Assembly (NCBI GenBank): GCA_950097015.1
Contig: CATNEN010000007.1
Span: 11,346,001-11,410,000 of the forward strand
DNA: 64,000 nucleotides
Source of the DNA: Macrostomum hystrix
Taxonomy: Eukaryota; Animalia; Platyhelminthes
Reading direction: 5' to 3'
The position numbers and the translations under genes were made by a program. Positions 1 to 64,000 of the stretch are shown here, one piece after another. The stretch's first letter is position 1. Each line of letters opens with the position of its first letter. The notes under the pieces were generated by a model, which was not told the DNA's origin, did not search any database, and saw only the letters and a program-made list of their open reading frames with translations.

Positions 1-3
1 TTT

Positions 4-1100
4 ATGGCGGTTTTGCCAAGCGGAACAAACTTTTCGATCAACGATCTTCTACAAATCGGACCGAATGATTTTCCACAGATTCCGGCGCTGCTGATTCGGT
101 TCCGATGGAACTCGGTAGCGATTCAAGCGGACATAGAAAAGGCCTTTCTTCAAGTCGCGATTGATCCTGGAGACAGAGATTATCTTTGCTTCCTTTGGCA
201 CCAGACGGACAATCCCGATGTTGAAGGTCCAATCGTTCAGTACCGATTTTGCCGCGTTCCCTTCGGTCTCACCTGTTCACCGGCTCTTCTATAAGTCACA
301 ATTCTGCACCATCTCAAGACTCAAAAGTCTAAATATCCTAAATGCACCACAATTCTCAGCCATGACATGTACGTTTACAATTTAGTGACAAGTTGTGACT
401 CCGTGGATGACGCGCATCAACTGCGTCAGGAAGCTAAGACAATTTTCTTGTCTGCGGGAATGAACCTGCGACAGCGGCAACCAAACTCTCAGCCATTTCT
501 TTCGGGTGTACCCTCAGAAGACGTTGGGCATTCCGAGAAGGTTCTTGCCGTTCGATGGGATTCAGTTCTCGATTCTCTAATTCTCGACTTCCGTCAATAT
601 GCGGAATTATACTCACTTCAGCTACCTACTAAACGGTCGATCCTAGCCTTTCTCGCGAAGCTGTATGATCCACTCGGTCTAATTTCCCCTATTCTTACTC
701 TTGAAAAGTGCCTCCTGTAACAACTGTGCATTCGCAAACTGTCCTGGGACGAAGAGATGCCCGCAGACATTTGTCAAACCTGGAATCAGTGGCTCAAATC
801 GCTTCAAGTGCATACGTTCGAAGTTCAGGGTCGCCCGTTCGCTGTAGCGGTCGTGCCGTCGTTGCCCGTCGGTCAGACATTCGTGCTTTCCAGACAGTCG
901 GCATCGATTACGCTGGTCTGCTTCACTACCGTTCCGAATATCACAATGAGGACTGCAAAGCGTACATTCTCCAATTTACTTACTCATCCACCCGAGCTGT
1001 TCATTTAGAAACAGTCACTGACTTGACTTCACTCAATTCATTAACGGACTTCGCCGTTAAGTTCAAAAGTACTGTAGTTCTCGAGGAATTTCGTGGACGT
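4..1100 (+). mobile_element. Degenerate BEL/Pao LTR retrotransposon pol fragments (RT, peptidase A17/RNase H region, integrase piece)
   Basis: Broken ORFs carry Pao-type motifs: ADIEKAFLQVAI..DRDYLCFLW, YRFCRVPFGLTCSP, mutated YVDN (YVYN), PTKRSILAFLAKLYDPLGLISP and integrase IDYAG...TRAVHLE. In-frame stops and internal deletions are present. Confidence 0.9.
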
Positions 1101-1295
1101 TTATTCCGGCTAACATTTGTTTGTTTTCGTCAGTCTCCTTTCACTAAGCGCACGAGTAACAACGTTTTTCCTCTGTGTAATTTTTTGCTATGCAGGACCG
1201 GTTCTTCAAACTCAATTTCTCATATTTTTCTCTTCCCCTGCTCATTTTCCTTTTTTCTTCGTTAAAGTCTTTGTTGTAAAAAAAACTACGTTTTT

Positions 1296-1621
1296 GGGGG
1301 GAGTGTTGTAAATGTCGTCCAGTTCCCGTGCATTCTCGTGTTTTCTATATTAATTTTCTCAATGTACATTCATTTCCTCTCCTCCTGCCTGTTCTCTCTC
1401 TCCGCTCTCGTTATTATCGATCGCCCCCCTTTATCTGTCTCGCTTGCCGCTCAGCTCAACCCATTCTGTGCCCCCACCTCTCTTCTCTTATCTAACCTTC
1501 GCTCACCCATCCGCCTCCCTATTTAACAAACGTGTTTTGGGCTTACGCCCTGATGCTGCGGACTCGCCCGCTCGTTTCGCACAACTTAACTGCCCGCATT
1601 TCTCAAATTAATTTCTCTACA
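1296..1621 (+). mobile_element. Polypurine tract and putative 3' LTR of the BEL/Pao element
   Basis: GGGGGGAG (1296-1303) is followed by TGTTGTA and ends ...TACA at 1621. The partner LTR is outside the window. Confidence 0.55.
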
Positions 1622-1711
1622 AGTGCAATTAGCAAACTGCTTCTATGGCCAGTTGTTGGAGCACCTCAAAGCAATGAATTTAAAGAACGCTGTTGAGGTT
1701 GCATGCGTGAC

Positions 1712-1717
1712 TTTATT
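1712..1717 (-). terminator. Putative polyadenylation signal of gene A
   Basis: AATAAA on the minus strand ~300 nt after the stop codon at 2023-2025. Confidence 0.5.
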
Positions 1718-2022
1718 TAGATCAGGAACTGTCTCCATGAAATAATTTGCCTTGAACTGCGGATCCCATCACCAAAAAGTAGTTAAAAAACGATATTGTT
1801 CCGTTTGCCCATCGGCATTATCTGTAATCCAAGCTGCGAACTACTTCTTGGTCTCTGAGCTGACTGTCTTTACGGCGGTCTTCAGCGAGGTGCTCACCTC
1901 GGAAACCTTCAGCACCTGGATCAGCTTGTGTCCTGCAATTGGAAAGAGTTTTCGCACATTTACGGTTATGACCTGATTTTGAATTTCCATGGCCTTGAAT
2001 AATTGTACTTTTAAGGCCGCCA

Positions 2023-2474
2023 TCAGTCTTCATGCGAACCCTTACCGGACACGAGAGCACTGAGTGTGGGATTTCCGGCGCTATCTTTTCCGCACTCGCA
2101 GCCGCTCGCCGACTTGCCATTAATAACGCAGTCGAAGCCCTTATCGCCAATATTGCGGCATCTGCCGTCCTTCTGCGCGCACTTAGCCTCCATGAGCTCG
2201 CCGCCACTGGCGGTGCACTTGTACTTAAAGCATGAGTTAGTCCATTCCTGTCCCTGCTCGTAGCGGTTTCCGGTGCTGCGATCCACACAGACGCTGATCA
2301 CACTGCCGCCAGCGCTGCTGATGTCTCTAGCCTTGTCTCCGCTGACCACCTCGTTCTTTCCCCAGCCTGCTGAGTCCTGCACGCAGATGCAGTTTTTGTG
2401 CAGCTTTCCTCCGTAATGGCACGAGTAGCTGTCCTCGTTCAGCGCCTTGCAGGTCTTGTCAGACGCTTCACACT
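2023..2474 (-). CDS. Gene A terminal exon: Cys-rich vWC-like modules
   Basis: CVDRSTGNRYEQGQEWTNSCFKYKC motif; acceptor ctgcag| before 2474; stop after GKGSHED. Confidence 0.7.
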
Positions 2475-5400
2475 CTGCAGATTTGTTTCACGTAATGGAG
2501 CGTTATCTCAAAGTTTTTTCATCCATTTTTATTTCTTTATTTTGCTTTATCGTAAAAGCTTTATGGTGCCCCGATGACCTTGCATTTCAATAAAAACTTA
2601 CTCGGAATTCTCTTCAGTCCGGTGCTTGTGCACTCCATGACATTGCAGCCGTGGTTCCAGCGCTCGCCCTCGATGTAAACCTTCCTCGAGTCGAACGGAT
2701 CTGTGCAGCGGTTCTTGCTCTCCTTGATCTTGCAGTAGCCCCAGGATCCGGTTTCGTGCATTCGGTGGTACGAGCACCAGTACCGACCGTTGTAGGCGTC
2801 GCAGTTGTACAGCCACTTGCCCTGGTACTTGAACGGGAACACGCACTCGCGACCACTGTCCGTCAGTACTTTTTCATTAGAGGTGGCGATTGATTGATAG
2901 TGCAGGGCCTCGGCCTTCTTGCCCTTCTTGTTAACCCGACTGAACAGTCTGAAAATGAAGCAGCAAATTGAATTTAGTTAAAAAAAGGCGACAACGACTC
3001 TTCAGTTCTTGTAACAAAGCTGAGCCCTTGGATGTCCGGCGACTCGTGCGCTCAATAGTAGCACGTGCAAACAAAATGAAACTCACTTGCAGCGACACTT
3101 CCAGCTAAGCGATCCAGTGACCTGCGTGCACGGGAAGTACTCCTCAGTTGAATAGCACTGACCGTCGTAGCCAAGGCACTTTCTAGACAGGACTTCGATT
3201 CCACTGTCGCTGCACTTGAACTCAGAGCACTCTTCCTGCCAGGTGCTTCCAAGCGGCCGCAGCTGTTTGTCCTCAGTCCTGCAGTACTTAATGGTAGCAG
3301 TCTGGAGTTGACAGAGTCCGCTGATCTTGACGAAGCCATCCGGACAGTTGATCAGAGGATAGATTCTCTTGTAGATGAGCTTGAAGATGGTACTGATGTC
3401 GGTAGATCGGATGATTGTTACAAAGTGGCTGATTTCCTCTCCGGAATACAGGGCGGACCAGTCAGCTGGCTCTCTTGCGGGGGTAATCTGAACAGTGAAG
3501 AACTTTCCAGTGAACTTAAAGTCGTCTGACAGTCGTTTAATATCCGGGAGCTTGACGTCGCCCAACTTGATGTTGGAGCCAGTGATAAGGAAAACGATTG
3601 GCGTGCTTCCCTTTCTAGCCTTGGCGCGCTCTTCGTTAGCCTTCTTCATTCCCTCGAGCAGGTCTGCTTTGCCTCCAGGGAAACTTAGATCCTTGATCTT
3701 GTCATCGATTCCAGACAGATCGGCCTGGCTAAACTTAACCTCCGCATTTCCGCTTTTGCCCATAACAATGGCTGATGCGCGCACGCTGAGACCCTTCAGC
3801 TCCTTGACAGTGAACTCATTGAGCAGTCGAGTAAGGAAGTCCTTAATATCCTTTTCGGAGGCCTTGAGTTTGTCACTCCCATCGATGGTGAAGATAAAGT
3901 CAACCTTCCTTAATGAAATTCCCTTACTCTCATCTGGCACACAGCCCCTGCCGGGCTTGTGCACCCAGTTGCTGCCCAGCTTGCACTGGCATTCGTAGCC
4001 TGGCTTCTTGTTCACGCAGGTGGCTGATGCATCGCACAGCTTGCTGTCCTCCGCACATTCGTCAATGTCGACGCAGTCATTGCTGACGTAGCGAGAGCCG
4101 GAGTCGCATGTGCAGTTAAAAGAGCCGATTGTGTTGACGCACTTGGATCTGCCCTTGCAGTTGTGAGCTCCAGTTGCGCATTCGTCAATGTCCTTGCAGC
4201 CGAGACCTGTCTTGTAGGTGTAACCCTCGTCGCAAGCACACTTAAAGGAACCTATAGTGTTTACACACTTTCCAGAGCCAGCACAGGGATCTTTGCCCTT
4301 GCATTCGTCGATGTCCACACAACCAAAGTATTTATTGTACTCGAATCCAGTCTTGCAAGAGCACTTAAAGCTGCCTGGTGTATTGACACAAGTGGCGCTT
4401 CCTCCCAAGCATGGCCTCTCTTTGCATTCATCTATGTCAACGCATTTTCCCTTAGCCTTCTCAAAGTAGTAACCATTTTCACACTTCGGCTTACTTGGAC
4501 ACTTCTCCTCCTTCAGCGATACACATCCGCGAGATCTATCGTGACGGAAACCAGCGCGGCACAAGCAGATGTAGCTGCCGGGCAAGTTGACGCATGTACT
4601 GTCAGAGTGGCACGGGGACACCTTTGCAGCGCACTCGTTCACATCTCTGCAGCGTTTTCCTTGCATTCTGAATCCAGCAGTGCAGCCGGCTGTCTTCTCA
4701 AGTTCCTTGGTGATTTTCGGAATGGCAAGATAAGGTGGAACTCTTGCTGGGATGACTGTTAGACCTCCAATCGATGGTTCAGTCTTTCCTGGTTTTCTTG
4801 GTGGCAGACTGACAACAACCACGCGAACGCCTGCCTTCTTCAAAGACTCCAGCTCCCTCGTGACAGCGCTTTCAGAAGATGCCGGAACTCTGCTCTTCTT
4901 CAAAAGAATAATGTACTTTGGAACCTCCGGTCTGGCTCCTCCGACTGGCTTCATCATGACCATATTGGCAACACGAAGAGCTGCATCGAGATTATCAGCT
5001 GATCCTCCCGGCTTCTTTAGCTCTCTGACGAACGACATGAACTTGGATTTTTCCGGTCGCTCGTTGAATAGGCTTACAGTCGGGTTAGTCCTGCCAAAAA
5101 CAGCAACTGCTGGTCGAACGGAGTTGAATGAAAGTCTGTAGTTTGTCAGTAGCTTGATAATCATGTTCTTTAGCGATTCGAATTCATCCGAACTGACATC
5201 ATCAGTGCCATCCATAACGAAGGCAAGGTCAAGTGGCACGACTTTGCCACATGTTGCCTCAGGAACACATTTCTTGCCGTTTAGTACAAAGCCTTCTCTA
5301 CATACGCAGCCTTCATGGGCTGGCAAGCGGCACTTTCTTCGCCTGCCAATATCAGCGCAGGTCCTTGGACATCCACTCGAGCTTCGTCGGAAGACTGAGT

Positions 5401-8400
5401 TGGCGCCGCACTTCAGCGAACAGAAGTGGCGTCTCCTCCAACTCACCCGGAATCCCTTGGCCAGGCATGCATTGTACAAAGTTTCCAAAGACTGGCACAT
5501 GGCACGTCTGCGGTTTTTAGCTTTTCGGAACTGGCAAACATCAAACTCACAGTTCTTGTACAGCTTGGCGTAACTGACCTTGCCCGATTTCAAACAAGCA
5601 CGGAATGGTCCTTTCTTGTTTGAAATAAGGCCGCAGAATTTGTTGGATCTAACCTTTCGCTTCATCGATCCTGAGCATTTTGATGATGAAACTGGCTTGA
5701 CTTTGCATTTTGAGCTCTTGGACGAACGATCATTGACAAGATAGGATTGCCCAATTAGTACAAAGCCCTTTGAGCCCAGCTTGGATACGTCCTTTCCACT
5801 TCTGGTTCTTAAGTCGTCTTTGGGATCTCCGTTGCAATTTCCACAGATGCCCTGCACTTTGCCAGCAAATAGAGATTTCGGGAGATGCAACTCTGCTACT
5901 GACCGGCCGTTGAACTCAAGGTCCAGGCCACAGTACTTGGACTCAACGACGACATTCGTTCCACTGCTGTAAATTCGAAGCTTTTTACCATTCTTGTAGA
6001 GTGAAATGGGCAGCCGTCGAACTCGCTTGCCGTTTAGGAAAACACGGTTCTTCTGATGCAGGCGGATGGCCAGGCCATGGATTTTGATATCAACAAATCT
6101 TGTCCAGCTGACGCTTCGCTTCTTTCCCCGGACTTCATTCTTTGCTGTGACTGAGAAGTTGCACTTTGAAGACTTTCCTAGCTTCGACTTTGCAAGAAGA
6201 TACTTGCACTTGCCCATGAAGTGAATCCACTGTCCGTCAAATGTTCGGTAGTGCGGATCACCCATGGATGTGCAGGTGCAGAGCTTTCGCTTCTTTGGAT
6301 TGCAGGTGCCGCAGGATACTGGGCAGAGGAACTTCACCAGCTTTCTAGAGCAGCGCTTCCTTCTCGCCAAACTCTTGCAGACATACGTCTTGTCGTAGCA
6401 ACCCTTTAATGCTTTTCTGCAGCGGCCCTTGATGAAAATTGACTTACTGGGACACCTCTTTGGCACACAGGCGCCAAATGACTTTAAACCTCTTTTTACT
6501 GTTTTGCTTCTGTAATTCTTGGGACAGCTCCTGACGCATTGCTTGCCAAGCTTATAAGTTCCACTCTTGCAGGCAGATGAGGCACAGTACCGCCGCACTC
6601 CCCGTCTAGTTTTAAAGTAACGTCTGCGGAATCCTGAAGGACAGCGTCTGAGACAGCGTGTACCAAGCCTAAACAGCCTACCCTTGCAAGACTTCGGAGC
6701 GCAATACTTAAAGCGGTAAGACTTGGAATATCGGATAAACCTTTCAGCAAAGCCAGAGGGGCACCGCTGCACACACTGCCCGGCTGAGAAGAACCTGTCG
6801 CGGGGGCACGCGTCTCTGGCACACAGTCGGTACGGACGTCCTCCAATCTTCTTGCTCAGAACCCGATGGTTTTTAGGGCATCGGCGCTGGCATCTCCGAC
6901 GGTAGCTAACATAACCGGCCTTGCACAGTGGCATCGAGGGGACGCATGACGCTCTCCTGCGTCCTGAGACACGTCTGATTCGGCAGTTGAACCCTCTATG
7001 GCATCTCATCGTTGCACAAGGATTTTTGCTAGCGCACACAGCCACTTGGCGAACTTTACGTCCTGCTAGCGTCTTGATGACACATCTCTGGTTTCGTGAG
7101 CAAGTGACCTTTGAGCAAAGATTGCGGCGACATACGGCATAGCTTCTCATGAACTTGGACTTCCTGTATCTGAATCTAAAGCTGTACACCTTCTTCTCGT
7201 GCGAGCTTGGGCAGCTCTTGACACACCGGCCACCGAATCGAGCCATAGGATACTTGCATAGCTTTCTAGTGCACAGTCTCACGCTATAGGCGAGTCTGCG
7301 CCTCTTGAGGATTCTGAAGCGCCTTGTGGACCTTCTGATGTATCCGCGAGGACAGCTACGGACGCACCTATGCTTGTAGCGATAGGTTCCGGCCTTGCAG
7401 TCTGGAATGAAATATGAAAAGTAGTTAAATTAAATTAATTAAATTGAATTAAATTAAACACTCCAGAAAAAAAATAAAGAATTTTACTCTTACATCTCGG
7501 AACGCAGATAGCCTTGCGTACAGTTCGACGGACAGCTCGCCTTCCAGACCTGAATACCATGGTTCGACGGTTGATTACGCACCTCTTTGACTTGCTGCAG
7601 CGGACGCGGCGACAGAGGATTGTTGACAGTGTTGGTAAACAAAATCCGAGCTTCCGGCCCCGAACAATTCTTGACCGGTTGTAGTAGCCCGATGGGCACC
7701 GACGGAAGCAGCGACCAAAGGCCAGAGCTCTTGGGTATCGGCATGTCTTCTGGCGCACTGAAACAAAAAATGTGTGCAATCGACTGGCGAACGAAATCCT
7801 TCTTTTTTAGTAGGCTAAAACTAAATACGAGGCTTACCTGGTCTGCAGACACCGGTCAGCTTGAAGGATTTGCCCTTTGCTGTTCTCTTTAGGCGGTACA
7901 CCTTCTGGTAGCCAGGAGAGCATTCTGCAATTAGAAAGATAACACATGCCTTATTCTATGCTTTATTTCGCTTCGATTCGCCAAGTTAGCGAGTCTACAC
8001 ACTTCTCTTAGCACAGCTGGTGGCAGAAACGAGCTTTCTCAATCGCCTAGAATAGACTCGGTAGGTTCGCTTCTTGAAGCCACTCGGGCACCGCGAGATG
8101 CAGGCGCCTCTGAATGAAAATCGGCCTCTAGGGCACTCTGCAAGGTAAGTAGGTAAAACTATAGGGCCACTGCATTTACTCGTACATCACATTTAGATCT
8201 CATCACGCATGGCAAAAGCCAAACCTTTCTTGCAGAGCTTGATGCGACCAAATCTTAGTGAGAAGTAGCCTCTTGAGCAGCGGCTGACGCACTTGTCTCT
8301 GAGAGCGAACTTTCTGCCGCATTCTGAGATTTTGCATCAGATTCCATATTAAATACTTTAAACTGAAAAGTAATCCTATAACTTAACCACTAGCTGAAAC

Positions 8401-11400
8401 TTTAGAAGACTCACTTGGTCTGCAAGTGCGGATAACCTTCTTTGCTCTTCTGACCAGTATTGTCCTCATTCCTCTTGGACACTGCTTGCGGCATTTAGCG
8501 CGGAACAGGAACAGTCCCTTCGCGCAATTCTTCCCTGCTCTCTTGCACAGTCTAAGCACTCTGCGCACCCTTCTGCCGCCTCTGCGGAAGTGGACTACAC
8601 GGTCACGCAGCACAAATCCTCTGCGGCAGGGCTTGCTAGCACTGACACATCTGGATCTGTAGCGAGATCTTCGGGTCATGCGGCTCCATGATCGTCGGTA
8701 AACGATAAGCTGTCCCTTCTTGCATCTCTTAACCGGCCGGCAGTATCGAATGGCTGCATTTCTAGCCCTCTTGTAGACTCGGCCAGTGAAGTTCTTCGGG
8801 CATTTCTTTACACAACGCCTTTTAAACCGGAATGTTCCTTTGCTGCACCGCAAAGGCAGTTGCCTACAGCGTCCGCCTCTAGTCTTGTAGCCGCTGGGAC
8901 ACCGCTTGACGCATCGCCTGCGGAACCGGAGTAGACCGCTGGCGCACTTCTTACTGGCTTCCTTGAAGACACAGCGACCTCTTCGGGCCCGATATCCTTT
9001 AGGACATGACTTCCTGCACGTAATTCCCAGGCGGTAGCTACCCTTCGGACACCGAGTAGGCTTGCAGGATCTCAGCGATCTGACAGCAGTGTAGGTCCGC
9101 GGACAGACTTTAACACAAGATCTTTCTCCATTGGACCTGATTAGCAGCAGCTGACCAGATGGACAGAGGCGAGCTGGAAGGGAATATCCATGCAGATTAT
9201 TAAATTAACGTTTAATATCGAATCATAGATCAGGTAAAATGCTTACGGGTTGGAACGCATGATCCTCGGATATTGTAAGTGCCAGACGGACAGCGGGTTA
9301 CAATGCAGACTCCTCTGTACATCTTTCCACTTCGGCAAATCGTACTTCGTGTACAGCTTCGTCTCTTCTTTTCAAAGCCAAGAGGGCACGTTTTGAGGCA
9401 GAGCCTTCTGAATCTAAGCAGACCCTTCTTGCAGTGCTTTATTCCTGAACAGATTTTAAAATATGAGCTCAGTCTAGAATCATATTCGTCGAGCGTACCC
9501 TCGTTCATAAATGCAACAAACAGAGCACCGGCCAGGTCAAAACAATATTAGCCATCAAAGACTCAGTGCTCTTATCACTTACTGATGCACGATCGTCTCG
9601 CAAAGCTGCGGTAATGTCCAGGCGGGCACTTCACCAGGCACATCTTTCCGTAAGCAAATCGGCCTAATCGGCATTTGCTTGTCTCTAAATAAATAAGAAT
9701 GCAAATTTAGAAAAGTGCTTTTTAAAAGCCTAAGACTAAATTGAAGATGGAATTCTGCAGCTCGACTCACTGAAACAGTACGATCCACGTCGACTCGTTC
9801 CAGATGGACAGCCCTTCATGCAGGTGCCTCGGTACCTGAATGTTCCCTTCCGGCATGCGGAATAAGCGCACCGGCTGCCTCGCTTGGTAAATCCGGCCGG
9901 ACAAGTCCTTAAGCACAGCGCGCGACCCAGCTTCACGTAGCCCGCTGGGCAACTGACGGACACTCTCCGGCAGGCTCGACGAATTCCAATGTAGCCAACG
10001 GGGCACTTCGCCACACAGGACCGGCCGATACGGAACTTATTCAAGCAGTATCCTCTAATGCATCTCTGTTTGCGGAATCCGACTCTAATGAAGCCCTTCT
10101 TGCAGACCTTGAGGCAGTACCAGCGGCGTCTTCGGGTGCCGCTGGGGCATCTGGACTTACAAGAACCAGCGTAATAGACCTGACCGCGCCTGCAACTGCG
10201 CTTTCCTGTGTTTTTGAACATGAATACGATAATTTATTAAAAATATAATGAGTGTCGTGTGACAATATACTTAAATTTTAATCAGAACTTACTTATGCAA
10301 ACAATTCGGCCTCTTCGAATGCTCAGTCTTGCCTTTGAGCCACTTGGGCAGCGAGCTCCTGCAACCGATTGTTTTTAATCATAAAGTATTTTTGGCAGTT
10401 CAAGACGTGTATTTTTTAGAATTTTGTTTGAAAGCATTAAATTAGGCTACTTAAAAAAGCAACCTTCTCGAATGATTTATCTCTAACTTACTGATGCATC
10501 GCCGTCCTTTGGCGTACGTGTGCTTCGGGCACCTCCTTCGGCATCTTCTGCCATAGGCGAATCCTGATCTACAGTAGATTCTACGGCCTAAAAATTTGTA
10601 TAGAATGGTACAATTAAATGCAGAAATGAAGCGCGTGCAAACGGAATGGCCAACAACAGCAATAAGCTGCCTAGCTTACGGTAGCAATTATTGCCTCTGC
10701 GGAATGAATTTCTTGGACACTCTGAAAGTGCAAATGATACTTTTTTCGTATTAAATGAGCGATTGTTGGTAATTCAAGTTTTCAGAGTTTTCAGAGTAGT
10801 TTTGCGAGCTAATGTTTCTGAGCCGCTATGATGCTTACGTGTGCATCGACGACCAACCGCAATGTATTTTCTCGGGCAGCTCTTCACACATCTTGTCCTG
10901 TACATGAATGCTGGACAAGTCTTAACAACTAAAACGGCAGAAAAAAGTGTTTTAATTCGTACTAAGTTTTAGAATAAAGAATGCTTGTAAAGCCTGCGCA
11001 GCGTGCGCGACAACTTACGCTTGCATGATCGACTCGACGAACGCCTTGTGCCACTGGGGCATTTGCGCCAGCAGCGGTTGTTGAACAGGAACGTTCCAGA
11101 CTTGCAAACCCTGTTGAACTCTGCAACCCGTTTACAATCGTTAATGAAGCCTTGAAAAATAATGTATTGGAAAACTCAAGTATTAGCATTAGAAAAATAA
11201 CTCACTGATGCATCTAGGTCCCCGCTTAGTCTTGATCATCGTAAAAGTACGCGGGCAAACTCTGTAGAATTTGACGCATGTCCTTCCTCGGCGACGATAT
11301 CCACTTGGACAAACTTCTGGAAGCAAGTTGAAGTTTATAATAAAGTTTTAGTAAAATCTTTTTTATGTTATAATGAAACTATGAAATATTTTTTAACTTA

Positions 11401-14400
11401 CTTCCAGGCCTGTAGCAACGGGCAACGAGACTTCTTCTTCGTCTAAATGCTCCCCGTCTTCTGAAAATTACCCAGATTTTTCTCAACTTCTTCTTCAAAG
11501 ACCGCTTCAGCTTTCTGGCCACTGTCACTCGTCTTCTTCGGCTCAGTCTAGCAATACGACGCCTGGCAACCGCGTATCGTCTCAGGCGGCGCCTGGTGAT
11601 GGCTTGGAAGCGCCTGTAAAGCCTGGAAGCTCGCCTTCTGACAACGCACCTGGATCCAGTAGGGCAGCGCTTCGTGCTGCATGGATCTAAAAAGAAGCAC
11701 AAATATAATGTATAATCTTCATAGTTTTCGATCAGACTCTCCACTATCTCACCACCCAAGTCATATGCAGCTCGCACACATGCTATAATAGTATACATAG
11801 TCGTACGACAATAAGACTGCCACTCACTAGTTCTCTTCGCAGCACAAAATGCGCGAGTTCTGTAGCGCCGTCTATTACGAACTAGCCGTTTGTAGTATCC
11901 CCGGACTGTGCGACGGAGACGGAGTCTCAGTTTACTCTTCTGCCGTCTATATGATCGCGTCGAGCGCTTGCGGTACTTTCTAAGGGTTCGTTTCAGCGAC
12001 CGCCCTAGCCTTCGGAACCGGTTGGCCAGTCGTCGACCGCGAAGTCGCCGAGCAGCAACCCGTCTGAGTCGCCTGTTTCGTCGGATGGCCTTTACTGCAT
12101 GGCGTCGCCTTCTGGTGCTCAACCGTCTGCGCAGGCTGCGCGTTCCAAGACGGAAGCGCCTTCTGCTAAGTCTGGCGTACAGTCGGTAGAGACGGAAAGC
12201 GCGAGTTGGTATCCTTCTCACAATGCAGCGTTTGTCTCTGGAGCATCTTACTGTACTGCATGGGTCTAAAAATATGGTTGTGGATTTTTGCAAAGTGGGC
12301 AGCAAAAGTAACGTCTATCAAATGTCGCTTTACATTGCTAGATCCAGCATGGTCGTAAGTAAATTTGAATATCATAATTATTGAAATTGAACTAAAGTAG
12401 ACAAGCACAAACTATTTCCACGTAGATAAAAATACTCACTTGCTCTTCTTTCACATCGACCGACAGTTGTTGCTCGGCCACTTCTTGATCTGATCCTTCT
12501 CACTCTGCAGCTGTAGCCACGTCGGCAACGCTTACCACTGCATGGATTCTCGGCAACGCACATGGCACGACGAACAAATCTACGTCCTTTGTGTTTGCTC
12601 AACCGTTGCTTTGCCAGTCTAAGTTTTCTTTTGAGAGCAGTTGCAAGGTTGCTCTCATTTTTGTAGTACGACACAACAGCCCGTCTCAGTCTGCTCCGGC
12701 AGGTCTTTGACATCTTTCTATACAGATTGCGCATTTTCAATCGTATGGCAGCTTTGGCAGCCTTTGTTGCCTTTTTAGACTTAAAATAAAGAGCCTTAAA
12801 CAGCCTCAGTTTGTTTCCAAACCATCTCTTCAATGAAAAGACACGTTTTGTATACTTCTTCTCATTTCTTCTGAACTTGCGAACAACAGCCTTCGGAATA
12901 CGTGCGCGAGCAGACTTTCCTCTACGTCTTCGCGACATTTTTCTAAATAGCCTTCTGAATCGTCGGCCGTATCGTTTCGCAGCTCTTTTGAATCTTCCCC
13001 ACAGCCGAGAACGGGTCTTTCTCATCTTCTTGACAAATCTTCGTAAGTTCCGCTTGGCCTTGCGCGCTCGCCTGGTTCGAGAGCGTCTCGACCTAATGCG
13101 CCTAAGGGCACTTCTGAGCCAGAATCTGAATGATCTTAGCCCTCTTCTGCTAGTCTTGCGACCCTTGATTGCCCTTCTTGCCCGTCGACCAAATCTCCTT
13201 GCGAAAGTGGATCTATGATTCACTCGGTGTCGTCGCCTGAGTCTCTGCACGGCACGTAGCAGCCGGGCGTGGAAGCGCTTGTAGGCTCGCCTCACACTAA
13301 TGCGGTAAAGCCTGTACCACCAAGTGGGAACATTTCTGACCACGCACCGCTTTCCAGTCGAACAGCGAACGTTTCTGCAGGATCCTAAAATGTTTATTAA
13401 GGCAGAAAAATCTGCATGAAGGCGCATCTGCATAAACAAGGTAAAAAACTGAATTCAATATAAATTTCCAACTTTAAAGGCTTACTTGCAACTCTTCTGA
13501 TGCACCGAGCCACAGTTCTTACTCGGTTCTTGAATGCAGCCTTGCCTTGCTTCTTACGTAGTGACCTAAGCCTTTTGATGTAACCTCTTCTTGCAAGCTT
13601 AACTGATCGTCGATATTGACGGAAGGCTGCGCGCCGGATCCTTCTAAAGCTTTTCAGTCGACGTTGGAATGCGGACCTCAGTCGCTTCTTATCGGCCGCA
13701 GACTTTGCTCTTTTGAAGCTGGAGCGATAAATTGCGACGTATTTGCGGAAATTTTTCGAAGCCTGGCGCGATCTTCGGTGATATGCTAGGACAATCTTTT
13801 TGTGACTCGCGAAATATGATCGAGCCAAAGCTTGTCTTTGACTTAGGAAGGCCTTGAAATTCTTAGTGAACCGTCTGACATGTCTGCACGAGAATCCTTT
13901 CTTACACTTGATTCTTACGCACTGGTTAACAACACATTGCGCAGATTTCCGCAGAATTGTGCTCTTCTTGTATTTTCGAGAATGAAGATACATTCCGCGT
14001 CTGAATTTTTCCCTCAGACTTCTCATCGCATTAACAAACTTCCTGCGTTGACTACGAAGGTTTGACACAAAGGATTGCCTGCGAAGCTTCCACGTCTTCT
14101 TTAAGCTCTTGACAATGGCGGACTTCCTAGCCTTTGCCGCCCTTTTAATGGCCAGCTTGGACAATGTAGATGCACGTCTAAAGGTACGCCTTAACGCACG
14201 ACGAGACTTTCTGAAGCTCAATCTAAGAGCACGTCGGCGCCTGCGATATCCCTTCACCATCGACTTCCGAACGGAATAAAACTTGCGGCCCGTGTTTGAT
14301 ACGTAACGCCTAATGATGCACCGTTGTCCTTTTAAGCATCGTTTCTTTGAGCACAAGCCTAAAAGTACAAAACACGTTATATGTGTCCAAGCACAAAATT

Positions 14401-17400
14401 TCGAAGCAACGATTACTACATACATATTGCAAATCATATATACATATTTACTAGGAACGTCACCCAATACTTTCTAAACTTACCACTCGGACGTCGCGGC
14501 TTTCTAACACATCTCTTTGATCCACGGAGAGCTCGTCTCAAACGTTTGCTCAGCCAAAACAATCTTCGTTTGTGACTACGGACTAGCGAGCTCAGTCGTC
14601 TGCTGTGCACTCCTGCAAGTTGAGCCCTGCGTCTGGCGTAGCTGGACACTACTGACGAGTGCAACTGGCACCTGTACCTCACAGTCATGTACTTGAAAGT
14701 TCCCACACAAGGATCTCCGAACACGGAGTTCGAGCTGTGAACTCTGCACGATCGTCTGTTGCTGCACTTGGATGCGATCACTCCGTTGGCTCGTCCACTG
14801 TTGCACGAGTATGTTCTTCGAGGTCCGTATGCGCAGAATCGGTTCGAGGTTCTGCCGTAGAACCCGTTCAGCACCTGGATGACATATCTAGCTGGACAAC
14901 TGATGGACACGAACTGGTGCTCGCATGCATGCTTCTCGTGCTCAGCTAGAACATAAAACAGGTTATATTAATATGCGCCTACGTTGAAGTTGTACGTAAC
15001 TTATAAATATAATTTCTGCGGCGTAAGCTCACCAAGGAAGCGTCTCGGAGTTCGACTTCGGCTCATCAAAGCCGCATGTCGTCGTCTCTCAGCGGCAGTC
15101 CTGCTTGTGTAAGCTCGTGTCAGCCTGCTGATTCTGTTTCTTAGCATTCCGATTCGCCTGCTGGACCTTCTGGTGGCGCAATTCTCGCTTCTGGTGCATC
15201 TTCGTCGACCGCAAAGGCCTGCGTTTATGCAAAAAGTTTGCTTTTCAAGGCAATGCCAGATTTACGATTTGCGCGCTTACAGTGGTTAGGTTACTTCGTG
15301 CTGATTTAAGATCGTGGATTTGCTTCCTTTTATACTATTTTTAATAATACTATTTTCGACTTAGTCAGACTTTAGGACCTCAGAAAGGAATGCAAAAAAC
15401 CACAAGATTTCGAAAACCTCCTCGACAACAAAAGTACAAGGCCTCACCAATCGGCTTGGGTCCAACGCAGCGTGCGACAAGGCGTCTCGATCGTCCAACT
15501 CGCCTTGTGACGCATCGCTTGAACCGACCACAGCGAACTCGCTTGCATAGATCTGGATTGAGTTCATGTTGGCACTCTGATGCGTGCTGTAAGAGAACTA
15601 CTATGATAACGCACACGGCAAACGAGACTCACTTGCGAATGGCTTCTTCACACAAGCTGCCCTTCGCCTGACAATGCGAACGCGTCGTCCCCTGCGTCTG
15701 AATACTCGTCCGAAGTAGCGCACAATGCACCTTTGTCCGTTCTGACAACGCAGCTTGTCGCACGGGTCTGGAAGGTGAGAAGCAAACTGTTCAGTCAGCA
15801 GTGATGAAACTAACTCAATAAATGAATAAGCCTCGATACTCACTCTTCTTGCTGACGCATCGGGTTCTGAGCTTGCTGCCACGACGGGTCCTCACTCGGT
15901 ATTCCACACACTTGAAGCCTCTGCTGCACTTGCGAGACTTGCAGTCACCACTGGTTCTCTTGGTGCACTTTGGCACTCGTTGGTATCGAGTGAACCTTCT
16001 TGTGACTCTCTTTGTGACACGTCGACAGCGGCATCGGCGGATGAACTTGGACAGGTGAGACAGGTTCATGCGTCTCAGTCGGTCGCTGCCGAATGAGATG
16101 GCTTGACGGATGAAGCTGAGCACCTTTTTGATGCGATCACTGGTCGTGTTGATGACCTGACCGTTTCCTCTAGACAAGAATTGGTACTCCTTGTGATAGC
16201 TACTGCCACACAGACGACCCGTGACGAGGAAAATCACCTGTAGTGACTTTCTATTGATGATTTCTCGCACCTATGTTCGTGTGAGATTAGAAGCAATCAG
16301 TTATTGACCCGAAGTCGACACATACAGAGGTACCAGTGTTTGCTGATTGAGGCTCACCTGGCGTCTCCTGCTATGGTCCTTTGCGCTCGCATCTGTGAAC
16401 ACGTAGATGACGGATCCGGGCTTCACCCTTCTGGCTGCAGCTAGAATGCCGGCCATGCTCATCTCAGGACAGTCGCCACCTCCGCTGGCTCTCAGCTTGC
16501 TCACAGCAGCGTAAATTGAGGCGGCATTCGAGCTGACAGTGACTGGGCCAACCTGCAAAGTGTGTTAGAACTCCTCTTTAAATATTCAATGGCCAGTCTT
16601 TCGGATGACGACAGTGCATTTCGAGCTGACTGCTCGGTTGAAAATCTTCGAGCAATACCTTTGGATCGTTGAACGGCGAGATGACGAACTGGCGAATCGT
16701 GCGTCGGTTCGCTGCCACAATCTGCTTGATGCTCGATCGGATTCCATTGATCACTCTGCCCATGCTGCCTGTTGTGTCGACCACGAACGCCATGTCGACC
16801 TGACCGGCCTTGCTCAGTGTGGACGGCTTCACCAAGACGCTCCTGCACGGACACTTCTTGGACACTCGGGTCACAGTGCGTGTCACTGTTGTAAAACGGT
16901 AGCCAACGCGACACCGGTATCCGGACTTGCACTTCAGTCGGCTGCACAGGTCTACAGGTCGTAATATAAGGTGAATTTGTATGGTGGACAAGACATGTGG
17001 AGCAAACTAATGCTTGTGGCCTAACTAGCTTTTCTTTTGACGATTAATTGAGATGACAGACACAATCGCTTGCTTACTTCTGATTGGCTGACAGGAGACA
17101 GTTGGGACGAATCGGAAGGCAGCTCGCACCCGTCGTCTGACGCTGCGAACAACGCATCGCCTACCACGACCACACTTCACCTTGGCACAGAGACCTGGAA
17201 CGGTTGGAATGGTGCTTATTTGAATTTCATTATTTGAAGTTTTCATTTGCTTTGATAAAAGGTTTAATCCAAATTATGCTTTGCTCAAATGGTGTGTGTG
17301 TTTATTTTGAGCTGACAAGTTTTTGTGCAATTTCCTGTGGCTGTTTGACATTCGGTGAGTTCCCTATTGTTGATTTTGGATTAAAACCGTAAAAGTATAG

Positions 17401-20400
17401 CTTGAAATAGCTTAAAATGATGCTTTTAGTGTGTGGAATGTTTGATTGGGCCCCGTTTATAACAATTACATTTTCGTGTTCCTTTGCTTTCAGAAGTTAG
17501 ATTAATTTGTCGATTTCTGTGATTTTAGTATACTCGTTGTAATTCAAAATAGTGTTATGTGCGTGCATAATACTACAATTCGTCTTGCTTTTTCAAGGGA
17601 CTAAACCTTACCGTTAGCAAAGGTATAATAATAATCTTTGCTCTAAATTTTCTTTACAGCACCTAGGCACCCCTTTGCTTTGGTCAGCTGTCCAAGGAAA
17701 AAAAATCCAAGATATTCATCTAATATTACTCTTCCATGGTTATACTAAAGAAAAGTGGAAATATGTTTTTTTTAGATTTTAAACTTGGCAATGTGCTTTC
17801 TCCCGTCTTTTAAGAACAAAAGAGTCAAGTCGATGATTTCAAAGATTTTTTTCTTTTGAACTCACTTTTCGTTTCACTTGACTTGCGGACGCATCTCTTG
17901 GATCCGCGAAGAGCTCGTCTCAACCGCCTGATCAGCGAGGCGACTCTGCTTCGGTGGCGGCGACCAAGAGCGCTCAACCGTCTGCTGTGCACTCCTGCAA
18001 GTTGAGCCCTGCGTCTGGCGTAGCTGGACACTACTGACGAGTGCAACTGGCACCTGTACCTCACAGTCATGTACTTGAAAGTTCCCACACAAGGATCTCC
18101 GAACACGGAGTTCGAGCTGTGAACTCTGCACGATCGTCTGTTGCTGCACTTGGATGCGATCACTCCGTTGGCTCGTCCACTGTTGCACGAGTATGTTCTT
18201 CGAGGTCCGTATGCGCAGAATCGGTTCGAGGTTCTGCCGTAGAACCCGTTCAGCACCTGGATGACATATCTAGCTGGACAACTGATGGACACGAACTGGT
18301 GCTCGCATGCATGCTTCTCGTGCTCAGCTAGAACATAAAACAGGTTATATTAATATGCGCCTACGTTGAAGTTGTACGTAACTTATAAATATAATTTCTG
18401 CGGCGTAAGCTCACCAAGGAAGCGTCTCGGAGTTCGACTTCGGCTCATCAAAGCCGCATGTCGTCGTCTCTCAGCGGCAGTCCTGCTTGTGTAAGCTCGT
18501 GTCAGCCTGCTGATTCTGTTTCTTAGCATTCCGATTCGCCTGCTGGACCTTCTGGTGGCGCAATTCTCGCTTCTGGTGCATCTTCGTCGACCGCAAAGGC
18601 CTGCGTTTATGCAAAAAGTTTGCTTTTCAAGGCAATGCCAGATTTACGATTTGCGCGCTTACAGTGGTTAGGTTACTTCGTGCTGATTTACGAGCGTAAG
18701 ATCGTGGATTTGCTTCCTTTTATACTATTTTTAATAATACTATTTTCGACTTAGTCAGACTTTAGGACCTCAGAAAGGAATGCAAAAAACCACAAGATTT
18801 CGAAAACCTCCTCGACAACAAAAGTACAAGGCCTCACCAATCGGCTTGGGTCCAACGCAGCGTGCGACAAGGCGTCTCGATCGTCCAACTCGCCTTGTGA
18901 CGCATCGCTTGAACCGACCACAGCGAACTCGCTTGCATAGATCTGGATTGAGTTCATGTTGGCACTCTGATGCGTGCTGTAAGAGAACTACTATGATAAC
19001 GCACACGGCAAACGAGACTCACTTGCGAATGGCTTCTTCACACAAGCTGCCCTTCGCCTGACAATGCGAACGCGTCGTCCCCTGCGTCTGAATACTCGTC
19101 CGAAGTAGCGCACAATGCACCTTTGTCCGTTCTGACAACGCAGCTTGTCGCACGGGTCTGGAAGGTGAGAAGCAAACTGTTCAGTCAGCAGTGATGAAAC
19201 TAACTCAATAAATGAATAAGCCTCGATACTCACTCTTCTTGCTGACGCATCGGGTTCTGAGCTTGCTGCCACGACGGGTCCTCACTCGGTATTCCACACA
19301 CTTGAAGCCTCTGCTGCACTTGCGAGACTTGCAGTCACCACTGGTTCTCTTGGTGCACTTTGGCACTCGTTGGTATCGAGTGAACCTTCTTGTGACTCTC
19401 TTTGTGACACGTCGACAGCGGCATCGGCGGATGAACTTGGACAGGTGAGACAGGTTCATGCGTCTCAGTCGGTCGCTGCCGAATGAGATGGCTTGACGGA
19501 TGAAGCTGAGCACCTTTTTGATGCGATCACTGGTCGTGTTGATGACCTGACCGTTTCCTCTAGACAAGAATTGGTACTCCTTGTGATAGCTACTGCCACA
19601 CAGACGACCCGTGACGAGGAAAATCACCTGTAGTGACTTTCTATTGATGATTTCTCGCACCTATGTTCGTGTGAGATTAGAAGCAATCAGTTATTGACCC
19701 GAAGTCGACACATACAGAGGTACCAGTGTTTGCTGATTGAGGCTCACCTGGCGTCTCCTGCTATGGTCCTTTGCGCTCGCATCTGTGAACACGTAGATGA
19801 CGGATCCGGGCTTCACCCTTCTGGCTGCAGCTAGAATGCCGGCCATGCTCATCTCAGGACAGTCGCCACCTCCGCTGGCTCTCAGCTTGCTCACAGCAGC
19901 GTAAATTGAGGCGGCATTCGAGCTGACAGTGACTGGGCCAACCTGCAAAGTGTGTTAGAACTCCTCTTTAAATATTCAATGGCCAGTCTTTCGGATGACG
20001 ACAGTGCATTTCGAGCTGACTGCTCGGTTGAAAATCTTCGAGCAATACCTTTGGATCGTTGAACGGCGAGATGACGAACTGGCGGATCGTGCGTCGGTTC
20101 GCTGCCACAATCTGCTTGATGCTCGATCGGATTCCATTGATCACTCTGCCCATGCTGCCTGTTGTGTCGACCACGAACGCCATGTCGACCTGACCGGCCT
20201 TGCTCAGTGTGGACGGCTTCACCAAGACGCTCCTGCACGGACACTTCTTGGACACTCGGGTCACAGTGCGTGTCACTGTTGTAAAACGGTAGCCAACGCG
20301 ACACCGGTATCCGGACTTGCACTTCAGTCGGCTGCACAGGTCTACAGGTCGTAATATAAGGTGAATTTGTATGGTGGACAAGACATGTGGAGCAAACTAA

Positions 20401-23400
20401 TGCTTGTGGCCTAACTAGCTTTTCTTTTGACGATTAATTGAGATGACAGACACAATCTTTTGTAGACCAGGAATTCTTTAGATAGCGCAAAGGCCACGAA
20501 CTACGTACAAGGAGATTTGATATATTTATACTAACAAAATATGGCTGGGGGTGACAATGGCACGTGGAGAGCAGGGAGTAAGAACAGAGCACGTTGTGTC
20601 GCACGCGCAGGTGACACACGCGGCCCACGCACGCATAGGAAAATGGGCGTGCATTGAGCAACGATAAGTTAATAGAGTACATTCAAGTCCGGTTGAAAAT
20701 TCAAGTCACAACATCCCTCCACACCAAAGCTAAAAATAAATTGAATAACACCGCGAATAGTCAATCCACCGTACATTGGAGCTGATAGTCATTTAAGCAG
20801 AGTCACTAAATCACTGGTAGCCCAATCGGTCAGGTGGTCCGCACTTCCTGCTTGAGCGCCTCGGCAATCCCTCACCAGTGGCCTCATGGGTCTCGGAAAC
20901 ACCTGGCAGGACCACCGCCGCTTCTGCCTGGCCACCAGGTGGGGGCGAAGTTGGCAGCTGTGACTGGGGCTCTTCAGCAGTCAGGGTAGGCCCAGCCGGC
21001 TTGCGCACCTGGTCCACATGGCGATGGGCGTCCCGTCCATCTTCGAAACGGCAGGTGAAGGACGTAGCGCCAGAACTCGCCGTCACGGTCGCCGGCTTCC
21101 AGTGACCTTCGTTCGCGAAGTCGCGGGCAAGCACGGCGTCCCCGACCTCCACCCGACGGTCGCGGGCGTGGATGTCGTGGTGCTGCTTTTGCAACGCTTG
21201 CTGCTGAGAGACCCTGGCCGGCACATCTGGGCGGACTCGATCGAGAAGTGAGTGAAGCCGTCGTCCCATCAGCAGCTCACACGGGGCCACCCCAGTAGTG
21301 GCGTGCGGAGTCACCCGATATGTCAGGAGGAATCGGGACACCCGCTCTTCCAGCGTACCGCCTCGTTGTTTGGCCAGTGAGCGCTTCAGAGTTTGCACCG
21401 CCCGTTCCGCCTGGCCGTTGGACGCCGGATGATAGGGCGCCGTGCGCACGTGCTTGATGCCGTTCCGCTCCAGAAATGCCTCCATTTCCGCGCTGACTAG
21501 ATTTGGCCCATTGTCCGAGACGAGCACGTCGGGTAGGCCGTGTGTGGCGAAGCTCTGCCTCAGTCTCTCGATTGTCGCGGCCGAGGACGTTGACGGCATG
21601 ACGTGTACCTCCATCCACTTCGAGTGGGCGTCGACGATCACGAGCAGCATTCGTCCCTCCACTGGCCCAGCGTAGTCGATGTGGAGGCGCGACCACGGCC
21701 TGTCCGGCCACGCCCACGGTTGCAGTGGGAACGGCCGCGGGGACTTTGAAAGCTCCTGGCAGTCGGGACACGCGCTGACGAGCTGCTCAATGGCCTCGTC
21801 GAGTTTGGGCCACCAGAAAAAGCTGCGGGCGAGCGCCTTCATCCGGGAGGCGCCTTGATGACCCTGGTGAAGGCATTGGAGCAGAGCCGACCGGCCCGCC
21901 GCTGGCACCAGCACTCGGCAGCCCCACAACAGGCAGCCATCCTGGATGCTAAGTTCGTCGGCACGTGAGTGGTACGGCTGCAGCTCCGGGGGCGTCTGCG
22001 CTGGCCAGCAGCCGGACTCCGTGTAGCGCAGAATTCTGGACAGGTCCGGGTCGGTCCGAGTCCATGCCCGAATGTGGCCCGCTGTCACCGGCCCCTCATC
22101 TAACATGTCCATCGTGAGCACAATCTCTGCCGGTACAGGTGCATCCCGTGGTCTCTCAGGCAGGGGCAGGCGGCTTAGTGCATCGGCTCGGAGCAGGGAC
22201 TTGCCGGCTCGGTGGACCATATTGTACCGATAGCCGGCCAGGAGCAGAGCCCACCGCTGGATCCTGCCCGAAGCCATCGCAGGGATCGGCTTGGACTCGT
22301 GCAGGAGTCCCAGCAGCGGCTTGTGGTCGCTCACCAGCATGAATTCCCGGCCGTACAGATACGTGTGAAACTTCTTCACTCCGTAGACAACCGCGAGAGC
22401 CTCCTTCTCCAGCTGCGAATAATTGGCCTCAGCATCGTGCAGAGTACGCGAGGCGAACGCAATCGGCTTGTCGACTCCGTTGACCCGGTGGCAAATGACT
22501 GCGCCGATGCCGTATGGTGAAGCATCGCATTCCAACACCAGGGGCAGCTTGTCGTCGAAGTGAACCAGCACCGGCGCTCTGCTGATCAGCTCCTTGCACT
22601 TGTGGAATGCTGCGTCCTGGGATGCGCCCCAGTGCCACGGGCTATCGCGGTTCAGCAAGCGGTGCAGAGGTGCCAGCTCGGTCGACAGGTTGGGCAGGAA
22701 TTTGCCGTAATAGTTTACCAGGCCCAGGAAGCTGCGCAGCTGGGTCGGGTCTCGGGGGGCTGGTGCCTCCTGGACAGCCCGCACTTTGTCCTGCATTGGA
22801 TGCAGTCCCGTGGCGTCGATCTTGTGACCGAGGTAGCTGACACTCTCCTGCAGGAAATCGCATTTGCTCAGGCCGCACCGTAGGCCGCTCTGCTGTAGCC
22901 GTTGGAGCACCTGCTCGAGGTTCCGCAGGTGGTCACCATCATCTGTTCCGGTTACGAGCAAGTCGTCGATGAAGCACGCTACGTGCGGAACTCCTTGCAG
23001 CAGACAGTCCATCTGTCTCTGGAAGATGCCCACGGCAGGAGCAACTCCGAACGGAAGTCTAGTGTACCGCAGCAGACCTTTGGAGGTGTTAACGGTGCAG
23101 AGTTCTTGCGATGCTTCGTCAAGCGGCATCTGTAGGCATGCCTGGCATAGGTCGAGCTTTGTGAATCGTTTCCCGCCAGCCAGCTTGGTGAAAAGCTCGT
23201 CAATCCTCGGCACTGGGTATGTGTCCGGCTCCACGTCGAGATTAACAGTCTGTTTAAAGTCGGCACATATGCGAACGGAGCCATCCGTCTTTAGCACTGG
23301 GACGATCGGGGATGCATAGTCTGAACTACCGACAGGTTTCAGCACACCCTGTTCGATTTCCTTGTCGAGCTGCGCTTCAACTTTTTCCTTCAGTGCGAGC

Positions 23401-26400
23401 GGAACATTCCGAGCCTTGTAGAAACGAGGGCGGGCGCCAGGTTTGAGACGAAGCTGCACGGCTGGTCCCGTGTACCGACCGAGGTCCGGCTTGAAAACAA
23501 CGGCGTAGCGATCGAGCAGACTGCGTAGCTTTGGGTTGTCAGCTGCATGCCGCACCTGCTTGATTGTTCGCCAGTCTAAGGGCAGATCGACCAGCCAGTC
23601 CCGACCAATCAGGCTGGAGCCTGTGCCCTCCACCACGAGTAACGGCAGCACCTTGGAGGCCGACTCGGTCTCAACACGAACTCGAATTCTTCCGAGCACT
23701 GGCACGGACTCTCCCGAGTAGGTGCGTAGCAGCGTGTCGACGGACTCGAGCAGAGGCTGGCCACACAGCTCAGATTTGTAGGTCTCCGACGATATGAGGG
23801 AAACAGATGCTCCGGTGTCCACCTCCATTCGTACTGGGGTGCCGTCGATGATCACCACAGTCTCAATTGGGGGCACCTTGCCGTTTCTCTCGGCCATGAT
23901 GTGCAGCGAGAAGGTCTCCTCCGCCTCGAGCTCGTGTATCTTCTGTCCGTCGCGATGGCCGGAGGCGTGCTGGGTCTCTCGTCGTGACGTCGCGTGGTTT
24001 TCACGGCTGGCTGCCGCTGCTGACCTGCACGCGGCCGCGACATGCCCGATCTTTGAGCAGGCGAAGCACTTCTTGTCTGCGAACCGGCACTTCGCCGCTG
24101 AATGACGCTGCGACAGACACCGGTGGCACCGCTTAGTCGACGTTGCCTCTCCGGTTGATCCAGGGCTGTCCCGTCGCTCTTCTGGTGTCCATCGGCGAAC
24201 TGCGTGCACGGTGTCTGAGCCTTTGGTCACCAGCAAGTTTCCCTTCGCGGCCGACTCGTGCGCTTGTGCCATCGAGAGTGCAGACTCCAGGGTCAATTCT
24301 TTCTCAGCGAAGAGCCTCCGCTGGATGTTGTCGTTCTCAATGCCCAGGACCAGTCTGTCTCTGAGCATGCTGTTCAAACTGGCGCCGAAGTTGCAATGAC
24401 GTGCTAAATTTCGTCGCTCGGCGAGAAATTCGGCAATGGACTCGCCCGCCTGACGGCTTCTGCTGTAAAACCGGTATCGTCGAACGATCTCTGGCGGGGT
24501 TGGGTCAAAGTGTTCTTTCAGCTTGTCACAGATTACCACATAGTCAGTCTCAGAGGGCTTCGCAGGTGCCAGTAGGCTGGATACCAGTTGGTAAGTGTTC
24601 TTGCCACATGTGCTGAGCAGCACGGCTCGCTTCTTGTTCCCTGACTCGATGTCATTTGCGATCAGGAACTGTTCCAGTCTCTCCTGGTATTGCAGCCAAC
24701 TCTCAGTGCCCTCCTCAAAGGGTCCGATTGAGCCCAGAATGCTCATTCCTCGTCGCCACTTTTGTAGACCAGGAATTCTTTAGATAGCGCAAAGGCCACG
24801 AACTACGTACAAGGAGATTTGATATATTTATACTAACAAAATATGGCTGGGGGTGACAATGGCACGTGGAGAGCAGGGAGTAAGAACAGAGCACGTTGTG
24901 TCGCACGCGCAGGTGACACACGCGGCCCACGCACGCATAGGAAAATGGGCGTGCATTGAGCAACGATAAGTTAATAGAGTACATTCAAGTCCGGTTGAAA
25001 ATTCAAGTCACAACACAATCGCTTGCTTACTTCTGATTGGCTGACAGGAGACAGTTGGGACGAATCGGAAGGCAGCTCGCACCCGTCGTCTGACGCTGCG
25101 AACAACGCATCGCCTACCACGACCACACTTCACCTTGGCACAGAGACCTGGAACGGTTGGAATGGTGCTTATTTGAATTTCATTATTTGAAGTTTTCATT
25201 TGCTTTGATAAAAGGTTTAATCCAAATTATGCTTTGCTCAAATGGTGTGTGTGTTTATTTTGAGCTGACAAGTTTTTGTGCAATTTCCTGTGGCTGTTTG
25301 ACATTCGGTGAGTTCCCTATTGTTGATTTTGGATTAAAACCGTAAAAGTATAGCTTGAAATAGCTTAAAATGATGCTTTTAGTGTGTGGAATGTTTGATT
25401 GGGCCCCGTTTATAACAATTACATTTTCGTGTTCCTTTGCTTTCAGAAGTTAGATTAATTTGTCGATTTCTGTGATTTTAGTATACTCGTTGTAATTCAA
25501 AATAGTGTTATGTGCGTGCATAATACTACAATTCGTCTTGCTTTTTTCAAGGGACTAAACCTTACCGTTAGCAAAGGTATAATAATAATCTTTGCTCTAA
25601 ATTTTCTTTACAGCACCTAGGCACCCCTTTGCTTTGGTCAGCTGTCCAAGGAAAAAAAATCCAAGATATTCATCTAATATTACTCTTCCATGGTTATACT
25701 AAAGAAAAGTGGAAATATGTTTTTTTTAGATTTTAAACTTGGCAATGTGCTTTCTCCCGTCTTTTAAGAACAAAAGAGTCAAGTCGATGATTTCAAAGAT
25801 TTTTTTCTTTTGAACTCACTTTTCGTTTCACTTGACTTGCGGACGCATCTCTTGGATCCGCGAAGAGCTCGTCTCAACCGCCTGATCAGCGAGGCGACTC
25901 TGCTTCGGTGGCGGCGACCAAGAGCGCTCAACCGTCTGCTGTGCACTCCTGCAAGTTGAGCCCTGCGTCTGGCGTAGCTGGACACTACTGACGAGTGCAA
26001 CTGGCACCTGTACCTCACAGTCATGTACTTGAAAGTTCCCACACAAGGATCTCCGAACACGGAGTTCGAGCTGTGAACTCTGCACGATCGTCTGTTGTTG
26101 CACTTGGATGCGATCACTCCGTTGGCTCGTCCACTGTTGCACGAGTATGTTCTTCGAGGTCCGTATGCGCAGAATCGGTTCGAGGTTCTGCCGTAGAACC
26201 CGTTCAGCACCTGGATGACATATCTAGCTGGACAACTGATGGACACGAACTGGTGCTCGCATGCATGCTTCTCGTGCTCAGCTAGAACATAAAACAGGTT
26301 ATATTAATATGCGCCTACGTTGAAGTTGTACGTAACTTATAAATATAATTTCTGCGGCGTAAGCTCACCAAGGAAGCGTCTCGGAGTTCGACTTCGGCTC

Positions 26401-29400
26401 ATCAAAGCCGCATGTCGTCGTCTCTCAGCGGCAGTCCTGCTTGTGTAAGCTCGTGTCAGCCTGCTGATTCTGTTTCTTAGCATTCGGATTCGCCTGCTGG
26501 ACCTTCTGGTGGCGCAATTCTCGCTTCTGGTGCATCTTCGTCGACCGCAAAGGCCTGCGTTTATGCAAAAAGTTTGCTTTTCAAGGCAATGCCAGATTTA
26601 CGATTTGCGCGCTTACAGTGGTTAGGTTACTTCGTGCTGATTTAAGATCGTGGATTTGCTTCCTATTATACTATTTTTAATAATACTATTTTCGACTTAG
26701 TCAGACTTTAGGACCTCAGAAAGGAATGCAAAAAACCACAAGATTTCGAAAACCTCCTCGACAACAAAAGTACAAGGCCTCACCAATCGGCTTGGGTCCA
26801 ACGCAGCGTGCGACAAGGCGTCTCGATCGTCCAACACGCCTTGTGACGCATCGCTTGAACCGACCACAGCGAACTCGCTTGCATAGATCTGGATTGAGTT
26901 CATGTTGGCACTCTGATGCGTGCTGTAAGAGAACTACTATGATAACGCACACGGCAAACGAGACTCACTTGCGAATGGCTTCTTCACACAAGCTGCCCTT
27001 CGCCTGACAATGCGAACGCGTCGTCCCCTGCGTCTGAATACTCGTCCGAAGTAGCGCACAATGCACCTTTGTCCGTTCTGACAACGCAGCTTGTCGCACG
27101 GGTCTGGAAGGTGAGAAGCAAACTGTTCAGTCAGCAGTGATGAAACTAACTCAATAAATGAATAAGCCTCGATACTCACTCTTCTTGCTGACGCATCGGG
27201 TTCTGAGCTTGCTGCCACGACGGGTCCTCACTCGGTATTCCACACACTTGAAGCCTCTGCTGCACTTGCGAGACTTGCAGTCACCACTGGTTCTCTTGGT
27301 GCACTTTGGCACTCGTTGGTATCGAGTGAACCTTCTTGTGACTCTCTTTGTGACACGTCGACAGCGGCATCGGCGGATGAACTTGGACAGGTGAGACAGG
27401 TTCATGCGTCTCAGTCGGTCGCTGCCGAATGAGATGGCTTGACGGATGAAGCTGAGCACCTTTTGATGCGATCACTGGTCGTGTTGATGACCTGACCGTT
27501 TCCTCTAGACAAGAATTGGTACTCCTTGTGATAGCTACTGCCACACAGACGACCCGTGACGAGGAAAATCACCTGTAGTGACTTTCTATTGATGATTTCT
27601 CGCACCTATGTTCGTGTGAGATTAGAAGCAATCAGTTATTGACCCGAAGTCGACACATACAGAGGTACCAGTGTTTGCTGATTGAGGCTCACCTGGCGTC
27701 TCCTGCTATGGTCCTTTGCGCTCGCATCTGTGAACACGTAGATGACGGATCCGGGCTTCACCCTTCTGGCTGCAGCTAGAATGCCGGCCATGCTCATCTC
27801 AGGACAGTCGCCACCTCCGCTGGCTCTCAGCTTGCTCACAGCAGCGTAAATTGAGGCGGCATTCGAGCTGACAGTGACTGGGCCAACCTGCAAAGTGTGT
27901 TAGAACTCCTCTTTAAATATTCAATGGCCAGTCTTTCGGATGACGACAGTGCATTTCGAGCTGACTGCTCGGTTGAAAATCTTCGAGCAATACCTTTGGA
28001 TCGTTGAACGGCGAGATGACGAACTGGCGAATCGTGCGTCGGTTCGCTGCCACAATCTGCTTGATGCTCGATCGGATTCCATTGATCACTCTGCCCATGC
28101 TGCCTGTTGTGTCGACCACGAACGCCATGTCGACCTGACCGGCCTTGCTCAGTGTGGACGGCTTCACCAAGACGCTCCTGCACGGACACTTCTTGGACAC
28201 TCGGGTCACAGTGCGTGTCACTGTTGTAAAACGGTAGCCAACGCGACACCGGTATCCGGACTTGCACTTCAGTCGGCTGCACAGGTCTACAGGTCGTAAT
28301 ATAAGGTGAATTTGTATGGTGGACAAGACATGTGGAGCAAACTAATGCTTGTGGCCTAACTAGCTTTTCTTTTGACGATTAATTGAGATGACAGACACAA
28401 TCGCTTGCTTACTTCTGATTGGCTGACAGGAGACAGTTGGGACGAATCGGAAGGCAGCTCGCACCCGTCGTCTGACGCTGCGAACAACGCATCGCCTACC
28501 ACGACCACACTTCACCTTGGCACAGAGTGCTGCGGGTCCTGTTTGTTCAGGAACAATTTTGTCTGCGTTCTAATTATCATGTTTGGCTGACTGAAACGCT
28601 GTCCTACACTCCTTACTACGAGCATGGCGTGCATTACGCGTGTATAGTTTTTTCGATGATCCCTTATATATTTTTATCATAGGCTTACCAGCTCCTAGTA
28701 ACTTGTAGTTACTGGAGCTGAATTATGATATGTTCCCAACTTTTGGTTCACTTTGCTTTTTCTTCTACAAGAAAACTCACTGGGCCGTTTTCCTCCAAAG
28801 CAGCGTTTCAACCTTCTTGCGATGGCTTCGAGTCCTCTTCTGACTGCTCGGAACTGCCTCGCGCTGCGTCGCCTTGCAGCCCGTCCACCGATGCGGAGTC
28901 GTCGCCTGTACAGCTGGGCTGAACGCCTGAGTTTGCGGCGCTGCCTCAAAATACTGGAGCAGCGACCCACGATTGGCCGAATTGGTCGGACGAAGCACCT
29001 TACGGAGGTCACATAGGCGTATCTGGGCGTCAATTTGGGTACTCGACGGCAGGTGCAGCTGCGCTTGGACCTAATGAACTCGTGCAGCCCGCTGCGGTTG
29101 AGCTCTCTCAGAGTGGAAGCGCCTTTAGGGATCGCCTTCGTAAGGAAATTCATTACACGGTGAGTGGTCGACCTAGCCATCTTTATCCAGGCGCCCCGTG
29201 ACTGCTGTGAGATATGCTTGTACGCTGTCTTGACTCCACACAGTTTACCACTGAGAAGGAAGTTGATCTGCACATTTTTGCTTCTGGCCAATCGGAGCAC
29301 GTCCGCTTCGTTTCTACATTTTATTTAAAAAATTCTGGGTTTGAAATCCAAGAAACGCAAAATAAATGATGAAATATTTTCATTTCCTAGCGTTTAAAAG

Positions 29401-32400
29401 AATACTTTTAAAGGAGCAAAAATCCCTCAAATATCTAGGCAAGGTTGCTACTTGTTATGCTCACCGCTTGTCTCGCTTTGACGCGCTGGCATCAGTGAAT
29501 ACGTAAACAATCGAGTTCTTTTTGACGCGTCGGAGAGCCTCATACATGCCTGCATGGCTCATTTCTGGGCAATCGCCACCGCCGCTGGCTCGCATTCGTC
29601 TGACTGCGCTGATCAGCCTGCTCTTGGCCGCGGGTGACCTTGCTCTGCTGACTGTCACTGGTCCTGCTGTTGGGTCCGCAAACGGGACAAGAACGAACTT
29701 GTCCACCTTAATTTAGAGGAATGCCGTTGAAATTCTCGTTGAAATCCGAACTCATGAAGAGAGTTTGGATTCGAATGCTCATAAATAATTCTATGATAGT
29801 CACTTACCACTCCAGAGCGAGCATTTGCGTTGATGACGTTGACGATGTTGTTCTTGATTGCGTTGATCACTCTTCCCATGCTTCCAGTGATGTCGACAAC
29901 AAAGGCTACATCGACGGAATTGACTTGCGACTTAGCAGTCGGTTTACCGCTGATGCAGGTGCAAGACTTGGTGTAGCCGGCAACTCGGTGTTTGAGGTAG
30001 ACCCGGGTGCGGAAGGCGCGGGACACATAGCCAGCTGGGCATCGAGCTGAAACAGGTCGGGCTTTCCCTTGCAGCACTGCATTGATAGCACTAATGGTGG
30101 CTTTGGGCCTTGATTTTTCTATCAATGCGAAGATACAGGCGTATTAAAGAGGCTTTCATCACAAACCTCGAATGCAGCTCTGTCCAACACGCCTGAAGTT
30201 CTTCTGGCAGCGCTTGCGAATGCAGTAGAATCTTGTGGCTTGGGTGCCCTTTGGACAGCGACCTGTGGAGCGAAATGAATACTTTGGTGCTGTTAAATAA
30301 GCGACTTGACACCCGCGTGCCTTCGCAGCAAGCATGGAGACAAGTACTCACGAATGCAGACGCTTCCCTTCCTCTTGAAACCTGGGGCACATCGGGCTGA
30401 AAAAGATCAGGTGTCATAAATTTATAATCAATATGAACACAAGCTAAGGTACAGAGCAAAGAGAATTTCAGTAAAAATCGAGTAATTCTTGACGAGGTCT
30501 AAACGATCAGGAGATGGACTAGTGGCTTCAAAGTTTACCTCTGTAGCAGATTCGTCCGCGCCGAATGAATCCGGAAGGACATGATCTTCCTGCAAGTGTT
30601 TATTGTAAGGATTCTTCTATTAGTGCTCTGCCAGTTTTTGTTATCACCATCTTCTTTGACACAATAATTTGCCTTGGACTTACGCATGCAGAAGAAGCCA
30701 ACCTTGATGAAGCCGCTTGGACAAATGCGCCTGCGGCATAGATGGCCCGTCCTGCGCCATCCTCTGGGACAGCGGCCGACGAAGCGAATTCTGGCACAGA
30801 ATCGGCCCACCCGTCGGTAGAAGCGGGGGCACTTGATGAACACGCAGCGCGAGCCCCGGCGTACGTAGCCGTGTGGGCAGTTCAGCTTCCTGCAGAAGCC
30901 GAACACTTTCCGATAGCCAGCCGGACATCTCCGTCCACCGGGCGAGGTTGGGCGGTAAACACAGCGGGAGCCGCGGCGTCTGTAGTTTCTCGGGCAGACA
31001 ATTCGAACACAGGAGAAGCCTCGCCTGAAGCGTCTTACGCGTCGGAAGCCACGAGCGCATCTTCCGGCATTCATGACGCAGTGGAACCTAAATAAAATAA
31101 AATAACTGAATATGAAACTTTCCCACTGAAATAGTTTGATTAATTTGGGTATATTTAATGGCTCGAAAATGTTTTGAATCAGGCTGTTTCTAATTCCAAA
31201 ATTTCATTAACAAAAACTTTCGAGTTTTCAGTGGTAACGGAATCAAATTTGGCATGAAATAAAAAGTCCGGCTAATGCTTTATGCTAACGCAGAAGAAAC
31301 ACCCAAATCACGACTGAGGCGCTTACCTGAAGCGTCTTCCGTGTCGCACGCGTCTCAGGCTGTAGCCAATCGGACAGCGGGAAGTGACAAACACGCATCT
31401 AAGTGATCCGCGGCGCGTGCGTCTGGGAACGCGACCGCTGGGACAGTGCGGGACACATCTGCCGCGGCGGCGGAAGTTAACAGGGCAGGATCGGAAAATG
31501 CGCAAGCACCTTCGGCCTCTCCTACGGTAGCCCTTGTGACACCTGAGAGCAGAATATATAATATATTTAAGAATAATGAACGGTTCTTGCAGAGCTAAAC
31601 TGCAGCAGGACTTCTAGGGTATAAAAATATACCCATGTATAAGTTTTAGAGAAAAATATAAACCTATGGCTTTTGATGAGCAGAGGCGGCATGGAACGAA
31701 TAATTCTATAAGAAACTCAGCTAATTAAAAATTAATACTTCTTGAATTAGGTCGCCTCTCACCTGGCCGAGCCGCTTCGGAATCTGACGCAACGTCCACT
31801 GCGATTGTAAAAGTTCATCGGGCAGCGGTAGTGATAGAAGACGCACAGACCTCGTCGAAGATGGAATCCAGGCTTGCAGCTGCGGCGGCAACTCTGACCG
31901 ACCTTTGTGAATCCTCGTGGACAGCGCACTAGATGGCACCGACCGCGGTAGGCCCGGTATCCAGCTGCGCAGGAAATGCGCATCCGCTTGACGCATCGAC
32001 TGCCACTGCGCCGGAATCCACTGGGACACCACCTTCGAGGTTTGAAGATTCGGATGATGCGAATACACCTGGCACCACGGCGCACGTACGGTCTCGGACA
32101 GTAGACTCGGTAGCAACGGTTTCCTTGCTTCTTGTAACCTCGGGGGCACCTGCGGAACAGACGCTTGATTAACTTTACGAAACGCGTTTTCATCCTCTTC
32201 ACGCAGCTGTAGATGGACCGCTTGATGATACGTCTGCGTCGGGCTCGCCTTCGGAACCAGGATCGAATCTTGGATGCTGCTCTAGACGCTGCTCTTGCCA
32301 GGCTCCTTGCCTTGGCTTTCGCAAGGGCTCTTGCCCTCCTTCTGGCTTTGGCAATCGCTCTCGCCAGGGCTCTCGCTCTCCTTCTAGCAGCAGCTCTGGC

Positions 32401-33197
32401 TCGTCGCAGAGCCTGGGCTCGTTTCCTGGCCCATGCTTTAGCTCTTGCTGTAGCTTTCGCTCTGGCCCTTGCCACCGCTCGCGCCAAAGCTCTAGCTCTA
32501 GCTCTAACTCTGGCTCTGGCCCTCGCCAAAGCCTTGGCTCTTGCTCTTGCCAGCGCTCTTGCTCTCGCCGCGGCTTTTGCGAGTGCTCTGGCTCTAGCCC
32601 GGGCCATTGCGATCGCTCTCGCCCTGGCTCTAGCCAATGCTCTGGCCACAGCCCTGGCTCTGGCTCTGGCTCTGGCTCTAGCCCGGGCCAAGGCTCTGGC
32701 GATTGCTAAGGCTCTGGCTCTAGCTCTGCCCCTTGCTCTTTCCATTGCTTTGGCCAAAGCCCTGGCCCTAGCTCGAGCGATAGCGTGGGCTCTGGCTCTC
32801 GCTCTAGCCAGCGCCCTCGCCAAAGCCCTGGCCCTGGCTCGAGCGATGGCGCGGGCTCTTGCGCGGGCTCTCGCAGCCCGGCTTCTGGCTTCGGCAGCAG
32901 CCCTCATAGCTCTCCGCCGCGCCTCCCAAATCCGGCGCCTGAGTGCCCTGGCTCTTTCAATCGCCAGTCGCCTCAGTCGTGCCGCTCTTTGTCGTAGGCG
33001 GCGGATGCGCTTGCACGCCCATCCGCATCTGAAAAACAGACATCATGCAGTTCGATGAGATGGAGAAAATTTTAGTGTAAAATTAATTTTAATTCAATTG
33101 CGAGTCTGGCGAACCTTCTTCCCCAGCACTCTCCAAAGTCGCTGGTCAGCACCAGAAATAGACACACAGAGAGAAGTAATAGCACTGTGAGACGCAT
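2023..33197 (-). CDS. Gene A: giant secreted Arg/Lys-rich multidomain protein (vWA, SUEL lectin, ShK, vWD-C8-TIL, EGF, FnII); adhesive/mucin-like, multi-exon
   Basis: ATG at 33197 begins signal peptide MRLTVLLLLSVCLFLVLTSDFGEC. A chain of GT-AG bounded minus-strand exons with a common Arg/Cys-rich style runs to TGA at 2023. Exon joining was inferred by eye and not every junction was checked. Confidence 0.8.
2602..2948 (-). CDS. Gene A exon with a fibronectin type II-like domain and a vWC-like motif
   Basis: CVFPFKYQGKWLYNCDAYNGRYWC...WGYC (2845-2732) matches the FnII pattern; YIEGERWNHGCNVMEC follows. Confidence 0.75.
3087..7401 (-). CDS. Gene A 4.3-kb exon: Arg/Cys repeats, ShK-like, vWD-C8-TIL, vWA, ~6 EGF (mostly Ca-binding type), second vWA
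   Basis: ORF 3083..7282 contains CTSMGDPHYRTFDG (vWD), GICGNCNG, C8 and TIL Cys patterns, DLAFVMDGTDDV and DFIFTIDGSDKL (vWA), and repeated CxDIDEC...CVNTxGSFxCxC (cbEGF). Confidence 0.93.
7493..11316 (-). CDS. Gene A exon cluster of short Arg-rich two-cysteine (furin-repeat-like) units
   Basis: Many small exons encode units such as CPSGTRRRRWYC, CPAGFTKRGSRC and CPKNFTGRVYKR, bounded by GT-AG. Confidence 0.75.
11402..14358 (-). CDS. Gene A: four exons of follistatin-N-like Cys clamps with long Arg/Lys helical inserts
   Basis: Each module reads C-x3-4-C-x5-C-[about 70-270 basic residues]-C. The exons are collinear with gene B exons at 36818-39898. Confidence 0.8.
14484..14945 (-). CDS. Gene A SUEL (galactose/rhamnose-binding) lectin exon, copy 1
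   Basis: ACEHQFVSISCP...NGFYGR...C...SNSVFGDPCVGTFKYMTVRYRC shows the YGR, DPC and KY hallmarks. Confidence 0.92.
15844..16951 (-). CDS. Gene A hemicentin/vWA7-type vWA domain (3 exons), copy 1
   Basis: DMAFVVDTTGSM (MIDAS DxTxS), PFNDP, GGGDCPEMS, VIYVFTDASAKD. Confidence 0.9.
17866..18327 (-). CDS. Gene A SUEL lectin exon, copy 2
   Basis: Lectin core identical to copy 1. Confidence 0.9.
19234..20341 (-). CDS. Gene A vWA domain, copy 2
   Basis: Same exons as 15844-16951, offset 3390 bp. Confidence 0.9.
20458..25015 (-). mobile_element. Full-length Ty3/Gypsy (Mag-like) LTR retrotransposon
   Basis: 256-bp LTRs at 20458-20713 and 24760-25015 that look identical; 5-bp TSD CAATC (20453-20457, 25016-25020); PBS TGGCGACGAGG from 24758 downward; PPT GTGTGGAGGGA next to 20713. 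The empty site is seen at ~17063 and ~28398. Confidence 0.97.
20811..24746 (-). CDS. Gag-Pol polyprotein, 1311 aa, uninterrupted
   Basis: Two CCHC knuckles, protease VDTGAS, RT FIDD, RNase H CDAS...DALSR, integrase HHCC and IDYAG/SDNG/NGQAER, in Gypsy domain order. Confidence 0.97.
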   Translation of the reverse strand: MSILGSIGPFEEGTESWLQYQERLEQFLIANDIESGNKKRAVLLSTCGKNTYQLVSSLLAPAKPSETDYVVICDKLKEHFDPTPPEIVRRYRFYSRSRQAGESIAEFLAERRNLARHCNFGASLNSMLRDRLVLGIENDNIQRRLFAEKELTLESALSMAQAHESAAKGNLLVTKGSDTVHAVRRWTPEERRDSPGSTGEATSTKRCHRCLSQRHSAAKCRFADKKCFACSKIGHVAAACRSAAAASRENHATSRRETQHASGHRDGQKIHELEAEETFSLHIMAERNGKVPPIETVVIIDGTPVRMEVDTGASVSLISSETYKSELCGQPLLESVDTLLRTYSGESVPVLGRIRVRVETESASKVLPLLVVEGTGSSLIGRDWLVDLPLDWRTIKQVRHAADNPKLRSLLDRYAVVFKPDLGRYTGPAVQLRLKPGARPRFYKARNVPLALKEKVEAQLDKEIEQGVLKPVGSSDYASPIVPVLKTDGSVRICADFKQTVNLDVEPDTYPVPRIDELFTKLAGGKRFTKLDLCQACLQMPLDEASQELCTVNTSKGLLRYTRLPFGVAPAVGIFQRQMDCLLQGVPHVACFIDDLLVTGTDDGDHLRNLEQVLQRLQQSGLRCGLSKCDFLQESVSYLGHKIDATGLHPMQDKVRAVQEAPAPRDPTQLRSFLGLVNYYGKFLPNLSTELAPLHRLLNRDSPWHWGASQDAAFHKCKELISRAPVLVHFDDKLPLVLECDASPYGIGAVICHRVNGVDKPIAFASRTLHDAEANYSQLEKEALAVVYGVKKFHTYLYGREFMLVSDHKPLLGLLHESKPIPAMASGRIQRWALLLAGYRYNMVHRAGKSLLRADALSRLPLPERPRDAPVPAEIVLTMDMLDEGPVTAGHIRAWTRTDPDLSRILRYTESGCWPAQTPPELQPYHSRADELSIQDGCLLWGCRVLVPAAGRSALLQCLHQGHQGASRMKALARSFFWWPKLDEAIEQLVSACPDCQELSKSPRPFPLQPWAWPDRPWSRLHIDYAGPVEGRMLLVIVDAHSKWMEVHVMPSTSSAATIERLRQSFATHGLPDVLVSDNGPNLVSAEMEAFLERNGIKHVRTAPYHPASNGQAERAVQTLKRSLAKQRGGTLEERVSRFLLTYRVTPHATTGVAPCELLMGRRLHSLLDRVRPDVPARVSQQQALQKQHHDIHARDRRVEVGDAVLARDFANEGHWKPATVTASSGATSFTCRFEDGRDAHRHVDQVRKPAGPTLTAEEPQSQLPTSPPPGGQAEAAVVLPGVSETHEATGEGLPRRSSRKCGPPDRLGYQ
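25820..26281 (-). CDS. Gene A SUEL lectin exon, copy 3
   Basis: Same as copy 2 except one S->N substitution (KCNNRR). Confidence 0.9.
27180..28286 (-). CDS. Gene A vWA domain, copy 3 (1-bp deletion at 27461-27464)
   Basis: Same exons, but a T4 run replaces the T5 of the other copies and splits the ORF. Confidence 0.85.
28781..30067 (-). CDS. Gene A diverged fourth hemicentin-type vWA domain (3 exons)
   Basis: DVAFVVDITGSMG, PFADP, GGGDCPEMS, IVYVFTDASA. Confidence 0.88.
31763..33028 (-). CDS. Gene A exon: long Ala-Arg low-complexity helix followed by two-Cys Arg-rich repeats
   Basis: ORF 31759..32907: RARARALARA... then CPRGYKKQGNRC-type units. Frame joins the signal-peptide exon (AG|A). 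Confidence 0.85.
33115..33197 (-). CDS. Gene A first coding exon (signal peptide)
   Basis: MRLTVLLLLSVCLFLVLTSDFGECWGR; preceded by a 5' UTR intron at 33206-33295. Confidence 0.85.
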
Positions 33198-33360
33198 CTT
33201 GATACCTACAAAGCGCAGGATATCGCAGTAAATTGTTGGCTCGGAGCAGTCTGACACAAAAAATATATTTCAGGCAGACAAGTTGCCACACTTACCGATA
33301 CGTCTTCAGTGGCGCTCAGATAATCAACTGGATTCACTGTAGCAAGCACCGAACGGTGCT

Positions 33361-33437
33361 GTATTTATCGGCTCTCACACGAGGCGGGTTTCACGGTGGG
33401 AGGCGAGCAGTTGACTTCGCTGCCCAGGTGGGGAGCG
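33361..33437 (-). promoter_or_regulatory. Gene A core promoter: TATA-like element plus conserved CGCTCCCCACCTG motif
   Basis: ATAAAT at 33368-33363. The 13-mer at 33425-33437 recurs at the same spacing in gene B. Confidence 0.6.
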
Positions 33438-34660
33438 AAACGACGGGCGCCCGAATTCCACATGTCGCTCCGAAAGACCGACGACCCTCACCCCAGGTCC
33501 TCTGGCCTATTCTTGTGCATTGGCAGAGAATCGTGGAGGGGCTAAGAAAGACTTGAGCACTGCCCTTACAATATCAGCGGACTCTCTCATCACCGCCTTT
33601 TCCTGAGAGCGGAGGCTTTGCTGGACAAGAATCGGGCGGACAGAGCTGGACCGCAAGACATAGAAAGCACTTGCCCTGGCTGCGGTCCCTCTCCAGTCTG
33701 AGTCTGCTCAGCCAATAATGTTATTTTCATTTTCTTTGAAAATTGCTTCAGTTTGCAAAAATCTTTCAAAATTGTGCAGGTGAAGTGGAGCGAAATTATT
33801 CCATTCGAGTGCATGTCTTCTTGTCGAGAATCCTAGACGCCCCCCCTAGTGTCCTCCTAGGAACGATGCAACACTGCAACGATGCAACAATGCAACGTTG
33901 CAATTTTCGCTAGACAAAGTGCCAACAGTAAAACTTTTGCTACCCAAATTTTTGGATGTTTTCTAGTTGATTTTGAGTCTAGCTGTGGGTGAATAAAGCC
34001 TCAGGATAAAACTTGTATATTGCAAAGTACTTTTTTAGACAGTCAGAACCATCGCTGGGCAAGCTAGGATACTGTTAACTTGTCTAAGGAGGCCCAATCT
34101 CGTAAGGGTCCGGCGTTGCTGTATTCGCAAAAGAATTCACCAAGAATATCTTCAAAAAGCCCAATAAAACTACTTGTCCTTCAGCACGAACGCAACAGCG
34201 ACGGCTTCCAGCGATCTCGCACTCCTGAGAGCTGCAAAGGTCGACATTAGCAAACCATATTCACTGAACTGTTAAGCGTCAAGCGTATGGCTGCTCCCAG
34301 AAGTTTGACAAGTGTAGATCAAATGCTGCTCAATTAAACAGTTCGCGTAAAAATGGGCATCGCTGATTATGTATTTGGACTGGTATGAGTACTAGCGCTC
34401 AGAAATCTGGGTAGCATCGCATAGTGACTCCATCGCTGTGCTTCATGACATCATCATTCAGTTAGAAGGGGCTCGAGACACTGACATTAAATCTGCTCAC
34501 TTTGATGCTCGCTGATTCAGGCGCGTTTAAATCACTGAAAAACGATATGGGGAAATCATTAATAGGCCCACAGGTTAACATGTTTTCACTTAAAACCCTA
34601 AACACTTCTCTATGTGCTAATTAATTGTTGCCTGGTTTCAAAGGCCATTGCTATCTTTGG

Positions 34661-34990
34661 TAATAATAATAATAAGAATGTGGACGATGGCACATCATTT
34701 GGTGACAGTAGCCCCGCAGCCAGCAAGGAGGCAATTCTGCCCATTTCGCTGACTCCTGAGCACACACACACATATACCGTACGCAGGCACACACTCACAC
34801 AGGTGTGTACATCTGCCCTGACTTTATCATCGTCAGGCAGCGTACACTTCACTGTGCCTTCGAGGTAGGCCCTCAAAGGCGTAAATTGCATGACAAGCTG
34901 CGCCTTAAATGAATGTAGTCTCCCCACGGAATTGAGCTTAGGGACCTTGGTGCGAGAGGCAAACGCCTTAGACCGCTCTGCCACTGACCC
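34661..34990 (-). mobile_element. tRNA-derived SINE copy
   Basis: Head TGGCAGAGCGG...GCTCAATTCC (A/B-box-like), body GTGTGAGTGTGTGCCTGCGTACGGTAT shared with three other loci, (ATT)n tail. Confidence 0.75.
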
Positions 34991-36645
34991 CGCTATCTTA
35001 GGTACTGGTGTACAGTATGACTAAGTAATCGGCAGGTGACGAATTAAGTACTGGATACCATCACTCGGTGATGGTACTTTTTCTAATTTTGCTCTATCTC
35101 TGATAATAAAACTAGATCTGATCATGCTTCTTAACTCTCTATCTTGTCCTTAATCTTGACTTTCCTCAACAAATCTATCCCATCGTTTCAATACTCATTC
35201 AGAAAGTTCAAACTGACGAATTAACATATTTATTTCATACTTTACACTTTCTACATATTAAAATTCCTGAGGTCAGATTCGACGCAAGGTGCTACTCGGT
35301 TGTATCTGTGGCTGTGGCTCGTGAAGCAGAGGGCAGGTGTCTTAGCCTTGTACTAAGGGCTTGGGTTCATAAAAATCGCGCGGTTGAGGTGAGACAAGCC
35401 TTGTGGCTTCTCGTACACCTTTAAGTACAGCGAATGTTGAAACTGCCTGAAGTTAGGGCAAATGAACACCAGAAGAACCATAATGACCTTGCAACATTCC
35501 TTTGAGCGTTCGCGGTCTGATTAATTAGCAGAATTGTTATTCTGCTGCAGAAAAACGCTGCGACGCTGCCAAAGGAATTACACTAGCGTACCAACAGGCT
35601 TCTGCTGCGAATCCCGAGCACTTAAATTCACTGCAGTGAATCCGGTCAAATCTGCAAGCGCAAATTTGTTTCCACTTGGGTTTGCTGCTCCAATTCTAAA
35701 AGTTTAAACATTGAAAATGCTTTCTGAAAAAAAAACGAATTTTCAAGTGCTAACTGCAATATCCAGCTAGCAGTGCCGCTATCGGGTTTAGACGGCAGCA
35801 GGACTATGGAATAACAGGAGAATCAGCCGACCTCGGATCAACAATGTTCTGACGCGCTTGCAGTTTTGGGGCGGGGGCAGGAACTTCTCCCCCGCTGATC
35901 TGGCAATCGATTTGCCGATTACCAAGACCTTTACCAGAGCCTAGAAACCGGGTGATTCTGGCCGTGAGGAGTGTTTTCGCCCGAGCCCCGAACCGCAGTG
36001 TAGGATTGGGAAGACGTGGCTGGCCTAGCAGCGTGAAGTGGAGCGGAAGGGAAGCCCGGGCTGAGCCAGCAGCTGTTTGGCACGTCTCTTCAGCCTGCCA
36101 GCTCTGGGCAGCGCTGGAGCTGGGCTGCTCAGGGAAACTGCGGAATTTTCTGCGAGGCCTAACTTCCCTCGAAGATCGATTCAGAATATTTTCAGTAATT
36201 TCGCATTTTTTGTATACGAGCTATGTGAAATCGGATCTAAATTGCGTGGGCAGATTAAACTGCCAAGAGCCATTTGGGGCAGTGCGCCCAACACGCTGTG
36301 TCAGCGACTTTTCTAACTTGCCGACTTTACGTGGGTATAAAATATTAAGCTTTGAACCTTGATGCCGATCTTTAAACTAAGCAAAAAAATTTAGAATATT
36401 ATATTTACTAAGACTCATTCTGCAACACTAAAACAATTGTTCATGCGAAATGGGACTCCGGCTCTTAAAGAGCCACCTTTTAGGACAATTGAGCTTAAAT
36501 GCTCGTGCACGTGCAATCCAGCAAAGCTTTTACTGGGCCTAAAATTATCCTTTCGTATTTCAGATTTCGTATTTCGTATTTTGGATTATGATAACAAAAT
36601 GTATTTTCATTGTTTTAGTCGCACCAAAAAACTGAGAAAAACAAA

Positions 36646-36687
36646 TTTATTGAACTTTACTGCGTCAACGAGGATTCGACCTTTATT
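36646..36687 (-). terminator. Putative polyadenylation signals of gene B
   Basis: Two minus-strand AATAAA (36687-36682, 36651-36646) downstream of the stop at 36818. Confidence 0.5.
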
Positions 36688-36817
36688 TGTAGCTTCAACA
36701 CAAGACTCAGTCATCAGAGTACCACCGCAGGCGGTCCCCGTAAAGCAGAGAGAAAATAATCCAACACCCGCTTAAAAGTTCAGTTTTGGAGTAAAAAGTC
36801 CCTTTCGGGTATTCCGC

Positions 36818-39800
36818 TCATTGCTTCTTGGATTTGACGCTCTTCCTGCTTGAAGATCGTCTCTTCCTTCGCGCAGCGCGAGCAGCCCTCCTCTTGCTCC
36901 TGCGTCCGCTCCGCTTGGCCCGGACACAACGCGCCACCAGACGACGGTTTTTCCTTCGGAAGGCGCCTCGTCTTCTGTACAGCCGGTGCAGCTTTCTCAG
37001 CTTATGCTTGAGCTTGCGAGTGAGCTTGGGAGCGACAGCTCGGCGCTTCCGGCGGCTGAGTTTCGTCAGCCGGCGGCGGGCTGCTACGAATTTCTTGATC
37101 TGACGTTTGGCCGCACGGCGGAATCGACGGTGAAGCTTGGACCGCTGCCTCCTGACAACGCATCGAGAGCCCTTACCACAGCGCTTCTTGCTGCAGGGGT
37201 CTAGAAAATATATTTCATGGGAGGGAATGAAATGAAATAAGGCTTGCTTACTTAAAAGTAGCAAATTTAGTGTATGAAGCTAAATATGTACAGTATTCAT
37301 ATTTCAGTTTTGATGAGTGAGTGCTAACGAAGATGAGTGCTGCATCCATGCGAGTGCATCACCCAACCTCACGTAAGGTGTTTGGTTGATTTATGGGGCT
37401 TTAACTTCAAGAGGCTCACGGGGCTCTCCTCACTAATTTAGAAAACGAGAAAGAGTTTCGAAGTGAGGAACTCACTGGTTCGCTTCTTGACGCAGGTTGC
37501 ACGTGCGTGAAAACGTCTTTTGTGTCGCAGGAATCGTCTGGAGAAGCGCCTAGCCGCGCGCCAAAAGCGACGTTTTAGCGCAGCCCTCTGTCTTCGGAAG
37601 GCTCTTCGCGACCGGATTCGATATCTGTGCAGCTTTCGTCGAACTGAGCGTTTCACAGCCCTGACGCGCTTGGTGAGCTTGCGACCGCGGTGACGCTTGC
37701 TGATGGATCGGCGAACCTTTTTGTACTTCTTCGACACTCGTCTAGCAAAGCGTCGCCTCTTGTTGCGCAGATGCTTGATCAGGCGCCGAGTCTGGCGTCT
37801 GAGGCGCCTTCGGTTAATTCTTGCGTACCAACGGTAAATTCGGAATGCACGAGTAGGCACCCTTCTGACAACGCATCGCCTGCCCTTGGAGCACTTCACC
37901 TTGCTGCACTTGCCTACAATGACATGTTATGATCACGCAAATTATTTATAATTTTGTATTTGTAGGTTTTACTGTTCGAGTGCAACAAGTATATTCCTTT
38001 TTCATTAAAGTACATGACACAGCTGTAAATAGTGTACTTACTGGCTTTTCTTACACAGCGACCAACAGTTGTGGTCTTTCCATTCTTGGCCTTGATCTTC
38101 TGCACCTTGCATCTGTATCCGCGACTGCAGCGCTTTCTCCGGCAAGGATTGACGGACACGCAGAAGGCTCGGCGGACAAAGCGACGTCTGTAACGCCTAG
38201 ACCTCTTGAACCTTCGAAGCCGCTTTTTTAGGGCCTTCGCAACGGTGACCCTTCGCTTGTAGAAGGATACGACTGCGCGCTTCAGTGTTCTTCGGTACCC
38301 ACTTCGGATCTTTCGGTAACGCTTCAGAATTCTCTTCTTGAGCTTCTTCCTGTCGGCAGCTGTGGTCTTCTTGGCCCTTCGGTAAGCCGCCTTCAACTCG
38401 CGGAGCTGTCTTGCAACTCGCCTTTTCAATGAGTTGACGCGACGGGCAAATCTGCGTGCGTTTCTTCTGAACTTTCTGAAGACCGACTTTCTGACTCGCT
38501 TTTTCGACTTGGCGTATTTGCGTAGACTGCGTCTTGACACCCTCCGGATGGTCCGCCTGAACTTCCTTCGGAAGCGGCGAGCGGCCCGTCTGTATCTGCC
38601 CCATAGGAAGGAGCGAGATTTTCTGGCTCGTCGAACAGATCGGGACCTGGATTTGCGGCTACCCTTTCTGGCTCTCCTGTTACGGCGCGTAACAATCAAT
38701 CTTCGAAGAGCTCGGCCGAACCAGCGTTTAAAAGATTTGACAGCTCGTCTCCTGCGTCGCTGCAGACGTCTGCTCTTGTACTGTCTACGCAGCTTGCGGA
38801 GTCTTGGAATGTAGCGCACAATTCGGGAGCGCAGTCGCTTGTTGCCGCGTTTCACGCTTCTTCTGTACCGCCTGAACCAACGGCGGGGAACGATAGTCGA
38901 GACGCAGCGCTTGCCCGAGCCGCACTTGACGTTCTTGCAGGACCCTAAAATTGACACGATGAATGTTCATTTTACTGCTGAAAGCCTAATTTTCAATATT
39001 TATCTATAACTTAATAACTCACTCTTGACTCGCCGGATGCATCGAGCTACAACCTTAACTCGCTTCTTGAATGCTGCTTTCCTTCCGTATTTTTTTCGCA
39101 GCGCCTTAAGCTTCCTAGCAAAACGCCTTCTTGCAAGCTTAACGGAACGTCGGTACTGTCTGCGAGCAGCTCTCCTGGCTCGCCTGAGACTCCTCACTCT
39201 GCGTCGCAGAGCTGCCCTCGGAGTGCGTCTGGCAGCAGCGCTCTTGGCCCGCCTAAGAACGGAACGGTGTCTGGCGAGGTGCTTTCGGAACTGTCTTGAA
39301 GACCTGCGGGCCTTGTCATACAGTGAGCTGAGCAGCCTTTGGCGAACCGCGCGATAAGACTTAGACAGGATTCGTTTCTCTTGGCGGAAGGCCGCAAACT
39401 TCTTGGAGAAACGCTTTACGTTTCTGCAGGCAAAGCCTGATTTGCACTTAACGCGGTAGCAGTGGTTGACTGCGCACTTTGCGATGTGCTTCACAAATCG
39501 ACGTCTTCTGTATCTTCGGGAGAGACGTGCAGCTCGCTTTCTGAAGTTCCTTCTGAGGCGGCGGAGAGCTTTCTTAAAGCCTCTTCTTTGCTTGCGAAGC
39601 TTGGATCGAAGGAAGCTTCTGCGACGCTTCCAAGCCTTTCTCAGACCCTTCACTTTTTTTGCGTTGTTTGCCTTGGCAGCTATAGCAATGACCTTGCGAC
39701 TCGCCTTGGCAACCAGCTTGTAAGCTGCGTGGGCGTTTCGCCTGCTTCTTCTGAAGCTCGCACGAAGAGCGTTTCGCCTTGAGTGATAGCCGCGGAAAAT

Positions 39801-42800
39801 CTTGCGTCTGATTGAACGGAACTTGCGTCCAGTCTTGGTCAGGGTGCGCCTGACAATACACCGGGAGCCTCTTGCACAACGCTTTCTGGAGCACAAGACT
39901 GAAATCCAAAATATTAGCATCATTTTTTGGGAGGCCTGTGGGCACTCGCACATCATTTGGTAACAGCCGACCCGCAGCAAGCGAGAAGGCAACTGTACCA
40001 ATTATGCTTGCTCCTGAGCACACACGCACACAGATACCGTACGCAGGCACACACTCACCCATATGACTTTCTCTTCGTCAGGCATTGTACAATCTCACTG
40101 TGCCTTGGAGGTTGGAGGCACGACAAGCCCCCAAGCTTTCTCTCCACGGCTGCGCACCAAATAGTTGTGGCCTCGCCGCGGAATCGAGCTCAGGGACTTT
40201 GGTGCGAGAGGCAAACGCGTTAATCACTATGCCACTCCCCTTAAATCCGAAAGTCGCAACGTAATGTCTGAGATGACACTCTGATAGCATCTTAGACTAA
40301 AATGAAAAAATCCCCATCAATTAATATACCTTTAGGTCTGACGCATCTGGCGACAAAACGTCGGCTGCGACGAGACAGTCGTTGGGCGACACACACGCGT
40401 CCTCTGCGGCATCTCCTGTTTTGGCACACACCTGAAAACCATATTTTGTATATATCGGATTAGTGTTAGAAAGCAAAACCATATGAGCTTCCGATAAGTA
40501 AAATGCATAAGCTGACTTACTCCTACGCCGCCGTCGGACACATCGGGCCTTTAGACCAGTCGCTCGTCTTAGTCGACGCTGTAGGAATGCTGTGGAGCGT
40601 CTGTATCTCCTACTCAGCTTAGCAAGGTAAAGTCTGTGCCTTCGGACCCTCTGGTCCCTCTGCCTTCTCTCTGCTGCAGTGGGGGTGGTCGACTTGCATC
40701 GGTAGTTGATCTCCATGTACTTAAAAGTTCCGACGCAGGGATCACCGAAGAAGGAGTTGCTTGCCAGCACTGAACACGACGCTTTACCCTGGCATGCTTT
40801 TCTGACCAAGCTGTCAGCGTTTCCAGATCGGCAGCTGATCGAGTGGATTGGTCCGTTCTTGCACAAGCTGTTGGTTGTACGGCCGTAGAGGGCAGACAGC
40901 ACTTCGATTGAGGACCCGGAAGTGCATCTCAGAGTGGAAGATCCATGCTCACATGAGCGAGCCAGGTGGGTGCCTGTTTGAATTAAAATACTCAACGTTC
41001 AAAAACGACTGCGTCAGAATGACAAGTCAGAAGGGTGGTTCGAAGCCGAACTCACCACTGTATCTTGTAGTTCTTCTAGCAAAAGCGCTAAGGTAGGCAT
41101 TGATGCGCTTGACGGATGCAGCCCTGCGCCTGTTGTAAGTCGCTGTAACTTTGGCCAGCAGTCGGTTGTATCGCCTGGAAGCTCTCAGCCTCTGGGATCG
41201 AGAGAAGCGGTATCGAGCAACACAGCGCCTGTTGCGGCCGCAGCGGGCAACCTCGCATGGGGCTGCGTATGGCAGAGAATCAATGATTTTACACGGCAAT
41301 GAGAATCAAGGGCATAGACTTCCATGTACACATATATTCCATGCACTAAGAATTCTAGATTTACGCTTACACTTGATTGCTTTGCACCTGGCGGTTCGGA
41401 CATTTCTGATCGCAGCGCCAACCCGAAGCCTGGTGTTAGTAACAACACAACGCTGACCTCGCTTGCAGACTGCCTTGCCACACAGTCCTGTGGAATGTTT
41501 TCAATGTTTTTCATGTGAAACGAAAATAAAATGAAATAACTGCGATGTCTATCATTCTATATGTAATTTTAGTTCGAAATTTACAACTTACGTCGTGGCT
41601 TTCGGACGCAGGTTGGACGATAGGCCAACTTGCCGATGAATCTCAGCTTTCTCAGTGCGCAGCGGCGTCGTCTGCCACACCTGACTCGCTTGCAGATTGC
41701 TGAATGAATTGTTTGGGTATAGATATTAATTGAAGTATTATTCAAGTTAAAATTTAATTGAAGTGTAGTATATAATAATAACGCATACCTGAACTAGCGG
41801 TGGCGAAAGCGCAGCGACCAGTTGTAGAGTGATACTTGTTGAAAATCCTCAGGATCCTAGCCTGCCTTCGTGAGTAATTCTTGGCCAGTCGGGCCAGCTG
41901 AGCCTGGAGGCGCTGCTGTCTGAGCGATCGCTCCTTAAGCATTGCTGGAGTGGGGTTGAATGTCTTGCATCGGTAGCTGATCTTCATGTACTTGTACGTG
42001 CCGACGCAGGGGTCACCAAAGACGGAGTTGCTGCTGCTGATTCTGCATGACTGTCTACCCTGGCACGAGCTTCTCACTCGGGAGGTTGCCGATGCCGCTG
42101 AGCAGTGTGTCGTTTTGATAGATTTGCTTGGACATTCAATCTTGTTGGAGCGGCCATAGAAACCAGACAGAATTTCGATTGTGTAACCATTCGGGCAGCT
42201 GATGGAAACAGTGGAGTGCTCACAAGCATGTTTGTTGCTTCTGCCTGCAAGTGTATTACTCTGCGAGTTAGTTTACTTCACAGACTTGTTTCATATCAGA
42301 CCTAATAGTAATCGATCAGAAAATAGGACTTACCCGTGTAGGATGCGACAGGTTTTCTTAGGAACGCGTCAAATTCAGCCTGGGCCTTTGCCCTCTTAGC
42401 CCTGTACTGATTCAGAGCGCTGGCTGAACGACTTCTGTACGCCTTGGCTGCAGCTGCCCTTACTCGGGCCGAATAGCGGTAGCGGCGGAAGCAGGAAGTG
42501 CCACGACCGCAACGGAACTTGCCGCACTTGGCCAATTTTCTGTTTCTTCTGTTAGCTGAGAACATTAAAATACGAGCGGAGAATGTAAATTGAAGTGCTT
42601 AGTGTCAAGCGGCCTATTTATATACAAAAAAATTATTTTGCTTATATTATCTACGGCTCGTACTTCTAAAAACATTACTCACCTCGTCTTCTGGCGAATC
42701 CCCTTCTAGAATTGCGCCTTCGATTCTTTAGAGCTCTTCTTGCTCTTCTCAAAGCTCGTCTAATGCGCCTGGAAACCCGTCCTGATTTCTTCGAAGATCT

Positions 42801-45800
42801 TCTCCTTGTCACGCGTCTCCTCTGAGTACCTCGTCGCCTTCTAATAACAAGTCTCCTGATGGAACGCCTTCTACGTCCGAAGAAGCGCCTGGCCTTTCTG
42901 GAGCCTCGTCTAACGCGTCTTGAGAATCGTCTGGCCCGCTTGATAGCTCGTCGGCTTCCGATCACAAGTCTCCTTCTGATGGAACGCCTTCTACGTCCGA
43001 AGAAGCGCCTGGCCTTTCGGGAGCCTCGTCTAACGCGTCTTGAGAATCGTCTGGCCCGCTTGATAGCTCGTCGGCTTCCGATCACAAGTCTCCTTCTGAT
43101 GGAACGCCTTCTACGTCCGAAGAAGCGCCTGGCCTTTCGGGAGCCTCGTCTAACGCGTCTTGAGAATCGTCTGGCCCGCTTGATAGCTCGTCGGCTTCCG
43201 ATCACAAGTCTCCTTCTGATGGAACGCCTTCTACGTCCGAAGAAGCGCCTGGCCTTTCGGGAGCCTCGTCTAACGCGTCTTGAGAATCGTCTGGCCCGCT
43301 TGATAGCTCGTCGGCTTCTGATCGCAAGTCTCCTTCTGATGGAACGCCTTCTACGTCCGAAGAAGCGCCTGGCCTTTCGGGAGCCTCGTCTAACGCGTCT
43401 TGAGAATCGTCTGGCCCGCTTGATAGCTCGTCGGCTTCCGATCACAAGTCTCCTTCTGATGGAACGCCTTCTACGTCCGAAGAAGCGCCTGGCCTTTCGG
43501 GAGCCTCGTCTAACGCGTCTTGAGAATCGTCTGGCCCGCTTGATAGCTCGTCGGCTTCCGATCACAAGTCTCCTTCTGATGGAACGCCTTCTACGTCCGA
43601 AGAAGCGCCTGGCCTTTCGGGAGCCTCGTCTAACGCGTCTTGAGAATCGTCTGGCCCGCTTGATAGCTCGTCGGCTTCTGATCGCAAGTCTCCTTCTGAT
43701 GGAACGCCTTCTACGTCCGAAGAAGCGCCTGGCCTTTCGGGAGCCTCGTCTAACGCGTCTTGAGAATCGTCTGGCCCGCTTGATAGCTCGTCGGCTTCCG
43801 ATCACAAGTCTCCTTCTGATGGAACGCCTTCTACGTCCGAAGAAGCGCCTGGCCTTTCGGGAGCCTCGTCTAACGCGTCTTGAGAATCGTCTGGCCCGCT
43901 TGATAGCTCGTCGGCTTCCGATCACAAGTCTCCTTCTGATGGAACGCCTTCTACGTCCGAAGAAGCGCCTAGCCTTTCGGGAGCCTCGTCTAACGCGTCT
44001 TGAGAATCGTCTGGCCCGCTTGATAGCTCGTCGGCTTCCGATCACAAGTCTCCTTCTGATGGAACGCCTTCTACGTCCGAAGAAGCGCCTGGCCTTTCGG
44101 GAGCCTCGTCTAACGCGTCTTGAGAATCGTCTGGCCCGCTTGATAGCTCGTCGGCTTCCGATCACAAGTCTCCTTCTGATGGAACGCCTTCTACGTCCGA
44201 AGAAGCGCCTGGCCTTTCGGGAGCCTCGTCTAACGCGTCTTGAGAATCGTCTGGCCCGCTTGATAGCTCGTCGGCTTCCGATCACAAGTCTCCTTCTGAT
44301 GGAACGCCTTCTACGTCCGAAGAAGCGCCTGGCCTTTCGGGAGCCTCGTCTAACGCGTCTTGAGAATCGTCTGGCAAGCTTGATAGCTCGTCGGCTTCTG
44401 GTCGCAAGTCTCCTTCTGATGGAACGCCTTCTACGTCCGAAGAAGCGCCTGGCCTTTCGGGAGCCTCGTCTAACGCGTCTTGAGAATCGTCTGGCAAGCT
44501 TGATAGCTCGTCGGCTTCTGGTCGCAAGTCTCCTTCTGATGGAACGCCTTCTACGTCCGAAGAAGCGCCTGGCCTTTCGGGAGCCTCGTCTAACACGTCT
44601 TGAGAATCGTCTGGCCCGCTTGATAGCTCGTCGGCTTCCGATCACAAGTCTCCTTCTGATGGAACGCCTTCTACGTCCGAAGAAGCGCCTGGCCTTTCGG
44701 GAGCCTCGTCTAACGCGTCTTGAGAATCGTCTGGCAAGCTTGATAGCTCGTCGGCTTCTGGTCGCAAGTCTCCTTCTGATGGAACGCCTTCTACGTCCGA
44801 AGAAGCGCCTGGCCTTTCGGGAGCCTCGTCTAACGCGTCTTGAGAATCGTCTGGCAAGCTTGATAGCTCGTCGGCTTCTGGTCGCAAGTCTCCTTCTGAT
44901 GGAACGCCTTCTACGTCCGAAGAAGCGCCTGGCCTTTCGGGAGCCTCGTCTAACACGTCTTGAGAATCGTCTGGCCCGCTTGATAGCTCGTCGGCTTCTG
45001 ATCGCAAGTCTCCTTCTGATTGAAAGCCTTCTACGTCCGAAGAAGCGCCTGGCCTTTCGGGAGCCTCGTCTAACACGTCTTGAGAATCGTCTGGCCCGCT
45101 TGATAGCTCGTCGGCTTCTGATCGCAAGTCTCCTTCCGATTGAACGCCTTCTACGTCCGAAGAAGCGCCTGGCCTTTCGGGAGCCTCGTCTAACGCGTCT
45201 TGAGAATCGTCTGGCCCGCTTGATAGCTCGTCGGCTTCCGATCACAAGTCTCCTTCTGATGGAACGCCTTCTACGTCCGAAGAAGCGCCTGGCCTTTCGG
45301 GAGCCTCGTCTAACGCGTCTTGAGAATCGTCTGGCCCGCTTGATAGCTCGTCGGCTTCCGATCACAAGTCTCCTTCTGATGGAACGCCTTCTACGTCCGA
45401 AGAAGCGCCTGGCCTTTCGGGAGCCTCGTCTAACGCGTCTTGAGAATCGTCTGGCAAGCTTGATAGCTCGTCGGCTTCTGGTCGCAAGTCTCCTTCTGAT
45501 GGAACGCCTTCTACGTCCGAAGAAGCGCCTGGCCTTTCGGGAGCCTCGTCTAACGCGTCTTGAGAATCGTCTGGCAAGCTTGATAGCTCGTCGGCTTCTG
45601 GTCGCAAGTCTCCTTCTGATGGAACGCCTTCTACGTCCGAAGAAGCGCCTGGCCTTTCGGGAGCCTCGTCTAACACGTCTTGAGAATCGTCTGGCCCGCT
45701 TGATAGCTCGTCGGCTTCCGATCACAAGTCTCCTTCTGATGGAACGCCTTCTACGTCCGAAGAAGCGCCTGGCCTTTCGGGAGCCTCGTCTAACGCGTCT

Positions 45801-48209
45801 TGAGAATCGTCTGGCAAGCTTGATAGCTCGTCGGCTTCTGGTCGCAAGTCTCCTTCTGATGGAACGCCTTCTACGTCCGAAGAAGCGCCTGGCCTTTCGG
45901 GAGCCTCGTCTAACGCGTCTTGAGAATCGTCTGGCAAGCTTGATAGCTCGTCGGCTTCTGGTCGCAAGTCTTCTTCTGATGGAACGCCTTCTACGTCCGA
46001 AGAAGCGCCTGGCCTTTCGGGAGCCTCGTCTAACACGTCTTGAGAATCGTCTGGCCCGCTTGATAGCTCGTCGGCTTCTGATCGCAAGTCTCCTTCTGAT
46101 TGAAAGCCTTCTACGTCCGAAGAAGCGCCTGGCCTTTCGGGAGCCTCGTCTAACACGTCTTGAGAATCGTCTGGCCCGCTTGATAGCTCGTCGGCTTCTG
46201 ATCGCAAGTCTCCTTCCGATTGAACGCCTTCTACGTCCGAAGAAGCGCCTGGCCTTTCGGGAGCCTCGTCTAACGCGTCTTGAGAATCGTCTGGCCCGCT
46301 TGATAGCTCGTCGTACACTGCGCCGTCTTCTGGACACACAGCGCTTGGATCCGCGTCGAGCCCTTCGCAATCGTCGCTTGAGAGACACAAGTCGTCTTCT
46401 GAATGTTCGGCGGGCTCGCTTCACTCGCTTGCTGACTGCCTTTCTGATCTTGGACCTCTTCTTGACCAGTCTCTTTCTTGCAGCTGTCGATTTGACTCGT
46501 CGAGAGCTGCGGCGAATAGCAGCACGGAACTTGTGGATAATTTTTACCTGTTTCTTTCGGTAGGCTCGTCCGAGCTTTGAGATTCTTCGTCTGATTCTTC
46601 TGAGTCGTCGGGCATATCGTCGAACAACACAACGCTGGCGCCTTCCGCATCGTCTTCGGCCACATCTCGGCCCTTAAAGTGTGCATTAAAGTAGACCTGA
46701 TTTTTGGAGGCTTTAATAAACTTAAGCTATTTGCTAAAACAGTTTTAGAATTTACGCGTACCTTTTAAGTCAATGAACTCCCCAACTTAATCAGAATATT
46801 GCTTTCAAGTTTTTGGGCAAATGCGATTTGCAGTCTCACCTCGTCTCCTTCTCAAACTGCGTCGTCTTCTGGACACACAGCGCCTGGATCCACGTCGAGC
46901 CCTTCGCAATCGTCGCTTGAGAGACACAAGTCGCTTTCTGAATGTTCGGCGGGCTCTCTTCACTCGCTTGCTGACAGCCTTTCTGATCTTGGACCTCTTC
47001 TTGGCCAGTCTCTTTCTTGCAGCTGTCGATTTGACTCGTCGAGAGCTGCGGCGAATCGCAACACGGAACTTGTGGCTGATCTTGACTTGTTTTCTCCTGT
47101 AGGCCCGTCCGAGTTTGGAGATTTTACGCCTGATTCTTCGAAGACGCCTAACAGACCGTCGGACGATGCATCGCTGACGCCTTCCACAACGCCTTCGTCC
47201 GCATCGAACTCCTTAAAGCAATATAGTAACGTGAAAACCTCGGCCATGTTACGAATCTTTCCAAAAAATGTGTTACAAAAAGTGACAGAATAGCTGACTA
47301 TAATGCCGCATCATTTACCTCGTCTCTTCCAAAAAAAGCGCCGCCTTCCCCAGAAGCCGCGTTTCCTTGTTGTTCTGCGTCGTCGCCTGGACACACATCG
47401 CTTAGATCCACGTCGGGCCTTGCTCAGTCGTCGCCTTAGGGACACCAGCCGCCTCCTGAATCGTTGGCGCAGCTTTCCAGACTTCTTACTGAGAGCTCTC
47501 CTGATCTTTGAGCGTCTCTTCGAGAGTCTTTTTCGAGCCGCCACTGATTTCACGCGTCGAGAGCCCCGACGAATGGCAGCGCGGAGTTTCCGGCTGACTT
47601 TGGCGTACTTCTTCCTATAAGCGCGCCCAAGCTTGTAAATTCGACGGCTGATTCGGCGGATTTTCCGGGCTGAGCGACGAACAACGCAACGCTGACGCCG
47701 TCCGCATCTTTTGCGGCCGCATTTGATGGCTAAAATTTTTAGGAGAATGGCATTAAAGTTTCAAAAGGTATGTGATTTCATAAAACTGTACTGCAGTGGG
47801 TTTCCTAGCATTCACAGTTACTTTGCACACAGATTTTGCACAGGTGGTACACTACAGGAATCTCGGAGGCTTTGTTGCGAAAATAAACTACTGGTACGGT
47901 ACTTTTACTCACACGCGGCCACGCGGCGAGCCCAGGTCTTTTTGGCGACTTTGGCCCTGATTCGCCTCGCCTTCGCCAGCTTTTGCAGACGCTTCACCGT
48001 CTTGCCCAGCTTCCTAAAGCATCGCCTGGCCCAGCGACTGAAAAATAGCGATTTAAGAAACTGACCTTAACTGCTTACTGGGAGTAGTTAGTTTATTTTC
48101 CATACAAGTCGTTTTTTACTCACTCTTTCACCCGGCGAGCGCTGCCCACATCGCTTGTGAGGGCCAGCAGCACCACCACGGAGAGTAGGAGCAGCACCGT
48201 GAGACGCAT
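36818..48209 (-). CDS. Gene B: secreted Arg-rich protein, paralog of gene A (Cys-clamp modules, 40-aa repeat, two SUEL lectins; ~16 coding exons, ~3,000 aa)
   Basis: ATG 48209 begins MRLTVLLLLSVVVLLALTSDVGSA. GT-AG exons run to TGA at 36818. The last four exons are homologous to gene A 11402-14358. Confidence 0.82.
39925..40240 (-). mobile_element. SINE copy in a gene B intron
   Basis: Homologous to 34661-34990 (GCGTTTGCCTCTCGCACCAA.GTCCCT.AGCTC.ATTCCG head and the same body). Confidence 0.75.
40521..40973 (-). CDS. Gene B SUEL lectin exon
   Basis: SCEHGSSTLRC...ALYGR...NSFFGDPCVGTFKYMEINYRC. Confidence 0.92.
41789..42244 (-). CDS. Gene B SUEL lectin exon
   Basis: ACEHSTVSISCP...GFYGR...NSVFGDPCVGTYKYMKISYRC. 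Confidence 0.92.
42856..46313 (-). repeat. Coding 120-bp tandem repeat (~29 copies) inside gene B exon 42683-46672
   Basis: Unit encodes SRRAIKRARRFSRRVRRGSRKARRFFGRRRRSIRRRLVIG; the frame is intact across the array. Confidence 0.97.
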
Positions 48210-48370
48210 CTTGAAGTCTGAAATTCAAAGCGCAATGAAACCGGGGGTCAGACATGCAGCTCGCAGCAGGGACAGACAGATTCCACGTTGCTTTCCGCTT
48301 ACCTTGCAAACGTCAGGAGACTTTGAAATCCTCCCGAACTGATGATCTCGGAGGTCTCAACCCGGCTTTC

Positions 48371-48446
48371 ATTTATAGACGATCAGCCGGAGTCGAAGGC
48401 TCCGCTGCAACCCCAACTTCTCACAATCCTCCACAGGTGGGGAGCG
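48371..48446 (-). promoter_or_regulatory. Gene B core promoter: TATAAAT plus conserved CGCTCCCCACCTG motif
   Basis: TATAAAT at 48377-48371; 13-mer at 48434-48446; 5' UTR intron at 48218-48302. Confidence 0.65.
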
Positions 48447-49764
48447 GGAGGTCCTGCAACATTCGGTCAGCACCTGCTGCCGAATTTGTGACCGGGGGGT
48501 GGTGGGGGCGCAGGGCGTGGAGACGCGTGCCGCCCCAGCAGCGAGTCCGCCTGCATCCCTCGCTGCTTCTCACCGCAGCTCAAAAGCTATCAGCGCCTGG
48601 CCGCGCAGTGGGGTGGGAGGCCGGTACCCCGCCTCAACCACCACATGGAGAGCCGCAGCTTCGACCAAGCGGGCGAATCGTAAGCGGCCTCTCGACTGCT
48701 CTGATCGGCGACCGCCGCGCAGGCGGGTTCGATTTTACTCGCGGCCAAACACGTGGCCCTACGAGAGCTAGCCACTGGCTTCCCAGCGCTGCCCCTCCAC
48801 CCCAGAGCTGAGCTGGTTTTCGCCAGTTCAAATTCTTGCAGGATGAGCACAAGTGTTCCGCTCCTCTGACTCCCCCTGCCAGTGCCGCAGCCACGTGGGT
48901 GGGTGGGCAGGTGAGCTCTCAAAAGTTCGCGAGTTTTACAGCTCAAGTGCACTCGAAAATTTCAATACATTGCGGGCTACTCAACGGTTTGAAGTGTTTT
49001 GCAGAATTTTCGCTGCAGCGTAATTCCTCAAGTTGCTTTCAACTTTTCAGTGGCCTCAACTGGAATCCCTTTCGGCTTCAGTTTTTATCGGAAACTGCTG
49101 AATCTGCATTTGTGTTGCGTGAAATTTTTAGCATGCTTTCAAAGCCTCTGGAAGCTGAAATTGGGATCTGGAACATCAGGATCTGGCTAAAGGAGATGGG
49201 ATATGGGCACTGCTAGTACTTGACCGCTCTGAAGTAAAACCTTAAATGCTAATTTGCATGACAGAAGCATCCACACTCGCTGGGTGTTCAGTTGAGGACG
49301 AAGCACAAAAGCACGCAAGTTTTCATGTCAAAGCCAGACTGGCTTTGCAAAACTGAAAAATGTAATCAAAAGTGGCGCTTCATCGAGCCATGGAGTGTAT
49401 TTTCTGTTGTTTTTCTGTTATATTTCAAATTTTTGCTAATTTGCTGGCAACTGAAAACCAGTGAGGCGGGCTGAGCCAGCTGCTGGAACCTCAGCCGCAG
49501 TCTTCCTCCGCAGAGGGCGCCGGCAGCCAGGCGGGTGCGATGCGGTGAACGGACGGCCGGCTGAAACATCGGCGCCAGACTGCTGCATTTCCGAGGACCA
49601 AAGGGAATAAAAGTGCACTGTGAAAGTAGTGACATAGCAAAAGAATTTGAGCCCAGACTTGCATAATTCATAATTCTCTGTTTGTGATCCTGTCTGGGTC
49701 GAGACCACTTGCGACTTCACTCTAAATGCGAATTGCGAAGCATCCTTGCATAGAGGAAGGCAGT

Positions 49765-49890
49765 TGTACACACCTGAGTGAGCGTGTGCCTGCGTACAGT
49801 ATCTGCGTGCTCAGGAGTCAGTGGAATGGGCAGGGATTACTGTCACAAATGATGTGCCAGTGCCCACAGCGCCGCTGCAAAAAAATATCA
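49765..49890 (+). mobile_element. 5'-truncated SINE fragment (same family)
   Basis: GTACACACCTGAGTGAGCGTGTGCCTGCGTACAGTATC...CTGTCACAAATGATGTGCC matches the SINE body. Confidence 0.65.
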
Positions 49891-50811
49891 TTTTCCAAAT
49901 TGTTCCATTGTTCCAAAGTGCAGAGCAAGCTTAGAAACCGGCAAGGAAAGTAAGTGAAGCAACACTGCGGGAAACTAGGACATCCGAGGAGCGCGTGTCA
50001 CCCAAGCCAGTTCTGCAGCATGACCGCCAGCTACATTGGAACAACTTGGCCAGAACTGGACAAGGCCAAGGGAGCACGGCTGAGCAGAGTGGCTCCCGAC
50101 CGCCCGTCCTCACGAGAGGCCGCGGTCAAGGCTTTCCAGCTGACAAGCGAGAGCCCGTTGAGTTCCCGGAGCAGAATTCATTTATCCCCGAGTTGCGGGC
50201 GAGGCACCTATCTCTGCTTCAACAATAACTGGCGCCTCCCTTAGCCTCCGCTCTAACACGCAATGACAGGAAGGCAAGTACAAGACAAACATTTGCTTGC
50301 GACTGAAAGGACAGGGCAGAACATTGCACACTGCCTGCTTCGGGTTCACTGAGAATTAGTTTTGCTCTGCTGCCCGCAATACCCTGTGTATTGACAAACC
50401 CATGGGCAGAATGTCCGACTGACTTGGTACTTAGCTTTCTGCCCTTCGCAGTCACTAAAATCCAAAAAAAATCGTAAATTAGGCAAACCAACAGATGCAA
50501 AAGCCAAGCTCAACTCACCGAGCATCGGATCCAAGCCTTCTGTGCGGACAGCCTGGCGGGCGCAGCTCCTTGGCTTGACCGGCTGGGTACGCGAGCGGAG
50601 CGGCTGCATGTCTCGAAGGCAGATAAGAAGGTCGGTCATCTCGGCGATTCAGGCCTTCAGGCGTTAGGCCTTCCGCATGCTGGCACAGAGGCTGCGGTCG
50701 CACGTCGCATCCGCCTTCGCCGCCGATGCTCGAGCTGGACCTTCGCTAGCCTCGATTGACTCAAGCAGCGCTCTGCGATCAGGGATTCGTGCGGGCTGAG
50801 CATTGTGCGAA

Positions 50812-50994
50812 TAGGTCAGGGTGTGAGTTGATCAGGCTGTGAGTAGGTCAGGGTGTGAGTAGGTCAGGCTGTGAGTAGGTCAGGGTGTGAGTAGGTCAGG
50901 CTGTGAGTAGGTCAGGGTGTGAGTAGGTCAGGCTGTGAGTAGGTCAGGCTGTGAGTAGGTCAGGCTGTGAGTAGGTCAGGGTGTGAGTAGGTCA
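50812..50994. repeat. 16-bp minisatellite (GTGAGTAGGTCAGG[C/G]T), ~11 copies
   Basis: Direct inspection. Confidence 0.95.
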
Positions 50995-51695
50995 ATTCAC
51001 CTGTGAGTTTGTAAGCTCTCCGAGTCGGTCTGCTGGTTGGCGTTGAGGTTTCGCTTCAGCTTGCACAAGTCAACCTGGCTCACAGTCTTCAGCCTCGGCG
51101 ATCCCTAAGGCGGCGTCTCGATGGACTGGAACTGCAGGGCTGAGTCCTCGGGGTCCGGCTCCCCAGTCAGCGGTTGCCGCTGTCCTGGCATGCCCGGCCG
51201 TCCACGGGTTGACGGATTTGCCGAGTTAGGGAAGCCAGAGCCTCACCCGTGTGCTCAGCCAATCATCCCTCGGATTGCGTTGGGATGCGCCATCAGCAAA
51301 GCAGGGCGCCCGGAACGCGGCTCTGGATCATCCGGGAGAGGTCTGAGAACCGTGGCTGAGTACTTTGCTTGGATGGCGAAAGCTCTGGTCTCCAAGCCGA
51401 GTTGCTCTCAATGCATGCGAGCTGCTTTTCTATTGGCTGCCGATGGACATAGACAACTGGCAGGAGCCTAAAAGCAGAAGCCCAGCAATTTTGTTTCGGT
51501 GTCTTTTTTAAGCCTGGTGCCTCAAACGGGCCGTGTGTGAAGACTGAATACTGCGTATAAACATAGCCGATAGTTATAGTGGTACTAGTAGTGCAGTATC
51601 AGTACTCAATACTGCCTGTGCGAGTAATGTATTTAGTGTTGCAAGAAAAAAATCACTTTATAAAGACATTATTTATGTCAGCAAATTTTCTCATT

Positions 51696-53372
51696 CACAG
51701 GCAGTGTCACAGTCACAGGCAGTGTCACAGTCACAGGCAGTGTCAGTGTCACAGGCAGTGTCACAGGCAGTGTCACAGTCACAGGCAGTGTCAGAGTCAC
51801 AGGCAGTGTCACAGGCAGTGTCACAGTCACAGGCAGTGTCACAGTCACAGGCAGTGTCACAGGCAGTGTCACAGTCACAGGCAGTGTCACAGTCACAGGC
51901 AGTGTCACAGTCACAGGCAGTGTCACAGTCACAGGCAGTGTCAGTGTCACAGGCAGTGTCACAGGCAGTGTCACAGTCACAGGCAGTGTCAGAGTCACAG
52001 GCAGTGTCAGAGTCACAGGCAGTGTCACAGGCAGTGTCACAGTCACAGGCAGTGTCACAGTCACAGGCAGTGTCACAGTCACAGGCAGTGTCAGAGTCAC
52101 AGGCAGTGTCAGAGTCACAGGCAGTGTCACAGGCAGTGTCACAGTCACAGGCAGTGTCACAGTCACAGGCAGTGTCACAGTCACAGGCAGTGTCAGTGTC
52201 ACAGGCAGTGTCACAGGCAGTGTCACAGTCACAGGCAGTGTCAGAGTCACAGGCAGTGTCACAGGCAGTGTCACAGTCACAGGCAGTGTCACAGTCACAG
52301 GCAGTGTCACAGGCAGTGTCACAGTCACAGGCAGTGTCACAGTCACAGGCAGTGTCACAGTCACAGGCAGTGTCACAGTCACAGGCAGTGTCACAGTCAC
52401 AGGCAGTGTCACAGTCACAGGCAGTGTCAGAGTCACAGGCAGTGTCACAGTCACAGGCAGTGTCACAGTCACAGGCAGTGTCAGAGTCACAGGCAGTGTC
52501 ACAGTCACAGGCAGTGTCAGTCACAGGCAGTGTCACAGGCAGTGTCACAGGCAGTGTCACAGTCACAGGCAGTGTCACAGTCACAGGCAGTGTCAGAGTC
52601 ACAGGCAGTGTCACAGTCACAGGCAGTGTCACAGTCACAGGCAGTGTCAGAGTCACAGGCAGTGTCACAGTCACAGGCAGTGTCACAGTCACAGGCAGTG
52701 TCAGTCACAGGCAGTGTCACAGGCAGTGTCACAGGCAGTATTACAGGCAGTGTCACAGGCAGTGTCACAGGCAGTGTCACAGGCAGTGTCACAGGCAGTA
52801 TTACAGGCAGTGTCACAGGCAGTGTCACAGGCAGTGTCACAGTCACAGGCAGTGTCACAGTCACAGGCAGTGTCAGAGTCACAGGCAGTGTCACAGGCAG
52901 TGTCACAGGCAGTGTCACAGGCAGTGTCACAGGCATTGTCACAGGCAGTGTCACAGGCAGTGTCACAGGCAGTGTCACAGGCAGTGTCACAGGCATTGTC
53001 ACAGGCAGTGTCACAGGCATTGTCACAGGCAGTGTCACAGGCATTGTCACAGGCAGTGTCACAGGCAGTGTCACAGGCATTGTCACAGGCAGTGTCACAG
53101 TCACAGGCAGTGTCACAGGCAGTGTCACAGGCAGTGTCACAGGCAGTGTCACAGGCAGTGTCACAGGCAGTGTCACAGTCACAGGCAGTGTCACAGGCAG
53201 TGTCACAGGCAGTGTCACAGGCATTGTCACAGGCAGTGTCACAGGCAGTGTCACAGGCATTGTCACAGGCAGTGTCACATGCAGTATTACAGGCAGTGTC
53301 ACAGGCAGTGTCACAGGCAGTGTCACATGCAGTATTACAGGCAGTGTCACAGGCAGTGTCACAGGCAGTGTC
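51696..53372. repeat. Satellite built from GTCACA and GGCAGT hexamers (12- and 18-bp units)
   Basis: Direct inspection; ~1.7 kb. Confidence 0.97.
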
Positions 53373-53658
53373 AATGCAGGAACGTCTGCACTAGGCCAGC
53401 GGCAGCGAGCACAATTAGGCAGCCCAGAATCCCGGCGAAGGTCCACAGCACGATGAGGAAGTCTTTGGTGTTCATGGCGCTGCTGTCGGGCAGTCGAAAG
53501 TCTCTCTTGTAGCCGATCAAGCGAATATTCGTCTGCACACTCTTGTTGACGTCAGCAGCGGCCTCGGCACCGGACTTTGACACCGGCAGCGAGCAGATAA
53601 CAGCGAGGCAGCAGCAGCCGATGGCGGCAAGCAGCCAGCCGCCGCGCGGACAGCTCAT
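53371..53658 (-). CDS. Putative small single-pass membrane protein (95 aa)
   Basis: N-terminal hydrophobic segment WLLAAIGCCCLAVICS, sequon NKS, C-terminal hydrophobic segment FLIVLWTFAGILGCLIVLAAAGLV. No family recognised. Confidence 0.5.
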   Translation of the reverse strand: MSCPRGGWLLAAIGCCCLAVICSLPVSKSGAEAAADVNKSVQTNIRLIGYKRDFRLPDSSAMNTKDFLIVLWTFAGILGCLIVLAAAGLVQTFLH

Positions 53659-53939
53659 TGTGGGCGATGAGTTTTGAAAAAATGTTTGCTAAGCTGCAGC
53701 AGTTGTGGCATGTGCTCTAATGGAATGAGCTCAGTGGCATTCTCAGTCACAGTCAGTCACAGTCAGTCTCAGTCATAGACTCAGGCATAGTCTATGGCAT
53801 TGGATGCATGTCAGTGGGAGGGCCCCGTTTGACTGGCGAAGTTTGCCTGGCAACAACATTTTTTAAGGCATGTGTGGAATTAGACCCACGAGCCTAAATT
53901 GAGGCTTTCCTGAGGCATTGAAGCGTTCCGGGACCACAC

Positions 53940-54428
53940 TGAGTCACAGCTCGGCTTGCGTCATCGAGTACGGAGCTTGGCAACAGCACCTACCTAATTG
54001 GATAATCCTTGATCTATGAAGCCACGAAACTTTGTCCCGCCTGAGTTTCGGAGCCCGCTGCAGCTGCTCGAGGGCGGCGTGGGCGGCCGAGAATCCGGGC
54101 AGCTCTTATCAGCCGCTGGGACCGCGGGCAGAGCAGGCGCAGAAAGGGCGCGCGCGGGAAACTCCCGCGAACCCGCAACTATTTTTGGCAGCCCCGTGAC
54201 TGCACCGCGGGCCGAGTGACTCACCAACTCAGATCCTCAAAACTGTTTCCCCATTTCCTTACTAACACGAGACACCCCTTAGATTCTCATCTTACATCCT
54301 CAGGCAGCGGGGGCCGCCTACCCGCGTCCTGACTCAGCCAGGCCTGACTCAGCTGCCCGCCTCCCGACCACCTGCCGGCGGGGCCAATGGCGCAGCCGGG
54401 CAGGACGGAGCGGCCTTCTTTATTTAAA
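53940..54428 (+). promoter_or_regulatory. Promoter with four AP-1 heptamers, CCAAT and TATA
   Basis: TGA(G/C)TCA at 53940, 54217, 54330 and 54345; CCAAT 54384; TATTTAAA 54421, ~100 nt before the ATG at 54526. Confidence 0.7.
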
Positions 54429-54525
54429 CGAGGCGGCAAAAGCAGCTCTGACTGCAGTTCATGACTCCAGCTGAGCAGCCAACTCAGAGTAGAATCCGAA
54501 GCAACTTCCGATCAGCTGAAACAGC

Positions 54526-54846
54526 ATGTGCTACCGACAGACTCCGACAGCCTCCACCTGCTCCTGGCCGTGCCTGCTGCCGGCCCTGGCCTGCTGCCTC
54601 TGCGCCATCCTGCTGACAGCCGATGCTGCGCCGGCGGACGTCAGGTTGCCTTCCTCACCCAGTGTCTTTGACCTGCTCATGCACGGCAGCGACTCCGACT
54701 TGGCCGGCGCCGCCGACGACGCCTGGAACCCTGAAGGCCACGATCATCCCCGCCGTGTCGCCAGGGCGGCAGCAGCGAGCTTCCTGCGGCGGCTGCGCCG
54801 TCGGCCCAAGAAGTTCCCGCCGAGGAAGCCGCCTGGCATCTGGTGA
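54526..54846 (+). CDS. Putative secreted prepro-peptide (106 aa): signal, acidic pro-region, RVAR site, cationic C-terminal peptide ending KPPGIW
   Basis: Hydrophobic CLLPALACCLCAILLTADA, Asp-rich spacer, RRVAR, then AAAASFLRRLRRRPKKFPPRKPPGIW. TATA upstream and AATAAA at 54977-54982. Confidence 0.72.
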   Translation: MCYRQTPTASTCSWPCLLPALACCLCAILLTADAAPADVRLPSSPSVFDLLMHGSDSDLAGAADDAWNPEGHDHPRRVARAAAASFLRRLRRRPKKFPPRKPPGIW

Positions 54847-55117
54847 CGAAACAGCCAGACTGCGCAGATTCCGCCTGACTTCACCCGCTGTGCACTTCCT
54901 ATGTGTACATAGACTGTACGACTGCCTCACATGTGCGCCCATGTGTACACACACATCTGTCTGCCTTGGTCACGATAATAAATATACATGATTGCACTGC
55001 CCAGTGTATGCCGAAATTCTGTGCCACCATTCGCGCTATTACTAGCTATGAAACTGCAATCCTCTGCCTAACGAGTTCACCGCTTGCCCCAAGGTCCCGC
55101 GACGAGGCGACAGTAAC

Positions 55118-55567
<450 letters not shown>

Positions 55568-56238
55568 GCAAGGAATGATGATGAAGAAGTGAACACACTG
55601 ACGGCGGTTGCATGGGCAGTCTAGTTGCCAGGGTGCACAATTGAGACACAATGATCTTGATCAAACTGTAATTTTATTAAAAACTGTTTGCCAGACTCGG
55701 GCAATGCGATGGCTATTGATAATATTCAGGTTGAGAACACGAAGAGAACAGACAAGTGACGCAGCGGGCCACGGAGCTGTTTGAGTTCGCGCCGCTGCAG
55801 TTTAACAAACACACCGGACTAAAGGAAACCAAGTTTAAAACCAAGTCAAACGTGGGCTGAGTGGTCAATTCAGATTTGTACACAACAGCTAGGCGATAAG
55901 CAGACGAGTAACAGTGCAGAGGGGGGGCTAAAGGACAGACAAAGGAAACAAATGAAAAAGCATACTTAAATAAAACAGACGTGGGGAAACGCAGCGGATC
56001 GTTAGTTCGTTAGTCGTTACTTCTGTATTTTTTGACTTGTTTACGAGTAATTGCCTAGTCCTATGCTACGAATTACTAATCAGAAGATTCAACTAGAATT
56101 TCTAATTTTCTGTCTTTCACACGATCCCAAAAATAAGACTATTTGCAGGACATTATTTGCAGGACATTATTTGCAGGACATTATTTGCACTAGAGCGTCA
56201 CAGAATCAAAGCGCACGAGTCACCGCACGACCCCAAAG

Positions 56239-64000
<7,762 letters not shown>

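What the first reader, a model, noticed from the sequence alone, without database searches (positions are those of the whole stretch)
2023..48209. Tandem pair of secreted polycationic giant proteins: candidate two-component glue or secretory matrix
Seen: two same-strand genes with near-identical signal peptide starts (MRLTVLLLLSV..L..LTSD.G), the same 5' UTR intron layout, a shared promoter motif, SUEL lectins and four collinear Arg-rich exons. Gene A adds vWA domains and a vWD-C8-TIL-vWA-EGF core; gene B adds a protamine-like array and stops early. Known: a Lys/Arg-rich region with vWD-C8-TIL-vWA-EGF is the architecture of the flatworm adhesive protein Mlig-ap1, and vWD plus galactose-binding lectin domains occur in sea star footprint protein Sfp1. 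Inference: A is a cross-linking scaffold and B a cationic filler, co-secreted from one gland cell type (adhesive, rhabdite, cement or mucus). I do not recognise this exact domain order as a described protein.
Basis: partly seen in the sequence, partly recalled or inferred. Interest (0 to 1): 0.88.

Follow-up and report, generated by a model that had tools for sequence, protein, structure and literature searches.

The report
Paired giant positively charged secreted proteins
A Macrostomum flatworm has two neighbouring, separately transcribed sister genes for huge, extremely positively charged secreted proteins that resemble the worm's known glue protein but are a different gene, and whose relative in M. 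lignano is expressed along the whole body rather than only in the tail glue organs.

Summary
Two minus-strand genes start with near-identical signal peptides at 48209 (B) and 33197 (A). Spliced RNA contigs confirm A's 5'UTR intron and first coding intron. They also show that B ends at its own poly(A) site near 36660, so these are two genes.

My heuristic models give 54 exons and about 6,274 aa for A (net charge about +1,500). B has 16 exons and about 3,065 aa (45% Arg+Lys), including a 29 x 40-aa arginine array. Pfam confirms the SUEL lectin, VWA, VWD, TIL and EGF_CA domains. B's SUEL exon and four Arg-rich exons are collinear with A's.

Neither gene is the glue protein ap1. This genome's ap1-type locus lies on another contig, and A lacks ap1's C-type lectin.

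The M. lignano orthologue (Mlig000911.g1) is highly expressed in head-only fragments and classed as not region-specific. That argues against tail adhesive glands and cement glands.

A scaffold-plus-polycation pair has a precedent in other flatworms (ap1 plus ap3). The best reading is a body-wide exocrine matrix, possibly rhabdites or mucus. The cell type is untested.

The parts
48434..48446 (-). Gene B upstream 13-mer CGCTCCCCACCTG (contains the E-box CACCTG). TATAAAT follows at 48377-48371.
   Evidence: Identical 13-mer at the same spacing upstream of gene A. Only 15 exact copies in the genome.
48218..48302 (-). Gene B predicted 5'UTR intron (85 nt, GTAAG..AG), ending 8 nt before the ATG.
   Evidence: Positional and sequence match to the RNA-verified intron of gene A. 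Not verified by RNA for B.
48124..48209 (-). Gene B first coding exon: signal peptide MRLTVLLLLSVVVLLALTSDVG.
46840..47729 (-). Gene B: two Cys-clamp Arg-rich module exons (47729-47319 and 47211-46840).
   Evidence: Open frames with 47-49% K+R; heuristic gene model.
42683..46672 (-). Gene B array exon, about 1,330 aa, 47% Arg and no acidic residues. Tandem array at 42830-46313: 120 nt (40 aa) x 29.1.
   Evidence: AF2 on a single sequence predicts helix, pLDDT 77. No database homologue found.
41789..42244 (-). Gene B SUEL lectin exon 1.
   Evidence: Pfam PF02140, E 1.4e-10, on the 42077-41754 frame; model.
40324..40995 (-). Gene B SUEL lectin exon 2 (open frame; true exon borders uncertain).
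   Evidence: Pfam PF02140, E 1.3e-21. 41-43% identical to A's SUEL exons.
36818..39898 (-). Gene B: four Arg-rich exons collinear with gene A (39898-39023, 38944-38021, 37913-37476, 37200-36818 including the stop).
   Evidence: tblastn E 1e-91, 9e-88, 2e-45 and 7e-35. Intron 37475-37201 seen in RNA contigs of four runs. AF2 of exon 3 gives pLDDT 92: a beta base plus a helical hairpin.
36660..36817 (-). Gene B 3'UTR, with AATAAA at 36687-36682 and the transcript end at about 36660.
   Evidence: RNA contigs of X1 and X6-X8 end at 36659-36663; poly(A) signal.
33425..33437 (-). Gene A upstream 13-mer CGCTCCCCACCTG. GATAAAT follows at 33369-33363.
33206..33295 (-). Gene A 5'UTR intron (90 nt).
   Evidence: Joint in RNA contigs of X7 and X8.
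33115..33205 (-). Gene A exon with the ATG at 33197 and the signal peptide.
31760..33028 (-). Gene A exon 3: Arg-rich, with a run of (Ala-Arg)n about 230 aa long.
   Evidence: Covered end to end by RNA contigs; intron 33114-33029 verified; translation.
29465..31542 (-). Gene A: Cys-rich furin-like repeat exons and the first VWA_4 domain.
   Evidence: Pfam VWA_4, E 1.4e-4; heuristic model.
14484..28538 (-). Gene A: about three tandem 3,390-bp units (99-100% identical). Each encodes Cys-clamp modules, a VWA_4 domain and a SUEL lectin. Copy 3 has a 1-nt T5>T4 deletion at 27460.
20457..25015 (-). Ty3/Gypsy LTR retrotransposon with 257-nt LTRs that are 100% identical. It is inserted 15-17 nt into the intron after exon 25147-25031. 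It is a passenger, not part of the protein.
11402..14358 (-). Gene A: four Arg-rich exons collinear with B (14358-13486, 13384-12440, 12265-11828, 11686-11402).
7494..11316 (-). Gene A: Arg/Lys-rich Cys-repeat (furin-like CxxCP) exons.
   Evidence: Weak Pfam Furin-like_2 matches. 75-82% identical to M. lignano P0001/P0124.
3087..7401 (-). Gene A core exon: VWD, a C8-like cysteine stretch, TIL, VWA, 5 x EGF_CA, VWA, and a Cys-rich tail.
   Evidence: Pfam. 85% identical to M. lignano BOX15_Mlig000911g1. 98-99% of sampled words held by runs X6-X9; X6-X8 proved to be spliced RNA.
1841..2948 (-). Gene A 3' exons: FN2 (2948-2602), Cys-rich (2465-2046), and the last exon 1932-1841 with TAG at 1843-1841. 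AATAAA lies at 1717.

Best explanation
Genes A and B are tandem paralogues.

Shown:
- Each has its own promoter and poly(A) site.
- Each encodes a signal peptide followed by a very large polycationic protein.
- A is about 6,270 aa and 720 kDa, with net charge about +1,500 and 409 Cys. B is about 3,065 aa and 377 kDa, with 36% Arg and 0.6% acidic residues. These figures come from heuristic gene models.

Predicted or inferred structure:
- The basic building block, usually one exon, is a small beta base with the conserved cysteines, likely disulfide-linked. It carries a long antiparallel Arg/Lys-covered helical hairpin.
- SUEL lectins and VWA domains are interspersed between these blocks.
- A then continues into a multimerising, calcium-binding tail (VWD, TIL, VWA, cbEGF, VWA, FN2).
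- B instead carries a 29-unit arginine array inside one module and stops after the shared Arg-rich exons.

Inferred function:
- Both are exported into the same exocrine secretion, made along the whole body rather than in the tail glue organs.
- The cationic helices condense with polyanionic glycans for dense granule packing, and bind anionic surfaces after release.
- The lectins hold galactose- or rhamnose-bearing glycans.
- A's VWD/TIL/VWA/EGF tail links molecules into a network, while B adds charge without cross-linking ends.
- This would be a body-wide analogue of the ap1 plus ap3 cohesive pair of flatworm glue.
For: - Two transcripts: spliced RNA contigs cover A's first exons and B's last exons. 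B's contigs stop at 36659-36663 after an AATAAA, and none bridges to A.
- Paralogy: signal peptides, promoter islands, the SUEL exon and four Arg-rich exons are collinear.
- Continuous ORFs of 54 and 16 exons exist through GT-AG introns. My model recovered B's RNA-verified intron exactly and A's exon end to within 3 nt.
- Composition and charge.
- Domains.
- Module fold: AF2 pLDDT 92, strands 11-19 and 134-142 plus helices 21-73 and 76-128. The array is helix-prone.
- Body-wide high expression of the M. lignano orthologue. Mlig000911.g1, g10 and g5 have counts of 6527/5187/5097/8482, 5291/5220/3756/7168 and 3899/3089/3064/4504 in head, +testis, +ovary and whole worm. All are classed 'Non-Specific'. 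g1 and g5 are annotated as lower in octets in both contrasts; g10 trends the same way (padj 0.06 and 0.19) (PMC7336406 supplement).
- The B/A contig depth ratio is about 4.1-4.7 in three runs. This is weak evidence; the tool warns against ranking genes by contig depth.
- Precedents: ap1's Lys/Arg regions act by charge and are blocked by heparin (PMC6410801). The ap1/ap3 split is published (PMC9229212).
Against: - There is no cell-type, protein-level or secretion evidence for this species.
- The expression pattern is borrowed from another species. I could not show which M. lignano models (g5, g10) correspond to B.
- No B orthologue or array homologue was found.
- Internal exon borders are heuristic.
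- The assembled A allele carries a same-strand LTR element in an intron and a 1-nt frameshift in one repeat copy. This allele may therefore be impaired.
- R-x-[K/R]-R sites number 71 in A and 150 in B. The proteins might be cut into peptides rather than act whole.
Confidence: 0.5

Rival explanations
1. They are components of the tail duo-gland temporary adhesive, that is, ap1/ap3-type glue proteins of the adhesive papillae.
For: KR-rich regions plus VWD-TIL-EGF resemble Mlig-ap1. Theama 'adhesion protein 1' is a database hit for the TIL/EGF part, at 36% identity over 33% of the query.
Against: - The M. lignano orthologue is as abundant in head-only fragments as in whole worms and is not classed as tail-specific. 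ap1 and ap2 are expressed exclusively in the tail.
- A separate ap1-type locus exists on C39: a KR frame, then Lectin_C, VWD, TIL-like, many EGFs, and a 5,735-aa KR frame.
- A has no C-type lectin.
- The ap1/ap2 antibody peptides are absent from the window.
Confidence: 0.04
2. They are defence or antimicrobial polyproteins. Convertases would cut B's array, and perhaps the other Arg-rich modules, into many cationic helical peptides released in surface mucus.
For: - 29 near-identical 40-aa units with 150 R-x-[K/R]-R sites in B.
- Helical propensity of the array.
- Body-wide expression of the orthologue.
- Tandem-repeat polyproteins are a common way to make antimicrobial peptides (general knowledge).
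Against: - There are no acidic spacers or pro-regions.
- 47% Arg is far above typical antimicrobial peptides.
- The array sits as an insert inside a Cys-clamped module, like the other folded hairpins.
- The related ap1 acts as an intact giant protein.
Confidence: 0.12
3. A, with B, is an extracellular-matrix or basal-lamina protein of the fibrillin/hemicentin kind, rather than a discharged gland product.
For: cbEGF, VWA, FN2 and VWD domains, with fibrillins as database hits for the EGF part. Expression of the orthologue is not region-specific.
Against: - About 4,900 aa of A and all of B are polycationic modules unknown in matrix proteins.
- Very high read counts for 5-10 kb M. lignano models suggest a consumed product.
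- Lectin-rich, mucin-like VWD-TIL architecture.
Confidence: 0.1
4. They are reproductive secretions: cement or shell gland, prostate or seminal fluid, or an egg coat.
For: In M. lignano, g1 and g5 respond to social group size, being lower in octets; g10 trends the same way. Arginine arrays recall protamines.
Against: Expression in head fragments, which lack gonads and genital glands. A signal peptide excludes a nuclear protamine role. No in situ probe in the Brand et al. table maps to these genes.
Confidence: 0.04
5. B is a functionless, decaying partial duplicate of A, and its array is a neutral expansion.
For: B lacks all of A's C-terminal domains. No orthologue of B was found in protein databases.
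Against: - An uninterrupted 3,065-aa reading path runs through 16 exons.
- B is spliced and polyadenylated, and its contig depth is higher than A's.
- Promoter islands are conserved.
- B is about equally distant from A here (46-48%) and from M. lignano A (50%), whereas the two A orthologues share 63-67%. The duplicate is therefore either old and retained, or fast-evolving.
Confidence: 0.1

Closest known systems
Mlig-ap1 (Macrostomum lignano adhesion protein 1; Wunderer et al. 2019, PMC6410801)
   Same: - A giant secreted protein of the same genus.
- Thousands of Lys/Arg-rich residues, plus VWD, a C8-like stretch, TIL and calcium-binding EGF modules.
- High cysteine content.
- ap1's VWD on C39 is 39-44% identical to A's, as close as any other VWD in this genome apart from the C38 paralogue.
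   Different: - ap1 has a C-type lectin, 7-18 EGFs, and low-complexity Gly/Arg/Lys flanks on both sides, and it is tail-specific.
- A has SUEL lectins, six VWA-type domains, FN2 and 5 EGFs.
- A's cationic part consists of Cys-clamped helical modules on the N-terminal side only.
- A's orthologue is expressed along the whole body.
- The ap1-type locus is elsewhere.
ap1 + ap3 split cohesive pair of Minona ileanae and Theama mediterranea (PMC9229212)
   Same: A two-protein division of labour: a domain-rich core protein plus a separate signal-peptide-bearing polycation of about 3,000-3,700 aa.
   Different: - ap3 is almost pure Gly/Arg/Lys(/His/Ser) low complexity and is made in adhesive glands.
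- B is Arg-dominated and Gly-poor, and keeps two SUEL lectins and Cys-clamp modules.
- B is a paralogue of its partner A.
- No sequence homology to ap3 was tested, because no ap3 sequence was at hand.
Sea star footprint protein Sfp1
   Same: It combines VWD, C8, galactose-binding (SUEL-type) lectin and EGF domains in a large cysteine-rich secreted cohesive protein (as summarised in PMC6410801).
   Different: Sfp1 has no polycationic regions and is from a different phylum. Sfp1 did not appear among the database hits. The resemblance is in domain types only.
Uncharacterised M. lignano predicted proteins PAA67297.1 (BOX15_Mlig000911g1), A0A1I8JL43 and A0A1I8I5M9 ('SUEL-type lectin domain-containing protein')
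   Same: They are true orthologues of gene A: 85% identity over the 1,070-aa core and 63-67% in the Arg-rich exons, with the same exon order.
   Different: They are automatic, partial gene models with no described function. No paper in the searched library mentions Mlig000911 in its main text.
VWD-C8-TIL multimerising proteins (gel-forming mucins, IgGFc-binding protein, zonadhesin, otogelin)
   Same: The VWD-TIL assembly is the best non-flatworm match for that part of A, at 31-38% identity. These assemblies make disulfide-linked polymers (general knowledge).
   Different: A has only one such assembly, no Pro/Thr/Ser mucin domain, and only 12 N-glycosylation sequons in about 6,270 aa. It is polycationic rather than a polyanionic glycoprotein.

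Membership tests
Flatworm adhesion protein 1 (ap1) | C-type lectin domain directly N-terminal of VWD | tested here: not met
   No Lectin_C hit in any scanned exon of A or B. Lectin_C (E 1e-6) is found instead at the C39 locus.
Flatworm adhesion protein 1 (ap1) | VWD-C8-TIL block followed by a run of EGF-like modules (7-18) | tested here: inconclusive
   VWD (E 9e-32), TIL (5e-10) and 5 EGF_CA are present. C8 is not detected by Pfam. A VWA domain is inserted between TIL and the EGFs.
Flatworm adhesion protein 1 (ap1) | Low-complexity Gly/Arg/Lys regions flanking the core on both sides | tested here: not met
   The cationic part lies only N-terminal of the core. It consists of Cys-clamped, predicted-helical modules, not GRK low complexity. 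The part C-terminal of the VWD has a net charge of only +91 over 1,351 aa.
Flatworm adhesion protein 1 (ap1) | Expression restricted to the adhesive gland cells of the tail plate | tested here: not met
   The M. lignano orthologue Mlig000911.g1 is classed 'Non-Specific', with head-fragment counts of 6,527 against 8,482 in whole worms. Not tested in this species.
Flatworm adhesion protein 1 (ap1) | Orthology: it is the genome's best counterpart of ap1 | tested here: not met
   A separate locus, C39:6866001-6896000+, has the full ap1 layout: a KR frame of at least 2,004 aa, Lectin_C, VWD, many EGFs, and a 5,735-aa KR frame.
Flatworm adhesion protein 3 (ap3) | Signal peptide followed almost only by a Gly/Arg/Lys(/His/Ser) low-complexity repeat | tested here: not met
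   B has the signal peptide and 45% Arg+Lys. It also has two SUEL lectins, 72 Cys in clamp modules and a Gly-poor 40-aa unit.
SUEL / rhamnose-binding lectin domain proteins | PF02140 domain above the gathering score | tested here: met
   70.1, 77.2 and 41.8 bits against a cut-off of 31.4. Sugar binding itself is not testable here.
Protamine-like nuclear basic proteins | Nuclear, sperm-chromatin protein without a secretory signal | tested here: not met
   The array lies in one reading path behind a classic signal peptide. The orthologue of the partner gene is expressed in gonad-free head fragments.
Gel-forming mucins | Several VWD assemblies plus long Pro/Thr/Ser O-glycosylated domains | tested here: not met
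   There is one VWD and no PTS region. The long regions are Arg/Lys-rich.

The most novel reading that the evidence does not exclude
A and B, with the C38 paralogue, are major matrix proteins of rhabdites or rhammites. These are the rod-shaped epidermal secretory bodies that define the flatworm clade Rhabditophora, and I found no report of their protein composition in the library searched. The Cys-clamped polycationic helical hairpins would pack the rods densely against polyanionic glycans, and would drive swelling into mucus on discharge.
Probability: 0.2. Interest if true: 0.8.

Novelty: new variant of a known kind. Interest (0 to 1): 0.55.

Why it matters
Charge-driven giant proteins are the working principle of the only flatworm glue understood so far.

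This locus shows that the same genus has a second system of that kind, apparently much more widely expressed. It is built from a different, well-folded module, and it is already divided into a cross-linkable scaffold and a nearly pure polycation.

If the cell type turns out to be rhabdite or mucous glands, it would give the first molecular handle on those secretions. It would also provide natural sequences for polycation-polyanion (coacervate) biomaterials.

The pair is also a clean example of how a partial tandem duplicate plus an in-module repeat expansion can create a 'filler' partner for a scaffold protein.

Tried and rejected
- Mlig-ap1/ap2 identity: the six published antibody and assay peptides are absent from all six frames of the window. 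Rejected.
- Literature: no paper in the library mentions Mlig000911 in its main text. Searches on rhabdite composition, single-cell atlases and planarian mucus gave nothing usable.
- B orthologue:
  - phmmer of a B Arg-rich exon against 1.8 billion representatives found only two M. lignano clusters. One is A-type at 54% identity, the other C38-type at 34%.
  - Two word-based searches with the array frame found nothing. Length limits and Arg-rich word saturation make these weak negatives.
- The 13-mer as a marker of co-regulated genes: most other genomic copies sit in one dispersed repeat or in a tandem repeat. None of the sites inspected showed a signal-peptide-like start within 700 nt. Rejected.
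- Foldseek of the module model against PDB returned only generic helical hairpins, E >= 0.4. The ESM Atlas gave no usable hit.
- Rfam on the whole window found no family.
- A megablast of the LTR element against the phage collection was pointless and empty.
- The joined spliced protein models were used only inside my own scripts, for length and composition. They were not sent to any search or fold tool; all searches were exon by exon, by reference.
Full report
**Organism and setting**

The window is C7:11346001-11410000 of a 220-Mb assembly. Earlier scan notes call the organism a Macrostomum flatworm. The best database hits are all Macrostomum lignano proteins, which agrees with this. Both genes lie on the minus strand.

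**Checking the observation**

- Six-frame translation finds exactly two MRLTVLLLLSV... starts, at 48209 (gene B, upstream) and 33197 (gene A).
- Pfam on single exons confirms the following:
  - SUEL lectins: three exons in A and two in B.
  - VWA_4 domains in A.
  - One large exon (7401-3087) holding VWD, TIL, VWA, five EGF_CA and a second VWA.
  - An FN2 domain further 3'.
  - C8 is not called by Pfam; only its cysteine pattern is visible.
- Tandem Repeats Finder gives a 120-nt x 29.1 array at 42830-46313 with 97% matches. It lies inside a 1,332-aa open frame with 53% Arg+Lys.
- tblastn of B's exons against A's half of the window shows the claimed collinearity:
  - The SUEL exon matches at 41-43%.
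  - The four Arg-rich exons match at 46%, 48%, 46% and 60%, with E from 1e-91 to 7e-35.

**RNA evidence**

The core exon of A is held almost completely (0.98-0.99 of sampled words) by four runs of a 2020 study. I laid contigs of three of these runs and one 2024 run on 31750-37700. The result showed:

- A's exon 31760-33028.
- The 86-nt intron 33029-33114.
- The ATG exon.
- A 90-nt 5'UTR intron ending 8 nt before the ATG.
- B's 275-nt intron 37201-37475.
- B's contigs ending at 36659-36663, 20-25 nt after an AATAAA.

No contig joins B to A. These are therefore two transcripts, and B really does stop early.

**Promoters**

Alignment of the two upstream regions shows little similarity apart from a few islands:

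- An identical 13-mer, CGCTCCCCACCTG.
- A (G/T)ATAAAT box 68/69 nt further on.
- The GGTAAG donor.
- The block CAAGATGCGTCTCAC around the start codon.

The 13-mer occurs only 15 times in the genome. Most other copies belong to one dispersed repeat or to a tandem repeat. Its presence in both promoters is therefore conserved paralogy, not chance. It does not mark a wider regulon.

The more distant paralogue on C38 keeps the TATAAAT box, the 5'UTR intron and CAAGATGCGTCTC. It does not have the 13-mer within 420 nt of the ATG.

**Gene models**

I wrote a small dynamic-programming exon chainer based on codon log-odds and GT-AG sites. It finds uninterrupted reading paths:

- B: 16 exons, 3,065 aa.
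- A: 54 exons, 6,274 aa, ending at TAG 1843-1841.

The M. lignano orthologue supports that last exon. The chainer recovered B's RNA-verified intron exactly and A's exon end to within 3 nt. Other internal borders remain heuristic.

Composition from these models:

| | Arg | Lys | Asp+Glu | Cys | Net charge |
|---|---|---|---|---|---|
| A | 19% | 8.5% | 3.6% | 409 residues | about +1,514 |
| B | 36% | 9% | 0.6% | 72 residues | about +1,369 |
| B array alone | 47% | 5.7% | none | 4 residues | about +700 |

The joined models were used only for these local counts.

**Anatomy of A**

- A 3,390-bp unit occurs about three times at 99-100% identity. Each unit holds several Cys-clamp modules, a VWA_4 domain and a SUEL lectin.
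- A Ty3/Gypsy element with identical 257-nt LTRs (20457-25015) sits 15-17 nt inside an intron, in the same orientation as the gene.
- Copy 3 of the unit has a one-base T5>T4 difference at 27460 that shifts the frame of a VWA exon. This could be real or an assembly error.

**The module**

Nearly every Arg-rich exon starts C-x4-C-x5-C-(V/I)-x-R-R and ends with A-R-C.

AlphaFold2 on an alignment of the third shared exon from A, B and the C38 paralogue gave mean pLDDT 92. The model has two strands (11-19 and 134-142) forming a base. From this base rises an antiparallel hairpin of two helices of about 53 residues each (21-73 and 76-128).

The 40-aa array is predicted helical without tertiary structure (pLDDT 77, pTM 0.22).

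Foldseek and the ESM Atlas found no specific relative.

The inserts between the clamp cysteines range from about 14 residues to B's roughly 1,300-residue array. This fits the 'expandable socket' idea noted separately on this window (s1-840586).

**Relatives**

- In M. lignano, PAA67297.1 (BOX15_Mlig000911g1, 2,079 aa) is 85% identical over the 1,070-aa core.
- A0A1I8JL43 (4,266 aa) and A0A1I8I5M9 (2,640 aa) extend the orthologue through the furin-like repeats, the four Arg-rich exons and tandem SUEL units. All are uncharacterised automatic models.
- In this genome a second A-type gene lies on C38 (about 3983528-4007000). Its core is 65% identical, and no B-like neighbour was seen. M. lignano has its counterpart, A0A1I8JAD7.
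- Exon identities:
  - A here against A in M. lignano: 63-67%.
  - A against B: 46-48%.
  - B against M. lignano A: 50%.
  - Either of these against the C38 type: 30-45%.
  - So B arose after the C38 split. It is either older than the species split or fast-evolving.
- phmmer of a B exon against 1.8 billion representative proteins returned only the two M. lignano clusters. The Arg-rich modules therefore look genus-restricted.

**Is it ap1?**

No, for four reasons:

1. ap1 is defined by a C-type lectin, then VWD-C8-TIL, then 7-18 EGFs, flanked by Gly/Arg/Lys low complexity, with tail-only expression (PMC6410801; PMC8621496).
2. This genome has exactly such a locus on C39. It holds a KR frame of at least 2,004 aa, Lectin_C (E 1e-6), VWD, many EGFs, and a 5,735-aa frame with 58% Lys+Arg.
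3. The ap1/ap2 peptides are absent from the window.
4. A's VWD is 39-44% identical to that ap1-type VWD, so the two are related at the domain level only.

**Where is it expressed?**

The only usable evidence is from M. lignano, in the re-analysed positional RNA-seq. That dataset used four nested fragments made by cutting worms at different levels (PMC7336406). Counts in head, +testis, +ovary and whole worm were:

| Model | Head | +testis | +ovary | Whole worm |
|---|---|---|---|---|
| Mlig000911.g1 | 6527 | 5187 | 5097 | 8482 |
| Mlig000911.g10 (same scaffold) | 5291 | 5220 | 3756 | 7168 |
| Mlig000911.g5 (same scaffold) | 3899 | 3089 | 3064 | 4504 |

- These are the three highest of the roughly 75 rows I read, and all three models are classed 'Non-Specific'.
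- g1 and g5 are annotated as lower in octets than in isolated or paired worms. g10 trends the same way (padj 0.06 and 0.19).
- No published in situ probe in that paper's table maps to them.
- Equal abundance in head-only pieces excludes tail adhesive glands, cement glands and gonads as the main source. The rise when the tail is added argues against head-only glands.
- This is cross-species inference.

**Most likely mechanism**

Steps shown:
- Two genes.
- Signal peptides.
- Extreme positive charge.
- Lectin, VWA, VWD, TIL and EGF content.
- Transcription and splicing.
- Conserved promoter islands.

Steps inferred:
- Both proteins enter the same exocrine granules of a body-wide gland type.
- The cationic hairpins condense with polyanionic glycans.
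- SUEL domains hold galactose- or rhamnose-bearing glycans. Many M. lignano glands are rich in galactose glycoconjugates (PMC4890501).
- A's C-terminal VWD/TIL/VWA/cbEGF part links molecules into a network.
- B adds charge without network ends.

The published precedent is the heparin-sensitive, charge-based cohesion of ap1. A second precedent is the split of that function into ap1 plus ap3 in Minona and Theama.

**Rivals**

The rivals are listed separately: defence peptides released by convertases, an extracellular-matrix protein, a reproductive secretion, and a decaying duplicate.

**Verdict**

- The 'two-component' reading is plausible and has a precedent.
- The 'adhesive' and 'cement' cell types are contradicted by the M. 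lignano data.
- The genes are a new variant of the giant Lys/Arg-rich secreted proteins already known from flatworm glue, with true but uncharacterised orthologues in M. lignano.
- The same genome holds further giants of this general kind. One, seen here, is SUEL x2 plus a 2,960-aa KR frame on C1. Another, noted by the scan on other DNA, is a Trp/Arg repeat protein (s1-361106).

Noticed in passing
window 20457-25015 (-): A Ty3/Gypsy LTR retrotransposon with a 1,311-aa open gag-PR-RT-RNaseH-INT frame and two 257-nt LTRs that are 100% identical. This indicates a very recent insertion. It sits in the same orientation as gene A, 15-17 nt after a splice donor, and could interfere with splicing or polyadenylation of this allele.
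   Followed up: partly
window 27460 (compare 19515): One-base T5>T4 difference in copy 3 of the 3,390-bp unit. It shifts the frame of a VWA-encoding exon. It may be a real mutation or a homopolymer error in the assembly.
   Followed up: partly
window 34536-35132; also about 39900-40062: A short interspersed repeat between the two genes, laid at very high summed depth (up to about 4,900) by many tiny RNA contigs at 95-99% identity. A related piece lies in the intron before B's first shared Arg-rich exon and matches many places genome-wide. No Rfam family or Pfam domain matches.
   Followed up: partly
G000:C39:6866001-6896000 (+) (L014-L016): This genome's ap1-type adhesive protein locus: a KR-rich frame of at least 2,004 aa, a C-type lectin, VWD, a TIL-like stretch, many EGFs, then a 5,735-aa open frame with 58% Lys+Arg that runs off the fetched stretch.
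   Followed up: partly
G000:C1:24436002-24447016 (-) (L012-L013): Another giant gene: two SUEL-like exons followed by a 2,960-aa open frame with 56% Lys+Arg. It continues into a further KR-rich frame.
   Followed up: no
G000:C38:3983528-4007000 (+) (L009-L011): A compact A-type paralogue with signal peptide MRLALLLFSAALC. It has the same order: Arg-rich exon, furin-like repeats, VWA_4, SUEL, four Arg-rich exons, and a 1,469-aa core exon 65% identical to A's. No B-like partner was seen upstream. One Arg-rich exon carries its own repeat expansion.
   Followed up: partly
window 31759-32907 (-) with 32213-33058 (+): The (Ala-Arg)n run in A's exon 3 leaves the opposite strand open as a 281-aa Leu/Ala-rich frame. 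Likewise, the B array leaves a 1,234-aa frame open on the plus strand (42859-46563). Both are mirror artefacts of the repeats, not genes.
   Followed up: no
window 51579-53456 (+): A 625-aa open frame with weak glycine-zipper Pfam matches. It overlaps several other long frames in a GC-rich stretch. Unexplained.
   Followed up: no
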